64,000 nt of DNA from an uncultured Armatimonadetes bacterium (GCA_963716175.1 OY970296.1:1024001-1088000), one strand, 5' to 3'. Positions 1-64,000 are shown, counted from the first letter of the stretch. Numbers and translations: made by a program. The notes: generated by a model not told the origin, from the letters alone.

Positions 1-795
1 GCGTCGGGGACGGACGCCGGGCCAGTTATGGCGCGGGAGGGAGTTGCGCCGTTCAGTCATCGCCCGCGGCTAAGGGCAGGTGGCGGCCGTATGCTGCCCT
101 GGCACCGCGGGATTCACATTGTCGGCCACCCCGGCGATGCTGGCGCCGCCCCAGAGGGCCGCGGCCAGCGCGGGAGCGTGAGGGTGCCGCGAGTGACCAA
201 GTACCACAGTGGACATTACTGCCTGGACGTGCCGCACCGGCCGAGCGCATAGCCCACGGGGTTTCGGAGAGCGCCCGTCTGACCGGTGCAGTGTCCGCAA
301 TTCCGCCTCCTTTCAGGGGCTGCCCCCCTTGGCTCGTCCAGGGCTCGCCCCACAAAGCAAACAGGCTGCCGTAGCTGTCACGCTCACCCGAGCCTTCTCG
401 ACTCGGCGCGAGCTTGGCCTCTTCGGCAGCCTGGTGATCTCGTCCGCCGTACCGTCCGCCGACAGGGCGGAACCACGGCGGGCTTTGGACCCAGAAGCTT
501 TGCGCCTACGCCGTCGGCGCTGCTACCTGCTGGCAACGCTCCCGGCGCTGTTTCGCTGTTCGGTTGTCAACCACCATCTGCTTCATTCCACAGAACCCGC
601 CGATTTCTGAGAAGAGGTTCATCCCATGTGTGCCGGCAGCCTCCCGAGGCGCGTAGCGGCCGCCGCGCCCGGCACACGAGCGCGATCTTCGGCGGGCATG
701 CGGCTCGGCCGCGACGATCTTGTTTCCGGAACAGGCATGTGGGCACAGACAGAGAATCCAGTCTCGCTATCTGGTGAGAGGCGGGTGAGGTGCAG

Positions 796-1221
796 ATGAG
801 GAGCGCAAGCTTGACCCCTGCGGAGGTAGCGCGACGCTGCCGGTACGACTGCGACAGCCGGTGCTGTCGCTACATCACGGTCGTGCTGCCAGCTCCCAGG
901 CGCAAGGCGGACTTCGATGAGCTGAGCTGGTTTCTCGCCCACAAGGACATCAGCGTCTACGTGGAGGAGCGACGTTGGCACCTCGAGGTGCGCACCCCCT
1001 GCAAGTACCTCAACGATGCCAACCTATGCACCATCTACGAGAGGCGCCCAGACATCTGCCGGGAGTACGACCTCGAGGACTGCGAGTTCCCAGCTCGGCC
1101 CAGGCACTCCCTCCACTTCGACACCAAGGAGGAGTTCGATGCCTGGATGACCGAGCGCAAGGGGGAAAAGAGGCGCAGAGCGCCAGGCCGCAGCGCACAG
1201 CCGACCCGTGGCAGCCCTTGA
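796..1221 (+). CDS. YkgJ family cysteine-cluster (CxxxCxxxCC) protein
   Basis: CRYDCDSRCC, CKYL, 'CTIYERRPDICREY' match the YkgJ/UPF0153 pattern; lies outside the first att-like site. Confidence 0.85.
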   Translation: MRSASLTPAEVARRCRYDCDSRCCRYITVVLPAPRRKADFDELSWFLAHKDISVYVEERRWHLEVRTPCKYLNDANLCTIYERRPDICREYDLEDCEFPARPRHSLHFDTKEEFDAWMTERKGEKRRRAPGRSAQPTRGSP

Positions 1222-1266
1222 GGTGACGCACACCCCTCGAATGCACCAGACCCATCGCCACGCACT

Positions 1267-1331
1267 TGGCGGAGCAATGTATGAGAAAGATGATAAGAGC
1301 CGCAAGCACCAGTCTCTCGGGGGATTCTACA
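1267..1331 (-). other. att-like site (distal attR candidate): tRNA-Ser 3' core CTCCGCCA plus arm shared with 47649-47712
   Basis: TGGCGGAGCAATGTATGAGAAAGATGATAAG... is about 80% identical by eye to 47649-47712; TGGCGGAG is the reverse complement of the tRNA-Ser 3' end at 63943. Confidence 0.65.
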
Positions 1332-1753
1332 GGTCCGCCATCAGACGGGAAATGGCATCAGGACAGCCCCAGTGCCTATTGAGCGGCTTCCTGGCTCCAC
1401 GGGCCGGCACTGGCAAGCGGCACAGGCGAACGGTTGGGGCACTGGGGCAATCGCGGGTTCACAGCCCCCGGCGGGATTTGCCCGCTCTTGACTTCTCAGC
1501 TGCCGCCCAGATGCATTCGCCTGACCGCATGTGGTCAGGGCAGTGGATCACGTCGTGGTCAGCAGAAACGCCATGTTGCGAGCGCGTAGGCAGAGAGCCC
1601 TGGCTCAGCTGGTAGGGTATACGGCAGACGCTAGGATGAACTAGCCCCAATCCCCTGGCGCTGTCATCAGGCCCGCGTGACCGGTGCATGTGGCACCGTG
1701 ATGCCTCCCCGTCCGTCGACCGCCGGCAAATGCCCAGCACGCGCAGATCCGGC

Positions 1754-3700
1754 CTAGGTCCATGGGAACCAGGGTGCGCGGATGTGCCAGATGATGGCGG
1801 CCAGAGTCCAGCTCACGGCGGTGGTAAACTCGCCGAAGATCATCCCGAGGAACATGGGCCGCAGGCGGGCGTAGAGGCCCATGCCGCCGTAGCGGACAAC
1901 GAGCGATTTGATGACCCACGCGACGAACATGGGGAACCAGAAGGTCAGGACACCCCATGACGTCGAGAGCGCGTATCCCAGAGGCAGAAACGGCCAGCCA
2001 GCGAACCGCACGCGCATGAAGCCAAGCCACGCCGTGATCACCGCGCCAGCGATGAAGCAGACGAGCGAGCCCGGTGTGTAGACCTGCTCTCCCTGCAAGT
2101 GAGCGCTGTTCTCCTGGAAGAACTGGAGGGCGTTCTGGCGCTCGAAATGGCTCCACAGAGTCAGCGCACCGCGGTGGTAGATGATGGGCATCTGGATCGC
2201 CGCCGACATCGGAATGGTCAGGACAACCGCGGCCACGAACGACACCAGGACGACCCGTCGCGACAGCCCCATCAGGTCCCCGATCTTCTGGCTGTCTAAC
2301 AGGGTCGGCAAGAGCCCGCCGCGCAGGTCGCGTGTGAAGAAGGAATCGAAGAACCCGACTGTTGTGAGGTTGTGTGGGCCCAGCAATCGGGGAGCGATCA
2401 CGAGGCTGCTGATATCGATGGGCGTGAAGCAGCCTTCCGTCATAGGCAGACCGCCTTCGGCGGTGGCCCGCGCCATCACCACCGCCTCGACGAACACGTA
2501 CACCAGCACGCAGAAGGCCGCGAACGCGATCGTCATGCCGGCGAAGTGAAGCCATGTGACCGCTGCCACGAGAGCAGCAAGCAGGAGCCAAACCGCAGCT
2601 CGGTAGGGCATCAGTTCGCCCTCTCCCGCCGGGGCCTCCCGGCTGATCGCTCTCTTCAGCACGAGTCTGACGTGACGAACGGCCATCACGATCATGAAGG
2701 CGACGAGCACGAAGAAGGCCCCATCGGTCTGATAGCCGACATACCCGTTCGCCCCGACGTGCATACCCCGGATCGGAGGCAGCGCCAGCCATAACGTGAC
2801 CACCTCCTCGAGTTTCCCGAGGAGGTGGAAGAACCAGAAGCTCAAGAGCAACTCGCGCGGGAGCAGGTAGAAGAACCCCAGGGCACCGGGTGAGACCGAG
2901 ACCAGCCAGGTGCTCAGGTCCGACAACGGCGGCGGGAGGCGTCCGGAGATGTCCAGATAGACGGTGATCTCCGGCACCTCCGGCCTCAGGTTGTGGATGC
3001 CATTCACGCTGAAGAGCAACGCCGGGATCGCGAATCCGATCCACATGAGCGGGTCGCGGAAGAAGCGCTGGCCCGCTCGTCCCCGCATCATCTCGACGGG
3101 GAGCTGAACCAGGGGGAAGGAGACCTTCTCGTTATCGCTCCACTGCCGCCGCAGGATGGTCGCGAGCGAGAGGAAGGCGACGACGAAGAAGCCGTACAGC
3201 ATCAGACAGAAGCCAAGGGGCCTGATCCAGAGCCGCCAGGGGATTCGCTCGCCCTCGCGCAAGCCCTCGTAGAACGCTGCTGAGACGAACTGGGCCGGTC
3301 CGCCCGCCGGGTCCCAGGGCACCATCCACGGTCGCACGTTGGGGAAGTAGAGCTGCTCCCATCGGTTCCCGGGGTCGGCGAAGTAGTTCAGCCCGACCAG
3401 CGCCGGAAGCAGCCGCTCCATCAACCCGAACGAGCAGACCATGGTCGCGGTGACCATCATGATATACACGACGGCCATCTCATGCGGCCGCACGCTCAGC
3501 GAGGGTGCAAGTCGCCGGGTGATCTGGCTCATCACCAGAAGCACCAGAAGGCCCGCTACGGCCACTGGAGGAATGGCGAGGATGCCAAGCATTATCTGCC
3601 CGGTGACCAGTTCGGCCCAGGGGACAAGCCAGCAGATAGCGCAGATGGCAGCAGCGCCGATACTCAGCGCGCGGACTGGGATTCCGGCTTGGGTCGTCAC
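1754..3700 (-). CDS. DUF6785/DUF6784-type polytopic membrane protein (putative peptide transporter)
   Basis: 648 aa, many TM segments; motifs 'LRRQWSDNEKVSFPLVQLP', 'WPFLPLGY', 'RYGG..LY.RLRP.FLG'. Confidence 0.8.
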   Translation of the reverse strand: MTTQAGIPVRALSIGAAAICAICWLVPWAELVTGQIMLGILAIPPVAVAGLLVLLVMSQITRRLAPSLSVRPHEMAVVYIMMVTATMVCSFGLMERLLPALVGLNYFADPGNRWEQLYFPNVRPWMVPWDPAGGPAQFVSAAFYEGLREGERIPWRLWIRPLGFCLMLYGFFVVAFLSLATILRRQWSDNEKVSFPLVQLPVEMMRGRAGQRFFRDPLMWIGFAIPALLFSVNGIHNLRPEVPEITVYLDISGRLPPPLSDLSTWLVSVSPGALGFFYLLPRELLLSFWFFHLLGKLEEVVTLWLALPPIRGMHVGANGYVGYQTDGAFFVLVAFMIVMAVRHVRLVLKRAISREAPAGEGELMPYRAAVWLLLAALVAAVTWLHFAGMTIAFAAFCVLVYVFVEAVVMARATAEGGLPMTEGCFTPIDISSLVIAPRLLGPHNLTTVGFFDSFFTRDLRGGLLPTLLDSQKIGDLMGLSRRVVLVSFVAAVVLTIPMSAAIQMPIIYHRGALTLWSHFERQNALQFFQENSAHLQGEQVYTPGSLVCFIAGAVITAWLGFMRVRFAGWPFLPLGYALSTSWGVLTFWFPMFVAWVIKSLVVRYGGMGLYARLRPMFLGMIFGEFTTAVSWTLAAIIWHIRAPWFPWT

Positions 3701-3819
3701 TCGCGTGCTCTCACGTGTGGTCGCTCACCGCGGCGCAACGGCTGGGCGATCTCGGTCGGCACTTCCTCTCTTCCGCGCAGGCCTCCTTCCGCTGAGCAGG
3801 CCACCAGTCCAGCTTCCTC

Positions 3820-3921
3820 TAAGGAGCTTCGCCGAATGAAGTAACACGGCGAAGCTCAAGAAGCGGCCCAGACAGGCAGAGGGCGATGTTCGCACATTAC
3901 TTCGTTGTGCGAACATCATTA
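3820..3921. mobile_element. MITE-B copy 1 (102 bp, TA-ended, a hairpin at each end)
   Basis: Near-identical to 34398-34499 and reverse complement of 13005-13106 and 17585-17686; imperfect TIRs TAAGGAGCTTCGCCGAATGAAGTAA / TAATGATGTTCGCACAACGAAGTAA. Confidence 0.8.
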
Positions 3922-4008
3922 GGGGCGAGCAGCCGCATGGTGGGTGCCGAAGACCTACCTCACCCATCAGGCCGACGATGGCAGGAACCACCTGGCACAT
4001 TTCGCACC

Positions 4009-4068
4009 TGGCAGAGCATCGGCCTGAGAATCCGCCTGTCCCCAGTTCAACTCTTGGACCCGGCACCA
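4009..4068 (+). pseudogene. degenerate, 5'-truncated tRNA-Phe-like fragment followed by a hairpin
   Basis: TGGCAGAGCATCGGCCTGAGAATCCG..CCCAGTTCAACTCTTGGACCCGGCACCA aligns with 48233-48292; hairpin AAGGCGATGGC/GCCGTCGCCTT follows. Confidence 0.7.
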
Positions 4069-4367
4069 AAGGATGAAAGGCGATGGCGGAGATGCCGTCG
4101 CCTTTGCCACGCAAGATGAGCGCGTCTACCTCTAAGCGTGGTTCGACCGGGTCAGTTCGGTGGAGGAAACTGACCTGGCATCGAAACTACGAGAACGTGG
4201 ACGGGGTTCGGCGTTTCGATGGCGGGACGTTCTCCCAGTCCGCGTGAGGATCGAACTCCCTCTGTTTTCGTCGGCGGCCCCGTCCCCGCGCCCCGGTTTT
4301 ACGGCCGCCAGCGAACTCCCATGTTCCCGCTCGCCGGCTTTCTCCGTGGCAGGTGGGCGTCGGCCCG

Positions 4368-6388
4368 CTATTCTGCCCCACGAGCGCGCAGGAGCCGGAC
4401 AAGCGCGTCCTTCTCCGCCCTGATCCTGATGGCCAGCTGAAGGGGCGTCTCCCCGCGGCTGTTGGGCGCGTCGATATCCGCGTGTCCATCCAGGAGCGCC
4501 TGGATGACTGACGGGATACCTCCTGATGCCACCGCCACGTGGAGCGGCGTGTCTCCGCCTCTGTCGTTGTGCGCGTTGACAACCGCGCCGTGCTCGGCGA
4601 GCACCCTCACGCACTGCGCGATGTTCTGCACCGCCTGCTCTGTGATGGACGGGAGGGAGGGGTCACCCCGGGCCTCCGCTTCTCCCGCGGCAGCCGCGGC
4701 CACGTGGAGAGGTGTGTCGCCCCACACGTTCCGCGCGTTGGCGTCCGCCCCGCGTTCCAAGAGTGTCTGAAGAACATCCGGAAGCCCGCGTGCTGCGAGG
4801 TGCACGGGTGTGTCCCCGTTGGCATCGGCTGTATCCACGTTAGCTCCCGCAGCCAGCAGGACTTCCACCGTGCTCGCGATACGCTTGTAGACGCCGGGGT
4901 AGTGTGGCTGCGCCCGCGCCGCCGCGAGAGCGCAGAGGGCGCAGTGGAGGGGGGTGCGTCCGGCCTTGTTGCGCGCGTTCACCTCCGCCCCCCGGCGCAG
5001 GAGGGCCTTGGCCGTGGCGCCGGGGACGCTGTCCGGCGGCCAGGCTGGGGACTGCCGCACATCGAGGTCGCCCAGGCCGATCGGCTGCGTCGACCGATTG
5101 CCCCCCACGGAGATATTGCGGTAGAGAGTAGGCACAGAGGCACCGTGGGGTATCCAGGGGGCTCCCTTCGCCACCATGTGAAGCGGCGTATCCCCGTCGA
5201 CAGTGGTATCGTGGACGCTGGCACCGTGATCCAAGAGGCGATCTGTAAGGTCACGGAGGTCATTCCGAGCGGCAAGGTGGAGCGGTGTCTCGTCGCGCCA
5301 GTTTCGGACCCGCGGGTCCGCCCCCTTCTCCAGCAGCACGAAGGCCCACTCGATGCACCCGAGGGCGACGGCGGTGTGAAGCAAGGTATCACCCTCGTTG
5401 TTGCGGACCTCCAGGTCAGGCCTAGCCTCGAGTAGTAGAGCGGCGGCCGCCAGCCCCGTCTTGCCACTTGCACCAAGATGGAGCGGCGTATTGCCGTCTC
5501 GGTCACGCGCCCGGGATCGGCCCCGTAGCGCAGCAACATCCGGGTCAGGTCGAGACAGAAGGACTTCCCTTTGCGGCTGGCAAGCGCCGTGTAGTGCAGC
5601 GGTGTCCAGCCCTGGCGGTCCCTCGCGTTCACATCAGCGCCCGAGTCCAGCAGTGTCGTGGCCGCCTCCAGCCAGGCCATGACAGCGGTGACGTGAAGGG
5701 GGGTGCGGCCCGCGTCGTCGCGTGCCTCCTTGTCCGCCCCCCGGTCTAGCAGTAGCTTCACCAGGTCCGGCTTCCCGGTGAGGTGTAGCAGGCTGGCGCC
5801 GGCCCAGTCCTTCGCACTGACGTCGGCGCCATGATCGAGGAGCATCCGCGCGACCTCGACGTGCCCGGGCGCCACGGCCAGCAACAGGGGACTGATGCCG
5901 TTGGCGCGGCCATTGACGTCGGCGCCGTGGTCCAGCAGCAGTGCCACCAGGTCGGCATGGCCATCCTCCGAGGCCTGGTCGAGGGCGGTGTAATCGCTGT
6001 GATGACTGCCGGCGCTGACCGGGTCGCGCGTGTGGTTCGTGGCGTCCACCAGGGCGCCCCTCTCCAGGAGCAGCTTCGCCACCGAAACGTGGGCGCCCAC
6101 GGCCGCGTAGTAGAGCGGCTTCGAGCCGAAGTCGCGGTCCTCTGCGTCCACAGCTGCCCCGGCGTCCAGAAGGAGCTGGATGACGTCCGTATGGCCTGCT
6201 TGCGCCGCCAGGTGCAAAGGCGTGCGACCTTCACGGTCACGGACGTCGGCTGGCACGCCTGCGGCCAGCGCGGCGCGCACTGCCTCCGCGTCGCCTTGCT
6301 TCGCCGCCTCCAGGAGATCCGCGCGGCAAGCGCCCGACGTGAACAGGAGCACTACCGAGAGGAACGCGAACATACGGATTGCGGCCAT
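4368..6388 (-). CDS. secreted ankyrin-repeat protein, frameshifted at about 5510
   Basis: Signal peptide MAAIRMFAFLSVVLL; many G.TPLH.A repeats; ORFs 4979..6508 and 4368..5384 join as 'GADPG-ARDRDGNTPLHL' if one base is restored at the C run 5510-5512. Confidence 0.85.
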
Positions 6389-6970
6389 GCCCCTACCCTC
6401 CTGTGGTGTGCGGGATGGTGTCACGCCATCATCCCGCGAGCGCCGGGCACTATTCCTGCCGTCCGCCTGCTGCGCCCGCTGGCCTCGGCGCTTTCTCCTC
6501 GTCCGCAATCTCCTTCAGGGCCTCCTGAAGGTCCTCGTGATCTTCGGTCAGTTTCGAGAGTATGTCCTTCGCCTCCTGGATCCCCGCGCAGACCCGCAAG
6601 GTGACGCTGCTGCAGAACCGCCACTACCGCATGGGCCTGGCGACGCAGGGCATGGGGTACTGGTGCCCACCGCAGGTGGGGCCGTAGCCCAGGGGGTTCC
6701 ACGAGATCCGTCTCCCGTGGTGCGCGTGCTCGCATGGGCGCGTGCGTTCCTGGACGCGGGCGGCGGGGGAGCGACCCGCTGCCGGAGGGTCTCCGCGCAT
6801 CCCCGCCGAACCTCTGTCATTGGCCAGAGGTCTCTCGCTGAGCAGTCTATCACTCCGGCAGGATGACCGACTCCGGTACGGAGGGTACTGACATGGTTGC
6901 CGCTCTGGGTGTTCCAACACCGAGAGCCCTGCTGTTCCCGGGGAGGAAGCGCCACTCCGTTCGCGGTCGC

Positions 6971-7858
6971 ATGGTCGCTCTCGCGCTTCCGTGTCTGCTC
7001 GTGTGGGCAGTCGCGGCATCTGCCGCGGACGCACCAGAGCCGTCGGCCGCGCAGTTGGGTGTGCTTGCGCCTGTCCAAGTTGAGGCTCAGGTGAACGTGC
7101 CCAAGGACGGGTTATGGCGCTCTCCGCACTCCACCTTCGTCTGCGCTGACACAGTCCGGGTCGTCCCAGAAAAGGGCCAGCCTCTGCAGGCGTGCGAGGG
7201 CGAACCGCAGCGCGGCCAGTTTCAGTGTCGCCCGGACGGGAGCATCAAGTTCGCCGCGGCGGACGCGGGGCGGAGGCTGGTGGTGCGCTACCAGTTTCGG
7301 CCTCGCCGCGCGGCTGTCCTGGACGCGGCCACGCCAACCGACTACCCCGATGTCGTCCCTCTGCTCGGCAAGGCCCTCACCGAGGAGCTCGGCAAACGCG
7401 GCTTCGTGGTCATATCCACGAAGGAGATAGCGGATGCCGCGGCCGCGGTAGCGCTGGGCGCCGCCTCCCCCCGCTCCATTCCGCCACCGGAGAAGCTGGT
7501 GGCACTGGCCCAGCGGGTGAACGCCGCCTACGTGGTCGTCCCCGGTGTAGCCGTCACGCACCACAGCACGCCAGGCAGCGTTGATCTCGGGATCCCGGTG
7601 CCTGAGAAGAAGCCCGAGCGCCACCCCAGGTCCCCTACCGAAGAAGAGCAGACTCTGTCGCTCCCGATCTCGCAGGATAGGCTCTACGGCGCGGTCCGCA
7701 TCACTGTGGTGGACGGCGCTTCTGGCAGTGTGATCGCCGACGAGGCCACGTCGGGCTACCAGCGGGTGCGCCTGTACTGGTTCTCGCACGCGCGGCGCTC
7801 GCTGGTGCTAGACCTCGCCGCCCAGGCCGTGGCCGCCTGGCGTGAGCCATCGCCGTGA
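6971..7858 (+). CDS. hypothetical secreted protein
   Basis: Signal-like MVALALPCLLVWAVAASAA; GC3-rich codons; start uncertain (6863/6893/6971). Confidence 0.65.
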   Translation: MVALALPCLLVWAVAASAADAPEPSAAQLGVLAPVQVEAQVNVPKDGLWRSPHSTFVCADTVRVVPEKGQPLQACEGEPQRGQFQCRPDGSIKFAAADAGRRLVVRYQFRPRRAAVLDAATPTDYPDVVPLLGKALTEELGKRGFVVISTKEIADAAAAVALGAASPRSIPPPEKLVALAQRVNAAYVVVPGVAVTHHSTPGSVDLGIPVPEKKPERHPRSPTEEEQTLSLPISQDRLYGAVRITVVDGASGSVIADEATSGYQRVRLYWFSHARRSLVLDLAAQAVAAWREPSP

Positions 7859-8013
7859 TGGGCCGTGCGACGGATGTGGAGTAAGCGGCTGACGGGCGAT
7901 CCCATAGGCCGCCTGGCCGACGACGCGATAGGAACACCCTGCCATGAGCGCGGTACACGGCCTAGGCGCATGGCATCGTGGCGGCGTCAAGTGGGGGTGG
8001 AAGGGCAGGCCCA

Positions 8014-9387
8014 TCACCTGGGAGTGAGGAAGCCGCCTATGCGCGCGAGCGCGAAAGCTCGCTGCTCCGGATCATTGATGCGCCGTGCCATGCTCAGGGC
8101 ATCTTCGGGCGATATCCAGGTCAGATTCGCGGCCAAGATCCCCATCGCCTCCTCGCGCCGGTCGCAAGGTGTTACTTGCTCCACGAGGGCGGTAGCCTTC
8201 TCGCGCTGCTGACGCGTCATCACCCCCAGTACCATCTCCAGCGCCCCCTGCCTCTGCTCCAGGCCTTCGATCGCGGCGGCCATTCGGAACGCCTCCTCGC
8301 CTCGTCCCACCTGCGCCAATGGTCCGAACATGGCCATCAAGAGCGAGATCCGCTCCGTCTCCGGCGCTTCGCGGGCGAGCCCCAGGGCCCGGTCCGGGTC
8401 TACTCGACAGAGGGCGGCAAGCACGCTCTGCCGCGCCTCGAATCGAGCCATGGCCCCCTTGATGGCATCCGCCATCGCCAGCGCTCTGTCCGCGTCAACA
8501 CCGGCTAGCCCTGCGAGGACGCCGTAGGCCAATGCACCCTCTCGCAGCTCCTGGCCCACGATCGCTTGCGCAAGGTCGAGGCCCCGGAGCGGCTGTCCGT
8601 GCTGGGCGAACTCAATCGCGATCATCTGGAGGGCCTCGTCATGCGCGGCGGCGGACTCAACCTCCGCCAGCATCTCCAGAGCACGCTCCGGGGACTCGGA
8701 AGCTAGAGCTGTGAGCACTTCCGCCAGCGCGCTGTCGCGAAGCGCTTTGTCCTGGATCGCCTTCGCTGCCACGAGCCGCTTCTCCGTATCCCCCGCAGTC
8801 CAGCCCCTTCTGGGGGCCATGATGGCCATAAGATCCAGCGCGGCATCTCGCTTCTGGGGGTCCCGGATCCGTTGAGCTGCCTGGTAGGCTCGGTCCATGT
8901 CCTCCTGGACAAGCACCTCAACGTTGCGTGACAGCTCATCGTCACTGCCGGTAAGGAAGGAGTCAGGGTCATCGGCGAACTTCGCGCGGGCTCTTATCAA
9001 TTCCGCAATGCGTGCAAGATCCTCGCGCGAGCCATATTCCCTCTCGCATGCGGGCAACAGACGCAGGGCCAGCCTGGGATCTCGCGCGGAGGCCTGGTCG
9101 AGGATGAAGCCGACAATCCCCTTGTGTCCGCCTTCCACACCCATGCGCCGCATGACGGCTAGCGCCCCCTCCGGGTCCGGACCCGCCTGGGCCAGCACCA
9201 AGAGGTACACGGCCCAGTCTCGCCGCGGCAAATCGGGTATCTGCCTTGCCGCCCGGAGCGCCTCGATGAATGCCTGCTGCGCCAGCCTGGGATCCCGCTT
9301 GACATCCTGTTCAGCCGCGCGCAGCCCCGGGCACGCGAGCCCGATAAGCACCGCCACCGCACCCAGCAGCCAAATGTGTCTGCACAT
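8014..9387 (-). CDS. secreted alpha-solenoid (HEAT/TPR-like) repeat protein
   Basis: Signal peptide; repeated 'A..I.DP..RD.AL' helical units; RBS GGAG. Confidence 0.75.
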   Translation of the reverse strand: MCRHIWLLGAVAVLIGLACPGLRAAEQDVKRDPRLAQQAFIEALRAARQIPDLPRRDWAVYLLVLAQAGPDPEGALAVMRRMGVEGGHKGIVGFILDQASARDPRLALRLLPACEREYGSREDLARIAELIRARAKFADDPDSFLTGSDDELSRNVEVLVQEDMDRAYQAAQRIRDPQKRDAALDLMAIMAPRRGWTAGDTEKRLVAAKAIQDKALRDSALAEVLTALASESPERALEMLAEVESAAAHDEALQMIAIEFAQHGQPLRGLDLAQAIVGQELREGALAYGVLAGLAGVDADRALAMADAIKGAMARFEARQSVLAALCRVDPDRALGLAREAPETERISLLMAMFGPLAQVGRGEEAFRMAAAIEGLEQRQGALEMVLGVMTRQQREKATALVEQVTPCDRREEAMGILAANLTWISPEDALSMARRINDPEQRAFALARIGGFLTPR

Positions 9388-9522
9388 GGGGCACTCCCAT
9401 CGGTCGGCCTGTGTGGCCTGGTGAAGTGGTCACTTCGCCCTGAGACCGCCGCAGCCTTGCTCTGACCCGGGCCAGCGCAGAATGACCCGCGGTTCTGACC
9501 ACTATCCGCGGCCGGACCCCTT

Positions 9523-9573
9523 CAGTGACTCCCAGGCGAGGTGGTAGCCGAAGCCGGGGGTGCCTGGGGCCGT
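9523..9573 (+). repeat. hairpin repeat family R, copy 1
   Basis: CAGTGACTCCCAGGCGAGGTGGTAGCCGAAGCCGGGGGTGCCTGGGGCCG. Confidence 0.7.
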
Positions 9574-9618
9574 ACGCACGAGCGTGGCGCCGGCCGGTGG
9601 CTGACTCACGCGTGCGCG

Positions 9619-10332
9619 CTACTTCGTGCTCTCGCGTCCCTTCGTCTGCCCGGAAGCCCCCGGCTTCTGCCGCTTCAGCACCACTGGCGCCTTGAACGCT
9701 CTATCCTCGCTCGCGTGCTCCAGCAGAAACGCGCGGAGCTGCTCCGGCGAGGCGGTCAGTGTCAGCGCGCCCTCTCTGTCCACGTGCGGAAGATTCAGCG
9801 GCTTCTCCCCGGCCTTCTCAGCCAGCCAGTCCGCATTCAACTCCGCGATCTTCAGCTCGTCGCCCGAAAGGTGGATCCGCGAGACGGTGTGAGTGGGCGC
9901 AAAGTGGAGGAAGAAGGAGAGGAGCACGAAATCGCCCTCCGAGCCATCACCGTCGGTCGTAGTGTCTCCGGGCTTCTCGCCGAGCGCCTGCGGGCAGATG
10001 TCCTCGGGGTAGAGGTCGAGGAAGCGATCCTCTCCCAGCTTGGCGAGCTGCACGCTGAATGTCGCCCAGCGATCCCCCTGGCTCATCTTCAGTTCATAGC
10101 TGGCGGCATCGTTCTCCGCCGCCTCCTCGCTCTTCTTGAACGCCCAGATAACGGGGGACTTCTCGGCCGCCTGCTCGCCCTTCTCCGGCTGTTGCTCCCA
10201 CGACCCGATCAGCGCTGGCTCGAAGACGACGTCCCTCTCGGTGTAGAACGGCTGCAGAGAGTTGACGACGAAAACACAGCCACAGACGCAGACGACCATC
10301 GCGAGGAAAACGATAAGCAGCGCTGTACGCAT
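9619..10332 (-). CDS. hypothetical lipoprotein
   Basis: Lipobox-like VCGC; 'SLQPFYTERDVVFEPALIGSW' resembles a known hypothetical lipoprotein family. Confidence 0.75.
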   Translation of the reverse strand: MRTALLIVFLAMVVCVCGCVFVVNSLQPFYTERDVVFEPALIGSWEQQPEKGEQAAEKSPVIWAFKKSEEAAENDAASYELKMSQGDRWATFSVQLAKLGEDRFLDLYPEDICPQALGEKPGDTTTDGDGSEGDFVLLSFFLHFAPTHTVSRIHLSGDELKIAELNADWLAEKAGEKPLNLPHVDREGALTLTASPEQLRAFLLEHASEDRAFKAPVVLKRQKPGASGQTKGRESTK

Positions 10333-10364
10333 GGTTCTGGTCCTTTGCCCTTAGGTGGCAGGTT

Positions 10365-10562
10365 CTACCTCCGGCCTGGATGCCAGCTGCACGGAGGGCA
10401 CGAGTCAAGTGGGGCAACCGGGCCCGACGTCCGCTGCACGTTCTCGGATCTCTGCCCCCCGAACGATGCGCCCACACCCCAGATCGCGGTGTCGCCCGTG
10501 CAGGCCGGCGCGCACGCAAGGGACAGCAGAAGAATGGGTGCGATGAGCAGCCGAGCCTTCAT
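10365..10562 (-). CDS. possible small lipoprotein or gene fragment
   Basis: MKARLLIAPILLLSLAC signal/lipobox; only 65 aa. Confidence 0.35.
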   Translation of the reverse strand: MKARLLIAPILLLSLACAPACTGDTAIWGVGASFGGQRSENVQRTSGPVAPLDSCPPCSWHPGRR

Positions 10563-10734
10563 CCGTCGGGCGTAGCATGCTATCTGGGCCGCCAAACCAG
10601 TGTCCCAAGGCTACTTTACAGCCACACAGATCCCTATGCCCTCCCCGGCCCAAGTGCAATCGATTCGATCCCAGGCCAACCCCGTCCACTCTACGACGAC
10701 TGCTGTCAAGATGATAGGGAGTCTCGAGGCGGTG

Positions 10735-12732
10735 CTACGGGCGTGTCACCACTTCGGCAGGCCCGAGCTCGAAGACCAGCAGCTTGTGGGTGCCGAGGTC
10801 GAAGGTGGTACTCACTACACCTTCGCTCACCTGGGCGCACAGACTCTCTTCCGCCCCCGATGGGTAGTCTATCTGCCGCGCCCCTACCAAGCGCCTTCCT
10901 GCTGGGAGAGAGATGCGCAGGCCGATGCCCGATACGGGTCTGGGGACCATATGGTCTGGGCCGACGCCGCAGTAGTTGGTGGCGCGCACGATGATGCGAT
11001 CATCGGAGCAGTAAGGCAGCAGCAGGACCTTGCGAGGAGCATCGGTCTGGAGAGGCTGTTGGATGCTGGCCTGCTGCAGCATTGCCAGCAGTTGCTGGCG
11101 CAGCGGTTCGCCCTGGGCCTGCTCCGGGTCCTGCTCGGCCGCGTCGCCCCTGTCCCTGCGCCCGCCCCGGCCGGGGCGGGCGAGCCGCACGTATTGGCCG
11201 CCCAGAAGTGGCCCCGCCAGCTGGCCAGCCAGTAGGGCTTCCCCGGTCTCCGGGGTGGGGGAGCCGTTCTCGTCCATGGTGGCGTTCTCGCCGAGGGCGA
11301 GGATCTTGCCGCCTCGCTGCACGAAGCCCTGTAGCTGGGAGGCTTCTGTCGCTCCGATGCATCTGGCTCCAGGGAGTATGAGCAGGTCAATGCCCTCCAG
11401 GGAGCCCAGGCTGTCTTCGGTCAAGACCTGGAAGGGGAGGTTGGATTCCAAGAGCATCATCGCTACCCCGAAGAACTCGGAGGCGAAGATATCCTCCTGG
11501 GCCGCCAGGTCCACCCGGTCAACGGTCTGCTGGGAGAAATAGAGGCCCAGCTTGCGCATCGGGCGCAGTGCGGGATGGTAGTAGAGTTCCTCGTGGGAGC
11601 GGATGTAGGAGAAGATCTCCCTGCGGGCGCCATAGTCGGCGGAGCCACTCATCCCGGGGGGCTTGTTCTCATAAAAGCAGCAGCCGTGGCTGATCTGGGT
11701 GGCGGCATTCAGCCGCTGCGCGTCCCCGCTGTCCCCGTAGGAGAGTATCCAGGTGGGATGGTCGCGGTCAACTCCCCGGTAGAAGGCGTAGACAGCATTG
11801 TCATACAGCCAGTTGTAGTAACGGGCGCGGCCGGAAGCACGCGCCGCCGAGCCATACTCGTGGGCCAGGTAGTCAGTCACCCTCTGCAGCCTGGTAGCTG
11901 CCTTAGCCTCGGCAGGCCCCTGCCAGTCGAAGCCGCCATAGTGCTCTACCCCGAATCTCAGCTTGGGCGACACCGACTGGGCGGCCTCCCTCAGGGTGCT
12001 CACGAACTCAGCCATCGTGTCCTGCCGCCAGCGGACCCAGGCTCTCCAGGCGGGGTCTTCCCAGTTCACCTTCCGGGGGGCCTCAAAGCCAGTTTCCGCT
12101 TTGAATTTCTCGAGAGAGAAGCGGTCGAAGCTCGCCCAATGGGGGCCTGAGCGGGCCCAATACATGACGAAGTGCGGAACATCGAACCAGATGCCGTCGG
12201 CCCCATCGGAGGCGATCCTCTTCACCAGCGCGATGGCCCGCTCCCTGACAAATGGGCTGGTGGGAGTTACCCAGGCATCCTCAGCGTCATTCTCCACCCA
12301 GAAGGCGGCCCGGCCGTAGCTGACTATTGGCTGGCCCCCGATACCCACCTGGACTGCTTCGGGGTGTTCGGTGAAGAAGGTCTGCTGACCCGGATCGAGC
12401 TTGCCGTCCCCGTCCTTGTCCGCGCCCGGGGTCTGGACTTCCAGAGGGGCGATGTAGATGACGATCTTCAGGTCCGGGTACTGCTTCCTCAGTTCCGCCA
12501 GGTCGGGATAGAGCACACCCGGGGGCACATCTACATCCGGCAGCCCATTGACGTGGAACAGCACCACGTTGACGCCGTCTCTCTGCACGGCTGGAAGGTC
12601 CTCGGTCCCTTCCGGGGTGGTGATGCGGGCGGCGCGCAGCCAGCTCACTCCGTCCCTGACAGCATTCTCCGCTCTCAGCCCGCAACAGGACAGGAACAGC
12701 GCGAGACCGGCAAACAGAAGTGTCTTCACCAT
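10735..12732 (-). CDS. secreted glycoside hydrolase-like protein (TIM barrel + GH42-type trimerisation domain)
   Basis: Signal peptide; 'DGIWFD', 'F...TG...P...W.DPAW..WV.WR', C-terminal 'LILPG..CI...EA..L..FV..GG'. Confidence 0.75.
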   Translation of the reverse strand: MVKTLLFAGLALFLSCCGLRAENAVRDGVSWLRAARITTPEGTEDLPAVQRDGVNVVLFHVNGLPDVDVPPGVLYPDLAELRKQYPDLKIVIYIAPLEVQTPGADKDGDGKLDPGQQTFFTEHPEAVQVGIGGQPIVSYGRAAFWVENDAEDAWVTPTSPFVRERAIALVKRIASDGADGIWFDVPHFVMYWARSGPHWASFDRFSLEKFKAETGFEAPRKVNWEDPAWRAWVRWRQDTMAEFVSTLREAAQSVSPKLRFGVEHYGGFDWQGPAEAKAATRLQRVTDYLAHEYGSAARASGRARYYNWLYDNAVYAFYRGVDRDHPTWILSYGDSGDAQRLNAATQISHGCCFYENKPPGMSGSADYGARREIFSYIRSHEELYYHPALRPMRKLGLYFSQQTVDRVDLAAQEDIFASEFFGVAMMLLESNLPFQVLTEDSLGSLEGIDLLILPGARCIGATEASQLQGFVQRGGKILALGENATMDENGSPTPETGEALLAGQLAGPLLGGQYVRLARPGRGGRRDRGDAAEQDPEQAQGEPLRQQLLAMLQQASIQQPLQTDAPRKVLLLPYCSDDRIIVRATNYCGVGPDHMVPRPVSGIGLRISLPAGRRLVGARQIDYPSGAEESLCAQVSEGVVSTTFDLGTHKLLVFELGPAEVVTRP

Positions 12733-12876
12733 GGACCCAATCCTTCTTCCCCCTGTCCTGGTTCTTCGCCCCGATGCCGGCCCAACCCTGCTCTGACGGG
12801 CTTTCGGCGGTATCGTGGACACTCCATTTCCCTGGAAAGCGAACCCACGTGGAAGCAACTGGGACCTCGGTCTGCC

Positions 12877-13006
12877 TGGAGCCCATTTCATAACCTACCT
12901 GCTGGCTGGCCGCACCACGCCCTCGCATGAAATGCGCCTGCCACGGCCTGACGTTGTGCAGTGCTGTTTCATAACCTCCCCTGGGAAGGTTATGAAACAG
13001 CTTCTA
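12877..13006. mobile_element. MITE-A copy 1 (130 bp)
   Basis: TIRs T(A)GAGCGCATTTCATAACCT / AGGTTATGAAACAGCTTCTA; near-identical to 14566-14695 and 34498-34627. Confidence 0.85.
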
Positions 13007-13106
13007 ATGGCGTTCGCACAAAGAAGTAATGTGCGAACGCCGCTGTGGGCCCGTCTGAGCAGTTGCCCGAGCTTCGCCCCGTTACTTCCTTGGGCGAACC
13101 TCAGTA
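13005..13106. mobile_element. MITE-B copy 2 (diverged; shares terminal TA with MITE-A)
   Basis: Reverse-complement match to 3820-3921. Confidence 0.75.
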
Positions 13107-13159
13107 GTGATGAAGGCGGAGCTGTTCAGAGCGTGTCAGCGCCGCCGCGTTCGTCTTAC

Positions 13160-13221
13160 GCGACGGAACCCCAGGCAGTGGCACCCAGCCGAGCGGGTAG
13201 CCCGAGTCGGAGGCGCCTGGC
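13160..13221 (+). repeat. hairpin repeat family R, copy 2
   Basis: CCCCAGGCAGTGGCACCCAGCCGAGCGGGTAGCCCGAGTCGGAGGCGCCTGG. Confidence 0.75.
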
Positions 13222-13459
13222 AGGGGACGGGCAGCGGGCTGTCGTATAGGACAAGAGGATGTTGGATTCGGTGGAGCGTTGGGACGCGGCCGTTCCTGGT
13301 CCTGGGTCGGCTGATCGATGGCAATCCCGGAGATGCGTCCCGTGACACACCTCTCGCCTCTGGTCGGCACCGCGGTACGAGAGGAGAGAAGGGAGGGCTG
13401 CAGGCGCTCCTATCGTGAGCATCGTGAATGTCGTTCACTTCTCGTTGAGGAGGAAACCA

Positions 13460-14554
13460 ATGCTGAGACGACGGGGTTTCACACTGATCGAACTGCTGGT
13501 CGTGATCGCGATTATTGCGATCTTGGCCGCGATGCTGTTTCCTGTGTTCGCCCGAGCGCGAGAATCGGCTCGGAAGATTCAGTGTCTGTCGAATGTGAAG
13601 AACGTCGCCATGGCGATCCAGATGTACCTGACGGACTATGACCGGCTCATGCCCAACGAGACCAACCAGATGGCCATCACCTTCTTCAGCGGCGATGGCT
13701 CGACCGGCCCGGGGGGTGATAGTGACGGCATGTCGAGCAGCGGCGTATGCCTGGAGCGCGCCTACGACGCGAATCCATTCCTGCGTCCGGCCACGATCCT
13801 GGAGGAGTACGTGAAGAACCGGGACGTCTACAGGTGCCCGAGCGCCAAGAACCCAAGCTACGCGAGCTGGATCGTCCCGAACTACGGCCCTGGAGGCTAC
13901 CTCGGCTACCTGATCGCGACGAATGGGCAGTGGGGCCGGGCCAATTCGGACTACGGCCCCTGCAACATCGCCTGGCCGCCCGGCTGGGGCGGAACAGTGA
14001 CCGACTCCATGATCCAGCAGGCTGGGGGCAGCGCCGATACTGGAGCCGTTGAGTTCGGCGCCAACATCAACGTCAACCAGTGGAACGCCGGCACGAAGAC
14101 GAGCCAGATCGATGATCCGAGCTGGTATGTGGCCTGCGGCGACAGCGGCGGCCGCATCGACCGAATGGATCCGGCACTGCTGGCCTATCCTGACGTCTGC
14201 ATCCTGGCCTGCGCCAGCCCAGTCTGCTGGCAAGCGGACTGGGTGAACTGTTCCTGGACCCAGTCCTGCGGCGCGCACATTGAGCTCAAGCAAGACAAGG
14301 AGGCGTTGAAGCAGTTCGCGCGTCACCTTGGCGGCAGCAACATCGGCTTCATGGACGGTCATGCCGGGTGGATGCCCGCCCAGGCCATTCTGAATGCATC
14401 ACCGAGATTCGCGTGCGGCTGCTGGGGAGGCGGGCTTGTACAGCGCCAACTCAAGGGGTTCAGCGACCTCGGCTTTCCCACTTCTGCGGCCGGCACGTCA
14501 GGCCATCCCGAGGGATCCTGGCCGGGCTGCAGCGATCAGATTCCGCTCTACTGA
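13460..14554 (+). CDS. DUF1559 / prepilin-type N-terminal cleavage-methylation protein with H-X9-DG motif
   Basis: [30 protein letters not shown]; [14 protein letters not shown]; RBS GAGGAGG. Confidence 0.92.
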
Positions 14555-14565
14555 GTCGTTCAGCC

Positions 14566-14695
14566 TAGAGCGCATTTCATAACCTACCTGCTGGCTGGCC
14601 ACACCATGCCCTCGCATGAAATGCGCCTGCCACTGCCTGACGTTGTGCAGTGCTGTTTCATAACCTCCTCTGGGAAGGTTATGAAACAGCTTCTA
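14566..14695. mobile_element. MITE-A copy 2
   Basis: 130 bp, CTAG at both ends. Confidence 0.85.
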
Positions 14696-14781
14696 GGGAT
14701 CTGACAGCAATCGGCGGCTGGTGGGGTGTCGATGACACTCCGCCGGCTTCCGCCTGTCACCGGAGTGGCACCCCGTGCCCA

Positions 14782-14940
14782 TGTCAGGGGCCCCCTGGAG
14801 CCGGCCTGACATCACGCCGCCAATCGGAATGCTGTGAGCCGTGCGTCCGAGAGGAGCAGCGGCCCGACGGTGCGCGACAGAGCCCCGAACAGTAACTCCC
14901 GGCCGAGCGGGTAGCCGGAGTCGGGGGTGCTCGGGGCCGG
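14782..14940 (+). repeat. hairpin repeat family R, copy 3 (long form with TGTCA...GAGCCGGCCTGACATC left module)
   Basis: Aligns with 17139, 40268 and 63548 copies; core TAACTCCCGGCCGAGCGGGTAGCCGGAGTCGGGGG. Confidence 0.8.
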
Positions 14941-15046
14941 CGCGGCCGGGTGCCCGCTCAGGCATAACTGATAGGCAGAGGAGACGCTCGGCGCACGACG
15001 AAGGCCGGTCTTGGGTGCCTGCAGTTCGTGGCAAGAAGGAACAGGA

Positions 15047-17104
15047 ATGGCCTGGCGCCGCCGCGCGCTCGCGGTCCTGATCGTCTGTCTGCTGTTGTCT
15101 ACCAGCGCTTTCGGAGGCGCCGAAAGGAGAAGCACTGTGCCCGCTCAGTCACCTCGGCCCATTACGCTGTATGTCGCTGCCGACGGCGATGACGGGTGGT
15201 CCGGTAGGCGGCGAAGCGCGAATGCCGAGAGGAGCGACGGCCCCTTCGCCACCATCACCCGCGCCCGCGATGCGATCCGAGTCCTGCCCGCGGCAGTTCG
15301 CCGTGCGCGGCGCATCATCATCTCCATTCGCGGTGGCGTCTATCGCCTCTCGGAGCCTCTCGTGTTCACCCCCCAGGATTCCGGCACGATGGCACATCCC
15401 GTCACTTACCAGGCCTCCCGCGGCGAGACGCCGGTGTGGAGCGGCGGCCGCCGCATCGCCGGCTGGACCAAGACCGAAGGCGGCCTGTGGAAGGCGCACG
15501 TGCCAGCGGCGGCAAAGGGAGAGTGGCAGTTCGGTCAGCTCTTCGTGAACGGCCGCCGCGCGCAGCGCGCGAGGATGCCGAACCCGGGCAGCTTCTTCCT
15601 GGTGGAGGGGAAGATCTCCTCGACCGGCCCGGCGACCTTCCGATATCGCGGCTCCGATATCAACCCGGCATGGGCGCAGCGGGGAGACGTGGAGGTGATC
15701 CCCCTACTGACCTGGACGGCGAGCCGGCTGAAGATCAGGTCCGTTGACCCCACGACAAAGACGGTAACGCTGTCCGGTCCGGTGCTGCAGTGGGGTGCGG
15801 AGTGGGAAAGCGACCCGCGCTATTGGGTCGAGAACACGCGCGACGCACTGGACCAACCCGGCGAGTGGTACTTGGAAAGGCGGAGCGGGGACATCTACTA
15901 TCTGCCGCGGCCAGGCGAGGACATGGCGGCCGCGGAAGTGATCGCTTCGACGCTGGTTCAGCTCGTGCGCTTCGAGGGCGATCCGGCGCAGGGCGAGTTC
16001 GTCCATGATATCGCCATCCGGGGCTTGACGTTCGCGCATACGGACTGGACGCTCCCCGCGGACGGCTACACCGAGACCCAGGCCGCCGTCGGCATCCCAG
16101 CAGCGCTGGAGGCGAACGGCGCCAACCGGGTCACCATCCAGCGCTGCCAGTTCACGCATCTCGGCGGCTATGCGCTCGCCTTCGCTCGCGGCTGCCATGA
16201 CATCTCCATCGACCACAATCAGATCGCCGACATCGGCGCGGGCGGGATCAAGATCGGCGAGACCGAGATTCGGCAGGAGGCGGCCGACCAGACGCGCGGG
16301 GTGGCCGTCACCAACAACCACATCCACGATATCGGCATCGTTTACCCGGCGGCCGTCGGCATCTGGGTGGGGCAGAGCGCAGGCAATCGCCTCGCCCACA
16401 ACCGCATCCACGACACCTACTACTCGGCCATGTCCGTCGGTTGGACCTGGGGCTATGGCCCGACGAACGCTCGCGACAACGTCATCGAGTACAACCTGGC
16501 GCACGACATCGGCCGAGGAATGCTCAGCGACATGGGCGCCATCTACACGCTCGGCGTCCAGCCCGGCACCGTGATCCGCCACAACCTCTTCCACGACATC
16601 CGCTGCCAGCCCGGGGGCTACGGCGGCTGGGGCATCTACCTGGATGAAGGGAGCACCAGCATCCTGGCGGAGGACAACGTAGTCTACAACACCGCGACCG
16701 GTGGTTTCCACCAGCATTACGGGAAAGAGAACACAGTCCGCAACAACATCTTCGCCTTCTCCGCCCGCGGCCAGCTCCAGCGCACCCGTCCTGAGCCGCA
16801 CCTCAGTTTCACCTTCGCGCGCAACATCGTCTACTGGACCAACGGATCGCTGCTCGACGGCAACTGGCTGGAGGGGCAGGTGAGCCTAGACCGCAACTTG
16901 TACTTCAACGCCGCGGGTCATCCGATCACCTTCGCTGGCAAATCGCTCGCCGAGTGGCAGGCCGCCGGCCGCGATGTGCATTCCCTGATCGCCGACCCGC
17001 GCTTCGTGAACCCTCAGCGGCACAACTTCGCGCTCAAGCCGGATTCCCCTGCCCTCCGGCTCGGCTTCCGCCCCATCGACCTGCGGGGCGTTGGGCCCCA
17101 GTAG
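15047..17104 (+). CDS. secreted right-handed parallel beta-helix protein (GH141/GH110-like carbohydrate-active enzyme)
   Basis: 'YVAADGDD.WSG...DGPFATI.RA', 'LDQPGEWY', 'SDMGAIYTLG', 'WGIYLDEGS', 'GFHQHYG'. Confidence 0.88.
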   Translation: MAWRRRALAVLIVCLLLSTSAFGGAERRSTVPAQSPRPITLYVAADGDDGWSGRRRSANAERSDGPFATITRARDAIRVLPAAVRRARRIIISIRGGVYRLSEPLVFTPQDSGTMAHPVTYQASRGETPVWSGGRRIAGWTKTEGGLWKAHVPAAAKGEWQFGQLFVNGRRAQRARMPNPGSFFLVEGKISSTGPATFRYRGSDINPAWAQRGDVEVIPLLTWTASRLKIRSVDPTTKTVTLSGPVLQWGAEWESDPRYWVENTRDALDQPGEWYLERRSGDIYYLPRPGEDMAAAEVIASTLVQLVRFEGDPAQGEFVHDIAIRGLTFAHTDWTLPADGYTETQAAVGIPAALEANGANRVTIQRCQFTHLGGYALAFARGCHDISIDHNQIADIGAGGIKIGETEIRQEAADQTRGVAVTNNHIHDIGIVYPAAVGIWVGQSAGNRLAHNRIHDTYYSAMSVGWTWGYGPTNARDNVIEYNLAHDIGRGMLSDMGAIYTLGVQPGTVIRHNLFHDIRCQPGGYGGWGIYLDEGSTSILAEDNVVYNTATGGFHQHYGKENTVRNNIFAFSARGQLQRTRPEPHLSFTFARNIVYWTNGSLLDGNWLEGQVSLDRNLYFNAAGHPITFAGKSLAEWQAAGRDVHSLIADPRFVNPQRHNFALKPDSPALRLGFRPIDLRGVGPQ

Positions 17105-17138
17105 CCCGGGCCCCGGTGGCGACGAGACATACTGTCGT

Positions 17139-17290
17139 TGCCAGGGCCCGTGGAGCCGGCCTGACATCACGCCGCCAACCGGAATGCGGTGACCCGCGTG
17201 TCTGGGAAGAGCCGTCTGCGATGAGTGGCGACGAAACCCCGAGCAGCGACTCCAAGCCGAAGGGGTGAATAGAGTCGGGAAGCACCCGGA
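17139..17290 (+). repeat. hairpin repeat family R, copy 4 (long form)
   Basis: GCCCGTGGAGCCGGCCTGACATCACGCCGCCAACCGG...GACTCCAAGCCGAAGGGG...GAGTCGGG. Confidence 0.8.
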
Positions 17291-17419
17291 GGTCTTGCCT
17301 GGGCTGCACTGTTGTCGAGAGCAACAGCTTTGCTGGATGCCCCCGGAATGCCATGACGGACCGAGAAGGGACCACAGTAGCAGCGACGTGCGACTGTTAG
17401 CGTTGGCCGGCATTGTCGG

Positions 17420-17763
17420 CGCTCCCGCGCTGCCCCGCCCTGCCTGGGAGTATGAACGGGTTGAGCCGCGAGGAGTCGCAGGGCGCGGTTCCCTTCCGCG
17501 GTCAGCCGGTGGGGGTGCGAGCTACCGCTACCGATGGTCTGGTGGAGGTGCTCTTCTGCCATCAGGTGGTCAAACGCCTGAACCTAATGGTGTTCGCACA
17601 ACGAAGGAATGTGCGAACATCGCCCTGTGTCTGTCTGGGCCGCTTCCTGAGCTTCGCCATGTTACTTCATTCGGCGAAGCTCTTTAGCGGAGTGCCGGAA
17701 GGCGGAGTAGAAGCGTTACCTATGTATTCGGCACATCCGTTACCCATGTAGCCGGTCCGCACA
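17420..17763 (+). mobile_element. IS481-family remnant: transposase C-terminus and right end, interrupted by MITE-B
   Basis: 'PFRGQPVGVRATATDGLVEVLFCHQVVKRLNL' resembles IS481 C-termini; end GTTACCTATGT...GTTACCCATGTAGCCGGTCCGCACA. Confidence 0.75.
17585..17686. mobile_element. MITE-B copy 3
   Basis: 102 bp reverse-complement match to 3820-3921; inserted at the end of the IS481 ORF. Confidence 0.8.
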
Positions 17764-17882
17764 GGAGTCACTGGCCGGGGTCTAGTCGCTCATGCGTCCG
17801 CTATGGCATAGCAGCCGCGCCACGGCGGCGATCACCGGCAAGCCCGCCCAGTCCAACCCCCGACCGACCTCATCCTCCATCC
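17764..17882 (-). repeat. hairpin repeat family R, copy 5 (5' half only, cut by the IS481 end)
   Basis: Minus strand reads ...GTGGCGCGGCTGCTATGCCA...CCCCGGCCAGTGACTCC|TGT(IS481). Confidence 0.75.
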
Positions 17883-18814
17883 GCAGTGCTCTCCCGGACT
17901 GGGGTCGTGCGCGCAGGTACAGGATGGCATGAGACGTGCCGGGCCGGGGCGCTCGAGGCCGCACGACTGTCTGGACAGCGTGGGGTGTGGGGGTGCATCT
18001 GGTTCATCGCGGAAGGGTGAAAGGCGATGGTGTCACCATTGGGCGCATGGAAGGCGGAGACCTCAACGTGATAGATCCGTTTGATGGTGGATGGGGTGAC
18101 CACCTCCGCAGGCGGGCCATCCAGCACGATGGCGCCATCGCAGAGCAGGGCCACGCGAGTGGATGCCAACAAGGTGTGCTCCGGGTGATGGGTTGCTTTG
18201 AGAATCGCATAACCGTGGGCGGCGAGGCCGCGCAGGAGGGCTAGGAATCTGAGCTGGTTGCCGTAGTCGAGGCCGCTGACCGGCTCATCCATGATGAGAA
18301 TGCGCGCGCCCTGGGCCAGCGCACGAGCGATCAGAGCGAGCTGGCGCTCGCCGCCAGAGATCTCCGTGTAGGGGCGATCCGCCAGATCCGCGATGCCCAG
18401 CCGCTCCAGCATCTCCATCGCGACATGATGGTCGCGACGGGTGGCGGATCGGACCAGGCCAGTGTACGGAAGACGTCCGAGCACCGCGATCTCCCGCACC
18501 GTATAGGGGAACGGCGTGACATGGGTCTGGGGCACATAGGCGAGGTACCGTGCAAGCTCCCGGCGCGGGTAATGCGCCAACGGTTTTCCGTTCAGGGCGA
18601 CGAGCCCGGACCTGGGTCTAGACAGGCCCAGCAGCAGACGCAGGAGCGTTGTCTTCCCGGACCCGTTTGCACCGAGAAGCGATACGACCTCTCCAGACCG
18701 GATCTTCAGGGTGACACCGTGGAGTACGCTACGACCTGCGTAGGCGAAGTGCACCTCCTGTGCCACCAGCTCCAGAGACTCAGGCATGACGGATTCGGAT
18801 ACGCTCATATCCAT
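17870..18814 (-). CDS. ABC transporter ATP-binding protein (FepC/FecE-like)
   Basis: Walker A GANGSGKT, signature ISGGERQ, Walker B ILIMDEP. Confidence 0.92.
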   Translation of the reverse strand: MDMSVSESVMPESLELVAQEVHFAYAGRSVLHGVTLKIRSGEVVSLLGANGSGKTTLLRLLLGLSRPRSGLVALNGKPLAHYPRRELARYLAYVPQTHVTPFPYTVREIAVLGRLPYTGLVRSATRRDHHVAMEMLERLGIADLADRPYTEISGGERQLALIARALAQGARILIMDEPVSGLDYGNQLRFLALLRGLAAHGYAILKATHHPEHTLLASTRVALLCDGAIVLDGPPAEVVTPSTIKRIYHVEVSAFHAPNGDTIAFHPSAMNQMHPHTPRCPDSRAASSAPARHVSCHPVPARTTPVRESTADGG

Positions 18815-19827
18815 CCCTTGCGTGCGCGGCGCACCACGAGCAGAAAGACGGGAACGCCGAAAAGGGCGGTGAGGATGCCGATGGGAATCTCCACGTTGTA
18901 TAAAGTCCGCGATACACTGTCGGTGGCGAGAAGGAAGACGGCCCCCAGACAGGCGCTGGTCGGGAGCAGCCGGGTGTTGCCGGGGCCGATCGCCAGCCGG
19001 GCGACATGGGGGATGATCAGCCCGACCCAGCCGACCATCCCGGCCAGCGAGACCGTTGCCGACGAAATCAAGGTGGCGACGGCGATCACGCTGTAGCGGA
19101 CGGTGGTCACGGGCACCCCCAGAGTGCGAGCCTCATCATCCCCCATGGAGAGGGCATCCAGCGCTCGGCCCAAGCCGGTGAGTGCGACGATTCCCAGCGC
19201 CATGGGAGCGACGACCCAGCCGATGACCTTGATATCCGCCAGAGACAGGCTCCCCATGAGCCAGTACTCGATCGCCGGAAGCTTGTTGCCAGGATCGGCC
19301 GCGAACTTGGCGATCGACAGGAGGGCGGTGAACAGGGTCCCGCTGATGACGCCACCCAACACCAGCATGATGATAGAGGCGCCTCCCGCCAACTGGGCAA
19401 TGCCCACAGCCACCGCCACGGCAACGACTCCCATGATAAAGGCTGTTACCTGAACCACCACCCAGTTCCCGGAAGCGAGGATCGCGATCGCCGCGCCGAA
19501 CGCGGCACCGGCCAAGACGCCCATCAGTTCCGGCGAGACCAGAGGATTGCGGAACACCGCCTGATAGGCGCCTCCCGATGTCGCCAATGCTGCCCCCACC
19601 AGCACCGCGCTCAGCACCCGCGGCAGACGAATCTGCACGATGACGTTGTAGAGCAAATCGTAGGCGTCTTTCGGCATCTGCTTGAGGCCGGTAGCGGCGA
19701 GAAGGAAGTCTGCAATATCCTTCACCCGCAGCGGATAGCGCCCAACCGACAGGGCGGCAAGAACTGCGACCACAAGGAGAGCCAGGAGGAAAGCGGTCCA
19801 GGGTACACCTCGTCTCACTTCAACCAC
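18805..19827 (-). CDS. FecCD-family ABC permease
   Basis: 'IRLPR', 'FRNPLVSP', 'GWVGLIIPH'. Confidence 0.93.
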   Translation of the reverse strand: MVEVRRGVPWTAFLLALLVVAVLAALSVGRYPLRVKDIADFLLAATGLKQMPKDAYDLLYNVIVQIRLPRVLSAVLVGAALATSGGAYQAVFRNPLVSPELMGVLAGAAFGAAIAILASGNWVVVQVTAFIMGVVAVAVAVGIAQLAGGASIIMLVLGGVISGTLFTALLSIAKFAADPGNKLPAIEYWLMGSLSLADIKVIGWVVAPMALGIVALTGLGRALDALSMGDDEARTLGVPVTTVRYSVIAVATLISSATVSLAGMVGWVGLIIPHVARLAIGPGNTRLLPTSACLGAVFLLATDSVSRTLYNVEIPIGILTALFGVPVFLLVVRRARKGWI

Positions 19828-20861
19828 TCGCCCAGGTCAGCATCGGTCACTTCGACACCCATGAAGAGGAGGCAGAACTGCCGAATCTCCTTGCGGATGT
19901 CGACGCGATATGCGTTGGGATAGAAGCGATAGGCCAGCCACTGCACGCCCAGTATGCGCATGACCGATGGAGGGCGGTCAATCCAGTTGAACGGCGTGCG
20001 GGGAACCGTGTAGATCCTGTGGGTGGCGACGGCTTTGACCTTCTGCCAGCGCGGGTCATGGTACGCGTTCGTCGCGAACTCCGGCTCCTGGGAGATGATC
20101 ACCTCCGGGTCGTAGAGAAGCACCTGTTCCAGGCTCAACTTCTCCATGCCCTGGTGGGTCTTGATGTCACCGTGATGGACGATGTTGCCTCCGGCCATGC
20201 GAATGGCATCCGTGTGGAGGGACCGGTCAGATTCAGTGGCCAGGCCATCGGCGGATTCGGCGTAGTAGACGCGCACGCGCTTCTCAGGCGGGATGGTCGC
20301 CACCGCCTTCTGCACCTCGGCAAACACGCGGCTGGCGTACTGGCTCAAGCGTGTGGCCCGGGACTCCCGGCCCAACAGTTCTCCGAGGAACTCGATGCCT
20401 GCCGGATAGGCGTCGATGGTGCGAATGTCAACAAAAACCAGTGGGAGATTGAGCTTGGCGAACCGCTCCTCGGTTCTGCTCAGGCCAGCTCCCTTTCCAC
20501 CCATCGCCAAGACGATGTCCGGCTTCAGCTTGAGCACCTCCTCCATGTTCACCTGTGCCCGCTCTCCGCCCGGAGGCTGCGTTGCCAGTTCGGGCAGCCC
20601 AGCGATCTCCCTTCGCAGGAATCGCCTGTCCTCGGCCCGGAACGGCAGGCAGCCCGGCTGAAGGCCGAGCGACAGGTCTGGAGCGACGACGTAGAGCAAC
20701 ACGTTGGTGTAGGGGTCGGAGGCATACACCTTGGTGATCTTATCAGGGATCGTCACCTTTCGGCCCACCATGTCGGTGATCTCCCGCCCCCATGCGGACG
20801 ACAAGGCAGTCACCGCCAGCAGACAACTCGAACACAGCCGGCGTACCAGTGTGCTCGTCAT
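19815..20861 (-). CDS. iron-complex/cobalamin-type ABC substrate-binding protein
   Basis: Signal peptide; 'ITDMVGRKVTIP', 'NMEEVLKLKPD', 'PFNWIDRPPS'; RBS GGAGG. Confidence 0.9.
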   Translation of the reverse strand: MTSTLVRRLCSSCLLAVTALSSAWGREITDMVGRKVTIPDKITKVYASDPYTNVLLYVVAPDLSLGLQPGCLPFRAEDRRFLRREIAGLPELATQPPGGERAQVNMEEVLKLKPDIVLAMGGKGAGLSRTEERFAKLNLPLVFVDIRTIDAYPAGIEFLGELLGRESRATRLSQYASRVFAEVQKAVATIPPEKRVRVYYAESADGLATESDRSLHTDAIRMAGGNIVHHGDIKTHQGMEKLSLEQVLLYDPEVIISQEPEFATNAYHDPRWQKVKAVATHRIYTVPRTPFNWIDRPPSVMRILGVQWLAYRFYPNAYRVDIRKEIRQFCLLFMGVEVTDADLGEWLK

Positions 20862-21025
20862 GAAGCACCTCCATGCAGTATCAATCTCCGCCACCTTTGG
20901 CCTCCCTCAATATCCGCAAACCGGTGCGCTCGGCCAACTCGCAAGCGCTACAGATCCGGCGCCACACCATCCAGAACTGCCTTGCCCACCGTGCCGCCCG
21001 TTCAGCCTGAAAGACCCGGCGCCGC

Positions 21026-21169
21026 TCACTCGGGCGCGCCTATAGTCCCGGTGGTCGCCGCCAGCAGGACCTGAACCAGCGCTCTCATCAATCCTGCCGT
21101 CCCGACAGCGACGCTGGCCGTCGCAATCGCCGTGACGACGAACAGCAGCAGCGATTCCGATTTCACCAT
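21026..21169 (-). CDS. small hydrophobic protein (47 aa)
   Basis: RBS GAGGTG before ATG; single hydrophobic stretch; directly after tonB. Confidence 0.4.
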   Translation of the reverse strand: MVKSESLLLFVVTAIATASVAVGTAGLMRALVQVLLAATTGTIGAPE

Positions 21170-21208
21170 TGGCGCACCTCTCAATGGGTCAGCGACTCGC
21201 CACCCCAC

Positions 21209-22111
21209 CTATGACTCCACAAGCCGGAACTTGACCTTGAAGGATATGGTCATCGCGACCCGCTCTCCATCCTTCAGTGCGGGTTCGAAGCGCAACCGTG
21301 CCGCGTGATCGAGAGCTGCCTGGTCCAGATCGCCGCGGCCTGACGACTTCGTCAGGCCAATGCAGGTGGGCCGCCCGTCGGCTGTGACCGTGATTCTGAG
21401 GGTGGTGGTTCCCTCTGCTCCCTGCTGTCGTGCAGCATCCGGATACGGCGGCTCGGTCCAGTTCAGAACGCGTGGTGGCGAGGACGGGCCCTTTGGCTTT
21501 GGGGGAGCAGGAGGCGCCGGCGCTGGCTTCGGCGCCAGCTCCGGCGTTGGCAACTCCGGAGCGACCTCCGTGCTCGTGAGACTGGTGCCAGACGCTCTGG
21601 GATCAGTGCTTCTTCCAGTGCCGCCGAGGCCGTACTCGCCAGGTGGGCCTGCCGACAGTGAATCGGCGCGGTCGAAGAGCGATGGCGTTGCCAGCACCGG
21701 CGCCGACACCTCGGATGCCTTGACAACGACCTCTCGCGGCAGCACTGGCAACTCGGCGGTCGTCTCGCCCTTCGGCCTCTGCGGCTTCACGAATGCCTCG
21801 TCAGGCAGGACGACGCGTCCCCTCTTCGGCGCGGCTGTGTGCGCCTTCGGCTTCGGCGCTTCGACGACGGCCGGCTTCGGCCGTGGCATGGGCTTCGTCG
21901 GTGGGGGCGGCAAAGTGGCGATCTCAAGGTCGAGTCTCTCTTGATCGCACAGCTTGGGGCAGACCACCTTCCCCAGATTGCAGAGGCAGTTGCCCCACCG
22001 ATCGGCCGCGTAGAGGATGCCTCCGTGCAGAACTAGGGAGGCGACAAGAGCGAGGCCGGCAATCCGGTCAATGCCGACGCGGACATGTGAGCGGGGGATG
22101 GCAATCGCCAT
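21209..22111 (-). CDS. tonB: energy transducer TonB
   Basis: TM anchor with SxxxH, Pro-rich linker, TonB_C 'PPYPDAARQQGAEG...SSG...LD.AAL'. Confidence 0.9.
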   Translation of the reverse strand: MAIAIPRSHVRVGIDRIAGLALVASLVLHGGILYAADRWGNCLCNLGKVVCPKLCDQERLDLEIATLPPPPTKPMPRPKPAVVEAPKPKAHTAAPKRGRVVLPDEAFVKPQRPKGETTAELPVLPREVVVKASEVSAPVLATPSLFDRADSLSAGPPGEYGLGGTGRSTDPRASGTSLTSTEVAPELPTPELAPKPAPAPPAPPKPKGPSSPPRVLNWTEPPYPDAARQQGAEGTTTLRITVTADGRPTCIGLTKSSGRGDLDQAALDHAARLRFEPALKDGERVAMTISFKVKFRLVES

Positions 22112-22123
22112 GGCGCGAGCCTC

Positions 22124-22564
22124 CTACTTCCTCGGGCCCTGCTTGGGTCTCTCGGTGGCAAGCGACACGTGCCGTAACCCGACCAGCCTCGCCGCGTCCA
22201 TGATCCAGATGACCTTGCCGTAGGCGGCCTGGCGGTCGCCGCGAATCACGACGGTCTTGTCGGGCGTGGCGATACGGCGCGCGGCATCCATCAGAGCCTG
22301 TGTGAGTCCGTCTTCTGACACCGCGGTATCGCCGACTCGCATCTCACCTGCGCTGTTGACGAGCACTGTGATCTCGTTCTGTTCCTTCGTCACGAGCTCG
22401 CTGCTCACAGCAGGCGGAAGCTCGACCTGCATCGCCGGCTCGGCGACGAAGAATGTCGCTGTAACCATGAAGATGATGAGCAGAACCAACATCACATCGG
22501 TGAGGGGTGTGATGTTTATCTCGGAGATGATGTCATTGTTCTCGCGTTGGAGAGACACTGCCAT
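22124..22564 (-). CDS. exbD: biopolymer transport protein ExbD
   Basis: 'EINITPLTDVMLVLLIIFMV', 'IRGD..A.YG'. Confidence 0.93.
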   Translation of the reverse strand: MAVSLQRENNDIISEINITPLTDVMLVLLIIFMVTATFFVAEPAMQVELPPAVSSELVTKEQNEITVLVNSAGEMRVGDTAVSEDGLTQALMDAARRIATPDKTVVIRGDRQAAYGKVIWIMDAARLVGLRHVSLATERPKQGPRK

Positions 22565-22565
22565 G

Positions 22566-23165
22566 CTAGCTCTCCCGAACGGCAAGGGTTATCGCCTCGG
22601 CCGCCGCAAGCTCGGCCCGCTTGAGCAGACGGGACTGCCAGGTGATGAACACGTTGTAGATGATGACAGAGGTGATGGCGACGGCCAGACCGGCCGCGGT
22701 CGCGACCAGCGCCTCTGAGATGCCAGCCGCGACCACGGCCGGGCCGGCCGCGCCGACTTGGCCGATGTCCCGGAAGGCGCGGATGATCCCGAGCACTGTT
22801 CCGAAGAGGCCGATGAAGGGGCTGATGTTGCCAATGGTGCCGACGACGCTCAGGTGTGCGCTGAGACGAAGCCCTTCTGCTGAAAGCGCAGTGCGAACCC
22901 GCTCCTCGACCTCAGCCCGCGGCAGCTCCCGATGCCGGAGTACCGCGGCTATCGCCCGCACCCCAGGTGCCGGCGCGTCCGGCCACTTCGGGTGGGGGTT
23001 GCCTGCTTGAGCGAGGGCTGTTCGGGCGTGGGCGATGAGCTCCTGCGGATCCCGATCAGCGCGCCAGAAGTGCCAGAGGCGCTCCACCAGAATGGCAACG
23101 CTCAACAGAGAGCAGAGCGCCAACGGGTAGATGACAAGCCCGCCTTGCCCGAGCAACTGGAACAT
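22566..23165 (-). CDS. exbB: MotA/TolQ/ExbB proton channel
   Basis: Own RBS GGAGGTGA and ATG (MFQLLGQGG); 'SPFIGLFGTVLGII', 'GISEALVATAAGL'. Confidence 0.9.
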   Translation of the reverse strand: MFQLLGQGGLVIYPLALCSLLSVAILVERLWHFWRADRDPQELIAHARTALAQAGNPHPKWPDAPAPGVRAIAAVLRHRELPRAEVEERVRTALSAEGLRLSAHLSVVGTIGNISPFIGLFGTVLGIIRAFRDIGQVGAAGPAVVAAGISEALVATAAGLAVAITSVIIYNVFITWQSRLLKRAELAAAEAITLAVRES

Positions 23166-23176
23166 GGGATCACCTC

Positions 23177-24620
23177 CTATCCTGACACTGGCTGGGCCGG
23201 GACTGAAGCCGAGCATCTGCGCGGCCGCATCGCGAGGTACACGGGTATGCCCGCGGCAAGAAATGCCGCGAGCCAGAGCATATCCCCAGGGTTGCGCAGC
23301 AAGTGGTTGACCATCAGCGCCATCGAGGACAGGCAGAAGATCGCCGGCACCCAGGGATAGCCCCAGGCTCGGTACGGTCGTGGCGCATCCGGTGCGCGAC
23401 GGCGGAGCACGAAGATCGCCGCGCCGGTGACGGCTGAGAGCAGCCAGATGACCAGGACAGTGAATGCCAGAATCCGACCGAGCGTCGCGCTCGAGAACGA
23501 TGATGCACGCGAGAGTCGCTTGGGCAGCGATGGCTGCCACCGGCACCCGTCTCTGTCGGTGGACTGAAGCCAACACGCGAGGGAAGAGCCCATCTTGTGC
23601 CATCGCGTAGTAGATGCGGGGGCCGACCATGACGGTGGCGTTGAGCGATCCCAGAATGCAGACCAGGATAGCCAGGGTCAGGATGCCGGACAGGCCGGGG
23701 CCGAGCAGCGAGTTCGCCACATCTCGCACCGGGACGGTCGACCCCGCCAGTCCAGCCACGGGGATCCCGTAGAGCAGCACGACGTTGAACATCAGGTATA
23801 ACACGATGACCAGCAGCGTCCCGAACACGAGCGAGCGCGGGACACTGCGCTGAGGATGGCGCACCTCCGCCGCCATATAGGTGGCTGCATCCCATCCGAG
23901 GTAGGCGAACGACACGCCGATGAGGGCAGCGCCGAACTCCGCGAGCCCGGCGCCGCCCACGACCGGCGTGCCACCACCGAGGTTGGCCCAGCTCCCCCGC
24001 CCGGCAAACAGTCCAAAGCCGGCAATGCCGACCAGGGCGGCGATCTTCAGCCCAGTGAGGAGGTTCTGGGCGCCGCTGCCCGTGCGCAGTCCGAGACCAT
24101 TGATCACCGAGAGGGCGATGATCAAGGCGATGGCGAGGATGTTCGCAGAGGCGACACTCCATCGGAAGATGGGTGTCTCGACAGTCCAGAGGGCATGCCC
24201 GGTCCACGCGGACGGCAGATAGGTCATGAGACCAAGTGCGACGAACGCGATGGACCCCGGGAAGGACGCGACGAACGACAGCCATCCATCGAAGAAGCCA
24301 ACGAGCGGACCATACGCCTCCCGGAGGTAGACGTAGTGGCCGCCGGCGCGGGGGATGGCGGCGCCCAGTTCAGCGTATGTCAAGGCGCCCGTGAGCGCCA
24401 TGATCCCTCCGACCAGCCAGGCGCCGAGGATAAGCGAAGGCGTCGGCAGATGCTTCGCGACCTCGCCGGTCGTCAGGAAGATGCCGCTGCCGATCATGCT
24501 GCCCACGACCAGCAGAACGCAGTCCGCGAGCCCCAGGCCTCGCATGAGCCCGGCCGGCTCCTGTGTGACGCTCGCCGCATCCTGCGCCACTTCAGCCGCC
24601 GCATCGCCGATTGTCGTCAT
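23177..24620 (-). CDS. APC-family amino acid permease, frameshifted at about 23492
   Basis: 'GSMIGSGIF', 'GGHYVYLREAYG', 'FAYLGW'; the true C-terminus 'RPYRAWGYPWVP' is in ORF 23177..23593; one extra base in CTC-G-AGC. Confidence 0.85.
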
Positions 24621-24652
24621 GGGTATCCCTGCTTCCCATTGCACACGGGCAT

Positions 24653-25444
24653 CTATCCGAACGCGAGGTAGAGTGCTCGGTAGTAAGCCTTGACCTCTTG
24701 GGCAGCCGAGGTTATCGACGCGAGATTGCCCGACCTCACCGCAGCCTCGAGTTGCTGCACCGCCTTGGTCTCGCCAGCGACTAACTCGCGGTGCTTCTCC
24801 CGCTCGCCCTCACCAACGGGGGTGAAACCAAAGTCGAGGACGCGCTGCCATGCGGTTCGGGCCTCGCGCACGAGGCCAGCGATGGTAGGCAGAGCGGCCT
24901 GAGTGGCCGACCTCGGGTCAGCGATGATGGGGTCGCAGGCCGCCTCCATCACGTTGTGATACTCGAACAGAGCATCGCCATAGTAGGCGATGCCGTTGCG
25001 CCGCCGCAGGTCCAGCAAGACCGATCTAACCGGGCCCAGCGCCCGGTGCGCCTGCATCACACGGCCCGAGGCCAGCAGCCGGCGGGCGATCTCAAGGTAG
25101 CCGGTCACCGTCGCTAGGTCCCGCTGCCAGTTCGCATCGGCCGCATAGACCGAGGGAGCAGTCTCGTAGAACCGGCCGAGCAGAGCCACCCATGCCGCCA
25201 GAGCGTCGTTGGTGGTAAGCAAGAGCGTGTCCGCGCGTGCGTCCGGCCGGTTCGTACCAACGAGGGCCTGCTTGTAAAGGGTGTTCCACTCCTGGAACTT
25301 TGCCTGGAACTGATCGGAAGATTGGCCCGCCCCGAGTTGCTCTGATGCCGCGATCGCCAAGGTACAGCAGGCAGCGATCAGAAGGAGGCTGGCAAACACA
25401 GCCCGAGCAGGGAGGGAAGCCGCGGCAGGCGCGCGACTCGTCAT
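24653..25444 (-). CDS. hypothetical periplasmic all-helical protein
   Basis: Signal peptide; overlaps the upstream stop (ATGA); 'HNVME' His/Met motif. Confidence 0.7.
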   Translation of the reverse strand: MTSRAPAAASLPARAVFASLLLIAACCTLAIAASEQLGAGQSSDQFQAKFQEWNTLYKQALVGTNRPDARADTLLLTTNDALAAWVALLGRFYETAPSVYAADANWQRDLATVTGYLEIARRLLASGRVMQAHRALGPVRSVLLDLRRRNGIAYYGDALFEYHNVMEAACDPIIADPRSATQAALPTIAGLVREARTAWQRVLDFGFTPVGEGEREKHRELVAGETKAVQQLEAAVRSGNLASITSAAQEVKAYYRALYLAFG

Positions 25445-26826
25445 GATTGGCCGGCCTTCTTCCTGATCTCAATCCAGTTGCCACCCTCGCGGATGACCTT
25501 GTAGCCGCCAATGCCAGCCCTGGTCATGAGCGCGTCGTAGGAGAGCACCGGGAACGGAAATGCTGACTTGCTCGCTTGAGGAGAGGCCGGATCGACGCCG
25601 TACCACGCTTCCCGCCTGCCGCCGCGGATCTGGTTCTCCTCCTCCGTGGACGTGTAGCGCCCGAAGCCGCCGCCGATGAAGGCCACCCCGCCGGGCCTGA
25701 GCACGCGGTAGATCTCCTTGACCGCGAGGACCTGATCGCGCAGGAACGGGATTGTGCCCTTGGACATGACCAGGTCAATGGAGTTGTCTGCAAACGGCAG
25801 GCTGTGAGCATCAGCGCAGATGAACTGCGCCCGGTCGCTTAGCCCTGCCTCCTTGGCTCGCCGCCTGCCGGCCTCGACTGCTTCAGGCTCGATATCGAGG
25901 CCGATCACGGTGAGATCAGTCATTTGGACGAGCTTCACCGCCATCTGCCCGGAGCCGCATCCGATGTCCACGGCCGTGCCCTTCGTGATCCTGTAGTCGT
26001 CTATCAACTGCTGGCAGATGTTCTGGTAGGCTTTCATCATGCGGCTGCCGGCACCGGGATCGTCGGCGGGAGCATGGGTGCCGTCGTCCAGCATCAGGCC
26101 GTGAGACAGGTAGACCCGCCGGGCGCGCGCGTCGCCGCTCAGGAAGTCGACAAGCGCCCCCGCCTCCTTGGGTGATCGCGCCTTCGGCGTCACGAAAGCC
26201 GGGATCAGCGCGGCCAGCTCGGAACCATAGCGGCTGACGGGAAGCCGGATGACGACCGGGCTGAGCGGGTTCCCGGAGACGGTGTAGTCCCATCCAAGAA
26301 CGGCGTCCACCTTGCCTCTCGCCAGCAGGTCCATCATGTCGTCGGCGTCAACGGTGGTGGCGACGAAGCTGCTCTCCTTTCCCTTCAGCAGCTTCTCGCC
26401 CCGCCATGCGCAGAACTCGATCTTCCCCCATCTCACGCCGGGCTTGCCCAGGTCCTCGATTCCTCGGATGTTCCGCGGGTTGCCTGGAGGGACAATCACC
26501 GCCATCCGCCCGCAGAACAGGGGCTTCCGGCTCGCTGGCACGACGTATCCCTTCTGCTCCCAGATGTCGGCCGAGCGATTGCAGGAGGGGACTAGCACGT
26601 CCATGTCACCCTTCGCCGGAAACTGCATGAGCTGCGGGTGAGGGAACCGGTGGACGATCACCTGGTTGCCTGTGTCAGCCACCCAGATAGCGGCCGCTTC
26701 GCGTACGACTGGCCCATACTCGTCGTAGACGCCCACATCGATACGGGCCGCGCCTGCCGCGGCGGCAAACAGAGCGCTCGCCAGGAGCGCAAATCCGAGT
26801 ATCGTCAAGAGTCGCAGGCGCATCAC
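25441..26826 (-). CDS. fusion: signal peptide + ModA-like substrate-binding domain + class I SAM-dependent methyltransferase
   Basis: 'VIVPPGNPRNIRGIEDLGKPGVR' (ModA-like); 'DIGCGSG', 'LPFADNSIDL', 'RVLRPGG..FIGGGFG'. Confidence 0.82.
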   Translation of the reverse strand: MMRLRLLTILGFALLASALFAAAAGAARIDVGVYDEYGPVVREAAAIWVADTGNQVIVHRFPHPQLMQFPAKGDMDVLVPSCNRSADIWEQKGYVVPASRKPLFCGRMAVIVPPGNPRNIRGIEDLGKPGVRWGKIEFCAWRGEKLLKGKESSFVATTVDADDMMDLLARGKVDAVLGWDYTVSGNPLSPVVIRLPVSRYGSELAALIPAFVTPKARSPKEAGALVDFLSGDARARRVYLSHGLMLDDGTHAPADDPGAGSRMMKAYQNICQQLIDDYRITKGTAVDIGCGSGQMAVKLVQMTDLTVIGLDIEPEAVEAGRRRAKEAGLSDRAQFICADAHSLPFADNSIDLVMSKGTIPFLRDQVLAVKEIYRVLRPGGVAFIGGGFGRYTSTEEENQIRGGRREAWYGVDPASPQASKSAFPFPVLSYDALMTRAGIGGYKVIREGGNWIEIRKKAGQS

Positions 26827-28266
26827 TTATCCTGCCTTTGCCGGAGCTGCTGGCTTGCGGAACTCGAGCCAGCTTCCACCTTCAGTGATGTGCCGGTAGT
26901 CGGAGATGCCGGCGCGGGCCATGAGCGCGGGCACGTTGTCCAGGGGGAAGGGGAAGTTGAAGTCCCTAGGAGTGGGCTGGCGCGTCTTCTCCGCGTCTTC
27001 TTTGGGGAGGAAGCGACCGGAGCCGCCGCCGAGGAAGGCCCAGCCGCCGGGCTTGAGCACGCGCATGATCTCGCGCAGCGCCATCGCCTGATCGCGCCAG
27101 AAGAAGATGGAGCCGCGACTCATGACCACGTCGAAGCTGTTATCAGGGAAGGGCAGCGCATGAACATCCGCCGCCACCCAGTGCATGCGTGAATCAAGTC
27201 CGCACTCCTTGCCGTACTGAACAGCGAAGTCAATCGCCTCCGGCTCTATGTCGAGGCCCGTCACCTCCAGCCCGGAGGCCTTTGCCACCTCGACCGTCAG
27301 CTGACCGGGCCCGCAGCCCAGATCGAGGCAGTTGGCCGCTCCTGCAGCGTAGTCCGCCGCGACCGTCTTGGCCACCGAAATATAGGAGGGCATCATCCTC
27401 TTTCCCGCGCCCTCCTTGTAGTCGGCTACCCTTCCGCCGTCGCTATCGAGGATGGCGCGAGACAACGTCAGGCCCCTAGCCTCGCGCGACTTGACGCAGA
27501 ACTGGAGGAGCGCCTGAGCATCAGCAAGACGTTTGGTTCCTCGCACCGCGTAGCCATGTCCGGCCTGCGCTGCATCATCGCCAGCGACCGAGCGGGGCAG
27601 ACGGATTGTGACCAGCTCCGGTCGCAGGTGACCGGCGAGATCCATCCCGACTACGACGTCCAGCTCGCCGTGCTGTAGGCGGTCGAGAAGCGCGTCCATC
27701 GAGTCGCCGACCACCGCTCCCTTGGCCTTGAGCTTCTCCCCCAGCGGACCGGAGACGTGATCGGTGCAGAGCCCTACGCGCAGCCCAGGCCGGTCCAGAT
27801 CCTGCGCCGACATGATCTGGAGGGGATCGGCCGGAGCCAGGAACATCGCCAAGCGGCCGTAGTACAGGATGGTGTCCGATTCGGGGATGACCAGGCCCGC
27901 GTCCGTAGCCTTCTTGGTCGAACCGGGACACGCTCCCAGCACGACGTCGACGCGCCCGGCCTTCATCGCCTCCTCCAGCGGAGGGTATCCCTCAAAGAGG
28001 GTGACGCTGGCGGCTACGCCGGAGCTGGCGATCCATGCCCCCACCAGCTCCTCCCCCAGGTGACGCGGTGAAAAGGGTATCACCGCGACCCTGAGGGGCT
28101 CGACGCTCCGCCCGTGCTCGTCGCTCTGGGCTGCCGGTGCCGCTGGCGCGCCGGCCCGGCCGCCCGCACCGCCGGGCGGTCCTCCGGGGCCGCCACCAAA
28201 CGCGGCGCCTGCCACCACGCCAATCAGGGCGAGACAGATGACCAACCGCCAGGAGTGCGTCCTCAT
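26827..28266 (-). CDS. paralogous fusion: signal peptide + ModA-like domain + class I SAM-dependent methyltransferase
   Basis: 'APADPLQIMSAQDLDRPGLRVG'; 'DLGCGPG', 'LPFPDNSFD', 'SRGSIFFW', 'RVLKPGG'. Confidence 0.82.
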   Translation of the reverse strand: MRTHSWRLVICLALIGVVAGAAFGGGPGGPPGGAGGRAGAPAAPAAQSDEHGRSVEPLRVAVIPFSPRHLGEELVGAWIASSGVAASVTLFEGYPPLEEAMKAGRVDVVLGACPGSTKKATDAGLVIPESDTILYYGRLAMFLAPADPLQIMSAQDLDRPGLRVGLCTDHVSGPLGEKLKAKGAVVGDSMDALLDRLQHGELDVVVGMDLAGHLRPELVTIRLPRSVAGDDAAQAGHGYAVRGTKRLADAQALLQFCVKSREARGLTLSRAILDSDGGRVADYKEGAGKRMMPSYISVAKTVAADYAAGAANCLDLGCGPGQLTVEVAKASGLEVTGLDIEPEAIDFAVQYGKECGLDSRMHWVAADVHALPFPDNSFDVVMSRGSIFFWRDQAMALREIMRVLKPGGWAFLGGGSGRFLPKEDAEKTRQPTPRDFNFPFPLDNVPALMARAGISDYRHITEGGSWLEFRKPAAPAKAG

Positions 28267-28303
28267 GCGATTCGCTCCTTTCACCTAAGTCGTCTACCCA
28301 GGC

Positions 28304-30370
28304 TCATTTCATACTGGCCGTGCGGCTGAAACCCACAGTGTAGTTGCGGCCTGGTCGCGGGAAGCCAGGTTGGCTCTCGTAAGCGGCATCGAACATGTTG
28401 TTCAGCGCCGCGTTCAGGCTCCACCCTACGCCCAGCTCCCGAGAGGCGGTCAGGTTGGCGTAGCTGTAACCGTCGAGCGGATAGGCCAGGGCGTAGTAGC
28501 CGGAACGCGCAATCCGGTCGCCCACATTGGTGTAGCTCAGCGCTAGGCGGGTGCGCCTATCTGGCGCCCACCGAAGGCCGAGGCTGGACTGCCCTTTGGG
28601 CGGGACCGCCAACTGGAGAGGCTGACCCTCGGCCATGGGAATGCGCGCGACCTTCTGATGCATGTAGGTGTAGTTGGCGAAGTAGGTCAGGGAGCGCACC
28701 GAGGAGATCGCGCCCTTGAGCTCCGCTTCGAGCCCCGACTGCGTGAAGTCAGCCTGCACCTGGACATAGTCACTTGACTTGCTGGGATCGCCGCCGGTCT
28801 TCAGGTAGCTGACGAAGTAGTTGCTGATCGCAGACTGGAACCAGCCCATGCGCCCCATCAGGTTAGGGCTGAAATGCTTCTCGATCCCCACGTCAACGTT
28901 GCCGCTGGTCTCGTCCTTCAGGTTGGGATTGCTCTGCAAGGCGCTCTGGGTGGGGTAGACGACGCCGGTGCCGTAATGGGCATAGAGGATCGCCTGCTGT
29001 GACAGGTAGTGCTCGAGCCCAAGAGCATAGGTGGAAGCGTGCTTGCGGCCCATTGGTACCTCGTAGCGACCCCCATAGAAGAACCGCGTGTGCGGGGAGA
29101 TGGACCATTCGTCCTGAGCGAAATAGCCGGTCAGCCGGTCGTCGGCGGACGAGGGCGCATACATGCGGAGAGCCCCACCGGCCAGCAAGTTGAGCTGCTG
29201 CGAGTAGCCATTCAGCCGGTAGGTTTCCATGCCCACCCGCAGGTAGTGGTCCTGCGCCGCCTGCAGCCGGAGCATCAGGTCCCCGCCAATCGTATCGTCA
29301 ACCTCGCTATAGAAGGGATTCTGGCCCACCTTGGGAGCTATGGGCCCGCCGAACGTGAAGTTGTGGTAGAAGCGGTTGCGGTACCAGAGCTCAAGGTCCA
29401 GCCCCGAATTGGCCTTCGCAAAGGGCCGAGTGTAGGCGAGGGTTGCCAGCCGCTCCCGGTAAGGCGCTATGCCCCAGTAGGCCGGCCCGGTCTTGGCGAA
29501 ATCCTGCCAGGCCTTGTCCCAGACATCGAAGTTGCGCCGGCCGTCAATGTTCAGCAGCGAGAACTTGACGGTGGCGCCACCCTTCAGGTCCTGGTCTGAC
29601 TTGAGGAACACCCGCTGCAGGCGGTGCCCTCCGAACTCCAGGTTGCTGTTCGAGGTGTCGTAGTCGGCGGCCAGGAACAGGCCCTTGTCGGCCGGCCCCT
29701 GCCCCACGGAGATCCCGCCTCGGATGTAGTCGAAGCTGCCGGCGCTAAGGGAGGAGGTGTACTCACCCGTTCCCTTACCTTTTCCGCTCTTGGTCACGAT
29801 GTTGATGACGCCCCCGCTGAGCGCCTGGGGGCCGTAGATCAGGCTCGACGAGCTCCTGATCACATCCACTCGCTCCACCGCCGACAGCGGCAGCGAGTAG
29901 AGGGTTCGCGCGGAGAACCCGCCGACACTGATCAGAGCGCCGTCCAAGAGGAAGGTGGCGGCGGAGGAGCCCCTGATGTTCACGAAGGTCTCGTATCTCC
30001 GCCCCTGGTGGGTAACCGTGACGCCGGGAAGGAACTCAAGCGCATCGGACAGGTTGGTCTCACCGGTAGCCTCCAGTTCCGCGCTGTTGATCGAGGTGAT
30101 CACCTCACCGGTGGTCGGCGCGAGCGATGGCACCGGCTGCTCCCCCACTTTCTTGCCAACGACCTCGACTTCGATCTCCGGCGTCTCCTCCGCTGTCTTG
30201 GCGGCTGCCGCTGACTCCGGCGGCGCGGGTGCCGCAGGGGCCTCTGCATCCACCTGCTTCTGCTCGGCTGCCACAGCCGAACCCGTGTCTTCAGCGCCAA
30301 GCAACGCTGTGCCACAGATCAGGACAAGCACCAAGGCCAGACAAGCCCCCCAACACAGCTGTCGTCGCAT
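28304..30370 (-). CDS. TonB-dependent outer membrane receptor
   Basis: Plug 'LSDALEFLPGV', 'ERVDVIR..SSLIYG..A.GGVINIVTK'; C-terminal 'NNMFD..Y...PGRNY'. Confidence 0.92.
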   Translation of the reverse strand: MRRQLCWGACLALVLVLICGTALLGAEDTGSAVAAEQKQVDAEAPAAPAPPESAAAAKTAEETPEIEVEVVGKKVGEQPVPSLAPTTGEVITSINSAELEATGETNLSDALEFLPGVTVTHQGRRYETFVNIRGSSAATFLLDGALISVGGFSARTLYSLPLSAVERVDVIRSSSSLIYGPQALSGGVINIVTKSGKGKGTGEYTSSLSAGSFDYIRGGISVGQGPADKGLFLAADYDTSNSNLEFGGHRLQRVFLKSDQDLKGGATVKFSLLNIDGRRNFDVWDKAWQDFAKTGPAYWGIAPYRERLATLAYTRPFAKANSGLDLELWYRNRFYHNFTFGGPIAPKVGQNPFYSEVDDTIGGDLMLRLQAAQDHYLRVGMETYRLNGYSQQLNLLAGGALRMYAPSSADDRLTGYFAQDEWSISPHTRFFYGGRYEVPMGRKHASTYALGLEHYLSQQAILYAHYGTGVVYPTQSALQSNPNLKDETSGNVDVGIEKHFSPNLMGRMGWFQSAISNYFVSYLKTGGDPSKSSDYVQVQADFTQSGLEAELKGAISSVRSLTYFANYTYMHQKVARIPMAEGQPLQLAVPPKGQSSLGLRWAPDRRTRLALSYTNVGDRIARSGYYALAYPLDGYSYANLTASRELGVGWSLNAALNNMFDAAYESQPGFPRPGRNYTVGFSRTASMK

Positions 30371-30757
30371 AGAATCATCCTCCGTATGACGTTTCCGGTT
30401 GGGTCAACTGTAACTGCTGGCGATTTCGCTCGCGACAACACGCCGAGAAATAACTGTGAAATGCCTTGGACCCGACTGTCCCGGGTCCGATGAGGTCGGA
30501 CGGCTGCGAGGTCGCGTCAGTTCAGAACACGCGGCCACCCAGGCGAGAGGTACAGGGAAGCCTCTGATTGCGCCTTCCAGCGTCAGCGGAGGGGGGCGTG
30601 GCAGCGAACGGCAGCAGGCAGGAACGGCACCCGAGTCACACTGCGAACCGTGAACAAACGGTGTCAGTCGGGGTTGCGGTGCATGCATGCGCGACGATGC
30701 CGCGCGGCAAGAGGGGCTTCGTGGCGAATGCGCGTGACAGAAAGGTCCGTCAGGTGA

Positions 30758-32020
30758 TTACACGCCAGATGAGGTAATGACGGGTCTTGTAAAGCGCCGG
30801 CACGGTATGTGGGGAGAAGATGAGTGGCCGCCCGAAGCCACCATCCTCAGTGCCTGCAGCAGGTAGCGGATCTCATCCTCGGTGTTGAACCCCGACACGC
30901 CGAAGCGAACGGTCCCTTCAGGCCTGCTGCCGATCGCCTTGTGGATCAGTGGCGCGGCGTGCAGGCCCGCCGAGCAGCGGATGCCGAAACGGAGCTCGAG
31001 TTCGTCCTTGACCTCCTCGGCTCTGCGGCCTGTCATGCGGATTGACATGACGGGGACACGCTGTGCACGCTTGGCGTCCCCGACGATCCACATGCCGCGA
31101 GTCCGTCGTAGCCCGCGGCGCAGGAGCTGTGCCAGCCGCTGACCTTCTCGCCGGCAAGCTTCTCCTTCCCTCTCGTGCCACTGCAAGGCCGCGCACAGCC
31201 CGGCGAAGGCCATCGTGTCGGGCGGGCCGGTTTCGAGGCCTGCAGGCAGCTCTGGAGGCGTATGTGTGATGAATCTGGTCCTGCTGCGCGCAGTGCTCGT
31301 GAAGACCGGCGAGAGCACTAGCCGGGGATCGACGTAAAGGCCACCGGTGCCACTAGGTCCTCGGAGCCTCTTGTGGCCGGTGAGCGCAACCATGTCTGCG
31401 CCGAGCTCATCCGGGCGGACCGGGGCTTCGCCTACTGTTTGAGAAGCGTCGAGGAGCGTGTGCGCGCCTACGGACCTTGCCATCGCGAACAGCGAGGCGA
31501 CATCGAACACGCGGCCGGTGACGTTTGAGGCGTGGGTGACCGCCACCAGACTGGTTCCCCTCTGCAGAGCGGTGGCGAATGACTCGCGGTCCAGCTCTCC
31601 CGTGGCGTCCAGCCCGATGACGGTCAGGTGTATCCGCCTGCAATGCCGCAGGTGGAGTAGCGGCCTCAAGACCGATTCGTGCTCGGCGCAAGTGGTGATG
31701 ACGCGAGCGCCCCTGTACCGTGCGAGGCCGAACAAGGCGAGGTTCAAGGCGTGAGTCGCGCCCGCGGTCAGGAAGATCCGTTCGGGACACGGCACCCCCA
31801 GCAGACGGGCCAGCATCTCCCGGCACTCCCACATGGGGCCGGCGTAGGATGGTTCCTCATCGTCGCGCAGGATGGGTGGGGTCGTCAGTGCCGAAGCCAC
31901 TGCCTCCACAACTCCAGGGGCCTTCGGCCAGGAAGTCGCTGCCTCATCGAGGTAAATGAGGTCGGGCGATACTCGTTGCTTCCTTTGTGCATTCTCGAGC
32001 ACGAGAAAGCACTCCACCAT
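30758..32020 (-). CDS. class V PLP aminotransferase (cysteine desulfurase-like), catalytic Cys apparently replaced
   Basis: 'IYLDEAATSWPK', 'THASNVTG', 'DASQ', 'TGHK'; 'GLHAAP' where the family has GLHCAP; start uncertain. Confidence 0.8.
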   Translation of the reverse strand: MVECFLVLENAQRKQRVSPDLIYLDEAATSWPKAPGVVEAVASALTTPPILRDDEEPSYAGPMWECREMLARLLGVPCPERIFLTAGATHALNLALFGLARYRGARVITTCAEHESVLRPLLHLRHCRRIHLTVIGLDATGELDRESFATALQRGTSLVAVTHASNVTGRVFDVASLFAMARSVGAHTLLDASQTVGEAPVRPDELGADMVALTGHKRLRGPSGTGGLYVDPRLVLSPVFTSTARSRTRFITHTPPELPAGLETGPPDTMAFAGLCAALQWHEREGEACRREGQRLAQLLRRGLRRTRGMWIVGDAKRAQRVPVMSIRMTGRRAEEVKDELELRFGIRCSAGLHAAPLIHKAIGSRPEGTVRFGVSGFNTEDEIRYLLQALRMVASGGHSSSPHIPCRRFTRPVITSSGV

Positions 32021-32555
32021 GCGAAGGTCTTCTCGTCCCGGCTGGCTCGTGCGGCGAAACCATCACTCATGACTGCGAGACGGCCACACAGCCAAAGGAA
32101 CGCGAAGGACGCCTGCACTGAGCCGTCCTCACTTGCGGTGTCGCATGAAGAAGCTACATGGCCGGAATGGCAATCCGGTGTAAAGACAGGAACAAGTGCG
32201 TGAACGGGGCCGAGTCCTTAGTCACGAGCTTGATCGCAGGGGACACACGTACGAGGCTTTACCGCGCGTAGGTCCGGCGTCATCAGGGGCGCCAACAAGA
32301 CCCAACCACGGTACTGCGACACAGCTCACCCGAGCAGGCATCGCGCCACCATCAGGGCCGAGAACACCCATGTCACGTGTGAATGAATGGTGAATGACGA
32401 GGGCTCTGATAGGGGGGCAGCGACGATGATCTGACCCCTAATGCTCAGGAACCCGCCTGCGCGTTCCTGGGGCAGGAAGGGCTGTCGGTCGCTGACCGGC
32501 CATGGGCAGCGGGCCAATCCCGGAGCGGGTCATGAAGCAGTGCTCTGGATTCCTG

Positions 32556-32700
32556 ACAGTCTCCGGCTACCCCCTCGGCTGGGAGTTACTGGGCGAGGTG
32601 CGCCGCGTATGCGTCTGGTATGGCATAGCAGCCGCGCCACGATGGCGATCGCCGGCAGCCCCGCCGCGCCAAGACCTCACCCGGTATCGCTCCTCATCCT
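32556..32700 (-). repeat. hairpin repeat family R, copy 6
   Basis: Reverse complement matches 38740-38850 (GTGGCGCGGCTGCTATG..ATAC...GCATACGCGGCGCACCTC...CCAGCCGAGGGGGTAGCCGGAG). Confidence 0.8.
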
Positions 32701-32754
32701 CGGCGCCTCCCACCACAGGAGCATCGGCGATCGTCGGGGAGACCGGAAGACGCG

Positions 32755-34284
32755 CTACCGTCTCGGTTTGGCTTTGAACCGCAGTTCGAACGGCGGCACC
32801 TCATATGGGAAGGTAGAACGGTCCAGCCCGACGTGAGCGGACCCGGCGGCGCCAAACTCATGGGCGCCGAGATCGTATTTCTCCGTCTTGGAGAGATGCG
32901 GCCGGGGCGCGTTCCAGAAGTCCAGCGGGTTCTCGTACAGGAGGAGGCCCTGCTCTCTGGCCGAGGATCCGGTCTGGAGCCTGTACCCTTCTGCGACATG
33001 CGCCTCTGGGTCCACGAACAGAGGATCCCCGGATCTCGCCTGGGCATCGCCCGCATACGGCTTGTCCCACAGGTTGTTCACGAAGTGGAACTGGCTGAAG
33101 TCCACCCCGGCGTCCGCCGCAACCCCACCGGTGTTCTCCCAGAAGATGTTGTTGCGGAACCAGATATTCCGGTAATCCGTCAGCGGGGGCCGGCCCTGCA
33201 CGCTGACTACCCGCTCGCAGTTGTTGAACGCCACGGTGTTGTTGTCGAAGTAGGCATCCCGGGTGTTGGAGGTGATGAGGAAGATGACCCTCCCATACAC
33301 GCGAGGGTCGATCGCGGCAAAGGGGGCCCAGTCATTGTGGACGATGATGTTGTTGCGGATCGCGATGAAGTCGCTCAGGAACCGGCTGCTGCTCTCTTCG
33401 CCGGACAGCCACACCCCAACGTTGTTCGCCTCCAGGTAGTTGCCCTCGAAGAGAGACATGCTGGCGTTGTCGATCCAGATCGCCGCGATCGCCGTGCCTC
33501 GTATCACGTTGTGCCGCGCGGTGGTGTGGATGCCCCAATCTTCATACAGGATCCCGTCTCCGCTGTTGTTGTCGATCTGGCAGTGCTCGATCACCAGGTA
33601 TTCCACTGCTCCGTAGGCGTTGACCCCGTACCCTTCGGTGCCCTCGGCATTCCATCCGGCGTCGTGCAGGTAGCAGTTGTGGACCTCGACATGAGTGCAC
33701 TCGTCATCAGGATTCCAGTGCCCCTCGGGTCCGTCTCCGGAGCCAGAGAGCTGAATGCCCACCGCGCCGGAATAGGCCATCTCGCAGTTCGTGATGGTGA
33801 GGTAGTGCGCTCGGTCCGCTCTCACTCCGTCCTGGCAGGCGTAGAAGCGGCAGTTCCGTACCGTTACATACTCTTTGTGGGCCACACTTAGCCCCGACCC
33901 TTCGGGGTGGTCCGAGGCCATCTCGACCTCGATGCGGTCTATGATGTTGTAGGACCCGGCAAGCAGGGCGTCGCTCTGGCCGTCGTTGGTGAAGATCACT
34001 CTCCCCTTCCCCTCCGACCGCAGCGTGATGGGGAGATCCGGGCTGCCGTCCGGTATCTTCACCCCGGAACAGGGGTAGGTTCCCGCCAGGAAGACCACGG
34101 TATCGCCTAGCTTGGCCAGGGAGACGGCCTTCTGTACGGTCGCCACCGGCCGCTGCGCGGTACCGGGATTGGCGTCCGAGGCGTTCTGCCCGGTGCCGGC
34201 ATACCATACCGCGGCCGAGGCCGGGGTGCCGAACAGCCCCCATGCTGCCATGATGCCGATCACGCAGACAAGTCCGTACCGCAT
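32755..34284 (-). CDS. secreted right-handed beta-helix protein
   Basis: Signal MRYGLVCVIG; 'SDANPGT..RP..TVQKA'; Asn-ladder repeats; 'DLGAHE'. Confidence 0.85.
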   Translation of the reverse strand: MRYGLVCVIGIMAAWGLFGTPASAAVWYAGTGQNASDANPGTAQRPVATVQKAVSLAKLGDTVVFLAGTYPCSGVKIPDGSPDLPITLRSEGKGRVIFTNDGQSDALLAGSYNIIDRIEVEMASDHPEGSGLSVAHKEYVTVRNCRFYACQDGVRADRAHYLTITNCEMAYSGAVGIQLSGSGDGPEGHWNPDDECTHVEVHNCYLHDAGWNAEGTEGYGVNAYGAVEYLVIEHCQIDNNSGDGILYEDWGIHTTARHNVIRGTAIAAIWIDNASMSLFEGNYLEANNVGVWLSGEESSSRFLSDFIAIRNNIIVHNDWAPFAAIDPRVYGRVIFLITSNTRDAYFDNNTVAFNNCERVVSVQGRPPLTDYRNIWFRNNIFWENTGGVAADAGVDFSQFHFVNNLWDKPYAGDAQARSGDPLFVDPEAHVAEGYRLQTGSSAREQGLLLYENPLDFWNAPRPHLSKTEKYDLGAHEFGAAGSAHVGLDRSTFPYEVPPFELRFKAKPRR

Positions 34285-34397
34285 CGTGTCCTCCATCGCA
34301 CTGCTCCTCTTGTCCGGGATCACCCGGAGAGTCCGAGTCCATTCTGCCTTTCGCCGTCCGACGATCCGTTGCCTACGGCCGAAAGACACATCGTTCC

Positions 34398-34499
34398 CAG
34401 GGAGCTTCGCCGAATGAAGTAACACGGCGAAGCTCAAGAAGCGGCCCACACAGGCACAGGGCGATGTTCGCACATTACTTCGTTGTGCGAACATCATTA
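34398..34499. mobile_element. MITE-B copy 4
   Basis: Near-identical to 3820-3921. Confidence 0.8.
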
Positions 34500-34627
34500 G
34501 AGCGCATTTCATAACCTACCTGCTGGCTGGCCGCACCACGCCCTCGCATGAAATGCGCCTGCCACGGCCTGACGTTGTGCAGTGCTGTTTCATAACCTCC
34601 CCTGGGAAGGTTATGAAACAGCTTCTA
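34498..34627. mobile_element. MITE-A copy 3
   Basis: 130 bp; shares TA with MITE-B. Confidence 0.85.
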
Positions 34628-34689
34628 GTCACGTTCGGCAGCGCCTCAACCGAGACGAGGCGGGCGCTGGGCTCTGCTGCGACGGTTGC

Positions 34690-34889
34690 GCCTGCTGCAG
34701 AATCTAGATTCGGGGGCATCCGCCATTTGTTGGTTCACAGCCACGAACTCCCGTCGCTGCTGCTCCACGCTAACAGGCCCCCAGGGCATGACCCTTCTCC
34801 TCTGCGCAGAGATGCATGCCTCTATAGTAACCGCTTGCCCGTTACCTATGTATGCGGTACGAGTGTTACCTATCTATCCGGTCTGTACA
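34690..34889 (-). mobile_element. IS481-family remnant: left end and transposase N-terminus
   Basis: Begins TGTACAGACCGG...GGTAAC repeats; RBS AGGAG and ATG at 34789 give MPWGPVSVEQQRREFVAV, like IS481 'MPW...RxEFV'. Confidence 0.75.
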
Positions 34890-34953
34890 ACCCCAAGCCG
34901 AGGGGGTAGCCGGAGTCGGGGTGCCCTCAGGCCGGCTTCACGGGCGGTTGACA
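34890..34953 (+). repeat. hairpin repeat family R, copy 7 (3' half + right module ending TTGACA)
   Basis: ACCCCAAGCCGAGGGGGTAGCCGGAGTCGGGGTGCCCTCAGGCCGGCTTCACGGGCGGTTGACA. Confidence 0.8.
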
Positions 34954-35269
34954 TGGGCGCCTGGGATCGAAACTGCGAAAACGTGGATGGGGTCCGGCGT
35001 TTCGGTGCCAGAGTGCTTCCCTGGAGGACTCAGCAGTCGCGAAACGTCTCCGTCGTCCGACCAGAGTTCCTTGCGCATCGGGCTGAACCATCATCCAGCG
35101 CTGGAGGGCTTTGTCTGCTTCATCCAACCACTATCCCATGACCATGCAACAAAGCCACCGCTTCCCTCCCAGACATCGCTCGATCCACGAACACGCCCGG
35201 CTTCCTCACTTCAATCGTGCCGAGGTGCCGGACGCTGCGAGGATAGGGAGGCGAGATCAGTTCTGGACC

Positions 35270-36433
35270 CTACGGGCTGCGGCCCCCCGACAGTTCCAAT
35301 GCGGGGACGGCTTTCTCCAGTTCTGCGAGGGCCTGCTCGTCGGCAGCTTTCAACTTAAGCAGCCAGTTGGCGAACTTCTGCCGGCCCTCCCGCGTCGCGC
35401 AAAGGTCTTGGAGAGAGGAGTGACGGCCGTCTTCACACCAGAACTTGCCGGCCTCCGTGAAGCATCGGACTTGAGGGGAATGCATCTGGATAGGTAGACC
35501 GCCCAGTTCCGTCTTTGGCTTGCACTCGTGATGGTTGTCGAGCGCGAGATAGCCTAGCAACTCGCAGTATCCAGCCTGCGCGGCCTCCAAGTGCTTTCGG
35601 GCTACTGGCGGGAAGTCGGCCGCGATATCTTTCAGATACAGCACAGCATAGGCCCGGGCAAGCTGCAACGCATCCAGTTGCCAGCGCAGCACATGCTCGC
35701 GCCAAGCGAAGTCGGGTAGTCTGGGATCCAGTTGGTCGGGGATGAGCCGGGCGTGCTCCAGGTAAGCCTGCGGCCCGTAGATGAGGGGCTCGCCCGTCCC
35801 TCCCTGGCCCCGCGTGGGGCTCTTGCGTCCGGTGCGGGCGCTGGCGAGGGCAAGTTGGAGGGCCTGGCGGGCCGCCTGAGCGGAGGAGCGCTTCCGTGCC
35901 TTGTCACCAATCACGATGATGAAGGAAAGATCATCTGGCTTGATCGACACGTACTCCTCGGGGACCTCCCTAGCGCGTCCGTAGCGCCGGCCCAGAAAGC
36001 GATGCTTGGCTGGATCGTAGCCGGCCAGGAGGGCAAAGTGATCGAGCGCCCATTCGGCAGCAATCACGGGGTGACCGGCGTCAATCGATTCCGACGCGGC
36101 TTGCCAGAGGCGCTCCGGCTCGGATCGATAGACGACCGTGTAGCGGCGACCGAGAGCCTTGAAGAGGTTGTCGAGTCCGGGCTCGAAGTGGTTCGGATGG
36201 GCAAAGATGGCGCCGCCCGCGCCGGAGATCATCGTCCCTCGCGCCCAGCCCAACTCGAAGGCCCCACTGGAAGTGCTGGCGAGGAAGATCTTCGACCGCT
36301 TCTCTCCTGCGAAGTCCAGGCCGACTCTCAAGGCCGACGAAAACATGAGATCGTCGGTGTAGTCCTCAAGGCCTCCCCAGAGCAGCCTGGGCACGCCCGG
36401 AATGATCTGGGACAAGGTAGAGACTGCCGTCAC
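35270..36433 (-). CDS. hypothetical protein (BtrH_N/papain-like N-terminal region)
   Basis: 'SIDAGHPVIA....HFALLAGYD' pattern; RBS GGAG. Confidence 0.65.
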   Translation of the reverse strand: MTAVSTLSQIIPGVPRLLWGGLEDYTDDLMFSSALRVGLDFAGEKRSKIFLASTSSGAFELGWARGTMISGAGGAIFAHPNHFEPGLDNLFKALGRRYTVVYRSEPERLWQAASESIDAGHPVIAAEWALDHFALLAGYDPAKHRFLGRRYGRAREVPEEYVSIKPDDLSFIIVIGDKARKRSSAQAARQALQLALASARTGRKSPTRGQGGTGEPLIYGPQAYLEHARLIPDQLDPRLPDFAWREHVLRWQLDALQLARAYAVLYLKDIAADFPPVARKHLEAAQAGYCELLGYLALDNHHECKPKTELGGLPIQMHSPQVRCFTEAGKFWCEDGRHSSLQDLCATREGRQKFANWLLKLKAADEQALAELEKAVPALELSGGRSP

Positions 36434-36628
36434 GGTGCCGCTCCCAGCTGTAGAGCGTCAGCGTTCTTGGGACAAGAGGGGTCTTGGGTTGGCTACACCT
36501 CCGGCGTTCCCGCCCCTGCATCTCCGCAGTTTCCCTCAGCTACTGGCAGCATCCCGGGCGCGCGACCACTGAGCCTTCGCCAGAATGGGGATGGTCCCTT
36601 GCGCGGACCGGCTCGGCGCCCCGTCTGT

Positions 36629-36700
36629 GCGCAACGCAACCCCGAGCGGTGACTCCCAGCCGAGCGGGTAGCCGGAGTCGAGAGCTGCCCGGGGCCGTCG
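36629..36700 (+). repeat. hairpin repeat family R, copy 8
   Basis: GGTGACTCCCAGCCGAGCGGGTAGCCGGAGTCGAGAGCTGCCCGGGGCCG. Confidence 0.8.
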
Positions 36701-37103
36701 GCCCCCTGCCATCAGGTCTGGGCCGCTAAGTCCGGTGTCTCCGTGTCAGTCTGCGCTCGGAATTTGTGATCGGGGATGCTCAAGGACCCAAGCTTGCCTC
36801 CTGCGCTTCAGGTGGGTCCGTAGTAGCTTGCGTGGCAACTCGATCAGGGTGAATCCTCGGGAATCGTGCTGAGCAGTGCAAGCCTCGTCTCCGGGGCCGC
36901 GTGGCGATGAGCGTGCGAGGCCCCGTCACGTATCGGCTCTGTCGGCGTGACCTTGTACGATATGCCGCCGGACCGGCTGAACGCGCTATGCCAGTGAGTC
37001 CACCGCCACAGCCGTCCAGACGACTGGCAGTCTGTACGTCGCTGCCACCGACTGACAGACAGATCGACGGCCCTGGTAGCTCACTGTCGCGTCGTTCCCT
37101 GTC

Positions 37104-37172
37104 GCGAGAGAGCCCAAGGGCACTGACTCCAAGCTGAGTACGTAGCCGGAGTCGGGGGGTGTCCGGGGCCGT
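37104..37172 (+). repeat. hairpin repeat family R, copy 9
   Basis: GGGCACTGACTCCAAGCTGAGTACGTAGCCGGAGTCGGGGGGTGTCCGGGGCCG. Confidence 0.8.
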
Positions 37173-37453
37173 CGGGCATGAAGCTTCGGCGGCGCGGGCA
37201 CCCACCCCGGTCAACCCTCGCGTCTCGTGCTGTCATGGACCCGCGCCACCAATCACGGCGCCGGGATGGAATTCCTAGAGCGGACAGCCCCTCTCGGTGA
37301 ATGAAGCGACGACAGACGCCGAGGGTGGCCCGGCATCGCTGGTGGCCGCGGTCAGCGCCGGTACCAGACCAGCGCGGGGTCGCCCCAAGCCCCGCGAACA
37401 AGACCGGCCGCCCCTGGTGATAGGCGCCTGCTATGACAAGGCCATCCATGCGC

Positions 37454-38587
37454 TCAGTGTTCGTACGCGCCGATGTCGATGCCGCGACCGCGGGGGCGCC
37501 TGCGCCCATCCATATCCGTGCTCGGAGCACGGTCAGCAATCCCGGCGTCGATCGCCGGAGACCCTGGTTCCAGGTGGAAATCGAACGCGGCGACGTCGAC
37601 GAGCAAGGGATCCTTACCAACGATGTTATCGCGGAGCTGGCAGACGCCGTTGTCGTCGCTGTCCTTCAGCCCGCCGCCAAACACGAGGTTGTTGCGGATG
37701 ACGACGTTCACCAGGTCGGCCTCGAAGAAGTTGATGGCGTTCTCCACCGCCGGCCTGTAGAAGATGTTGTTCTGGATGAGGATGTTGTGGCACGGCTGCC
37801 AGAGGACGATGTGCCCCCGCTTGTTGCCGTAGGCGAAGACGTTGTTGCTGATCAGTAGGTCATCGACGGTGTGATAGCCGGCGACCTGGACCCCCCAGCC
37901 TGCATTCATGTTGTAGAAGATGTTGTTGGTGATGATGTTGTGCTTGCCACAGGTGTAGATGCCGTGGTCCAGGTTGAACAGCACCTCCGGCGGGCCGGTG
38001 CGGCCGATGTCGTGGAACACCTTACCGTCGTAGACGTGATAGCTGGTGTCGGAGTTGTCGTAGATGCCGTCGAGGCCGTAGTGCGTGGTGGTCTCGATGT
38101 TGCCGATGTGGTGGAAGTGACAGCCCCGGACGGTGATGTGGTGGGCGCCCGAGTTGCTGGTCATGCCGTGGCTGGCGAACTCCTTGATCTCGAAGCCCTC
38201 GATCGTGACGTAACGAGCGTTTCCCTCGATCACCCAGCCATACCTGGCCCTGTCGTTCTGCCCGTCCATCACAGCCTTCCACTTATGCTCGGCGCGGAAG
38301 GTGATCGGCTGCTCGGCCGTTCCGACGCAATCCACTACGACCCCGCACCCATCTGAGTTGGCAGCGGTGTAGGCACCATCTTTGGCGATGACGGTGTCTC
38401 CCGGCTTCGCAATGTCGGCTGCCTTCTGGATGGTGGCGAATGGATGGCCGGCGGAGCCGTCATTGCCATCCGAGCCATCCGGAGCGATGTAGTACATCAC
38501 AGCACCTCCTGCCCGACAGCGTGCACCTGCCGCGCAGACGATGAGAACGCACAGCAGGATGATCGGCAGCAACACGTGGACGCGCAT
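37454..38587 (-). CDS. secreted beta-helix protein (DUF1565-like N-terminus, choice-of-anchor-Q-like C-terminus)
   Basis: 'YYIAPDGSDGNDGS..HPFATIQKA'; 'FHLEPGSPAIDAG...DIGAYE'. Confidence 0.85.
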   Translation of the reverse strand: MRVHVLLPIILLCVLIVCAAGARCRAGGAVMYYIAPDGSDGNDGSAGHPFATIQKAADIAKPGDTVIAKDGAYTAANSDGCGVVVDCVGTAEQPITFRAEHKWKAVMDGQNDRARYGWVIEGNARYVTIEGFEIKEFASHGMTSNSGAHHITVRGCHFHHIGNIETTTHYGLDGIYDNSDTSYHVYDGKVFHDIGRTGPPEVLFNLDHGIYTCGKHNIITNNIFYNMNAGWGVQVAGYHTVDDLLISNNVFAYGNKRGHIVLWQPCHNILIQNNIFYRPAVENAINFFEADLVNVVIRNNLVFGGGLKDSDDNGVCQLRDNIVGKDPLLVDVAAFDFHLEPGSPAIDAGIADRAPSTDMDGRRRPRGRGIDIGAYEH

Positions 38588-38716
38588 GGCTTCACTTTCC
38601 TTCCGAGGCTTCGACACCGCGTCCTGTCCAGAGACTCACCTGGCTGCCAGGGTGCTCGGACAGCCTCTCTCGTGGTATTCTCTCCTCTCGTCGATACCCC
38701 TGTGCTGGGAGGCATA

Positions 38717-38889
38717 GAGGATGGTGAGCGCGATTTCGATGGGGCGGGCCTACGGGTCATTGCTACCGTGGCGCGGCTGCTATGCAATACCGGATGCATA
38801 CGCGGCGCACCTCACCCACTGGTTCCAAGCCGAGGCAGCAGCCGGAGTCGCGGGGAGCGCCCTCAGGCCGGTTTCACGGGCGGTTGACA
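38717..38889 (+). repeat. hairpin repeat family R, copy 10 (middle module + core + right module)
   Basis: Colinear with copy 5 joined to copy 7; ends CTCAGGCCGGTTTCACGGGCGGTTGACA. Confidence 0.8.
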
Positions 38890-40100
38890 GGGGCATGCGC
38901 GATCACAATCCCGTACTTCCCCGGCTGCAGATCCGCCAGCGCCACCACGATGAAAGTCGAGCAGCCCTGCCGCCAGCTGTAGTAGCCGTTGCTCTCCGAT
39001 GGTCTCAGCTTCCGCCCGTTAACGCGCACACTGCGTATGGTCCGGTTCCCACGGACCGCCACCTGGAATCCTGCCCCGCAGGCGAGCCCCGGCCCCGCAT
39101 ACTCCACCTTCAGCCGCTTCTCGTCAGGCTTTTCCGGCGCCTCGACTGCGAAGGCCTTGAAGTCGTCTCGGTTCCGCCACAAGGCGATTCGGCTCTGGCG
39201 CCGTGCGGCCGCCGTCTTGCCGATCGCCACCAGCCCCTTCTGGAACATCCCGATCAAGTAGCACGGGTATCCCGCGTAGCGCAGTTTCGGATGGCGGCGA
39301 TCGCCCCACGCAAGCAGGGCCTTAAGCTTCGCCAGTCCACTTCGGACGCGATCCTTCGCGGGGTACGCGTACTCATTGCTCTCGCATGTCTCAATGAGCA
39401 TGGATAGAGACTTGAACCGGCGGTAAGCAAATGCGCAGGCGCTGCTCACGTCCGGGCTCTCGCTCATGAAGCCAGGCCAGCTCAAGGGATGGGCGATGTT
39501 GGGGATGCCGGCCCTCTCGCCGGCCTCGGCCATCTCGGCGGCGATGCGATGCAGCAGGTAGTCGTCCTCGGTATAAGTCGCTGGCTCGCTCCACAGCACC
39601 ATGTCGTAGCTGCACCCGGCATAGCCTCTGGCGTGCATATCCACGTAGAGCTCGGGTCCGAGTTCGTAGGCCACCTCTTCCAGCGCCTTCCCCTCAGGCA
39701 GCTTTGGCCCGGAAGGAGCATGGTCGCGGAACGGCCGCGGCCCGTCTGGCGTATCGTAGACGTCACGCTCGGCGCTGTCCGGGTTCATGTTCGGCATGAC
39801 CACGATCTTCTGCTTCTGCCTCACCTCTAGAGCAGACGGCGACGTTAGCCACCCAATGAGCGCGAGCGCACCCAGCCGTCCGCTTTCCTCGTTCCCGTGG
39901 TGCCCGGCCGCGATCAGGACGTGCTGCTTGTCCCAGTCGGCGACGCTGGGATCGGTGATCGTCACCGCGTGGATCGGCCGCCCTTCGGCCGTGACTCCCA
40001 TCCTATGGATCTTCACCAGGTCGGGATGGCGCTGCTGGGCCCGGAGTATCAGTGCCGCTACTTCCGCCGAGGTGGGGCTTACTGCCTGTCTTTCGGTCAT
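38874..40100 (-). CDS. M14 zinc carboxypeptidase-family protein
   Basis: 'AGHHGNEE', 'PNMNPD', 'DMH', 'IE' motifs. Confidence 0.8.
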   Translation of the reverse strand: MTERQAVSPTSAEVAALILRAQQRHPDLVKIHRMGVTAEGRPIHAVTITDPSVADWDKQHVLIAAGHHGNEESGRLGALALIGWLTSPSALEVRQKQKIVVMPNMNPDSAERDVYDTPDGPRPFRDHAPSGPKLPEGKALEEVAYELGPELYVDMHARGYAGCSYDMVLWSEPATYTEDDYLLHRIAAEMAEAGERAGIPNIAHPLSWPGFMSESPDVSSACAFAYRRFKSLSMLIETCESNEYAYPAKDRVRSGLAKLKALLAWGDRRHPKLRYAGYPCYLIGMFQKGLVAIGKTAAARRQSRIALWRNRDDFKAFAVEAPEKPDEKRLKVEYAGPGLACGAGFQVAVRGNRTIRSVRVNGRKLRPSESNGYYSWRQGCSTFIVVALADLQPGKYGIVIAHAPVNRP

Positions 40101-40267
40101 GCCAGTTCCCTCTGTACTCACGCCCTAGCCGGTTCCGTGGCCGGGCGCGCCCTTCCTGTTCCCCGGAAGTCCGGGCTGGCCTGCCCCGTGCGGCAGGCGG
40201 TCGCGCGACATTGCCTCGATATGCGTGCAGGATCAGGGCACGAAGCGCTATCGGCATCTCTCCCCGT

Positions 40268-40430
40268 TGGGGGCCCGTGAAGCCGGGCTGACATCACCCC
40301 GCCAACCGGAGAGCCGCGACCTGCGTGTCTGCGAAGAGTCGTTTGCGATGGGTGGCGACGGAAACCCGGCCAGTGACTCCCAGCCGAGGGGGTAGCTCGG
40401 AATCGGAGGGTGCTTCGCGACCCTGGGGCC
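40268..40430 (+). repeat. hairpin repeat family R, copy 11 (long form)
   Basis: GCCCGTGAAGCCGGGCTGACATCACCCCGCCAACCGG...CAGTGACTCCCAGCCGAGGGGGTAGCTCGGAATCGG. Confidence 0.8.
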
Positions 40431-40438
40431 TACCTCAG

Positions 40439-41137
40439 TCAGGTCTCGCGCGGCGGGAAGTCCACCAGCCGGAAACGCTCCGACATCCAGAAGGTCTCGA
40501 CGGCGTGACGGTTGGCCCGCCTGACTCGCTCGGCCTCCGCCTCGAACTCCGCCCGAGTCCTGCCGAAGAGCGTGTGCTGGGAGACCTGTGTAGCGTTGGC
40601 GAGCAGGGAGTAGTGGTCGTAGCCAGTCACATCGAAGGTGACGATGGGGCCGACAGCGCGAACCGAGGTCTCGACTTCCTTGTAGTAGTAGAGATGGCGG
40701 ACCTGCCAGGCGTCGCCCAGATCAGCGGCGACAGGCTGCCCCGCCTGCCAGACGGCGGGGACAGTGATCTGGTAGGTGGCGACGTGGTCCGGGTTGATGC
40801 CGGCGGGGCCGTGGGTGAACACGGCGTCCGGCTTCGCCTCCCGCACGGCGCGTATGCAGTCCTTGAAGACCTGCTTGCCGTGGACAAGGCCCATGTCGGG
40901 GCAGTCGATGCGGAAGCGCTTGGTGACGCCCAGGACCTGGTCGCACTCCTCCATCTCGGCGGCGCGCATGGCAACGATACGATCTCTCCAGGCGGGATCG
41001 GGAAAGCCCTCGGAGCCGTCCGTCATGATGGCGACGAAGACCTGCACGCCGGAAGCGGCGAGTTTGGCCATGGTGCCCGCCATCTTGATCTCATCGTCTG
41101 GGTGAGCGCCGAAGACGAGGATTCGCTGGTAGTTCAT
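40439..41137 (-). CDS. PIG-L/LmbE family deacetylase
   Basis: 'GAHPDDE', 'TDGS', 'R.AE', 'NPDH'; RBS GGAGG. Confidence 0.88.
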   Translation of the reverse strand: MNYQRILVFGAHPDDEIKMAGTMAKLAASGVQVFVAIMTDGSEGFPDPAWRDRIVAMRAAEMEECDQVLGVTKRFRIDCPDMGLVHGKQVFKDCIRAVREAKPDAVFTHGPAGINPDHVATYQITVPAVWQAGQPVAADLGDAWQVRHLYYYKEVETSVRAVGPIVTFDVTGYDHYSLLANATQVSQHTLFGRTRAEFEAEAERVRRANRHAVETFWMSERFRLVDFPPRET

Positions 41138-41251
41138 AGCAATGCCTCCGCACAGGGTCGGGAGCTAGCCTTCGAGGTTCGGGGAGAGTTCCCTGTCCGT
41201 GTGCGAGCAGGCTTCGCTCCTTAGCTGCTGCCGCGGACGATGACACCGGTT

Positions 41252-41322
41252 GCGCGACCGAACCCCGGGCAGTGACTCTACGCCGAGGGGGTAGCCGGAG
41301 TCGGGGGCGCCCGGGGCCGCCA
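41252..41322 (+). repeat. hairpin repeat family R, copy 12
   Basis: CCCCGGGCAGTGACTCTACGCCGAGGGGGTAGCCGGAGTCGGGGGCGCCCGGGG. Confidence 0.82.
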
Positions 41323-41491
41323 GTCAGGGCGGTTTGGCGGCTCCAGCGACAGTCCCGTCGCGAGCTCAGGTGAACGTCGCCCTCGCACATGTAGCGCGAA
41401 ACCGTGATCTTGGGCTGCGACTACGGTCCTGCACTCAGCAATCACGAGTCAGGAGAGCGGGCGAACAGAGGATCGGCAGGTGCTTGGCAGG

Positions 41492-41677
41492 TTATGGTCT
41501 ATCCGCCAGCAGGCCTCCGCCGACACCGATGTTCTCTCGCTCGTTCTCACGAATGATCGTGATGAAGGCTTCCTTGCGGATGCCTGTCACCTTGTGCGCC
41601 ATCTCCGTGAACTGTTGGACGAGTACGGCCTTCTGCTCCTTGCTCAGCTTCCCACCGTCGAATGTGATGACTGGCAT
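41492..41677 (-). CDS. dmpI: 4-oxalocrotonate tautomerase family protein
   Basis: MPVITFDGGKLSKEQK...ENIGVGG.LL; catalytic Pro1; RBS AAGGAG. Confidence 0.9.
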   Translation of the reverse strand: MPVITFDGGKLSKEQKAVLVQQFTEMAHKVTGIRKEAFITIIRENERENIGVGGGLLADRP

Positions 41678-41914
41678 GCTGGTCTCCTTTCTGGCAGATG
41701 GTAATGTCCAAGGCAAACACGGCAGCCTTGCCCACGGCTGGCTGTCCACCCTAGCCAGATCACTGTTCGCGGTTCGACTGCGGCTTATCTTCCCTCCTGA
41801 TGCGGGGACGGTGTGCGTGCTACCGAGGCCGCGAGGGCCTCATGCCCGACGAGTCACGCCTTCTGACCCGCCCGACTAGATAGAGGCCCGTCTGCCCGCG
41901 CCGCGAACGGCTCT

Positions 41915-42979
41915 TCAGCGTCCTGTTCCCCCGCTCAGCAAGTCTGCTGCCGCCAGCACGCAGAAGATATACGTCGCCGCGCCGGCGATCACATCCTCCG
42001 ACTGCTGCCAGAGATACGGATAGTTCGCCTTGTACTCCGGAAAATCCGGCCGGATCAGCGCCACGCCCGACACGACTGCGCCCGGTATGTAGTACCAGTG
42101 TGCCCGCAGATAGCTGTACTCGCACGTCACCGAGTGCGCCCCGACCCCGCAGGCAAAGGAGATGTTCGATCCCGGGTGGCAGCCCAGCACGTAGTTGAGC
42201 GATGCCAGCACGTGCTCCCGGTCGAACAGATCCGGGTAGGCCTTCACCAGGTAGTACTGCTCGACCGCGTAGCGCTGGATGTCCCAGCCCGCGCCCCAGA
42301 TGTGCGGGCGCCAGGGCACGCCATAGGGGTTCTTCGCCAGTTCTTCCTTCAGCGCCGACGCGTACTCCTCTAGCGCGCGCCGCACCGCCGTCGCGAAGCC
42401 ATCGTCCTTCACCAGCGGCGCCGCCCGCGCCACTGCCCATCCGCACGCGCCCGTGCCGTGCGAGAAGCGCGCGATGTTCTTCTCGACCTCCGGTAGTAGC
42501 TCCACCAGGCGCTGCCGGTACCGCTCCTCGCCGGTCGTGATCAGCAGCTCCGCCGTCGCCAGTACCTCCTGCGCCTCCGCCTCTCGCGGCACGTAGGTGC
42601 TGTGCAGTTCCACCGGCGGGTGGCCCTGTTCGTACTCCCACGCCTTCGCGGCCGTCTCCAGGCACTCCCGCGCCAGCGCCTCCTCGTAGCCCCCCAGCAC
42701 CCGGCTCGCGGCCGCCAGTGCCGCCGCCACCTTGTACTCCAATCCCGTGTCCCGGCTGGTGAAGGCCCAGCGATCATCCATCTTCCCTGACCGCTCGCCC
42801 GCGACCTCATTGGGCTTCAGCGTTGCGTCGTAGATGCGATTATCAGTCACGCTCGCCCAGTCGCCCGAGATCCGCTGCGCCTGGCTGCTGTGAATGATGC
42901 CCGAGAAGCTGTGCCCCGCCACCCGATACCCGCCCAGCATGTTCTCCACGCCGTGCAGAGAGTTGCTGGCCATGACCAA
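41915..42979 (-). pseudogene. 5'-truncated glycoside hydrolase family 9-like gene
   Basis: C-terminal catalytic-domain features ('LNYVLGCHP', 'PGAVVSG', 'QSEDVI'); no N-terminus; IS256 lies just upstream. Confidence 0.7.
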
Positions 42980-43211
42980 GCTGCGCCCTCCATTCTGCAG
43001 TTAGCCACTGGCGCCGCAGCTTCCCTGTGGGCCGCGCGCGGGACGCGCCTCCACAAGGAACAGCAGCGCTACCAGCGAGGACACCAGAAATGAAAGAACT
43101 AGTACGGCTAGGGTCCCTATCATCACCCTGTTGAGGACAATTGTCTGTCTCCAGCCAGGAAGGCCACAACCGTCGCAGGAGCGCAAACGTTAGCGCGAGT
43201 CCAGCGACGCT

Positions 43212-44133
43212 GGATGGTGTCCCGTTCATAGTTGAAGGTTGAGGCGGCTCTCTCCAGCCCGGTTCTGATAGAATCGGGTAACCCAAAGCTTGAAAAGGAG
43301 AGAACCGCCGTGAGAAGAGAGTATCAGGTTGTGGGTCGCAAGGGTAGTGCCGCGCTGCGCCAGTTTCTGGCGAGGGAGGGGGCGGCGCTGGTGCCGATGA
43401 TGGAACTGCTGGAGGCGGGGCAACTCGCCGTGGAAGAGCTAGTGGGGGAGATGGGAAAGGCGGCGCTGGAGGCGGTGCTGCTGATCTCAGCCGAAGAGGT
43501 GGCGGGGCCGGCGCATCCGGGCCGGCCGGGCGGGGTGATCCGGCGCCATGGCGAGCAAGGCGGGATAGTCGCGCTGGGGGGCCAGAAGGTGCGGGTGAGC
43601 AAGCCGCGGTTGCGCCGGAAGGGCGGCGGGGAGGGGGCTGAGGTGGCGGTGCCGGCTTATGCCGCGATGCAGTCCGATGAGAGGCTGCGGGAGCGGATGC
43701 TGTCGATTGTGATGCGAGGGGTGAGCACGCGCCATTACCAGGAGGTGGTGCCGGAGCTGGCGGAGCGCTGCGGGGTATCGCGCTCGGCGGTGAGCCGGCA
43801 GCTGCAAGAGGCGAGTGCGGAGGCGCTGCGGGAGCTGTGCGAGCGGCGCTTCGATGACCTTGACCTGTTGGTGATCTACCTGGACGGCAAGCACTTCGGG
43901 GGCCACCAGGTGGTGAGTGCCATCGGAGTGGACGCAGCGGGCTGCAAACACGTCCTGGGCCTCACCGAGGGGGCCACGGAGAACGCGGTGGTAGTGAAGG
44001 GACTGCTGGAGGAGCTGGTGGAGCGAGGGGTGCGCCCGGAGCGCAGACGGCTGTTGGTGATTGATGGCTCGAAGGCGTTGCGCAAGGCGATTGATGATGT
44101 CTTCGGCAAGCAGCATCCAGTGCAGCGCTGCCT
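43212..44133 (+). mobile_element. IS256-family element, 3'-truncated (left TIR + N-terminal part of the transposase)
   Basis: 'GVSTR', 'GVSRSAVSR', 'IYLDG', 'IDGSKAL', 'VQRC', then similarity is lost. Confidence 0.88.
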
Positions 44134-44829
44134 ATCTCGGTGGCGGTCGCTTTCCACGAAGAGGCGGATACCAGCAGGCCCCGTCACCGCGCTGCTCGCA
44201 CTTCGCGAGATCGTCGCCCAGCGCTATCCCATGCTCGGCGCAACACGGGAAGCCAAGTCGGTCCTTCGTGATGTGGGAACAGCGTTGGTGCTGCTTCCTG
44301 TCTTCTGTCCGCATATCCGCTCCACGCGACTACCCGAGCAGGAACGGCTCACCCCTAACACAGGAAGGTAACTCAGCAGGAACGCTCGCGGGGGCTGCCC
44401 GCTCCCCTCGGATCGCCTCACTTCGTTCTCCGACCGCGCAGTATGGTCCTGCCATGAAAACAACCGCGACGCCGAGGCACAGAGCAAAGCCCTACGCCAG
44501 GAGAAGGTGCGCTTTTCCCATGCAAGGGCTACGACTGGAGCGGCTATCACGACGTGATGGCCGTTCCCATCTCTTCGACTTCGCGGCAGCAGGTTAGGCC
44601 CGGTCTTCGAGGCGGGCCTTCCGGCTCCCTGTCGGTTGAAGACTACCGAATGGGAGGCGCTTCGAGAGGATCTCTCTGGCGGGAGTGGCAGAGGCGCTTA
44701 GGACTCACGAGGAGCTGAGGTCTACTAGGCAAGAGACGGGGTGCCCGCTGAAGGAGTCCCTTCTCACAAACCGGTCTGCCTGTGGAACAACCATAGAAGC
44801 AGTTGCTGTAGACAAAGGCCTGATAGCCC

Positions 44830-45054
44830 ATGGAGTGGACACTGTTGGGGGCGGGTAGTGCTGCCGCCGGGATAGCCTTCGCCATCAAGGGGCTTGAAGA
44901 GCTGTTCCTAGCCGGTCGTACCTATCCTGCCGGCAAGGTGGAACCACTCGCGCTGACTAGGCTGCGTCTGAGGGCGGATTGGCTCTTCAGAGGGGCGCTG
45001 GTCCTGGGCGTCCTCGCGATGTGCCTCTCCCTCGCTGCCAGGCTTACCCACTAG
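44830..45054 (+). CDS. small membrane protein
   Basis: 74 aa, two hydrophobic segments. Confidence 0.45.
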   Translation: MEWTLLGAGSAAAGIAFAIKGLEELFLAGRTYPAGKVEPLALTRLRLRADWLFRGALVLGVLAMCLSLAARLTH

Positions 45055-45187
45055 CGACCAACAGCTCCTATACCGAATGGCGGCCCGTAAGGCATAGCCT
45101 GCGAGTTGCTCCCGCTCGGAAATGAGATGCGCCCCGAAGGTGTCTCCAGGTCCCCACCGTCGGGGCGCAAGCACTACTGCCAGAAGG

Positions 45188-45430
45188 TCACTCGGGGTTC
45201 AGTTCTAGCGGAAGTCCAGGACAAGATGGAACAACCCACTCAGCAGGATGCACACCGGGCCGAGCATGGCAGCCGCGATCAACGGCTTCCGCGCGCACCA
45301 ACAGCGCCTTGACTTTCGGCCACCAGCTAGGCTCAGGCGTGAAAGGATTGGTACCCGGCAGCCAGGCCGTTACACCAATGGCCGTCAGGGCACAGCCAGC
45401 CGTCAGCAGCCACAACGTTGCCGTCTCCAT
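45188..45430 (-). CDS. small hypothetical membrane protein, possibly degenerate
   Basis: RBS GGGGAG and ATG; N-terminal TM. Confidence 0.35.
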   Translation of the reverse strand: METATLWLLTAGCALTAIGVTAWLPGTNPFTPEPSWWPKVKALLVRAEAVDRGCHARPGVHPAEWVVPSCPGLPLELNPE

Positions 45431-45677
45431 GATGCTCCCCTCCCCTCTCTCTAGTCTGACGCCACCACCGTTAGCTGCCTCAAGGTGACGTAGTCTACCA
45501 CCTATGTGCTATCTTGACTACCAGCCAACAGTAAAAGACTACCCTTTTCGTGCGGTGGACCAAACAAGCCAGCCACGGCTCACAGGCTGCCTGCGTGCGT
45601 CCCTGGAAGCTATCAGGGAAGATTGGCCAGCGCCAATCCCAGTTCGGCCTCTCGGCCAATGCTGCCTCGCGGCATCC

Positions 45678-46034
45678 TCATCGCCACCGCCGGACTGCTA
45701 GGAGAGCAGTTATCGCCAGGGCGGCCGTCAGGACATCCGCCCACCAGGGCCCGGACCACCATACACCGAGGGTCGCCACCACGACCGCGCCAAGGGCTAC
45801 CCGCCTGCATCCAACGACAGACGGGTCCAGTGGCTGCTCGCTCGGCGTGCGCGCTATCAGGATCGTCGTCAGTGCAATGACGACCCACCCGGCTGCGAAG
45901 ACGCAAAGGTAGAACAGGAAAGAGGGGAATGGAGTCAATCCAGGGAAGCATGGGCTGCAGAATATGAGAGAGCCTAAGGCTAGCAGCAGAGCTGCCGCCA
46001 GGAGTATCGTGAGTGCTCCGAGTCTGTTTCCCAA
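45678..46034 (-). CDS. hypothetical membrane protein (about 4 TM)
   Basis: 118 aa, strongly hydrophobic; TTG start with RBS. Confidence 0.5.
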   Translation of the reverse strand: MGNRLGALTILLAAALLLALGSLIFCSPCFPGLTPFPSFLFYLCVFAAGWVVIALTTILIARTPSEQPLDPSVVGCRRVALGAVVVATLGVWWSGPWWADVLTAALAITALLAVRRWR

Positions 46035-46685
46035 GTTGACCGAGCTCCCCTCTCTCGCGGCGTGCGCAACACCGACCGCAACTGCCAGGAATGTCCACCG
46101 CGCAGACTAAACGCGACTCCATGCCTGTAAGCCCGACCTCGGCCTGAGTATTCGGGGCGGCCACGTGTTCCCATGCCCGCCGGCTAACGAATCTCTGGTC
46201 TTACGGTTATGTTGTCCAAGGCCCCAGGATGCCTCTGGGCGTGTCCTGAGCCTTCGTCTCAGCTTGCTTGCCTAACCACTGCACAAGATACTCTTTAGAC
46301 CACCGCTGCGATAGTCTATGGAAACCAGAATCCGCTCCCCGGCAGGCCTAAGCGACGTTCGGGAGCAGGTCGGAGTCTAGCAGCCCAGGGGCACCTCTGT
46401 CAAGAGGTCGGAGGGCTGGCAATCGCTAGCACTGCTCGGAGGCAAACGCTGATTGGCAGAGAGAACCTCATGTGCCGTGTCTCGCCGCGGCGTCCAAGCA
46501 CGGGCTGTAGTGTATCTCAGAGTCGCCGCACAGCTGTCGGCTCCTCTCTGACGCCGGCAGCAGCGATGGCAGGCGGCCGTGGGATGAGGAGGCGCTCCTC
46601 CTTTACTGGGAAAGTGCCGAACGGCAACACCCCGGGGGCCTCGGCAGCCCGGCTCTGGATTCGCTTACACAGCCGGTATAAAGGC

Positions 46686-46722
46686 GAGCCCCACGGGACC
46701 ATGAACCGCGGGGCTCTGTTTT
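46686..46722 (+). terminator. putative intrinsic terminator
   Basis: GAGCCCCACGG...CCGCGGGGCTC followed by TGTTTT. Confidence 0.45.
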
Positions 46723-47443
46723 GGATGGTGTCCCGTTCATAGTTGAAGGTTGAGGCGGCTCTCTCCAGCCCGGTTCTGATAGAATCGGGTAACCCAAAGC
46801 TTGAAAAGGAGAGAACCGCCGTGAGAAGAGAGTATCAGGTTGTGGGTCGCAAGGGTAGTGCCGCGCTGCGCCAGTTTCTGGCGAGGGAGGGGGCGGCGCT
46901 GGTGCCGATGATGGAACTGCTGGAGGCGGGGCAACTCGCCGTGGAAGAGCTAGTGGGGGAGATGGGAAAGGCGGCGCTGCGGGCGGCGTGGAAGCTGGAG
47001 CCCAAGGAAGGGATGGCGCGGCTGCACACCCAGATCGAGTGGCTGGAGCGAACTCATCCCAAGGCCGCGGCCAGCCTGCGGGAGGGCTTGGAGGAGACCT
47101 TCACCATCGCCCGACTGGGGCTGTCGCCGATGCTGCGCACCTGCCTGACCACCACCAACATCATCGAGAGCTCGCTCTCGGGGGTGGAGGGTCGCACCGG
47201 CCGCGTCACCCGCTGGCGCTCGGGAGAGATGGCCTTGCGCTGGGCCGGGGCGGCCGCGCTGGAGACCGAGCGCAGCTTCCGCAAGATCATGGGGCACAAG
47301 GGCCTCTGGATGCTGAAGGCCGTGCTGGACGAAGGCCAGTCGCTTAGCGACCGGTCGCAGATCTCAGTTGACGAGGGCCGTGTCGCGGCCTAAGATACGC
47401 GAGAGGGACCGCCCAACCTTACACTACGGGCGGGACATAATCC
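46723..47443 (+). mobile_element. internally deleted IS256 (both TIRs, 721 bp)
   Basis: Left TIR GGATGGTGTCCCGTTCATAGTTGAAGGTTG; right TIR reverse complement GGATTATGTCCCGCCCGTAGTGTAAGGTTG; N-terminus fused in frame to the C-terminus ('TTNIIES'). Confidence 0.88.
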
Positions 47444-47583
47444 TGCCATCGGCCCTCAGCGATTCCTCCATCTCCCTGCTCCTTTCTCGCTTGTACATTT
47501 CGCCGCCCAGGAGCAGGAACACCGACTCAGATCAGCTCACCCTGTAGCTTGGCCTTTGTCCCAGAATCGCTGACGACGTACAT

Positions 47584-47712
47584 GGGATTCGAATCCACCA
47601 GAGGCGTCTGGGTGCGTCCTAGACTGATCTGGGACGATTTCGCCTATCTGGCGGAGCAATGTATGACAAAGATAATAAAGCCGTGAGCGCCGATCTCGCG
47701 GCGGATCCTACA
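47584..47712 (-). other. hybrid att-like junction (left arm as at 63878-63950, core TGGCGGAG, right arm as at 1267-1331)
   Basis: 63/73 identity to 63878-63950 counted by hand; about 80% to 1267-1331. Confidence 0.75.
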
Positions 47713-48216
47713 CATCCGGTAGCAGGCAAGAGACGGCATCGGAGCAGCTCCAGGGCCTCTCGATGGCCTTCTTGCTCTCATGGGCTGCGGCCCTTTGGCA
47801 GCGAAAAGTACACCTACACGAGAGAGCTACCTAGCGTTAACTGACTGCCGCTGCGGGATGGACACCTGCACTTTGGGCGTGATGTACCAAGACTGATCTG
47901 GGGGTTTCTTCGGCAGGTTTGGAGCGGGATCCGCCCTCTCGCATGGTTGGTTGATGAGGTTTCGGCGGACTCGCACATCGCCGGAGTCCGCTATGCGGAG
48001 CCGAGAAGGCCACGCCAGGCGCGAAATCGATCCCGAGGATGCCAGGAACCGAGGTCAGTGGCTGCCTGGATTCCTCAGATTAGTTCTGGTACACTTCGGG
48101 TCCCAGCTAGGCATCTGTCGGATCTCGTGCCTGCCACTTCGCTGCTGGTCCGCTTTCCGCTGGAGCTCCCTGAACCACAGGGCCTCGCTGAGACGGTTCG
48201 ATCGCCGCTCGACATC

Positions 48217-48292
48217 CACAGGGGAGCTCAGATGGTAGAGCGCGGGACTGAAAATCCCGGCGTTCCCAGTTCGACTCTGGGACCCGGCACCA
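48217..48292 (+). pseudogene. tRNA-Phe(GAA) pseudogene with a broken acceptor stem
   Basis: Intact D-arm, anticodon arm CGGGA-CTGAAAA-TCCCG, T-arm and CCA; 5' strand CACAGGG pairs only 3/7 with ACCCGGC; G instead of U8. Confidence 0.75.
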
Positions 48293-48530
48293 AGGAGTGA
48301 GGCGACGGCGAGAGCCGTCACCTTTCATCTCCCGTCGGCTCCCGCGGTGCTACCATCGCCAGTATCGGCATAGCGCTTCCGGACCGGGGCCGCTCGTGAA
48401 GGTTGCAGGTCTGGGGTGGGGAACTGATACACGAGGGCCCCGAGCCCTGTCCGCCGCCAGTTCGGCATCTGCAAGTGGGAGGCCATCGTGCCGAGGAGTC
48501 GGCTGCTGGACAGCAACGAAGGGAGGCGCG

Positions 48531-51395
48531 ATGGGCCGCACAGGCCGGAGGCGTTCCCAGACCGCGGTAGTCGTCGCCATCCTCATCTGGATGCTGGGCC
48601 CCGTGTACCCGCAACAGCAATCGACCGTTAGCCTTGCCGACTGGGAGGCGCACCGCTTCCCGGTGACCCACCCGGCGACGGTCATCAAGCCCGCCGATCT
48701 GGCGCGGGCCAGAAAGAATGTAGCCAGGTACACATGGGCGCGAGGCTATGTGGAATCTGCGCGCCGCCGCGCAGACGCGATCCTTCCCAGCATCACTCCC
48801 GAGTACCTCGTCACCATGGTCGAACGCACTACTCCCGGGGGCACGGCGCCCTGCCCCGCGTGCCGGGCCAAGGGCCTCCCCTGGCACCCCAATGGCCAGT
48901 GGTCGTGGTCACCGGACAAGCCGGACCAGCTCACCTGCCAGGTCTGCGGGACCGTATTCCCGAACCCTGAGTTTCCGGAGAGCATCGTTCTGCAGAGCAC
49001 GTGGGACCCGGAGCAGAAGTTCAGCTTCGTCGGCGGCGAGCCGTTCCTCTGCTTCGGCTACGCCTCCCGCCCGAGTCTCACCGGCATCATCCGCGCCCGC
49101 AAGCTCGACTACGTCACCGACCAGCTGAGCACGTTGGCCCAGGCCTATGCGCTGACCGAGGACGCCAGGTACGCGCGTGGCGCCAGGGCCATCCTGCTGC
49201 GATTCGCAGAGGTGCTGCCGAAGTACCTGGTGCGCGCTGGCTACACGTACGGCGAGTACGCCGATACGGACCCACATGTGGCCGCCGCAGGCATCGACGA
49301 TCTATCCAACGACGAACTGGTCTACCCGCCTAACGTTCCGGACCGAAAGCTTCACACCGGGTACTGGTCGGCGAGCCGGGTGGGCACCTCCGGCATGGAC
49401 GGCTGGTGGGTCTCCACCGTCACGCAGGCCTATGACCTGGTGTGTTCGGCACGGCAACAGGGCACGCCGGTCTTCTCCGAGGCCGACCGGTACCGCGTCG
49501 AGCGAGATGTGCTCTTCGAGAGCGCGTACCTCGCTGCGTGCGACCCCAGCATCAACAACAAGTCGGTGGGTAACCGCGCCGGAGCCGCCATGGTCGGCAT
49601 GTGCACCGGCTACCCGCCACTGGTGCACTTCGGGCTGGATGGCTTCCGCAAGACCGTTGATGGCTGGTTCCTGCCCGACGGCGGAACGTCGGAGTCTCCC
49701 GCCTATGCCATGATGACCATGAGCGGCATCGAGGGCTTCGGCCTCATGTTCCGCGACTACTCGGACCCGCCCGGCTACGTGCCCGAGGCTGGGACGACGC
49801 GGCTGGAGCACTTCGACGCCTGCCGCGACACGCGCTATGGTGACTGCTGGCAAGGCCTGCTCTGGACATTGCAAGGGGATCTGCACTGGCCGCCTTCGGC
49901 CGACTCCTACCGCAGCACGGCACTGGACGCGAACTACGCGGAGCTGATCGCGGCCGAGTACCCCACCGAGGAGCACGTCGCACTCCTGCAGGAAGTCGCG
50001 GGCAGAGATCTTGCCGGCGGATCGCCGGAGCGCGCGATCTTCTACCGGGAGCCGGGGCTGGAATCCCGCCAAGTGAAGCCGTTCGCGCTACCCGACATCG
50101 TCTTCCCGTTCCTCGCCCAGGGATACCTGCGGACTGGAGCGGATGGCCGCGACGGCCTAGCGTTGCTAAACGCGAGCGATTTCGGTAACCACCACCACCT
50201 CGACAGCCTGGACCTCTACTACTGGAAGGATGGCCACGAGCTTCTCTCCGACCTGGGGTACCTGTGGGACCACCCGGACTCCTACCAGACTCGCAAGACC
50301 CTCTCTCACAACACAGTGTTGGTACACGGCGCCGATCAGAAGGACAAGGGCCGGGGCGGAAGCTTCCACCTGTTCGCCGTCACCCCAGAGGTCAAGGTCA
50401 TGGAAGCCTCCTCGCGAGCCTACGAGTCGGCGAGCGTCTACCGGCGCACGTGCGTGCAGGTGGACCACGGGGCTGCGGGCTCGTATCTGCTGGACGTCTT
50501 CCGCGTCGAGGGCGGCGGGAAGCGGCAGTACGTCTTCCACGGCCCGGGGACCCACTATCGGATTGCTGGTCTGCGCCTCGTGCCCGCGGCGGACTCCCCG
50601 GGCCTGCAGCTGGAGAACCTGCGCCAGGCTTCGGGCGTCGAGCCATGGCAGCTCACTTGGACCCTGAGCGAGGGCTATACCTTCACCGCCTTCGCACCCG
50701 GCGATCCAGGAGAGACCGTGCTGCTCGGCGACGGCTGGGGCCAGCGCGACCATCGGAACACCGATCGTGGGGCGACGCTGCCGTACGTCGTCCGCACCCG
50801 TGAGGGGCCGGGGCTGGACCAGTTCGTCGCCGTGTTCGCGGGCGCTGCTCAGGGCCGAGCGCTCGTGAATGCCGTGCGCCTCCTGACGCTCCCGCCGGAT
50901 GCGCCGCGGGACGCCGTCGCGGTGGAGGTCGAGACAACCGCGGGGTCAGACCTGATCGTCTCGATGCTCACGCCGGCACCGCTTATCCTGTCCACCTCAC
51001 TCGGCGAGGTGAAGACTGATGGCCGCCTGGCGGCAGTGCTGGGCGTGGCGGGCAAGCCCACCGCGGCCTGCCTGGTAGGCGGCACAGAGCTCTCTGCCAG
51101 CGCGGCGATCATCACCTCCCCGGCGGCCCGCTACACGGGGAAGGTCCTCGGGAACGCCAGTGGGCGTGGCGAGTCCCATTACGTGTTGCAGGGGCACCTG
51201 AGCGGAGATCAGAGCCTAGTCGGACAGACGCTCTTGATCCAGGACGGAGCCACCACTCGCGCTTACCCGATCCGCGGCATCCATGTTGAGAATGGACGGG
51301 CGACGGTCTACACCAAACGCGACGGCGTCGGCTTCGAGGCGCGTTCCGGTGCCACCTGGGAGTTCGTCACGGTCGGGTCCTGGAAGCAGCGTTGA
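48531..51395 (+). CDS. secreted heparinase II/III-like polysaccharide lyase
   Basis: 'DGGTSESPAY', 'NHHHLDSL', 'DLGY', 'SHNTVLV'; N-terminal CPAC/CQVC; RBS GGAGG. Confidence 0.85.
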   Translation: MGRTGRRRSQTAVVVAILIWMLGPVYPQQQSTVSLADWEAHRFPVTHPATVIKPADLARARKNVARYTWARGYVESARRRADAILPSITPEYLVTMVERTTPGGTAPCPACRAKGLPWHPNGQWSWSPDKPDQLTCQVCGTVFPNPEFPESIVLQSTWDPEQKFSFVGGEPFLCFGYASRPSLTGIIRARKLDYVTDQLSTLAQAYALTEDARYARGARAILLRFAEVLPKYLVRAGYTYGEYADTDPHVAAAGIDDLSNDELVYPPNVPDRKLHTGYWSASRVGTSGMDGWWVSTVTQAYDLVCSARQQGTPVFSEADRYRVERDVLFESAYLAACDPSINNKSVGNRAGAAMVGMCTGYPPLVHFGLDGFRKTVDGWFLPDGGTSESPAYAMMTMSGIEGFGLMFRDYSDPPGYVPEAGTTRLEHFDACRDTRYGDCWQGLLWTLQGDLHWPPSADSYRSTALDANYAELIAAEYPTEEHVALLQEVAGRDLAGGSPERAIFYREPGLESRQVKPFALPDIVFPFLAQGYLRTGADGRDGLALLNASDFGNHHHLDSLDLYYWKDGHELLSDLGYLWDHPDSYQTRKTLSHNTVLVHGADQKDKGRGGSFHLFAVTPEVKVMEASSRAYESASVYRRTCVQVDHGAAGSYLLDVFRVEGGGKRQYVFHGPGTHYRIAGLRLVPAADSPGLQLENLRQASGVEPWQLTWTLSEGYTFTAFAPGDPGETVLLGDGWGQRDHRNTDRGATLPYVVRTREGPGLDQFVAVFAGAAQGRALVNAVRLLTLPPDAPRDAVAVEVETTAGSDLIVSMLTPAPLILSTSLGEVKTDGRLAAVLGVAGKPTAACLVGGTELSASAAIITSPAARYTGKVLGNASGRGESHYVLQGHLSGDQSLVGQTLLIQDGATTRAYPIRGIHVENGRATVYTKRDGVGFEARSGATWEFVTVGSWKQR

Positions 51396-51944
51396 GCGCG
51401 CCGCCACGCATGGTTCCGCTGAACTTGAGCGCACAACACGCGCGCCAGGGGCGGGAACTGCCGAAACCGGCTACAGAGTGCCTCAAAAGCTTCCGGAGAC
51501 GGCTGCGAAGGCCCGGCGGATCGGCCTCGCTGTTTAGACCTCAGATGTGAGAGAGTCTGTCCGCGGCAGTATCCTGGAGGAAGCGTTACCCAGGATCGAA
51601 CCCTCTCCGAATGTGGACGAGGTTGGGGTTGCGATTCCCAACGCCTGTAGGAGTTGCTGCCGCGGAACCGCTCTTTGCCTGGCAGCGTCCTAGCGCTATG
51701 TCGCTGTCTGGCTGTCGCCTTGCTGGCCAGTGGAGTCCACATCGGCCGGAGAACCTATGCCCTGGACCGACCCAACACGCGCAAACTGCCGCAAGGCGCG
51801 GGATTCCTCTCGCGAGACAGAGGAGGATGGCAGCCCACTAACGGTGAAGCGGGCCGCGGTGTCACCTCTGGACAAGGCTGTGACGTGCACAGCGGGACGC
51901 TTTGGCGAGGCTGCCCACGCTCTGCCGAACCGAAGGAGGCGTTT

Positions 51945-54900
51945 GTGGAGAGGTTTCCTGCTACGAGAGGCGGACTACTGCATACCGCGGTCTGGCTGCT
52001 GGTCGCGATCCTTCTCAGTGTGCAGCCAGCGGCCGCTCAGATCTACACTCCCCCCGATGCCGAGGCGCACTTCTACTACCTGGCAAGCAGGTACGTTGAC
52101 CTCCAGTCTCTGGCCATCCGAGCGGGCCCTGGCAGCTATGCCCGAGTGGATCTTGATCTCAAGGGCGGCCATCTCAACCTGCGCCACCGGGCGCTGATCC
52201 GCGATGATGCGGAAGGCTACTCGGATCCGAAGTTCCATCAGATCTACCGTGAGACAATCGTCGTTGATGCTGACTGGAACGGGTTTGGCTTCGCAGGCAC
52301 CGTTTCGGCCGATGCCACTTGGACAAGACAGTGCTGGGACAACCAGGGCAGGCCCAGCTTCAGCCAGGAAGTCGACACATGGAGTGGCACGCGGCCTGCC
52401 GATCTGCTAGACCTCGGCCCGTCCGACGAAGGCAAGCTGGTTCTGGCCGTCTGGGTGTGGGAATGGAGCATGCATATCGTACAGGAGTGCTGGACGACCC
52501 CGACTACTGATAATCCCGACGGGTACGAGCGAACGGAGCGCGACGAGTATTCAGGGGTTGGCCTGCAGGTCGAGCTTGGCGACCAGAACGGCGACATCTC
52601 CTTCCTGGATGTAGTTGACCCGCTCCCGGAGATGATCGACCTGGTGACGCGGGACGGGCTTGTCTTTGATCCTGAGCGTCTAGCGCGCGAGGGCTGGGGG
52701 GCATCGGGTGCGGCCGCCGATGGGGCCACCCGCCTGCTTGTGCGGGCGCGCATTCCTCAGCCGGGTACAGTCACCTTCGCTGTCGACGGACCCGGAACGC
52801 TCAGCCGCGTGGATGGCAGCGGCCGCGGGGCTGCCGTCGCCGTCACCTCCGTCCCAGCGCTCGGAGCGCAATACGCCTACTGTCTCTACTGGGCGCCTGA
52901 CGGACTCCCCGCTGGCAGCACGGAGAGCGCGCCGTTCGTCATCTCTGCGGCAGTCAACGACGGAGGCGCTCCCTGGGCACTGCCGCCGGTTGCCCTGTCA
53001 CTTCACCAGCCCCCGGTCGTGTTGCTCCATGGCATCCTGTCGGACGCCCTATCCAAAGGTAGAGTATGGGATGACTTCCCGCTGAACGCCAGTGGCCGCT
53101 TCCGCTGGACGCATGAGCCATGCTACTTCAGCGCACTCCATCTTGCCAGCAGTGCCCGGGTAGTTCCAAGGGAGGTGGAGAACGCCTGTGCCAAGGCCCG
53201 CACCGAGGGAGTGGCCGTCTGCCGTGCGGATCTCGTTGGCCACAGCATGGGCGGGCTGCTCGGGCGGTACTGGGGAAGGCAGCCCAATGAGTGGTACGCG
53301 GGCAAGCGTAACTACTACCAGGGGGACATCCGCCGCCTCATCACCCTGGATAGCCCGCATTACGGTTCTCCCGTTGCGGACCTCTTCTATGGGCTTAGCA
53401 AGGACCCCATCCTGGGACCCGTGTTGCGCGCGGCCGGACACGTGATCGGGTGGCCAGTAGAGCTTGGTGCGCTTGAGGACTTGTGCCAGGGCAGCCCCGC
53501 CTTACACCAGATGGGTCCCAGTCAGGTGATGGGTCATGCCCTAGCGGGCAGCGTTGACGTAGATGTTGACAGCACTTGGGCCGCGCTGCAGTTGCTCCTC
53601 AAGGGCTTGCCCAACCCCCTAGTGCTGCTGGGAGTCGTGGTCGGTGGAGATTACCGGCCCTCCGTCCTTTTCGGAGGGAGTTGCCACGACTACATAGTCA
53701 GCTGTGAGAGCCAGGGTGGCGGCCTCCCCGGCAGTGCCACGGACGTCTACCATGGCTCGGCATTCCAGCACACCATCGTAACCAACTCGGGCGACTACGC
53801 TGCTCGCTGTGAGTCCCTCCTCACAGAACCTGGTCAGGGCTCCGCCTTCGCGCGATTCCCAGCCATTCCCTCGGACCTCGCGGCGTCCGCCCCAGGTGAT
53901 TCCCGGGACGCGGTGTGGCAAGTGCGCCAGCCGGAACTGGCGCCGCCGACCCTTACCATCGCCTCCCCCGCCGATGGCGCGTTGGTGGCTCCCGGCACAG
54001 AGGTGCTGGTCACAGTCGAGACGCCCAGCGGCCACGCGCTCGTGTCCAGCGCGGTACTAGGGCCGGCCTCATTCGGGCGATCGCCAGTCGGAGACCCATC
54101 TCACGTCAGTTGCCCCGTCCCGCTCGACGCCGCTGGTGCGTACCCGATTGTGGCTGTGGGCGAGCTGGGAGACGGACAGTACGCGTATTCGCCAACACTC
54201 CATCTACAGGTTGACCTATCTGGGCGGGAGCCCCTGGCCCTTCGCTTCGCGCAAGACGCGCTCAACCTCGAGCCCCATGCCTCGGCCGGGACTACCTGTC
54301 TGCTCGACTGCGCCGATTCAGTAACCCGGGTGATACTCGGCACCAGCCTCGATCTCACGTACCTGTCAACCGACAGTGACATAGCCACCGTCAGCGCCGA
54401 CGGCACGGTGACAGCGGTTGGAATCGGAGCATGCACCATCGTGGCGACATATCGAGGCACTCCGGCATTCCTGCCGATCACAGTGCGAGAGCCGCGAGCC
54501 GATTTCGAGGATGTGCCCGTGGGCTTCTGGGCGTTTTATGCCATCAGGGAGGCCTTGCGCGCGGGCATTGTGAGTGGGTACTCCGTTGACCCACCGCTCT
54601 ATTCTCCTCAGCTCCCCGTCTCCCGGGATCAGATGGCGGTCTACATCTCCCGCGGTCTAGCTGGCGGCGACGCCAATGTCCCTACCGGGCCGATGGTGGC
54701 TTCATTCGAGGATGTGCCCGCCAGTCACTGGGCCTACAAGTATGTAGAGTACGCGGTAGGTCAGGGCATAGTGCAGGGCTACGATACTACCCACTACCAG
54801 CCTGCCACAGTGGTCGATCGAGGCCAGATGGCCGTGTTCGTTGCTCGGGCAAAGGGATGGGTGAAGCTTGGCGACGCGATGGACACTGCGCCCCAACTCT

Positions 54901-55064
54901 TCACCGACGTGCCAGCGGGCTTCTGGTCGGGCACAGCGATCAAAGCTTGCGTCGACAACGGTGTGGTCCATGGGTACGGCGACAGTACCTATCATCCCGA
55001 ATGGCAGGTGACTCGCGACCAGATGGCGGCCTACGTGGCTCGGGCGTTCGGGCTGCCAGTCTGA
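51945..55064 (+). CDS. cell-surface alpha/beta-hydrolase (GHSMGG lipase/esterase) + Ig-like domains + 3 SLH domains
   Basis: 'PVVLLHG', 'GHSMGG', 'ITLDSPHYGS', BIG2-like 'STDSDIATVSADG.VTAVG.G', 'TRDQMA' SLH. Confidence 0.85.
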   Translation: MERFPATRGGLLHTAVWLLVAILLSVQPAAAQIYTPPDAEAHFYYLASRYVDLQSLAIRAGPGSYARVDLDLKGGHLNLRHRALIRDDAEGYSDPKFHQIYRETIVVDADWNGFGFAGTVSADATWTRQCWDNQGRPSFSQEVDTWSGTRPADLLDLGPSDEGKLVLAVWVWEWSMHIVQECWTTPTTDNPDGYERTERDEYSGVGLQVELGDQNGDISFLDVVDPLPEMIDLVTRDGLVFDPERLAREGWGASGAAADGATRLLVRARIPQPGTVTFAVDGPGTLSRVDGSGRGAAVAVTSVPALGAQYAYCLYWAPDGLPAGSTESAPFVISAAVNDGGAPWALPPVALSLHQPPVVLLHGILSDALSKGRVWDDFPLNASGRFRWTHEPCYFSALHLASSARVVPREVENACAKARTEGVAVCRADLVGHSMGGLLGRYWGRQPNEWYAGKRNYYQGDIRRLITLDSPHYGSPVADLFYGLSKDPILGPVLRAAGHVIGWPVELGALEDLCQGSPALHQMGPSQVMGHALAGSVDVDVDSTWAALQLLLKGLPNPLVLLGVVVGGDYRPSVLFGGSCHDYIVSCESQGGGLPGSATDVYHGSAFQHTIVTNSGDYAARCESLLTEPGQGSAFARFPAIPSDLAASAPGDSRDAVWQVRQPELAPPTLTIASPADGALVAPGTEVLVTVETPSGHALVSSAVLGPASFGRSPVGDPSHVSCPVPLDAAGAYPIVAVGELGDGQYAYSPTLHLQVDLSGREPLALRFAQDALNLEPHASAGTTCLLDCADSVTRVILGTSLDLTYLSTDSDIATVSADGTVTAVGIGACTIVATYRGTPAFLPITVREPRADFEDVPVGFWAFYAIREALRAGIVSGYSVDPPLYSPQLPVSRDQMAVYISRGLAGGDANVPTGPMVASFEDVPASHWAYKYVEYAVGQGIVQGYDTTHYQPATVVDRGQMAVFVARAKGWVKLGDAMDTAPQLFTDVPAGFWSGTAIKACVDNGVVHGYGDSTYHPEWQVTRDQMAAYVARAFGLPV

Positions 55065-55194
55065 GTTGACCGGCTGACGAACCGGATTCGGATGACGATA
55101 GGTCACGAGAGCGGAAAGGATGACGGTCCGCGCGAGCCGGAACCCTGGGCGGCGCTTCCAGACCGAGCGCAGCATGTGTGAAGCCGACCGCCTT

Positions 55195-55221
55195 TGTCAA
55201 CCGCGCGTGCCGTGGGCCTGA
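55195..55221. repeat. isolated terminal module of repeat family R
   Basis: TGTCAACCGCGCGTGCCGTGGGCCTGA versus reverse complement of the 34927-34953 end, TGTCAACCGCCCGTGAAGCCGGCCTGA. Confidence 0.5.
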
Positions 55222-55344
55222 GACTGGGCAGCCAGCCATGACGAGAGAGTCAGCTCACGTGCTCGGACCCCCATGCGAGCATCTACTGCTCTATCTCCTA
55301 GGTCTGGCCGCTTTCCGTACCGCTTTGCCTCGAGTTCACGTCGT

Positions 55345-57945
55345 TCAGAAGCCGGTGTCGAAGGAAGGTCGGTCGCTTTCGGCCACGATCCCTCCCAGGT
55401 CAATCCCCAGAGCTACCCGCGCGACCAGGAAGCCCATCTCGGCCCTGATGCGGCCGTCCTTGACTTCGCCCAATGATCGCTCCGACTCGCGAACCAGCGT
55501 GCTAGCCAGCGACGGCGAGCCGGCGCAGGAGGCCCGAGCAGCCACCAGAGCGAGTGCGCGGCTCCTGTGTGCGGGGTCGCTTACTTCCCGGGCGATGCTG
55601 GATCCGTCCGCTAGGTCGAACCGAGAGGCGGTCATGGCGAGGTCAGCCGCGAACTCCGACTTCGCATCCTCCTCCTTCAGAGCTACTAGGCGCGCCCTTA
55701 GGCCTTTGAGCCGGTTCGCCAGTAGGTCAGACTGAGCAGAGACGAGCACTAGTGCCGATATACGCTCACACTGCGCTTGAAAATAGGGGTCACCAAGGCC
55801 AGCGACAAGGGTTTCGTCGTCATGGTGCCCAGCCCGGGCAAGCCGATAGGTCAGAGCGCCGGCAATATCGGCAACGAGCTGCCGCTCCTCGCCCTCCAGT
55901 GGCGTGCCCGGGCGGTAGGCAATAACAACCATCCTGCCCTTACTCTCCTTGCGCCAGTAGTCTTGCCAGCTCTGGTAGGCAATGAGAAAGTCCTGGACTG
56001 CTTGGCTTTCCTCTCCCTCCGGCCGCAGTAGCGCGCCGTACATCCGTGTAGTCCACCACGCAGACTCAGACCTTGCCAACGGCAGCGCCTTGGTGCGGTC
56101 GATCTGGGCTAGCGCCATCATCGCAGTGGACTGAGCGCGCCAATCCTTAGTCCCCTTCCAGATCTCAGCCGCCGCTGCGGCGTCGGCGACGGCAACGTCA
56201 GGGACCGCGTATGCCCCCAGGAGTTCAGTCGTGTACCGAGCTGGGGCCTCCGCGAAGCTGCCGCCAAGGATCCGCTGTGCCCGAATCCCGGCGTTCCGGT
56301 AAGCGCCCTTCAGCGCTTTCGGCAAATCCTTCCATGCCGCCAGGATCTGCTGCACACTCCCGGCTGCTGCCTCTGGACTACCGGCCGCGCGAAGCTCGGC
56401 GCATCTCCCCAGGAATAGGAAGGGAGACAGGATCTCGCTTTCCGATACGTCGTTACCTCTGTATGGACGGAACTCCACGAGGTCGTGGCCCACATCGGGA
56501 CTGACCTTGAGGACCAGCCCAACCAGCCGCATCCAGATCCCGTACATCGCCGCCGTCTTCTCGTCATGCGCACGCCAGAACTCGTTGCGGCGCTCGGGCA
56601 CCCTCATCATGTCGGTGGCTTTGTAGAGGTCGGCCTTTTCCTTGAAGTCCACGATGAGCGCGAGACACCCCGCGGCTTCCAGGACTTTGGCGGATGAGGC
56701 CGCGCAAAAAGCTTGAGCCTCAGTGATGTGCCCCTCTTTGAGAAGGGCATCGAGCAAGTCCGCGTACACGATGAGCGTCGGGAAGATATCCTCGCGGGGC
56801 ACCCGCGAGAGGCCGAACACGATCAATGCCCACGCTGCTGCGCCAGGCGTCGGGAAGACCGCCTTGACCTCTTTCCCCTGCAATGAGGCGCCCAGAAGAA
56901 CCAGGCAAATCCGATCCACGGCCTCCACAGTTGCCGGATCAAAGAGTTGAACAGCGGGCGTGACTCCCCCGCTCGGTCCTGTGGAGGACTCAAGCGCCAC
57001 CCGAGCCGCCACGAATCGCGCCACCCGCATCCGGTCAAAGGAGTCCTTCACCGAGGCCACCGCACCTACAGCCTTCTCTGGGGCCTCTAGTGCCGAGTAG
57101 ATAGCCGCCTGCAGTGAGGCCCCGAATGCCTGATGGTCGAAGTCGTCGTCGTGCTCCGCCGGCGCCGACCAGTTGAGTGTCGTCTGAAAGGCGCGGGCGG
57201 GGCAGAAATGCCCCCACCCTATGTCTGAGAGTAAAGGCTGACTCGCCTGGATAAGCCGTGATGCAGCCACCGGATCGCTCTGGCGTAGCCGCAGAGCTGC
57301 CTCGAGTGCGAAGTCGGCCACCACCGCCTTCGTCTCCCGTCGGGCCTTTGCCGATGACGCTAGGACTGCCGCTAGCAGTGTCGTCCCAGCATCGACGTCT
57401 CCCAACCACACTCGCCTTCGGGCGATCTCGCACTGGCCCTTGGCACGCCAGTACTCGTTGCTGAGGGACTGAGCAGCACGCGCTGCCACCGCCCCATCAG
57501 CGCGAGCCGCCGATGCGAGCTCCCCGGAGATAGTCTGGTAGAGGTCCTGCGCGCTCTTCGCTCTCCTAAGGCGGCGTCGCGGCTCGCCGGGCAACAGCAT
57601 ATCGGTGCCGTTCGCTGCCAACTGCGATCCTACGAATGTGAGCTCCCGGTTGCTCATCGTGTTGTAGGGGCTACTGGCGGATGCAGCGAGGACATACCAT
57701 GCAACTGCCTGGACGATAGCCGAGAGGCCCTTATTGCTGTGCGGCACCGCGCTCTCCGCGGACTTAACCGCGGCCATCAGCGCTCGCTCCGCGGTGGCCG
57801 CGTCAACAGCCCGCTGGGAGTCCTTTTCGGAGGCCGATGCTGCAGTACCCACTTGAGTAGCAGTATCTGGAGCATCGGCCGGTACGCATGGAAGCCGGGC
57901 AATGAGAAGAAGACACATCGCCAACAAGATCGTGATCAAACGCAT
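55345..57945 (-). CDS. large secreted alpha-helical hypothetical protein
   Basis: Signal MRLITILLAMCLLL; RBS AGGAGG; solenoid-like C-terminus resembling 8014..9387. Confidence 0.72.
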   Translation of the reverse strand: MRLITILLAMCLLLIARLPCVPADAPDTATQVGTAASASEKDSQRAVDAATAERALMAAVKSAESAVPHSNKGLSAIVQAVAWYVLAASASSPYNTMSNRELTFVGSQLAANGTDMLLPGEPRRRLRRAKSAQDLYQTISGELASAARADGAVAARAAQSLSNEYWRAKGQCEIARRRVWLGDVDAGTTLLAAVLASSAKARRETKAVVADFALEAALRLRQSDPVAASRLIQASQPLLSDIGWGHFCPARAFQTTLNWSAPAEHDDDFDHQAFGASLQAAIYSALEAPEKAVGAVASVKDSFDRMRVARFVAARVALESSTGPSGGVTPAVQLFDPATVEAVDRICLVLLGASLQGKEVKAVFPTPGAAAWALIVFGLSRVPREDIFPTLIVYADLLDALLKEGHITEAQAFCAASSAKVLEAAGCLALIVDFKEKADLYKATDMMRVPERRNEFWRAHDEKTAAMYGIWMRLVGLVLKVSPDVGHDLVEFRPYRGNDVSESEILSPFLFLGRCAELRAAGSPEAAAGSVQQILAAWKDLPKALKGAYRNAGIRAQRILGGSFAEAPARYTTELLGAYAVPDVAVADAAAAAEIWKGTKDWRAQSTAMMALAQIDRTKALPLARSESAWWTTRMYGALLRPEGEESQAVQDFLIAYQSWQDYWRKESKGRMVVIAYRPGTPLEGEERQLVADIAGALTYRLARAGHHDDETLVAGLGDPYFQAQCERISALVLVSAQSDLLANRLKGLRARLVALKEEDAKSEFAADLAMTASRFDLADGSSIAREVSDPAHRSRALALVAARASCAGSPSLASTLVRESERSLGEVKDGRIRAEMGFLVARVALGIDLGGIVAESDRPSFDTGF

Positions 57946-58356
57946 GCTCTTCCTCCTGTATGCGGCTGTCCCAGGCACCTATCTCGCCCCGGCTGTAGGC
58001 TGAGGTGGGGCGGGCCCTCTCGCGTATCTCAGGCCCGAGGGGCCGTCCTCGTCGGCAGGATTCTGGAGCTGGATTGGGATTCCCTACCAGTCGATCGGCC
58101 TTCGTCCAAGCCGGCCTTCAGCATCCCGGTGGCCGATAGCCTTGCGAGACTCCTTTGCGATACCCCCGCGGTAGCCGTCGCCCGGCCCGGGGCCGCTTCC
58201 ATACCGGATCACTTCGGTCCTGGTGGAGGAAACGTTTCTGGGATCGCGACACTGTCTGCCGGCGGACGAGGCACAAGTCTCGATGCCTGGGCCGCTAGTC
58301 CGAATGAGCATCGAACCTTCTCTGGCCCATCTTCCGGGAGGTAGGCTGCTCGGTGC

Positions 58357-59718
58357 TCAAGGCATGAGCCCAAACGCCCTCGCCACATACACCGCCATCT
58401 GGTCCCGCGTCACGACAATCTCAGGATGGTAGAGTCCGTCCTCATAGCCCGCGACGACCCCATTCTCGACACAGTACTCGACGTGCTTGTAGGACCAGAA
58501 GCTATCGGGCACGTCCGGGAAGTTGCGCGGGTTGGCGGGGACATAATCAGCCAGGCCTGCTTCGCCACTTGGGGCGACCAAGGCACGGGCAACGTACACC
58601 GCCATCTGGTCCCTGGTGACCTCATATTCTGGGTGGTACTTGCCGTCCTCGTAGCCGGCGACCACACCCTGGTCAACCGCATACTCGACGTACTTCAGCG
58701 CCCAGTGTCCTGTGGGCACATCGGGGAAGGAGGGGGTGTTGGGAAAGGCGGGCACGTTCCCGTCGCCACCGGCCAGAGCCCTGGCAATGTACACGGCCAT
58801 CTGGTCGCGGGTGACGCGACTGCCCGGCTGATAGGTCCCGTCCGAATAGCCGCTGACGATTCCCTTCTGAGCGCAGGCCTCAATTTCGCCCGACGCCCAG
58901 AACGAAGGCGGCACGTCCGAGAAGATGCCGCCGGTTGTCAGCACGAGGTCGTCGAACACCAGCTCCGCAGAGGTGTCGTATTCACCGCCACAAACCCCTA
59001 TCTCCAGGTTCCACAGTACCCAGCCTGTGGGGCTGGAGCCGATCAGATCCTGGAAGTCCTGCCAGAGGTCACAGTAGAAACGGCCGGATGACCCCACGCT
59101 GATGAGTACGTGCGGGTCGAGTGCGGGGTACGCGGGGAAGCCGCCGTGGCCATCCACGACGTAGTAGACGCCGGCGAGATGGGAGGGATCGGGATCGGAG
59201 GCGGGGCCTGCCGCGAACCGAGCGTATGCCCCGCCCCATCCATTGGGCCCGCCGGGGTTCCATACGGATGTTGAGGTGGCGGTGAAGAAGAAGCGAAGGC
59301 CCTCGGAAAGCGGGACCCCGGCTCCCCCTCCCGTGGTCTCCAGGCCGTTGGCTACAGAGGCCTCGCTTGCCTTCGTTTCGTGCGGATGCGCCCACACCCG
59401 CATCGCCTTAGCTGGCGTGATCTCCACGCCGCAGTCAGGCGCATACTCGGTCATGACGCCCCACTCCGAGATATCACCAGCAAACCAGGTGAGATCGGGC
59501 CTGATGCCTACGGGACTAGCGTCAAACGACTCATACCACAGGGCAGACGGGGCCTGCTGTTCTCCGACTTGGTTGCCTCCTACCACGACCTCTGCCGCGC
59601 TAGGCGCGAGCGGCGGGCAAGTGGGTGCCGCCAAAGGGTCGGCGAGCACAGGGGATGCGCAGAACGCGACGACCAGACAGCACAGAACAAGCCCCCATGG
59701 GGCTCTAGCCGCTGCCAT
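58357..59718 (-). CDS. SLH-domain surface protein
   Basis: Signal peptide; three 'F.DVP...W....E......G.V.GY.DG.Y.P...VTRDQMAVY.ARA' repeats. Confidence 0.88.
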   Translation of the reverse strand: MAAARAPWGLVLCCLVVAFCASPVLADPLAAPTCPPLAPSAAEVVVGGNQVGEQQAPSALWYESFDASPVGIRPDLTWFAGDISEWGVMTEYAPDCGVEITPAKAMRVWAHPHETKASEASVANGLETTGGGAGVPLSEGLRFFFTATSTSVWNPGGPNGWGGAYARFAAGPASDPDPSHLAGVYYVVDGHGGFPAYPALDPHVLISVGSSGRFYCDLWQDFQDLIGSSPTGWVLWNLEIGVCGGEYDTSAELVFDDLVLTTGGIFSDVPPSFWASGEIEACAQKGIVSGYSDGTYQPGSRVTRDQMAVYIARALAGGDGNVPAFPNTPSFPDVPTGHWALKYVEYAVDQGVVAGYEDGKYHPEYEVTRDQMAVYVARALVAPSGEAGLADYVPANPRNFPDVPDSFWSYKHVEYCVENGVVAGYEDGLYHPEIVVTRDQMAVYVARAFGLMP

Positions 59719-60104
59719 CGGACCTCCTAGCCAGCAGGTTCTCCATGTCCCTTGCCCAGCTCCAGCTGCTCCGGGAGAGGGGACCGCTTGTGCGACGGGC
59801 TTCAACGCGGGGTGCCAGTCATCCTCTTGTCTGCCGTCCAGGCACCCGCGGTCGCGGGTGTCGGTCCTCAGCGTCCTTGGAGCAGAAGAGGCCTCGGGTT
59901 AAGCTCCACCTCCGGCATTCCCGCTCTCGTATCTTCGCATCCTGCCCTCAGCCGTCGGTGTCGCTCCCGGCGCGCGATCAGAGTACGGATGGCCAGGCCT
60001 CTCACCAGGCCAGAATGGTACCTCTGCGGCCGCCGTCGCTTCAGTATCATCCACGCGCGCCGGAAGGGTCCAGATACAGGATCTCCTCCGTGCACGACGC
60101 GCGC

Positions 60105-60160
60105 TGGCCCCGACCCTACGCCGAGGGGGTAGCCGGAGTCGGGGGTGAACGGGGCCGCCA
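60105..60160 (+). repeat. hairpin repeat family R, copy 13
   Basis: GACCCTACGCCGAGGGGGTAGCCGGAGTCGGGGGTGAACGGGGCCG. Confidence 0.78.
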
Positions 60161-60747
60161 GCGGTCAACAGCGGTAGGCGGCCGGGCCCGAGCACTCGTG
60201 GGCCGATAACGCCAGTTCCGTCGCTAGGAAGAGAACGCCGGTTACCGCGCCAGCAAACGGGCTGAGCCGGGGCGTCGGACTGTTCATCACCTGCCCATTG
60301 CGTGGTTCGAACCCAGGGCGTGGTACGTAGCCATTCATAATGCGCTTTCCAACGTGCTGGTCCGGCGGTGGCAGTTGCCCCGGCAGGGACGCCGGCCGCG
60401 ACTGACAGCGGAGACGTAAAGGGCCGAGGAATGCCGTCACCAGCGTCACAAAGAGCGAGGCGGTCAAGCCACGGTAAGCACCCGGTGTCAAGCGCCTGCC
60501 GCCGCATATGGTTGGGTTCCCAACCACCGATCTGCCTGCTAACTGCCGAGGCTGTCCAGGACGCGGCGTCGTTGCATCTCCGGAATCTATCCCGGATGCT
60601 GTCCTGAGCCAAGCAACCCGTTTGACAGCGGGCCAACTGCGCCACTGCTGGCGCTCTGCAGGCTCACAGCCGTCCAGTTCTGGAAGTGGCAGTGCACGCA
60701 GCGAGCATGGTATACTCAGACAGCGTATACGAGGGGACGAGCGCAAG

Positions 60748-61941
60748 GTGTCACTCTCGCCAAAGGTAGAACTGGGCCACCGCGATCTGCTGAGGTGGGC
60801 GCGCGAGTCAGCAGGCTACAGCACTCGTGAAGTAGCCGCGTTCCTCCGGAGAACGGAGGACGGCATCGTTGACTGGGAAGAAGGCCGCGGTCGGCCAAGA
60901 TACAAGACACTTGAGCGCCTCGCCACCAAGTACAAGAGACCAGTTGCTGCGTTCTTCCTGCCGGATGTGCCGACGGAGCCTCCGTCCCCAGAGGACTTCA
61001 GGACAACGCCGCGACGGGGGGCAGACGAGTACCACCCGGATTCCCTGCTGGCGTTCCGAGAGGCCCGAAACTGGCTGGCCGACACGCGAGAGCTGCTAGA
61101 CCTCCTGGACATGGACCTGAGGTTCTCGCTCCCAGCCTTCACCCTTGGTGACCCTCCAGGGAACGTGGCGTCTGAGATCCGCGAGGTCCTCGGAGTTGCC
61201 GTTGAGGAACAGCTGCGCTGGCGACAGAACCACTACGCAGTCAGCTACACGTGGAGAGATGTGCTGTTTGACCATGGCATCCTGGCAATAGTCTTCAAGA
61301 TGCCCATGGACGATGTCCGCGCGTTCTCAGTAGTGGGAGACAATTTGGCCTGCATCGGGCTGAACAGTGACGATCTCGGCTACGGGCGGGTCTTTTCTTT
61401 GTTCCACGACGTGGGACATCTATGCCTGAGACAGCCTGGTGCCTCGGGCCGCTCCCCCACAATGCTGCCTCAGTCTGTCGGCTCAAGCCAGGAGACTGTT
61501 GAGCGCTACTGCGACCGATTTGCCGCCAGCTTCCTGATGCCCGCGGATCATCCCCGTGTACAGGGAGCGTTGTCTGGCATCGCGCAAGACCCGTCCCGGG
61601 ATCGGATAGAACGCGTCGCGCGCAGCTTCAAAGTGAGCAAGTATGTCACGCTCGGCCGGGCGTGGGACCTCCATTACATCAGTGGGGATCTGTACTGGAC
61701 TCTGTTCAGAGCATGGCAAGAGAGCGACGCGGCTTCTCGGGAGCGACGCGGGAAGGGGGGTCCTGGCCCTCCCGAGAAGCGGGTCAGTTGGGTGGGACGA
61801 CGACTGACATCCCTGGTCTTTGAGGCCCTGGATTCGCGGCAGATCACCCCCTATGAGACTAGCAGGCTTCTCGGCCTGGATTCACGGTATCTTGCGCGGG
61901 CGCGAGAACTCTCTACTTCGGGGCTGGGTGATGCCGAATAA
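60748..61941 (+). CDS. XRE-HTH + ImmA/IrrE (COG2856) metallopeptidase-domain protein
   Basis: 'LLRWARESAG...WEEG..RP....LE.LA..Y.RP.A.FFL'; 'FSLFHDVGH'; 'E.YCD.FAA.FLMP'. Confidence 0.88.
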   Translation: MSLSPKVELGHRDLLRWARESAGYSTREVAAFLRRTEDGIVDWEEGRGRPRYKTLERLATKYKRPVAAFFLPDVPTEPPSPEDFRTTPRRGADEYHPDSLLAFREARNWLADTRELLDLLDMDLRFSLPAFTLGDPPGNVASEIREVLGVAVEEQLRWRQNHYAVSYTWRDVLFDHGILAIVFKMPMDDVRAFSVVGDNLACIGLNSDDLGYGRVFSLFHDVGHLCLRQPGASGRSPTMLPQSVGSSQETVERYCDRFAASFLMPADHPRVQGALSGIAQDPSRDRIERVARSFKVSKYVTLGRAWDLHYISGDLYWTLFRAWQESDAASRERRGKGGPGPPEKRVSWVGRRLTSLVFEALDSRQITPYETSRLLGLDSRYLARARELSTSGLGDAE

Positions 61942-62455
61942 CGCCCCGATCTACAGTCTGGATGCGAGCGCAGTCATTTGGCTGAAGGAGCAGTATCGGT
62001 TCGAGGTAACCCACTTCCAGACGCTGTGGGAGAGGATCGGCGACCTAGGCGAGGAGGGCCGAGTCCGGATAGCGGAAGAGGCAAGGAACGAGTGCCACGA
62101 TCAGGTCCTTCAGGACTGGTTCAACAGGTATCCCAACATGGTCGAGCCCTTCTCGGCGGAGCTCAACACATATGTCAATGCTCTGAACGCGGACCTCGCC
62201 AGTGTTCGGTTGCCCCTCGTCGACCCCCAGTCAACGGACAGTCTGGCCGATCCGTTTGTCGTGGCCCTGGCACTGCAGATTGAACAGCGCCCGATCGGCA
62301 ACCTTGGCGTCCCTGGAAACCAGCGGTGTCACGTCGTTTCCTATGAGGCCCCGAGGATGCGAGCGCGGGGCTTCGCGCGTATCCCGCTCGTATGCCAGCA
62401 CTACGGCCTTCGTTGCTTGGAGTGGCCGGACCTGTTCCAGATAGAGGGATGGTAG
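61931..62455 (+). CDS. PIN-domain protein (DUF4411-like)
   Basis: 'YSLDAS', 'E..NE', 'ADPFVVALA', 'VVSYE', 'IP.VC..YG'; overlaps the upstream gene. Confidence 0.85.
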   Translation: MPNNAPIYSLDASAVIWLKEQYRFEVTHFQTLWERIGDLGEEGRVRIAEEARNECHDQVLQDWFNRYPNMVEPFSAELNTYVNALNADLASVRLPLVDPQSTDSLADPFVVALALQIEQRPIGNLGVPGNQRCHVVSYEAPRMRARGFARIPLVCQHYGLRCLEWPDLFQIEGW

Positions 62456-62792
62456 CGCTGACAGTGCGCCGGCCGGCGCACGCGGCCCGCTGTGGGAACA
62501 CATGACTCGACACCTCTGCCGCCCCCTATGTGCTCGCCGCCGCACCCGTGCCGCGTCAAGCGCCGCCGGGTTCCAGTCCCACTCGGCTAGGCCCCGCAAG
62601 CCGGACAGCACCATCGCCTCGCGGCAAAGGTAGTCGCGCTGTTCTCGGGGTCGCAAGAGCGGCCCCCACCCGCGCCGAGGGCGCCGGCCGAAGCCAGCGC
62701 CCCCAGGTCCTACCCGATCAGGCGAGAGTCAAGCGACGGCCACCCAACTGGTGGGAAAGGTCCTGTCGTGCAGACGCCGTATTGGTTCGGCC

Positions 62793-63242
62793 ATGGCTGA
62801 CTCCGGTCTCATACTGGGCCTTTTCGATCGGTTGGGGACCCCTTTCAGGGCCGTCTGGCGCTGCCTACGTGGGCGCATAATCGGGTCTCTGCAGCTCGTT
62901 CCCCACGAGTCGTTGTGCTTCTGGCAGTCTGGCGCGCGGAACAGGGTGGGTGGGATGATTGTGAGGGCCGTGTTCCATGCGACGAATATGAGCTCCGATC
63001 CCATTTGGCTGGTGGCCGCTCGCCTCCGTAAGCCTGCTACTGGAGGCGTCGTGCGCGTGACCTATGAGATGAATGTCACGGGAGACTGCGCTCTGGAGCC
63101 AAAGAGGCGAATGTTCGCCCATGCGGATTTCTTCGTCGTCCCTCCCGTTTGCACGGCGTTCGAGGACTTCGTCGCGGACGTGGTGATAGTTGACAACCTC
63201 GGACATCCGCATCGCAGGCGAGTAGTCTTCAGACACCGATAG
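62793..63242 (+). CDS. hypothetical protein
   Basis: Open frame with beta-rich content; start uncertain. Confidence 0.5.
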   Translation: MADSGLILGLFDRLGTPFRAVWRCLRGRIIGSLQLVPHESLCFWQSGARNRVGGMIVRAVFHATNMSSDPIWLVAARLRKPATGGVVRVTYEMNVTGDCALEPKRRMFAHADFFVVPPVCTAFEDFVADVVIVDNLGHPHRRRVVFRHR

Positions 63243-63547
63243 TATGGCCATCCCGTCGCCTGCTGCCCGTTCACGCCGCCCACCTCGCCTTCGCCCGCAG
63301 TCCGGTCAGCTCGATCTTCTTCTCCATGAGCCGCAGGACAGGTCGCGTTATTGTAGTCCCCTTGTTCGAGCTGGGGATGTAGGCGGACTGCAGAGCGGCG
63401 CGCCCCACGTGGGCTTCAGGGCCGCGCTTCGTAGGCAGGTGATGGTAGAGGTGCGGCCGGTCACGTAGCGGGGCGTTCTTCGTCGGAAATGCCCATCTAG
63501 CGGCACTTTCCCGAGCGAGTCGAGGCCGAGATGGGTCAACCTGTGGC

Positions 63548-63703
63548 TGTCAGCCACCCATGGAGCCGGCCTGACATTATGCCCCCAACTGAAAGGCTGT
63601 GACCCGCGTGTCTGGGAACGACTGTCGCTCGATGGTGCGACGAACCCATGGACGGCGAGCCCAAGCTGGGGAGATGGCCGGAGCAGGGCAGGGCCCGGAG
63701 CCG
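63548..63703 (+). repeat. hairpin repeat family R, copy 14 (long form, diverged)
   Basis: TGTCAGCCACCCATGGAGCCGGCCTGACATT...GACCCGCGTGTCTGGGAA. Confidence 0.75.
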
Positions 63704-63865
63704 TTCACCCAAAGCATCGGTTCTGCCAGAGCCAGAGCAGCGAAGACGCCCGGGCAACATCGTGGTGCCCGGGAGCATATGCGACGTGGGGGGTGTCCCA
63801 GTGGATGGGCGCACTGACGTCCAATTCATCGCGCCAGTGCAGCGTCCACGATCCCTATCACGCGC

Positions 63866-63893
63866 GGTCGGGGTAGCGGGATTCGAACCCACG
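63866..63893 (-). pseudogene. tRNA-Pro-like 3' fragment (T-arm + acceptor strand)
   Basis: Minus strand CGTGGGTTCGAATCCCGCTACCCCGACC. Confidence 0.6.
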
Positions 63894-63942
63894 AGAGGCG
63901 TCTGGGCGCATCCTAGCCTGATCTGCGACGATTTCGCGCTGC

Positions 63943-64000
63943 TGGCGGAGGGGGCGGGATTCGAACCCGCGAGGCACCTTTCAGCGCCTACGCGATTTCC
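63943..64000 (-). tRNA. tRNA-Ser(GGA), 3' part (5' part outside the window)
   Basis: Minus strand GGAAATCGCG-TAGGCGCTGAAAGGTGCCT (long variable arm)-CGCGGGTTCGAATCCCGCCCCCTCCGCCA. Confidence 0.85.

Follow-up and report, generated by a model that had tools for sequence, protein, structure and literature searches.

A mosaic intergenic repeat at gene-module junctions in genomic islands of uncultured Armatimonadota

In one family of uncultured Armatimonadota, the gene modules of genomic islands are separated by clustered, co-oriented copies of an intergenic repeat, modules are shared within and between genomes, and the homology of duplicated or shared modules stops at the repeat. The reading we favour, with a probability of about 0.4, is that this is a new, lineage-restricted family of mosaic intergenic repeats which serves as portable homology for the recombinational gain, loss and exchange of island gene modules.

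Copies, sequence and modules of the repeat

The repeat is real and far above chance. The 17-mer reported in the first-pass annotation gave eight matches at up to three mismatches against 0.67 expected, with none of 100 shuffles reaching eight. In the genome an exact 21-mer of the core occurs 17 times and an exact 17-mer 29 times, which would supply identical stretches for homologous exchange. An nhmmer search with a profile HMM trained on 74 copies from the genome, with hits listed at E < 0.01, detected 106 copies of the core in the 4.56-Mb genome, 12 of them within the 64-kb stretch of DNA analysed (the window; Table 1). Fourteen copies had been listed in the window, and the HMM confirmed 12 of these places at or near the positions given; the remaining two are not full copies and were recognised by eye only. 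At 17764, on the minus strand, an IS end has left the 17-nt left arm alone, and the copy at 63650 is degenerate and misses the E 0.01 threshold, being recognised because the same upstream module (U2) precedes three other copies.

The core is about 75 nt long and its consensus sets a conserved 17-nt centre among three short inverted-repeat segments, with the inverted arms spaced 17 nt apart. Conservation is uneven along its length, the centre and inner arms being at least 90% conserved; the genomic core alignment bears out the conserved GTAG and loop that had been described, and it contains no conserved AAC/GTT triplets at the core edges. The compensatory changes claimed for the stem did not survive a wider comparison: across 74 copies, 75.1% of cells pair compared with 76.2% in shuffles, 498 of 500 shuffles being at least as high, and double-change stem cells number 12 against 21.1 expected, hence there is no covariation. 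Nor is the hairpin unusually stable, as ten single-stranded DNA folds of eight window copies gave z-scores of −1.07 to +1.29 against shuffled sequence. The element is thus conserved in sequence, not as a fold, and a structured RNA, one of the identities first suggested, is unlikely because the same evidence counts against a fold. As anticipated, Rfam returned no match, the window yielding only a tRNA at gathering thresholds and an E-value scan of 34300–41600 just two chance miRNA hits. Read either way, the sequence view shows no U-tract after the inverted repeat, and a conserved fold was not found in the U1 module.

Around the core lies an accessory mosaic, in which all the parts named at first sight, two upstream modules and inverted end modules, were recovered: U1 (~215 nt) or U2 (~90 nt) stands upstream, and X or Y downstream. 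The U2 cluster has 15 genomic copies, repeat family D6 in the window comprises four copies of 83 nt, and end module X is solitary at 15 other genomic sites. Imperfect terminal inverted repeats of ~35 nt bound three U2-core-X units. Both minus-strand copies in the window lie between two IS481-family end remnants, an arrangement that fits the inversion proposed earlier, and the end seen at 17714–17763 also borders intact copies of the IS, at 1725.5 kb and 1905 kb in the genome.

Table 1. Repeat copies, accessory modules, cassettes and IS remnants in the window (positions counted from its first nucleotide).
Feature	Position	Strand	Evidence
Core copy, near full length	9504..9581	+	nhmmer E 1.9e-11; repeat families D1/D2
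Core copy	13156..13220	+	nhmmer E 1e-11
Module U2, starts with inverted copy of end module X	14792..14874	+	family D6; U2 cluster
Core copy	14871..14942	+	nhmmer E 3.1e-15
Module U2	17147..17229	+	family D6
Core copy, right arm degenerate	17227..17299	+	nhmmer E 4.4e-09; weak fold, z +1.29
IS481-family terminal remnant, abuts severed core	17714..17763	+	family D19
Core left arm only, severed by IS end	17764..17780	-	17-mer, 1 mismatch; sequence view
U1-type upstream module of severed minus-strand copy	17787..17889	-	family D11, 72% identical to 32604-32706
Core copy, left two thirds	32561..32610	-	nhmmer E 8.5e-08
U1-type upstream module	32604..32706	-	family D11; U1 cluster member
Second IS481-family end remnant	34840..34889	+	family D19
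Core copy, right two thirds, begins at IS junction	34889..34945	+	nhmmer E 5.4e-09
End module X	34934..34953	+	20-mer exact match at genome 1058934; family D20
Core copy	36628..36703	+	nhmmer E 1.4e-15
Cassette without called gene; its duplicate lies between two cores, genome 2025.8-2026.3 kb	36704..37101		one-sided homology at both bounding cores
Core copy	37102..37181	+	nhmmer E 3.1e-12
Degenerate core copy	38798..38880	+	nhmmer E 5.6e-06
M14 peptidase cassette, ~92% identical to contig of another genus (G005)	38866..40196	-	Pfam; contig comparison
End module X	38870..38889	+	20-mer search, genome 1062870
Module U2	40274..40356	+	family D6
Core copy, right arm abnormal	40355..40416	+	nhmmer E 1.2e-11
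PIG-L cassette, duplicated at 97% identity, genome 2056807-2057713	40402..41307	-	junction views
Core copy, best in window	41251..41329	+	nhmmer E 6.4e-17
Core copy, right two thirds	60109..60162	+	nhmmer E 1.4e-08
Module U2	63557..63639	+	family D6
Degenerate core copy, under HMM threshold	63640..63703	+	by eye, after U2 module

Clustering, orientation and gene context

Copies had been placed at gene boundaries, and 100 of 101 checked copies are indeed intergenic. They occur in all four gene-orientation contexts: 27 of the 101 are flanked by divergent gene pairs, with no 3′ end near, an adjacent gene 3′ end is found at 73%, approximately the chance level, and of the flanking genes 125 oppose the direction of the repeat and 77 share it. 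It is highly improbable, in our view, that the repeat is a selected DNA or RNA signal without a role in recombination (a site for a nucleoid or regulatory protein, an insulator, a terminator or a small RNA). Such a signal would suit the uneven conservation of the core, its intergenic position and its conservation across genera, but not the divergent contexts, the chance-level 3′-end adjacency or the negative results for U-tract, Rfam, covariation, stability and U1 fold, and it leaves the breakpoints at the repeat (see below) unexplained.

The repeats are clustered in islands and directional, occupying 13 of 46 100-kb bins and nearly always co-oriented. Median spacing of the 106 copies is 2356 nt, compared with 29.8 kb for randomly placed copies; gaps shorter than 5 kb number 75 of 105 (maximum 21 in 2000 random placements), and orientation switches ten times, against a mean of 44.6 (minimum 31) with labels shuffled. 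Of 91 intervals below 15 kb, 47 contain a single called gene, 19 a pair and four no called gene at all. Metagenome contigs exhibit the same pattern, with 35 of 36 multi-copy loci co-oriented, these loci being drawn from 32 contigs and including some identical sequence from different samples. Repeat orientation also tracks gene-strand bias and GC skew. Between 32.5 and 41.5 kb of the window the copies do separate unrelated single genes (beta-helix, unknown, beta-helix, M14 peptidase, PIG-L, tautomerase), as first described, whilst the label BtrH-like was not confirmed, since that protein has no Pfam hit. The repeat was found only in the one family, at copy numbers from 0 to >100, and of the 15 family genomes compared, three (G000, G005 and G011) have many; its central 21-mer recurs without a mismatch in at least 132 stretches of metagenome sequence and across three genera.

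These distributions bear on a second reading, in which the repeat is a small mobile element of MITE or REPIN type copied into intergenic DNA, the cassette-like look arising in tolerant islands that were shuffled later. The three U2-core-X units with terminal inverted repeats, the solitary X modules, the degenerate and partial copies and the restriction to one lineage with such variable copy number all speak for it, as does an orientation that follows replication-linked strand bias, which is expected of single-stranded DNA transposition. A MITE, however, is bounded by terminal inverted repeats, duplicates its target site and shares its ends with an autonomous partner; here both ends are present on just three of ~106 copies, no target-site duplication was seen and no such partner was found. 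Cut-and-paste movement by a DDE enzyme predicts random orientation, against the co-orientation of nearly all metagenome loci, copies are confined to few bins and not genome-wide, and none of the compared loci formed an empty-site pair, with both flanks in common and the repeat in one locus only. The HUH substrate suggested in the first-pass annotation found no support: none of the five Y1_Tnp genes has a core closer than 2.5 kb (best E 0.64), and Y1_Tnp is present in 11 of the 15 family genomes, repeat-free ones among them, with no co-occurrence with the repeat. No Y2 transposase was found, a weak result as the control of that search also gave no match anywhere. We consider a mobile repeat of this kind unlikely.

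Homology breakpoints and recombinases

Gene content changes at repeat boundaries: the homology of duplicated or shared modules stops there within the genome itself, between genera and among metagenome contigs, which supports the earlier idea of cassette junctions. Within the genome, one-sided flanks of 91–100% identity end at the core in the pairs 1065252/2057658, 1061102/2025763, 1914534/2007038 and 1033508/1976374. Repeats account for ~3% of the sequence in the metagenome pairs, yet about half of all internal ends of homology there fall no more than 17 nt from one. A change-point scan of 198 near-complete cores returned 20 one-sided pairs with change points spread over positions 10 to 136, scattered crossovers are also visible by eye in the alignments, and several breakpoints fall on the two edges of the core. 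Single window cassettes recur at 84–93% identity on separate contigs of another genus, where an ordinary orthologue (one locus only) is ~72% identical, and shared cassettes include ~100 nt of upstream sequence. Two joins involve a recombinase gene: one, in metagenome locus L140, takes the core's 3′ edge directly into about codon 187, and the other, at 2027 kb in G000, attaches the distal end of a U1 module to about codon 207 of a truncated gene.

The array had been described as having no recombinase, which holds for IntI, the best score in a whole-genome TIGR02249 search being 90 bits against a cut-off of 265, but not in general, since a multicopy Xer-like tyrosine recombinase lies at some island ends and fragments of it lie within arrays. 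The XerC model gives this protein 232 bits and the IntI model 64 bits, XerC and XerD being its best-scoring models. Homologues (≥84%) are found in all three repeat-rich genomes and in just two others of the 15, both with an in-frame TGA, and in three cases, by comparison of coordinates by hand, an array and an intact recombinase gene share a strand, the array lying 7–15 kb upstream of the gene. In G011 no core lies within 4 kb of any of seven recombinase copies, and among 229 called proteins on 64 metagenome loci a tyrosine recombinase domain was found once, as a fragment. The Xer-like recombinase is not physically tied to the repeats.

This enzyme is the best candidate for an enzyme-driven cassette system, integron- or Xer-like, in which a recombinase acting on the double-stranded or folded core would insert and excise modules, and which we judge decidedly unlikely. 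The strictly co-oriented, cassette-like architecture, a centre and inner inverted repeat strongly conserved in the manner of a protein-binding site, the presence of close homologues in the repeat-rich genomes, the three upstream arrays, the truncated genes joined straight to a core edge or U1 end and the breakpoints on the core edges are in agreement with such a system. Against it stand the lack of IntI, the G011 and metagenome counts, crossover points that are not fixed, the absence of covariation and excess fold stability, and arms 17 nt apart, where those of tyrosine recombinase core sites are usually separated by 6–8 nt. The attC-like folded single-stranded site proposed in the first-pass annotation finds no support, with IntI, covariation, excess folding energy and a single crossover all lacking, and with cassette genes in both orientations.

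Known repeat and cassette systems and a portable-homology reading

Integron cassette ORFs are co-oriented with their site and mostly promoterless. An attC site folds through its R″/R′ and L″/L′ boxes, leaving an unpaired spacer and extrahelical bases, and an array has two or more sites on one strand with mostly single ORFs between them. Clusters of attC sites lacking an integrase are termed CALINs in the definitions of Cury et al. (2016, PMC4889954). The arrays described here are similar in that same-direction sites separate mostly single unrelated genes, some cassettes are gene-free, cassettes recur in other arrays and other genomes, and most arrays have no adjoining integrase. They differ in having no IntI with its extra domain (~35 residues near patch III), no R and L boxes, and a conserved sequence without conserved structure, the reverse of attC sites; there is no fixed crossover, whereas integron recombination takes place at a fixed point at the 3′ edge and the cassette keeps its own site, the genes lie in both orientations with long upstream regions, and the site is set within mosaic flanking modules.

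REP sequences are extragenic palindromes dispersed chromosome-wide, and in REPIN-RAYT systems the gene for RAYT (a Y1 HUH protein) is flanked by its own repeats. Like REP/BIME and REPIN elements, the core is short, imperfectly palindromic, strictly intergenic, carries GTAG and CGTC tetranucleotides, combines with other motifs in mosaics and is lineage-specific; in contrast, its copies are island-clustered and co-oriented rather than dispersed and alternating, flank no RAYT gene, form no unusually stable hairpin and lie between divergent genes at the frequency expected by chance. In Neisseria, dRS3/RS arrays and Correia elements are mosaic repeat arrays at sites of rearrangement, and 'minimal mobile elements' are gene modules swapped between strains via recombination in conserved flanks. 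There too repeats mark rearrangement and modules are exchanged by recombination, but in the Armatimonadota islands the repeat itself separates individual genes over 40–120 kb, and sequence family, phylum and strict orientation differ.

The Xer/dif site is 28 bp long, with two 11-bp arms and a 6–8-bp spacer, and IMEX elements such as CTX phage are Xer-dependent and use a folded single strand. The pdif modules of Acinetobacter are described as Xer-dependent gene modules (PMC7399989). As in Xer-dependent modules, recombination sites bound gene modules here, an Xer-family recombinase is present in the genome and tandem accretion is possible; however, the core, its inverted arms 17 nt apart, does not look like a 28-bp dif-type site, pdif sites alternate in orientation where these repeats do not, and no link between the recombinase and the repeat was seen.

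In the portable-homology reading, the repeats would be portable junctions at which genomic islands recombine. Any gene module between two direct copies could be looped out, deleted, duplicated or replaced, and an incoming module from another island or genus could be inserted through one crossover within a resident copy; a single crossover would leave a copy on either side with its orientation kept, so that same-direction arrays of mostly single-gene modules would build up. A precise site-specific cut, as made by IntI at attC, was judged against, as the junctions are spread and no fold is conserved. It is this spread over core and flanking modules, with sequence and not fold conserved, that leads us to propose exchange guided by homology, by RecA-type recombination or gene conversion on identical blocks of 17–27 nt. 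Work in E. coli puts blocks of this length at the lower limit for RecA-type exchange. The path through circle and reinsertion, the enzyme involved and the event that first sets a repeat beside a gene are our inferences; the first placement may be a MITE-like movement of the few units with terminal inverted repeats.

Several observations sit poorly with homology alone. A passive patch would not by itself account for the identity of the 21-mer across three genera, whose orthologues are ~72% identical, and either selection or active spread is needed; the joins in L140 and at 2027 kb in G000 have little homology and look more enzyme-made or illegitimate; a replication-linked mechanism could set repeat orientation instead, given the gene-strand bias and GC skew; and how each gene first came by its repeat is left unaccounted for. 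Even so, in the islands of this family the repeat stands at the points where unrelated genes were brought together and exchanged, in arrays that resemble those of integrons yet have neither the integron enzyme, nor its site structure, nor a fixed cutting point.

The core repeat and its arrays

The recurrent element reported by the first-pass annotation at gene boundaries is real and far beyond chance: its 17-mer (allowing up to 3 mismatches) has 8 matches in the window against 0.67 expected, a count reached in 0 of 100 shuffles, and repeat finding in the window recovered two core families in register, one with 7 and one with 8 copies. With an HMM trained on 9 copies from the window, 101 copies of this core were located in the 4.56-Mb single-contig genome, and an HMM from 74 aligned copies located 106, with 12 in the window, so that 12 of the 14 copies first listed there stand and the other two are incomplete or degenerate. 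In the 74-copy alignment the core is ~75 nt long, and its 17-nt centre, which contains GTAG, is enclosed by three short segments of inverted repeat (6 bp in the outer, 9 bp in the middle, GACTCC/GGAGTC in the inner); conservation is at least 90% in the centre and inner arms, whilst the middle arms are variable. An exact 21-mer recurs 17 times in the genome and an exact 17-mer 29 times. The repeat matched no Rfam family, whether at gathering thresholds or with E-values up to 5, and in the literature on attC, gene cassettes, CALIN and Xer we found no description of such repeats in Armatimonadota. The repeat family is real and new, with an unusual cassette-like island architecture.

Compensatory changes had been proposed for the outer stem, a claim that the larger alignment does not bear out, with 12 double-change cells where 21.1 were expected. 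Paired cells amounted to 75.1% compared with 76.2% in column shuffles, 498 of 500 of which were at least as high. Pairing in the core exceeds that of slid controls (28–45%), so the consensus is palindromic, yet its arms vary independently. Ten single-stranded DNA folds of 8 window copies gave z-scores of −1.07 to +1.29 against dinucleotide shuffles; in this genome of 65% GC the hairpin is not unusually stable, and what is conserved in the core is its sequence, not its fold.

Clustering and strand bias both hold on the scale of the whole genome. Cores occupy 13 of 46 100-kb bins at a median spacing of 2356 nt, compared with 29.8 kb under random placement, and 75 of 105 gaps are shorter than 5 kb (maximum 21 in 2000 random placements), whilst orientation switches 10 times along the genome against a shuffled-label mean of 44.6 (minimum 31). 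All but one of the 101 cores are intergenic, the exception lying inside a small ORF. Gene counts and contexts came from a simple gene caller, by which the 91 core intervals shorter than 15 kb hold one called gene in 47 cases, two in 19 and none in 4. The flanking genes are arranged opposite/opposite at 39 cores, divergently at 27 (plus the one inside the small ORF), convergently at 19 and same/same at 15; as all four arrangements occur, the repeat is not tied to 3′ ends. Core orientation opposes local gene-strand bias and GC skew with two small exceptions, the plus-strand coding share being 28–30% at plus-strand arrays and 57–100% at minus-strand arrays.

The core is accompanied by accessory modules in many combinations, with an upstream U1 (~215 nt, 19–29 copies depending on criterion) or the alternative U2 (~90 nt, 15 copies) and a downstream end module X or module Y. 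The start of U2 is an inverted X, so that three U2-core-X units bear terminal inverted repeats of ~35 nt, and X stands by itself at 15 other sites. Outside the arrays, X also follows a different conserved stretch of ~150 nt (table), which looks like another repeat family sharing the same end. Three identities considered for U1 were rejected: as a 5′ leader providing a ribosome-binding site it is followed by a long ORF at only 2 of 19 motif matches among the 101 copies, as a structured RNA it gave an alifold energy of about −6 and 1 compensatory pair, and as a gene remnant it gave blastx matches to spurious overlapping ORFs only.

Among 61 related genomes, a covariance model found the repeat in seven, all of one family (best 74 candidates per genome); it is abundant in the source genome, in G005 from another genus (68 matches) and in G011 (28), with single matches in four. 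An exact 24-mer occurs outside the source genome in two Armatimonadota MAGs only; at least 132 metagenome stretches contain the exact 21-mer, which had no match in viral contigs, and a 251-nt query had no blastn match in a plasmid collection. Of 79 metagenome loci read, 36 are multi-copy and 35 of these co-oriented; these multi-copy loci are spread over 32 contigs and include identical sequences recovered from different samples.

Gene content at the repeat

The central proposal, that gene content changes at the repeat, is backed within the genome, between genera and in metagenome contigs. Many core pairs in the genome share a long one-sided flank at 91–100% identity, with homology ending in or at the core. 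The PIG-L cassette (window 40402–41307) recurs at genome 2056807–2057713 with 97% identity and other neighbours, and the gene-less segment between the 36.6- and 37.1-kb cores recurs between two cores at genome 2025.8–2026.3 kb. Single cassettes of the window have counterparts in G005, each on a contig of its own (91%, 84% and 93% identity), and in G011 (79%), compared with ~72% for an ordinary neighbouring orthologue (a baseline of one locus); the M14 cassette starts at a core in both genomes compared. Empty sites or synteny across the repeat were sought in relatives and none was found, the intergenic DNA being unalignable because orthologues are only ~72% identical.

Of the internal homology ends in metagenome contigs, about half fall no further than 17 nt from the repeat, and some pairs are 100% identical up to it, although assembly chimeras at repeats are possible for those pairs. 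Logan contigs, which are short and came from four DNA runs, include core-to-core joints from 40385 to 41289 (903 nt skipped) and from 40390 back to 36671; the sides of these joints are under 30 nt, and such joints often derive from repeats or other organisms. Uncovered parts of the window, such as 35.3–38.5 kb in run X4, are bridged by no contig. The repeat behaves as a junction between independently assorting gene modules in genomic islands.

Direct repeats, in two pairs of which one overlaps a tRNA gene, bracket stretches of the window that together contain every repeat copy in it (table). Their appearance is that of attachment-site scars left by integrated islands, though the window retains no integrase gene. 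Other repeat families adjoin the arrays, and in one metagenome run the summed contig depth of a 0.5-kb bin peaks at 1176, its neighbours having tens; this suggests a very high-copy element. An ORF joining amino-acid permease and MotA/ExbB domains corresponds to two genes on the metagenome relative L121, and may be a real fusion or a gene-caller error.

Locations of features in the window and the source genome
Feature	Location	Strand	Remark
Left arm of core, 17 nt	window 17764	−	cut by IS end
Degenerate core copy	window ~63650		recognised by eye only
Xer-like tyrosine recombinase, multicopy	genome 808917–809825; 2242359–2243354	+; −	
Xer-like recombinase fragments	genome 2027174, 2102488, 2113780, 1952893, 2241445, 92337		
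IS481-family IS, GGTAG duplication	genome 1725.5–1726.8 kb, 1904.5–1905.8 kb, ~1975 kb		
IS remnants	window 17714–17763, 34840–34889		
Conserved ~150-nt stretch with X	genome 26733, 79211, 4553767		
Direct repeats	window 4009–4076, 48233–48300		bracket 44 kb; tRNA 48222–48286 overlapped
Direct repeats	window 47584–47656, 63878–63950		bracket 16 kb
Other repeat family	window 3823–3922, 34401–34500		98%
Other repeat family	window 12879–13016, 14568–14705, 34500–34637		
High-depth bin	window 34.3–34.8 kb		
IS256-type (Mutator family) transposase gene	window 43310–44371		
Direct repeat of the IS256-type gene, 265 nt	window 43211–43475, 46722–46986		99% identity, 3.5 kb apart
Permease-MotA/ExbB ORF	window 22566–24620	−	

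Crossovers, recombinases and insertion sequences

Crossovers are scattered over the repeat. In the alignments viewed, breakpoints lie at the 5′ edge of the core (metagenome loci L121/L133 and L078/L083; genome 2058773/2259785), inside it (genome 1061102/2025763, 1065252/2057658, 1914534/2007038 and 2279843/789345) and at the 3′ edge or in X (loci L093/L118 and L100/L104; genome 1033508/1976374). A change-point scan of 198 near-complete cores gave 20 one-sided pairs with no single crossover point among them, the change points falling at 10, 11, 20, 24, 30, 33, 35, 41, 50, 64, 68, 73, 73, 73, 77, 93, 95, 103 and 136, with an outlier at −95. Taken with the conservation of sequence over fold and the fact that no enzyme is linked to the repeat, this scatter argues against both the attC-like and the HUH-type hairpin substrate that had been suggested. 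The observations fit homology-guided exchange on shared identical blocks, by which a looped-out module would enter a resident copy through one crossover; such an insertion would leave a copy on each side and keep its direction.

The genome has no integron integrase, and Y1 (HUH) genes have no adjoining cores and occur independently of the repeat; a search for Y2 (IS91-type) transposases gave no match, as did its control. What the genome does encode is a tyrosine recombinase scoring best as XerC/XerD, intact in 2 copies and fragmentary in at least 6 more, with 8 copies in G011 and a small ribbon-helix-helix-like gene as its partner. Of 15 genomes of the family, 5 contain close homologues, all three repeat-rich ones among them. 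Homology ends −19 to +23 nt from the stop codon in all 10 copies compared, as if, judging from these ends, the gene terminated a mobile element. This recombinase is the candidate in a rival and rather improbable explanation, a cassette system of an origin independent of integrons in which a non-IntI enzyme would read the ~75-nt site as sequence, cut at its edges or centre, and insert, excise and trade single-gene modules between islands and genera. Identity of the centre across genera and the joining of core edges to unrelated DNA leave room for such an enzyme, as does the position in which the Xer-like gene recurs; by coordinate comparison, an intact copy has an array on its own strand 7–15 kb upstream in three cases. 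Against it, 7 of the G011 copies have no core closer than 4 kb. Several 5′-truncated remnants start at codons 187–207, and the joining of such genes to repeat edges favours this candidate: at metagenome locus L140 the core 3′ edge is fused to codon ~187, and at genome 2027 kb the far end of U1 is fused to codon ~207. No repeat adjoins a third fragment, whose start is near codon 195, and among 229 called proteins from 64 metagenome loci the only tyrosine recombinase domain is the L140 fragment.

The repeat arrays resemble integrons in their same-direction arrangement, in having mostly one gene per unit and in units common to several genera, but they are built on another repeat and lack the integron integrase; of five defining features tested (PMC4889954), only the array architecture is shared. 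The arrays are not an integron. Membership in REP/REPIN, MITE or Xer-module classes was not established; the comparison also took in BIMEs, Neisseria mosaic elements and IMEX.

An IS481-family IS (1.3 kb, 379-aa rve transposase) lies inside cores at two positions, with a 5-bp duplication at each. It occupies the same core loop position in three places with different flanks, and a second junction type lies at ACTCC; the repeat seems to be a preferred target of this IS. The 17-kb segment between its remnants in the window holds both minus-strand copies. A TnsABC/Tn7 element, considered for the TGT...GGTAAC ends, was rejected, as the element is this IS and the 17-kb segment contains transporter genes only.

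Implications for genomic islands

Only in integrons, to our knowledge, is the storage and shuffling of single genes as cassettes well understood, and the origin of cassettes is still unexplained. A cassette architecture is now found in a little-studied phylum on a different repeat. If exchange is driven by homology, a simple portable repeat would suffice for the cassette-like modularity of genomic islands; if it is enzyme-driven, the arrays would represent a second, independent cassette system. The 21-mer is a practical marker: in metagenomes it leads directly to the flexible gene pool of these bacteria of wetlands and sediments, a pool that includes glycoside hydrolases, beta-helix proteins, peptidases, regulators and defence genes.
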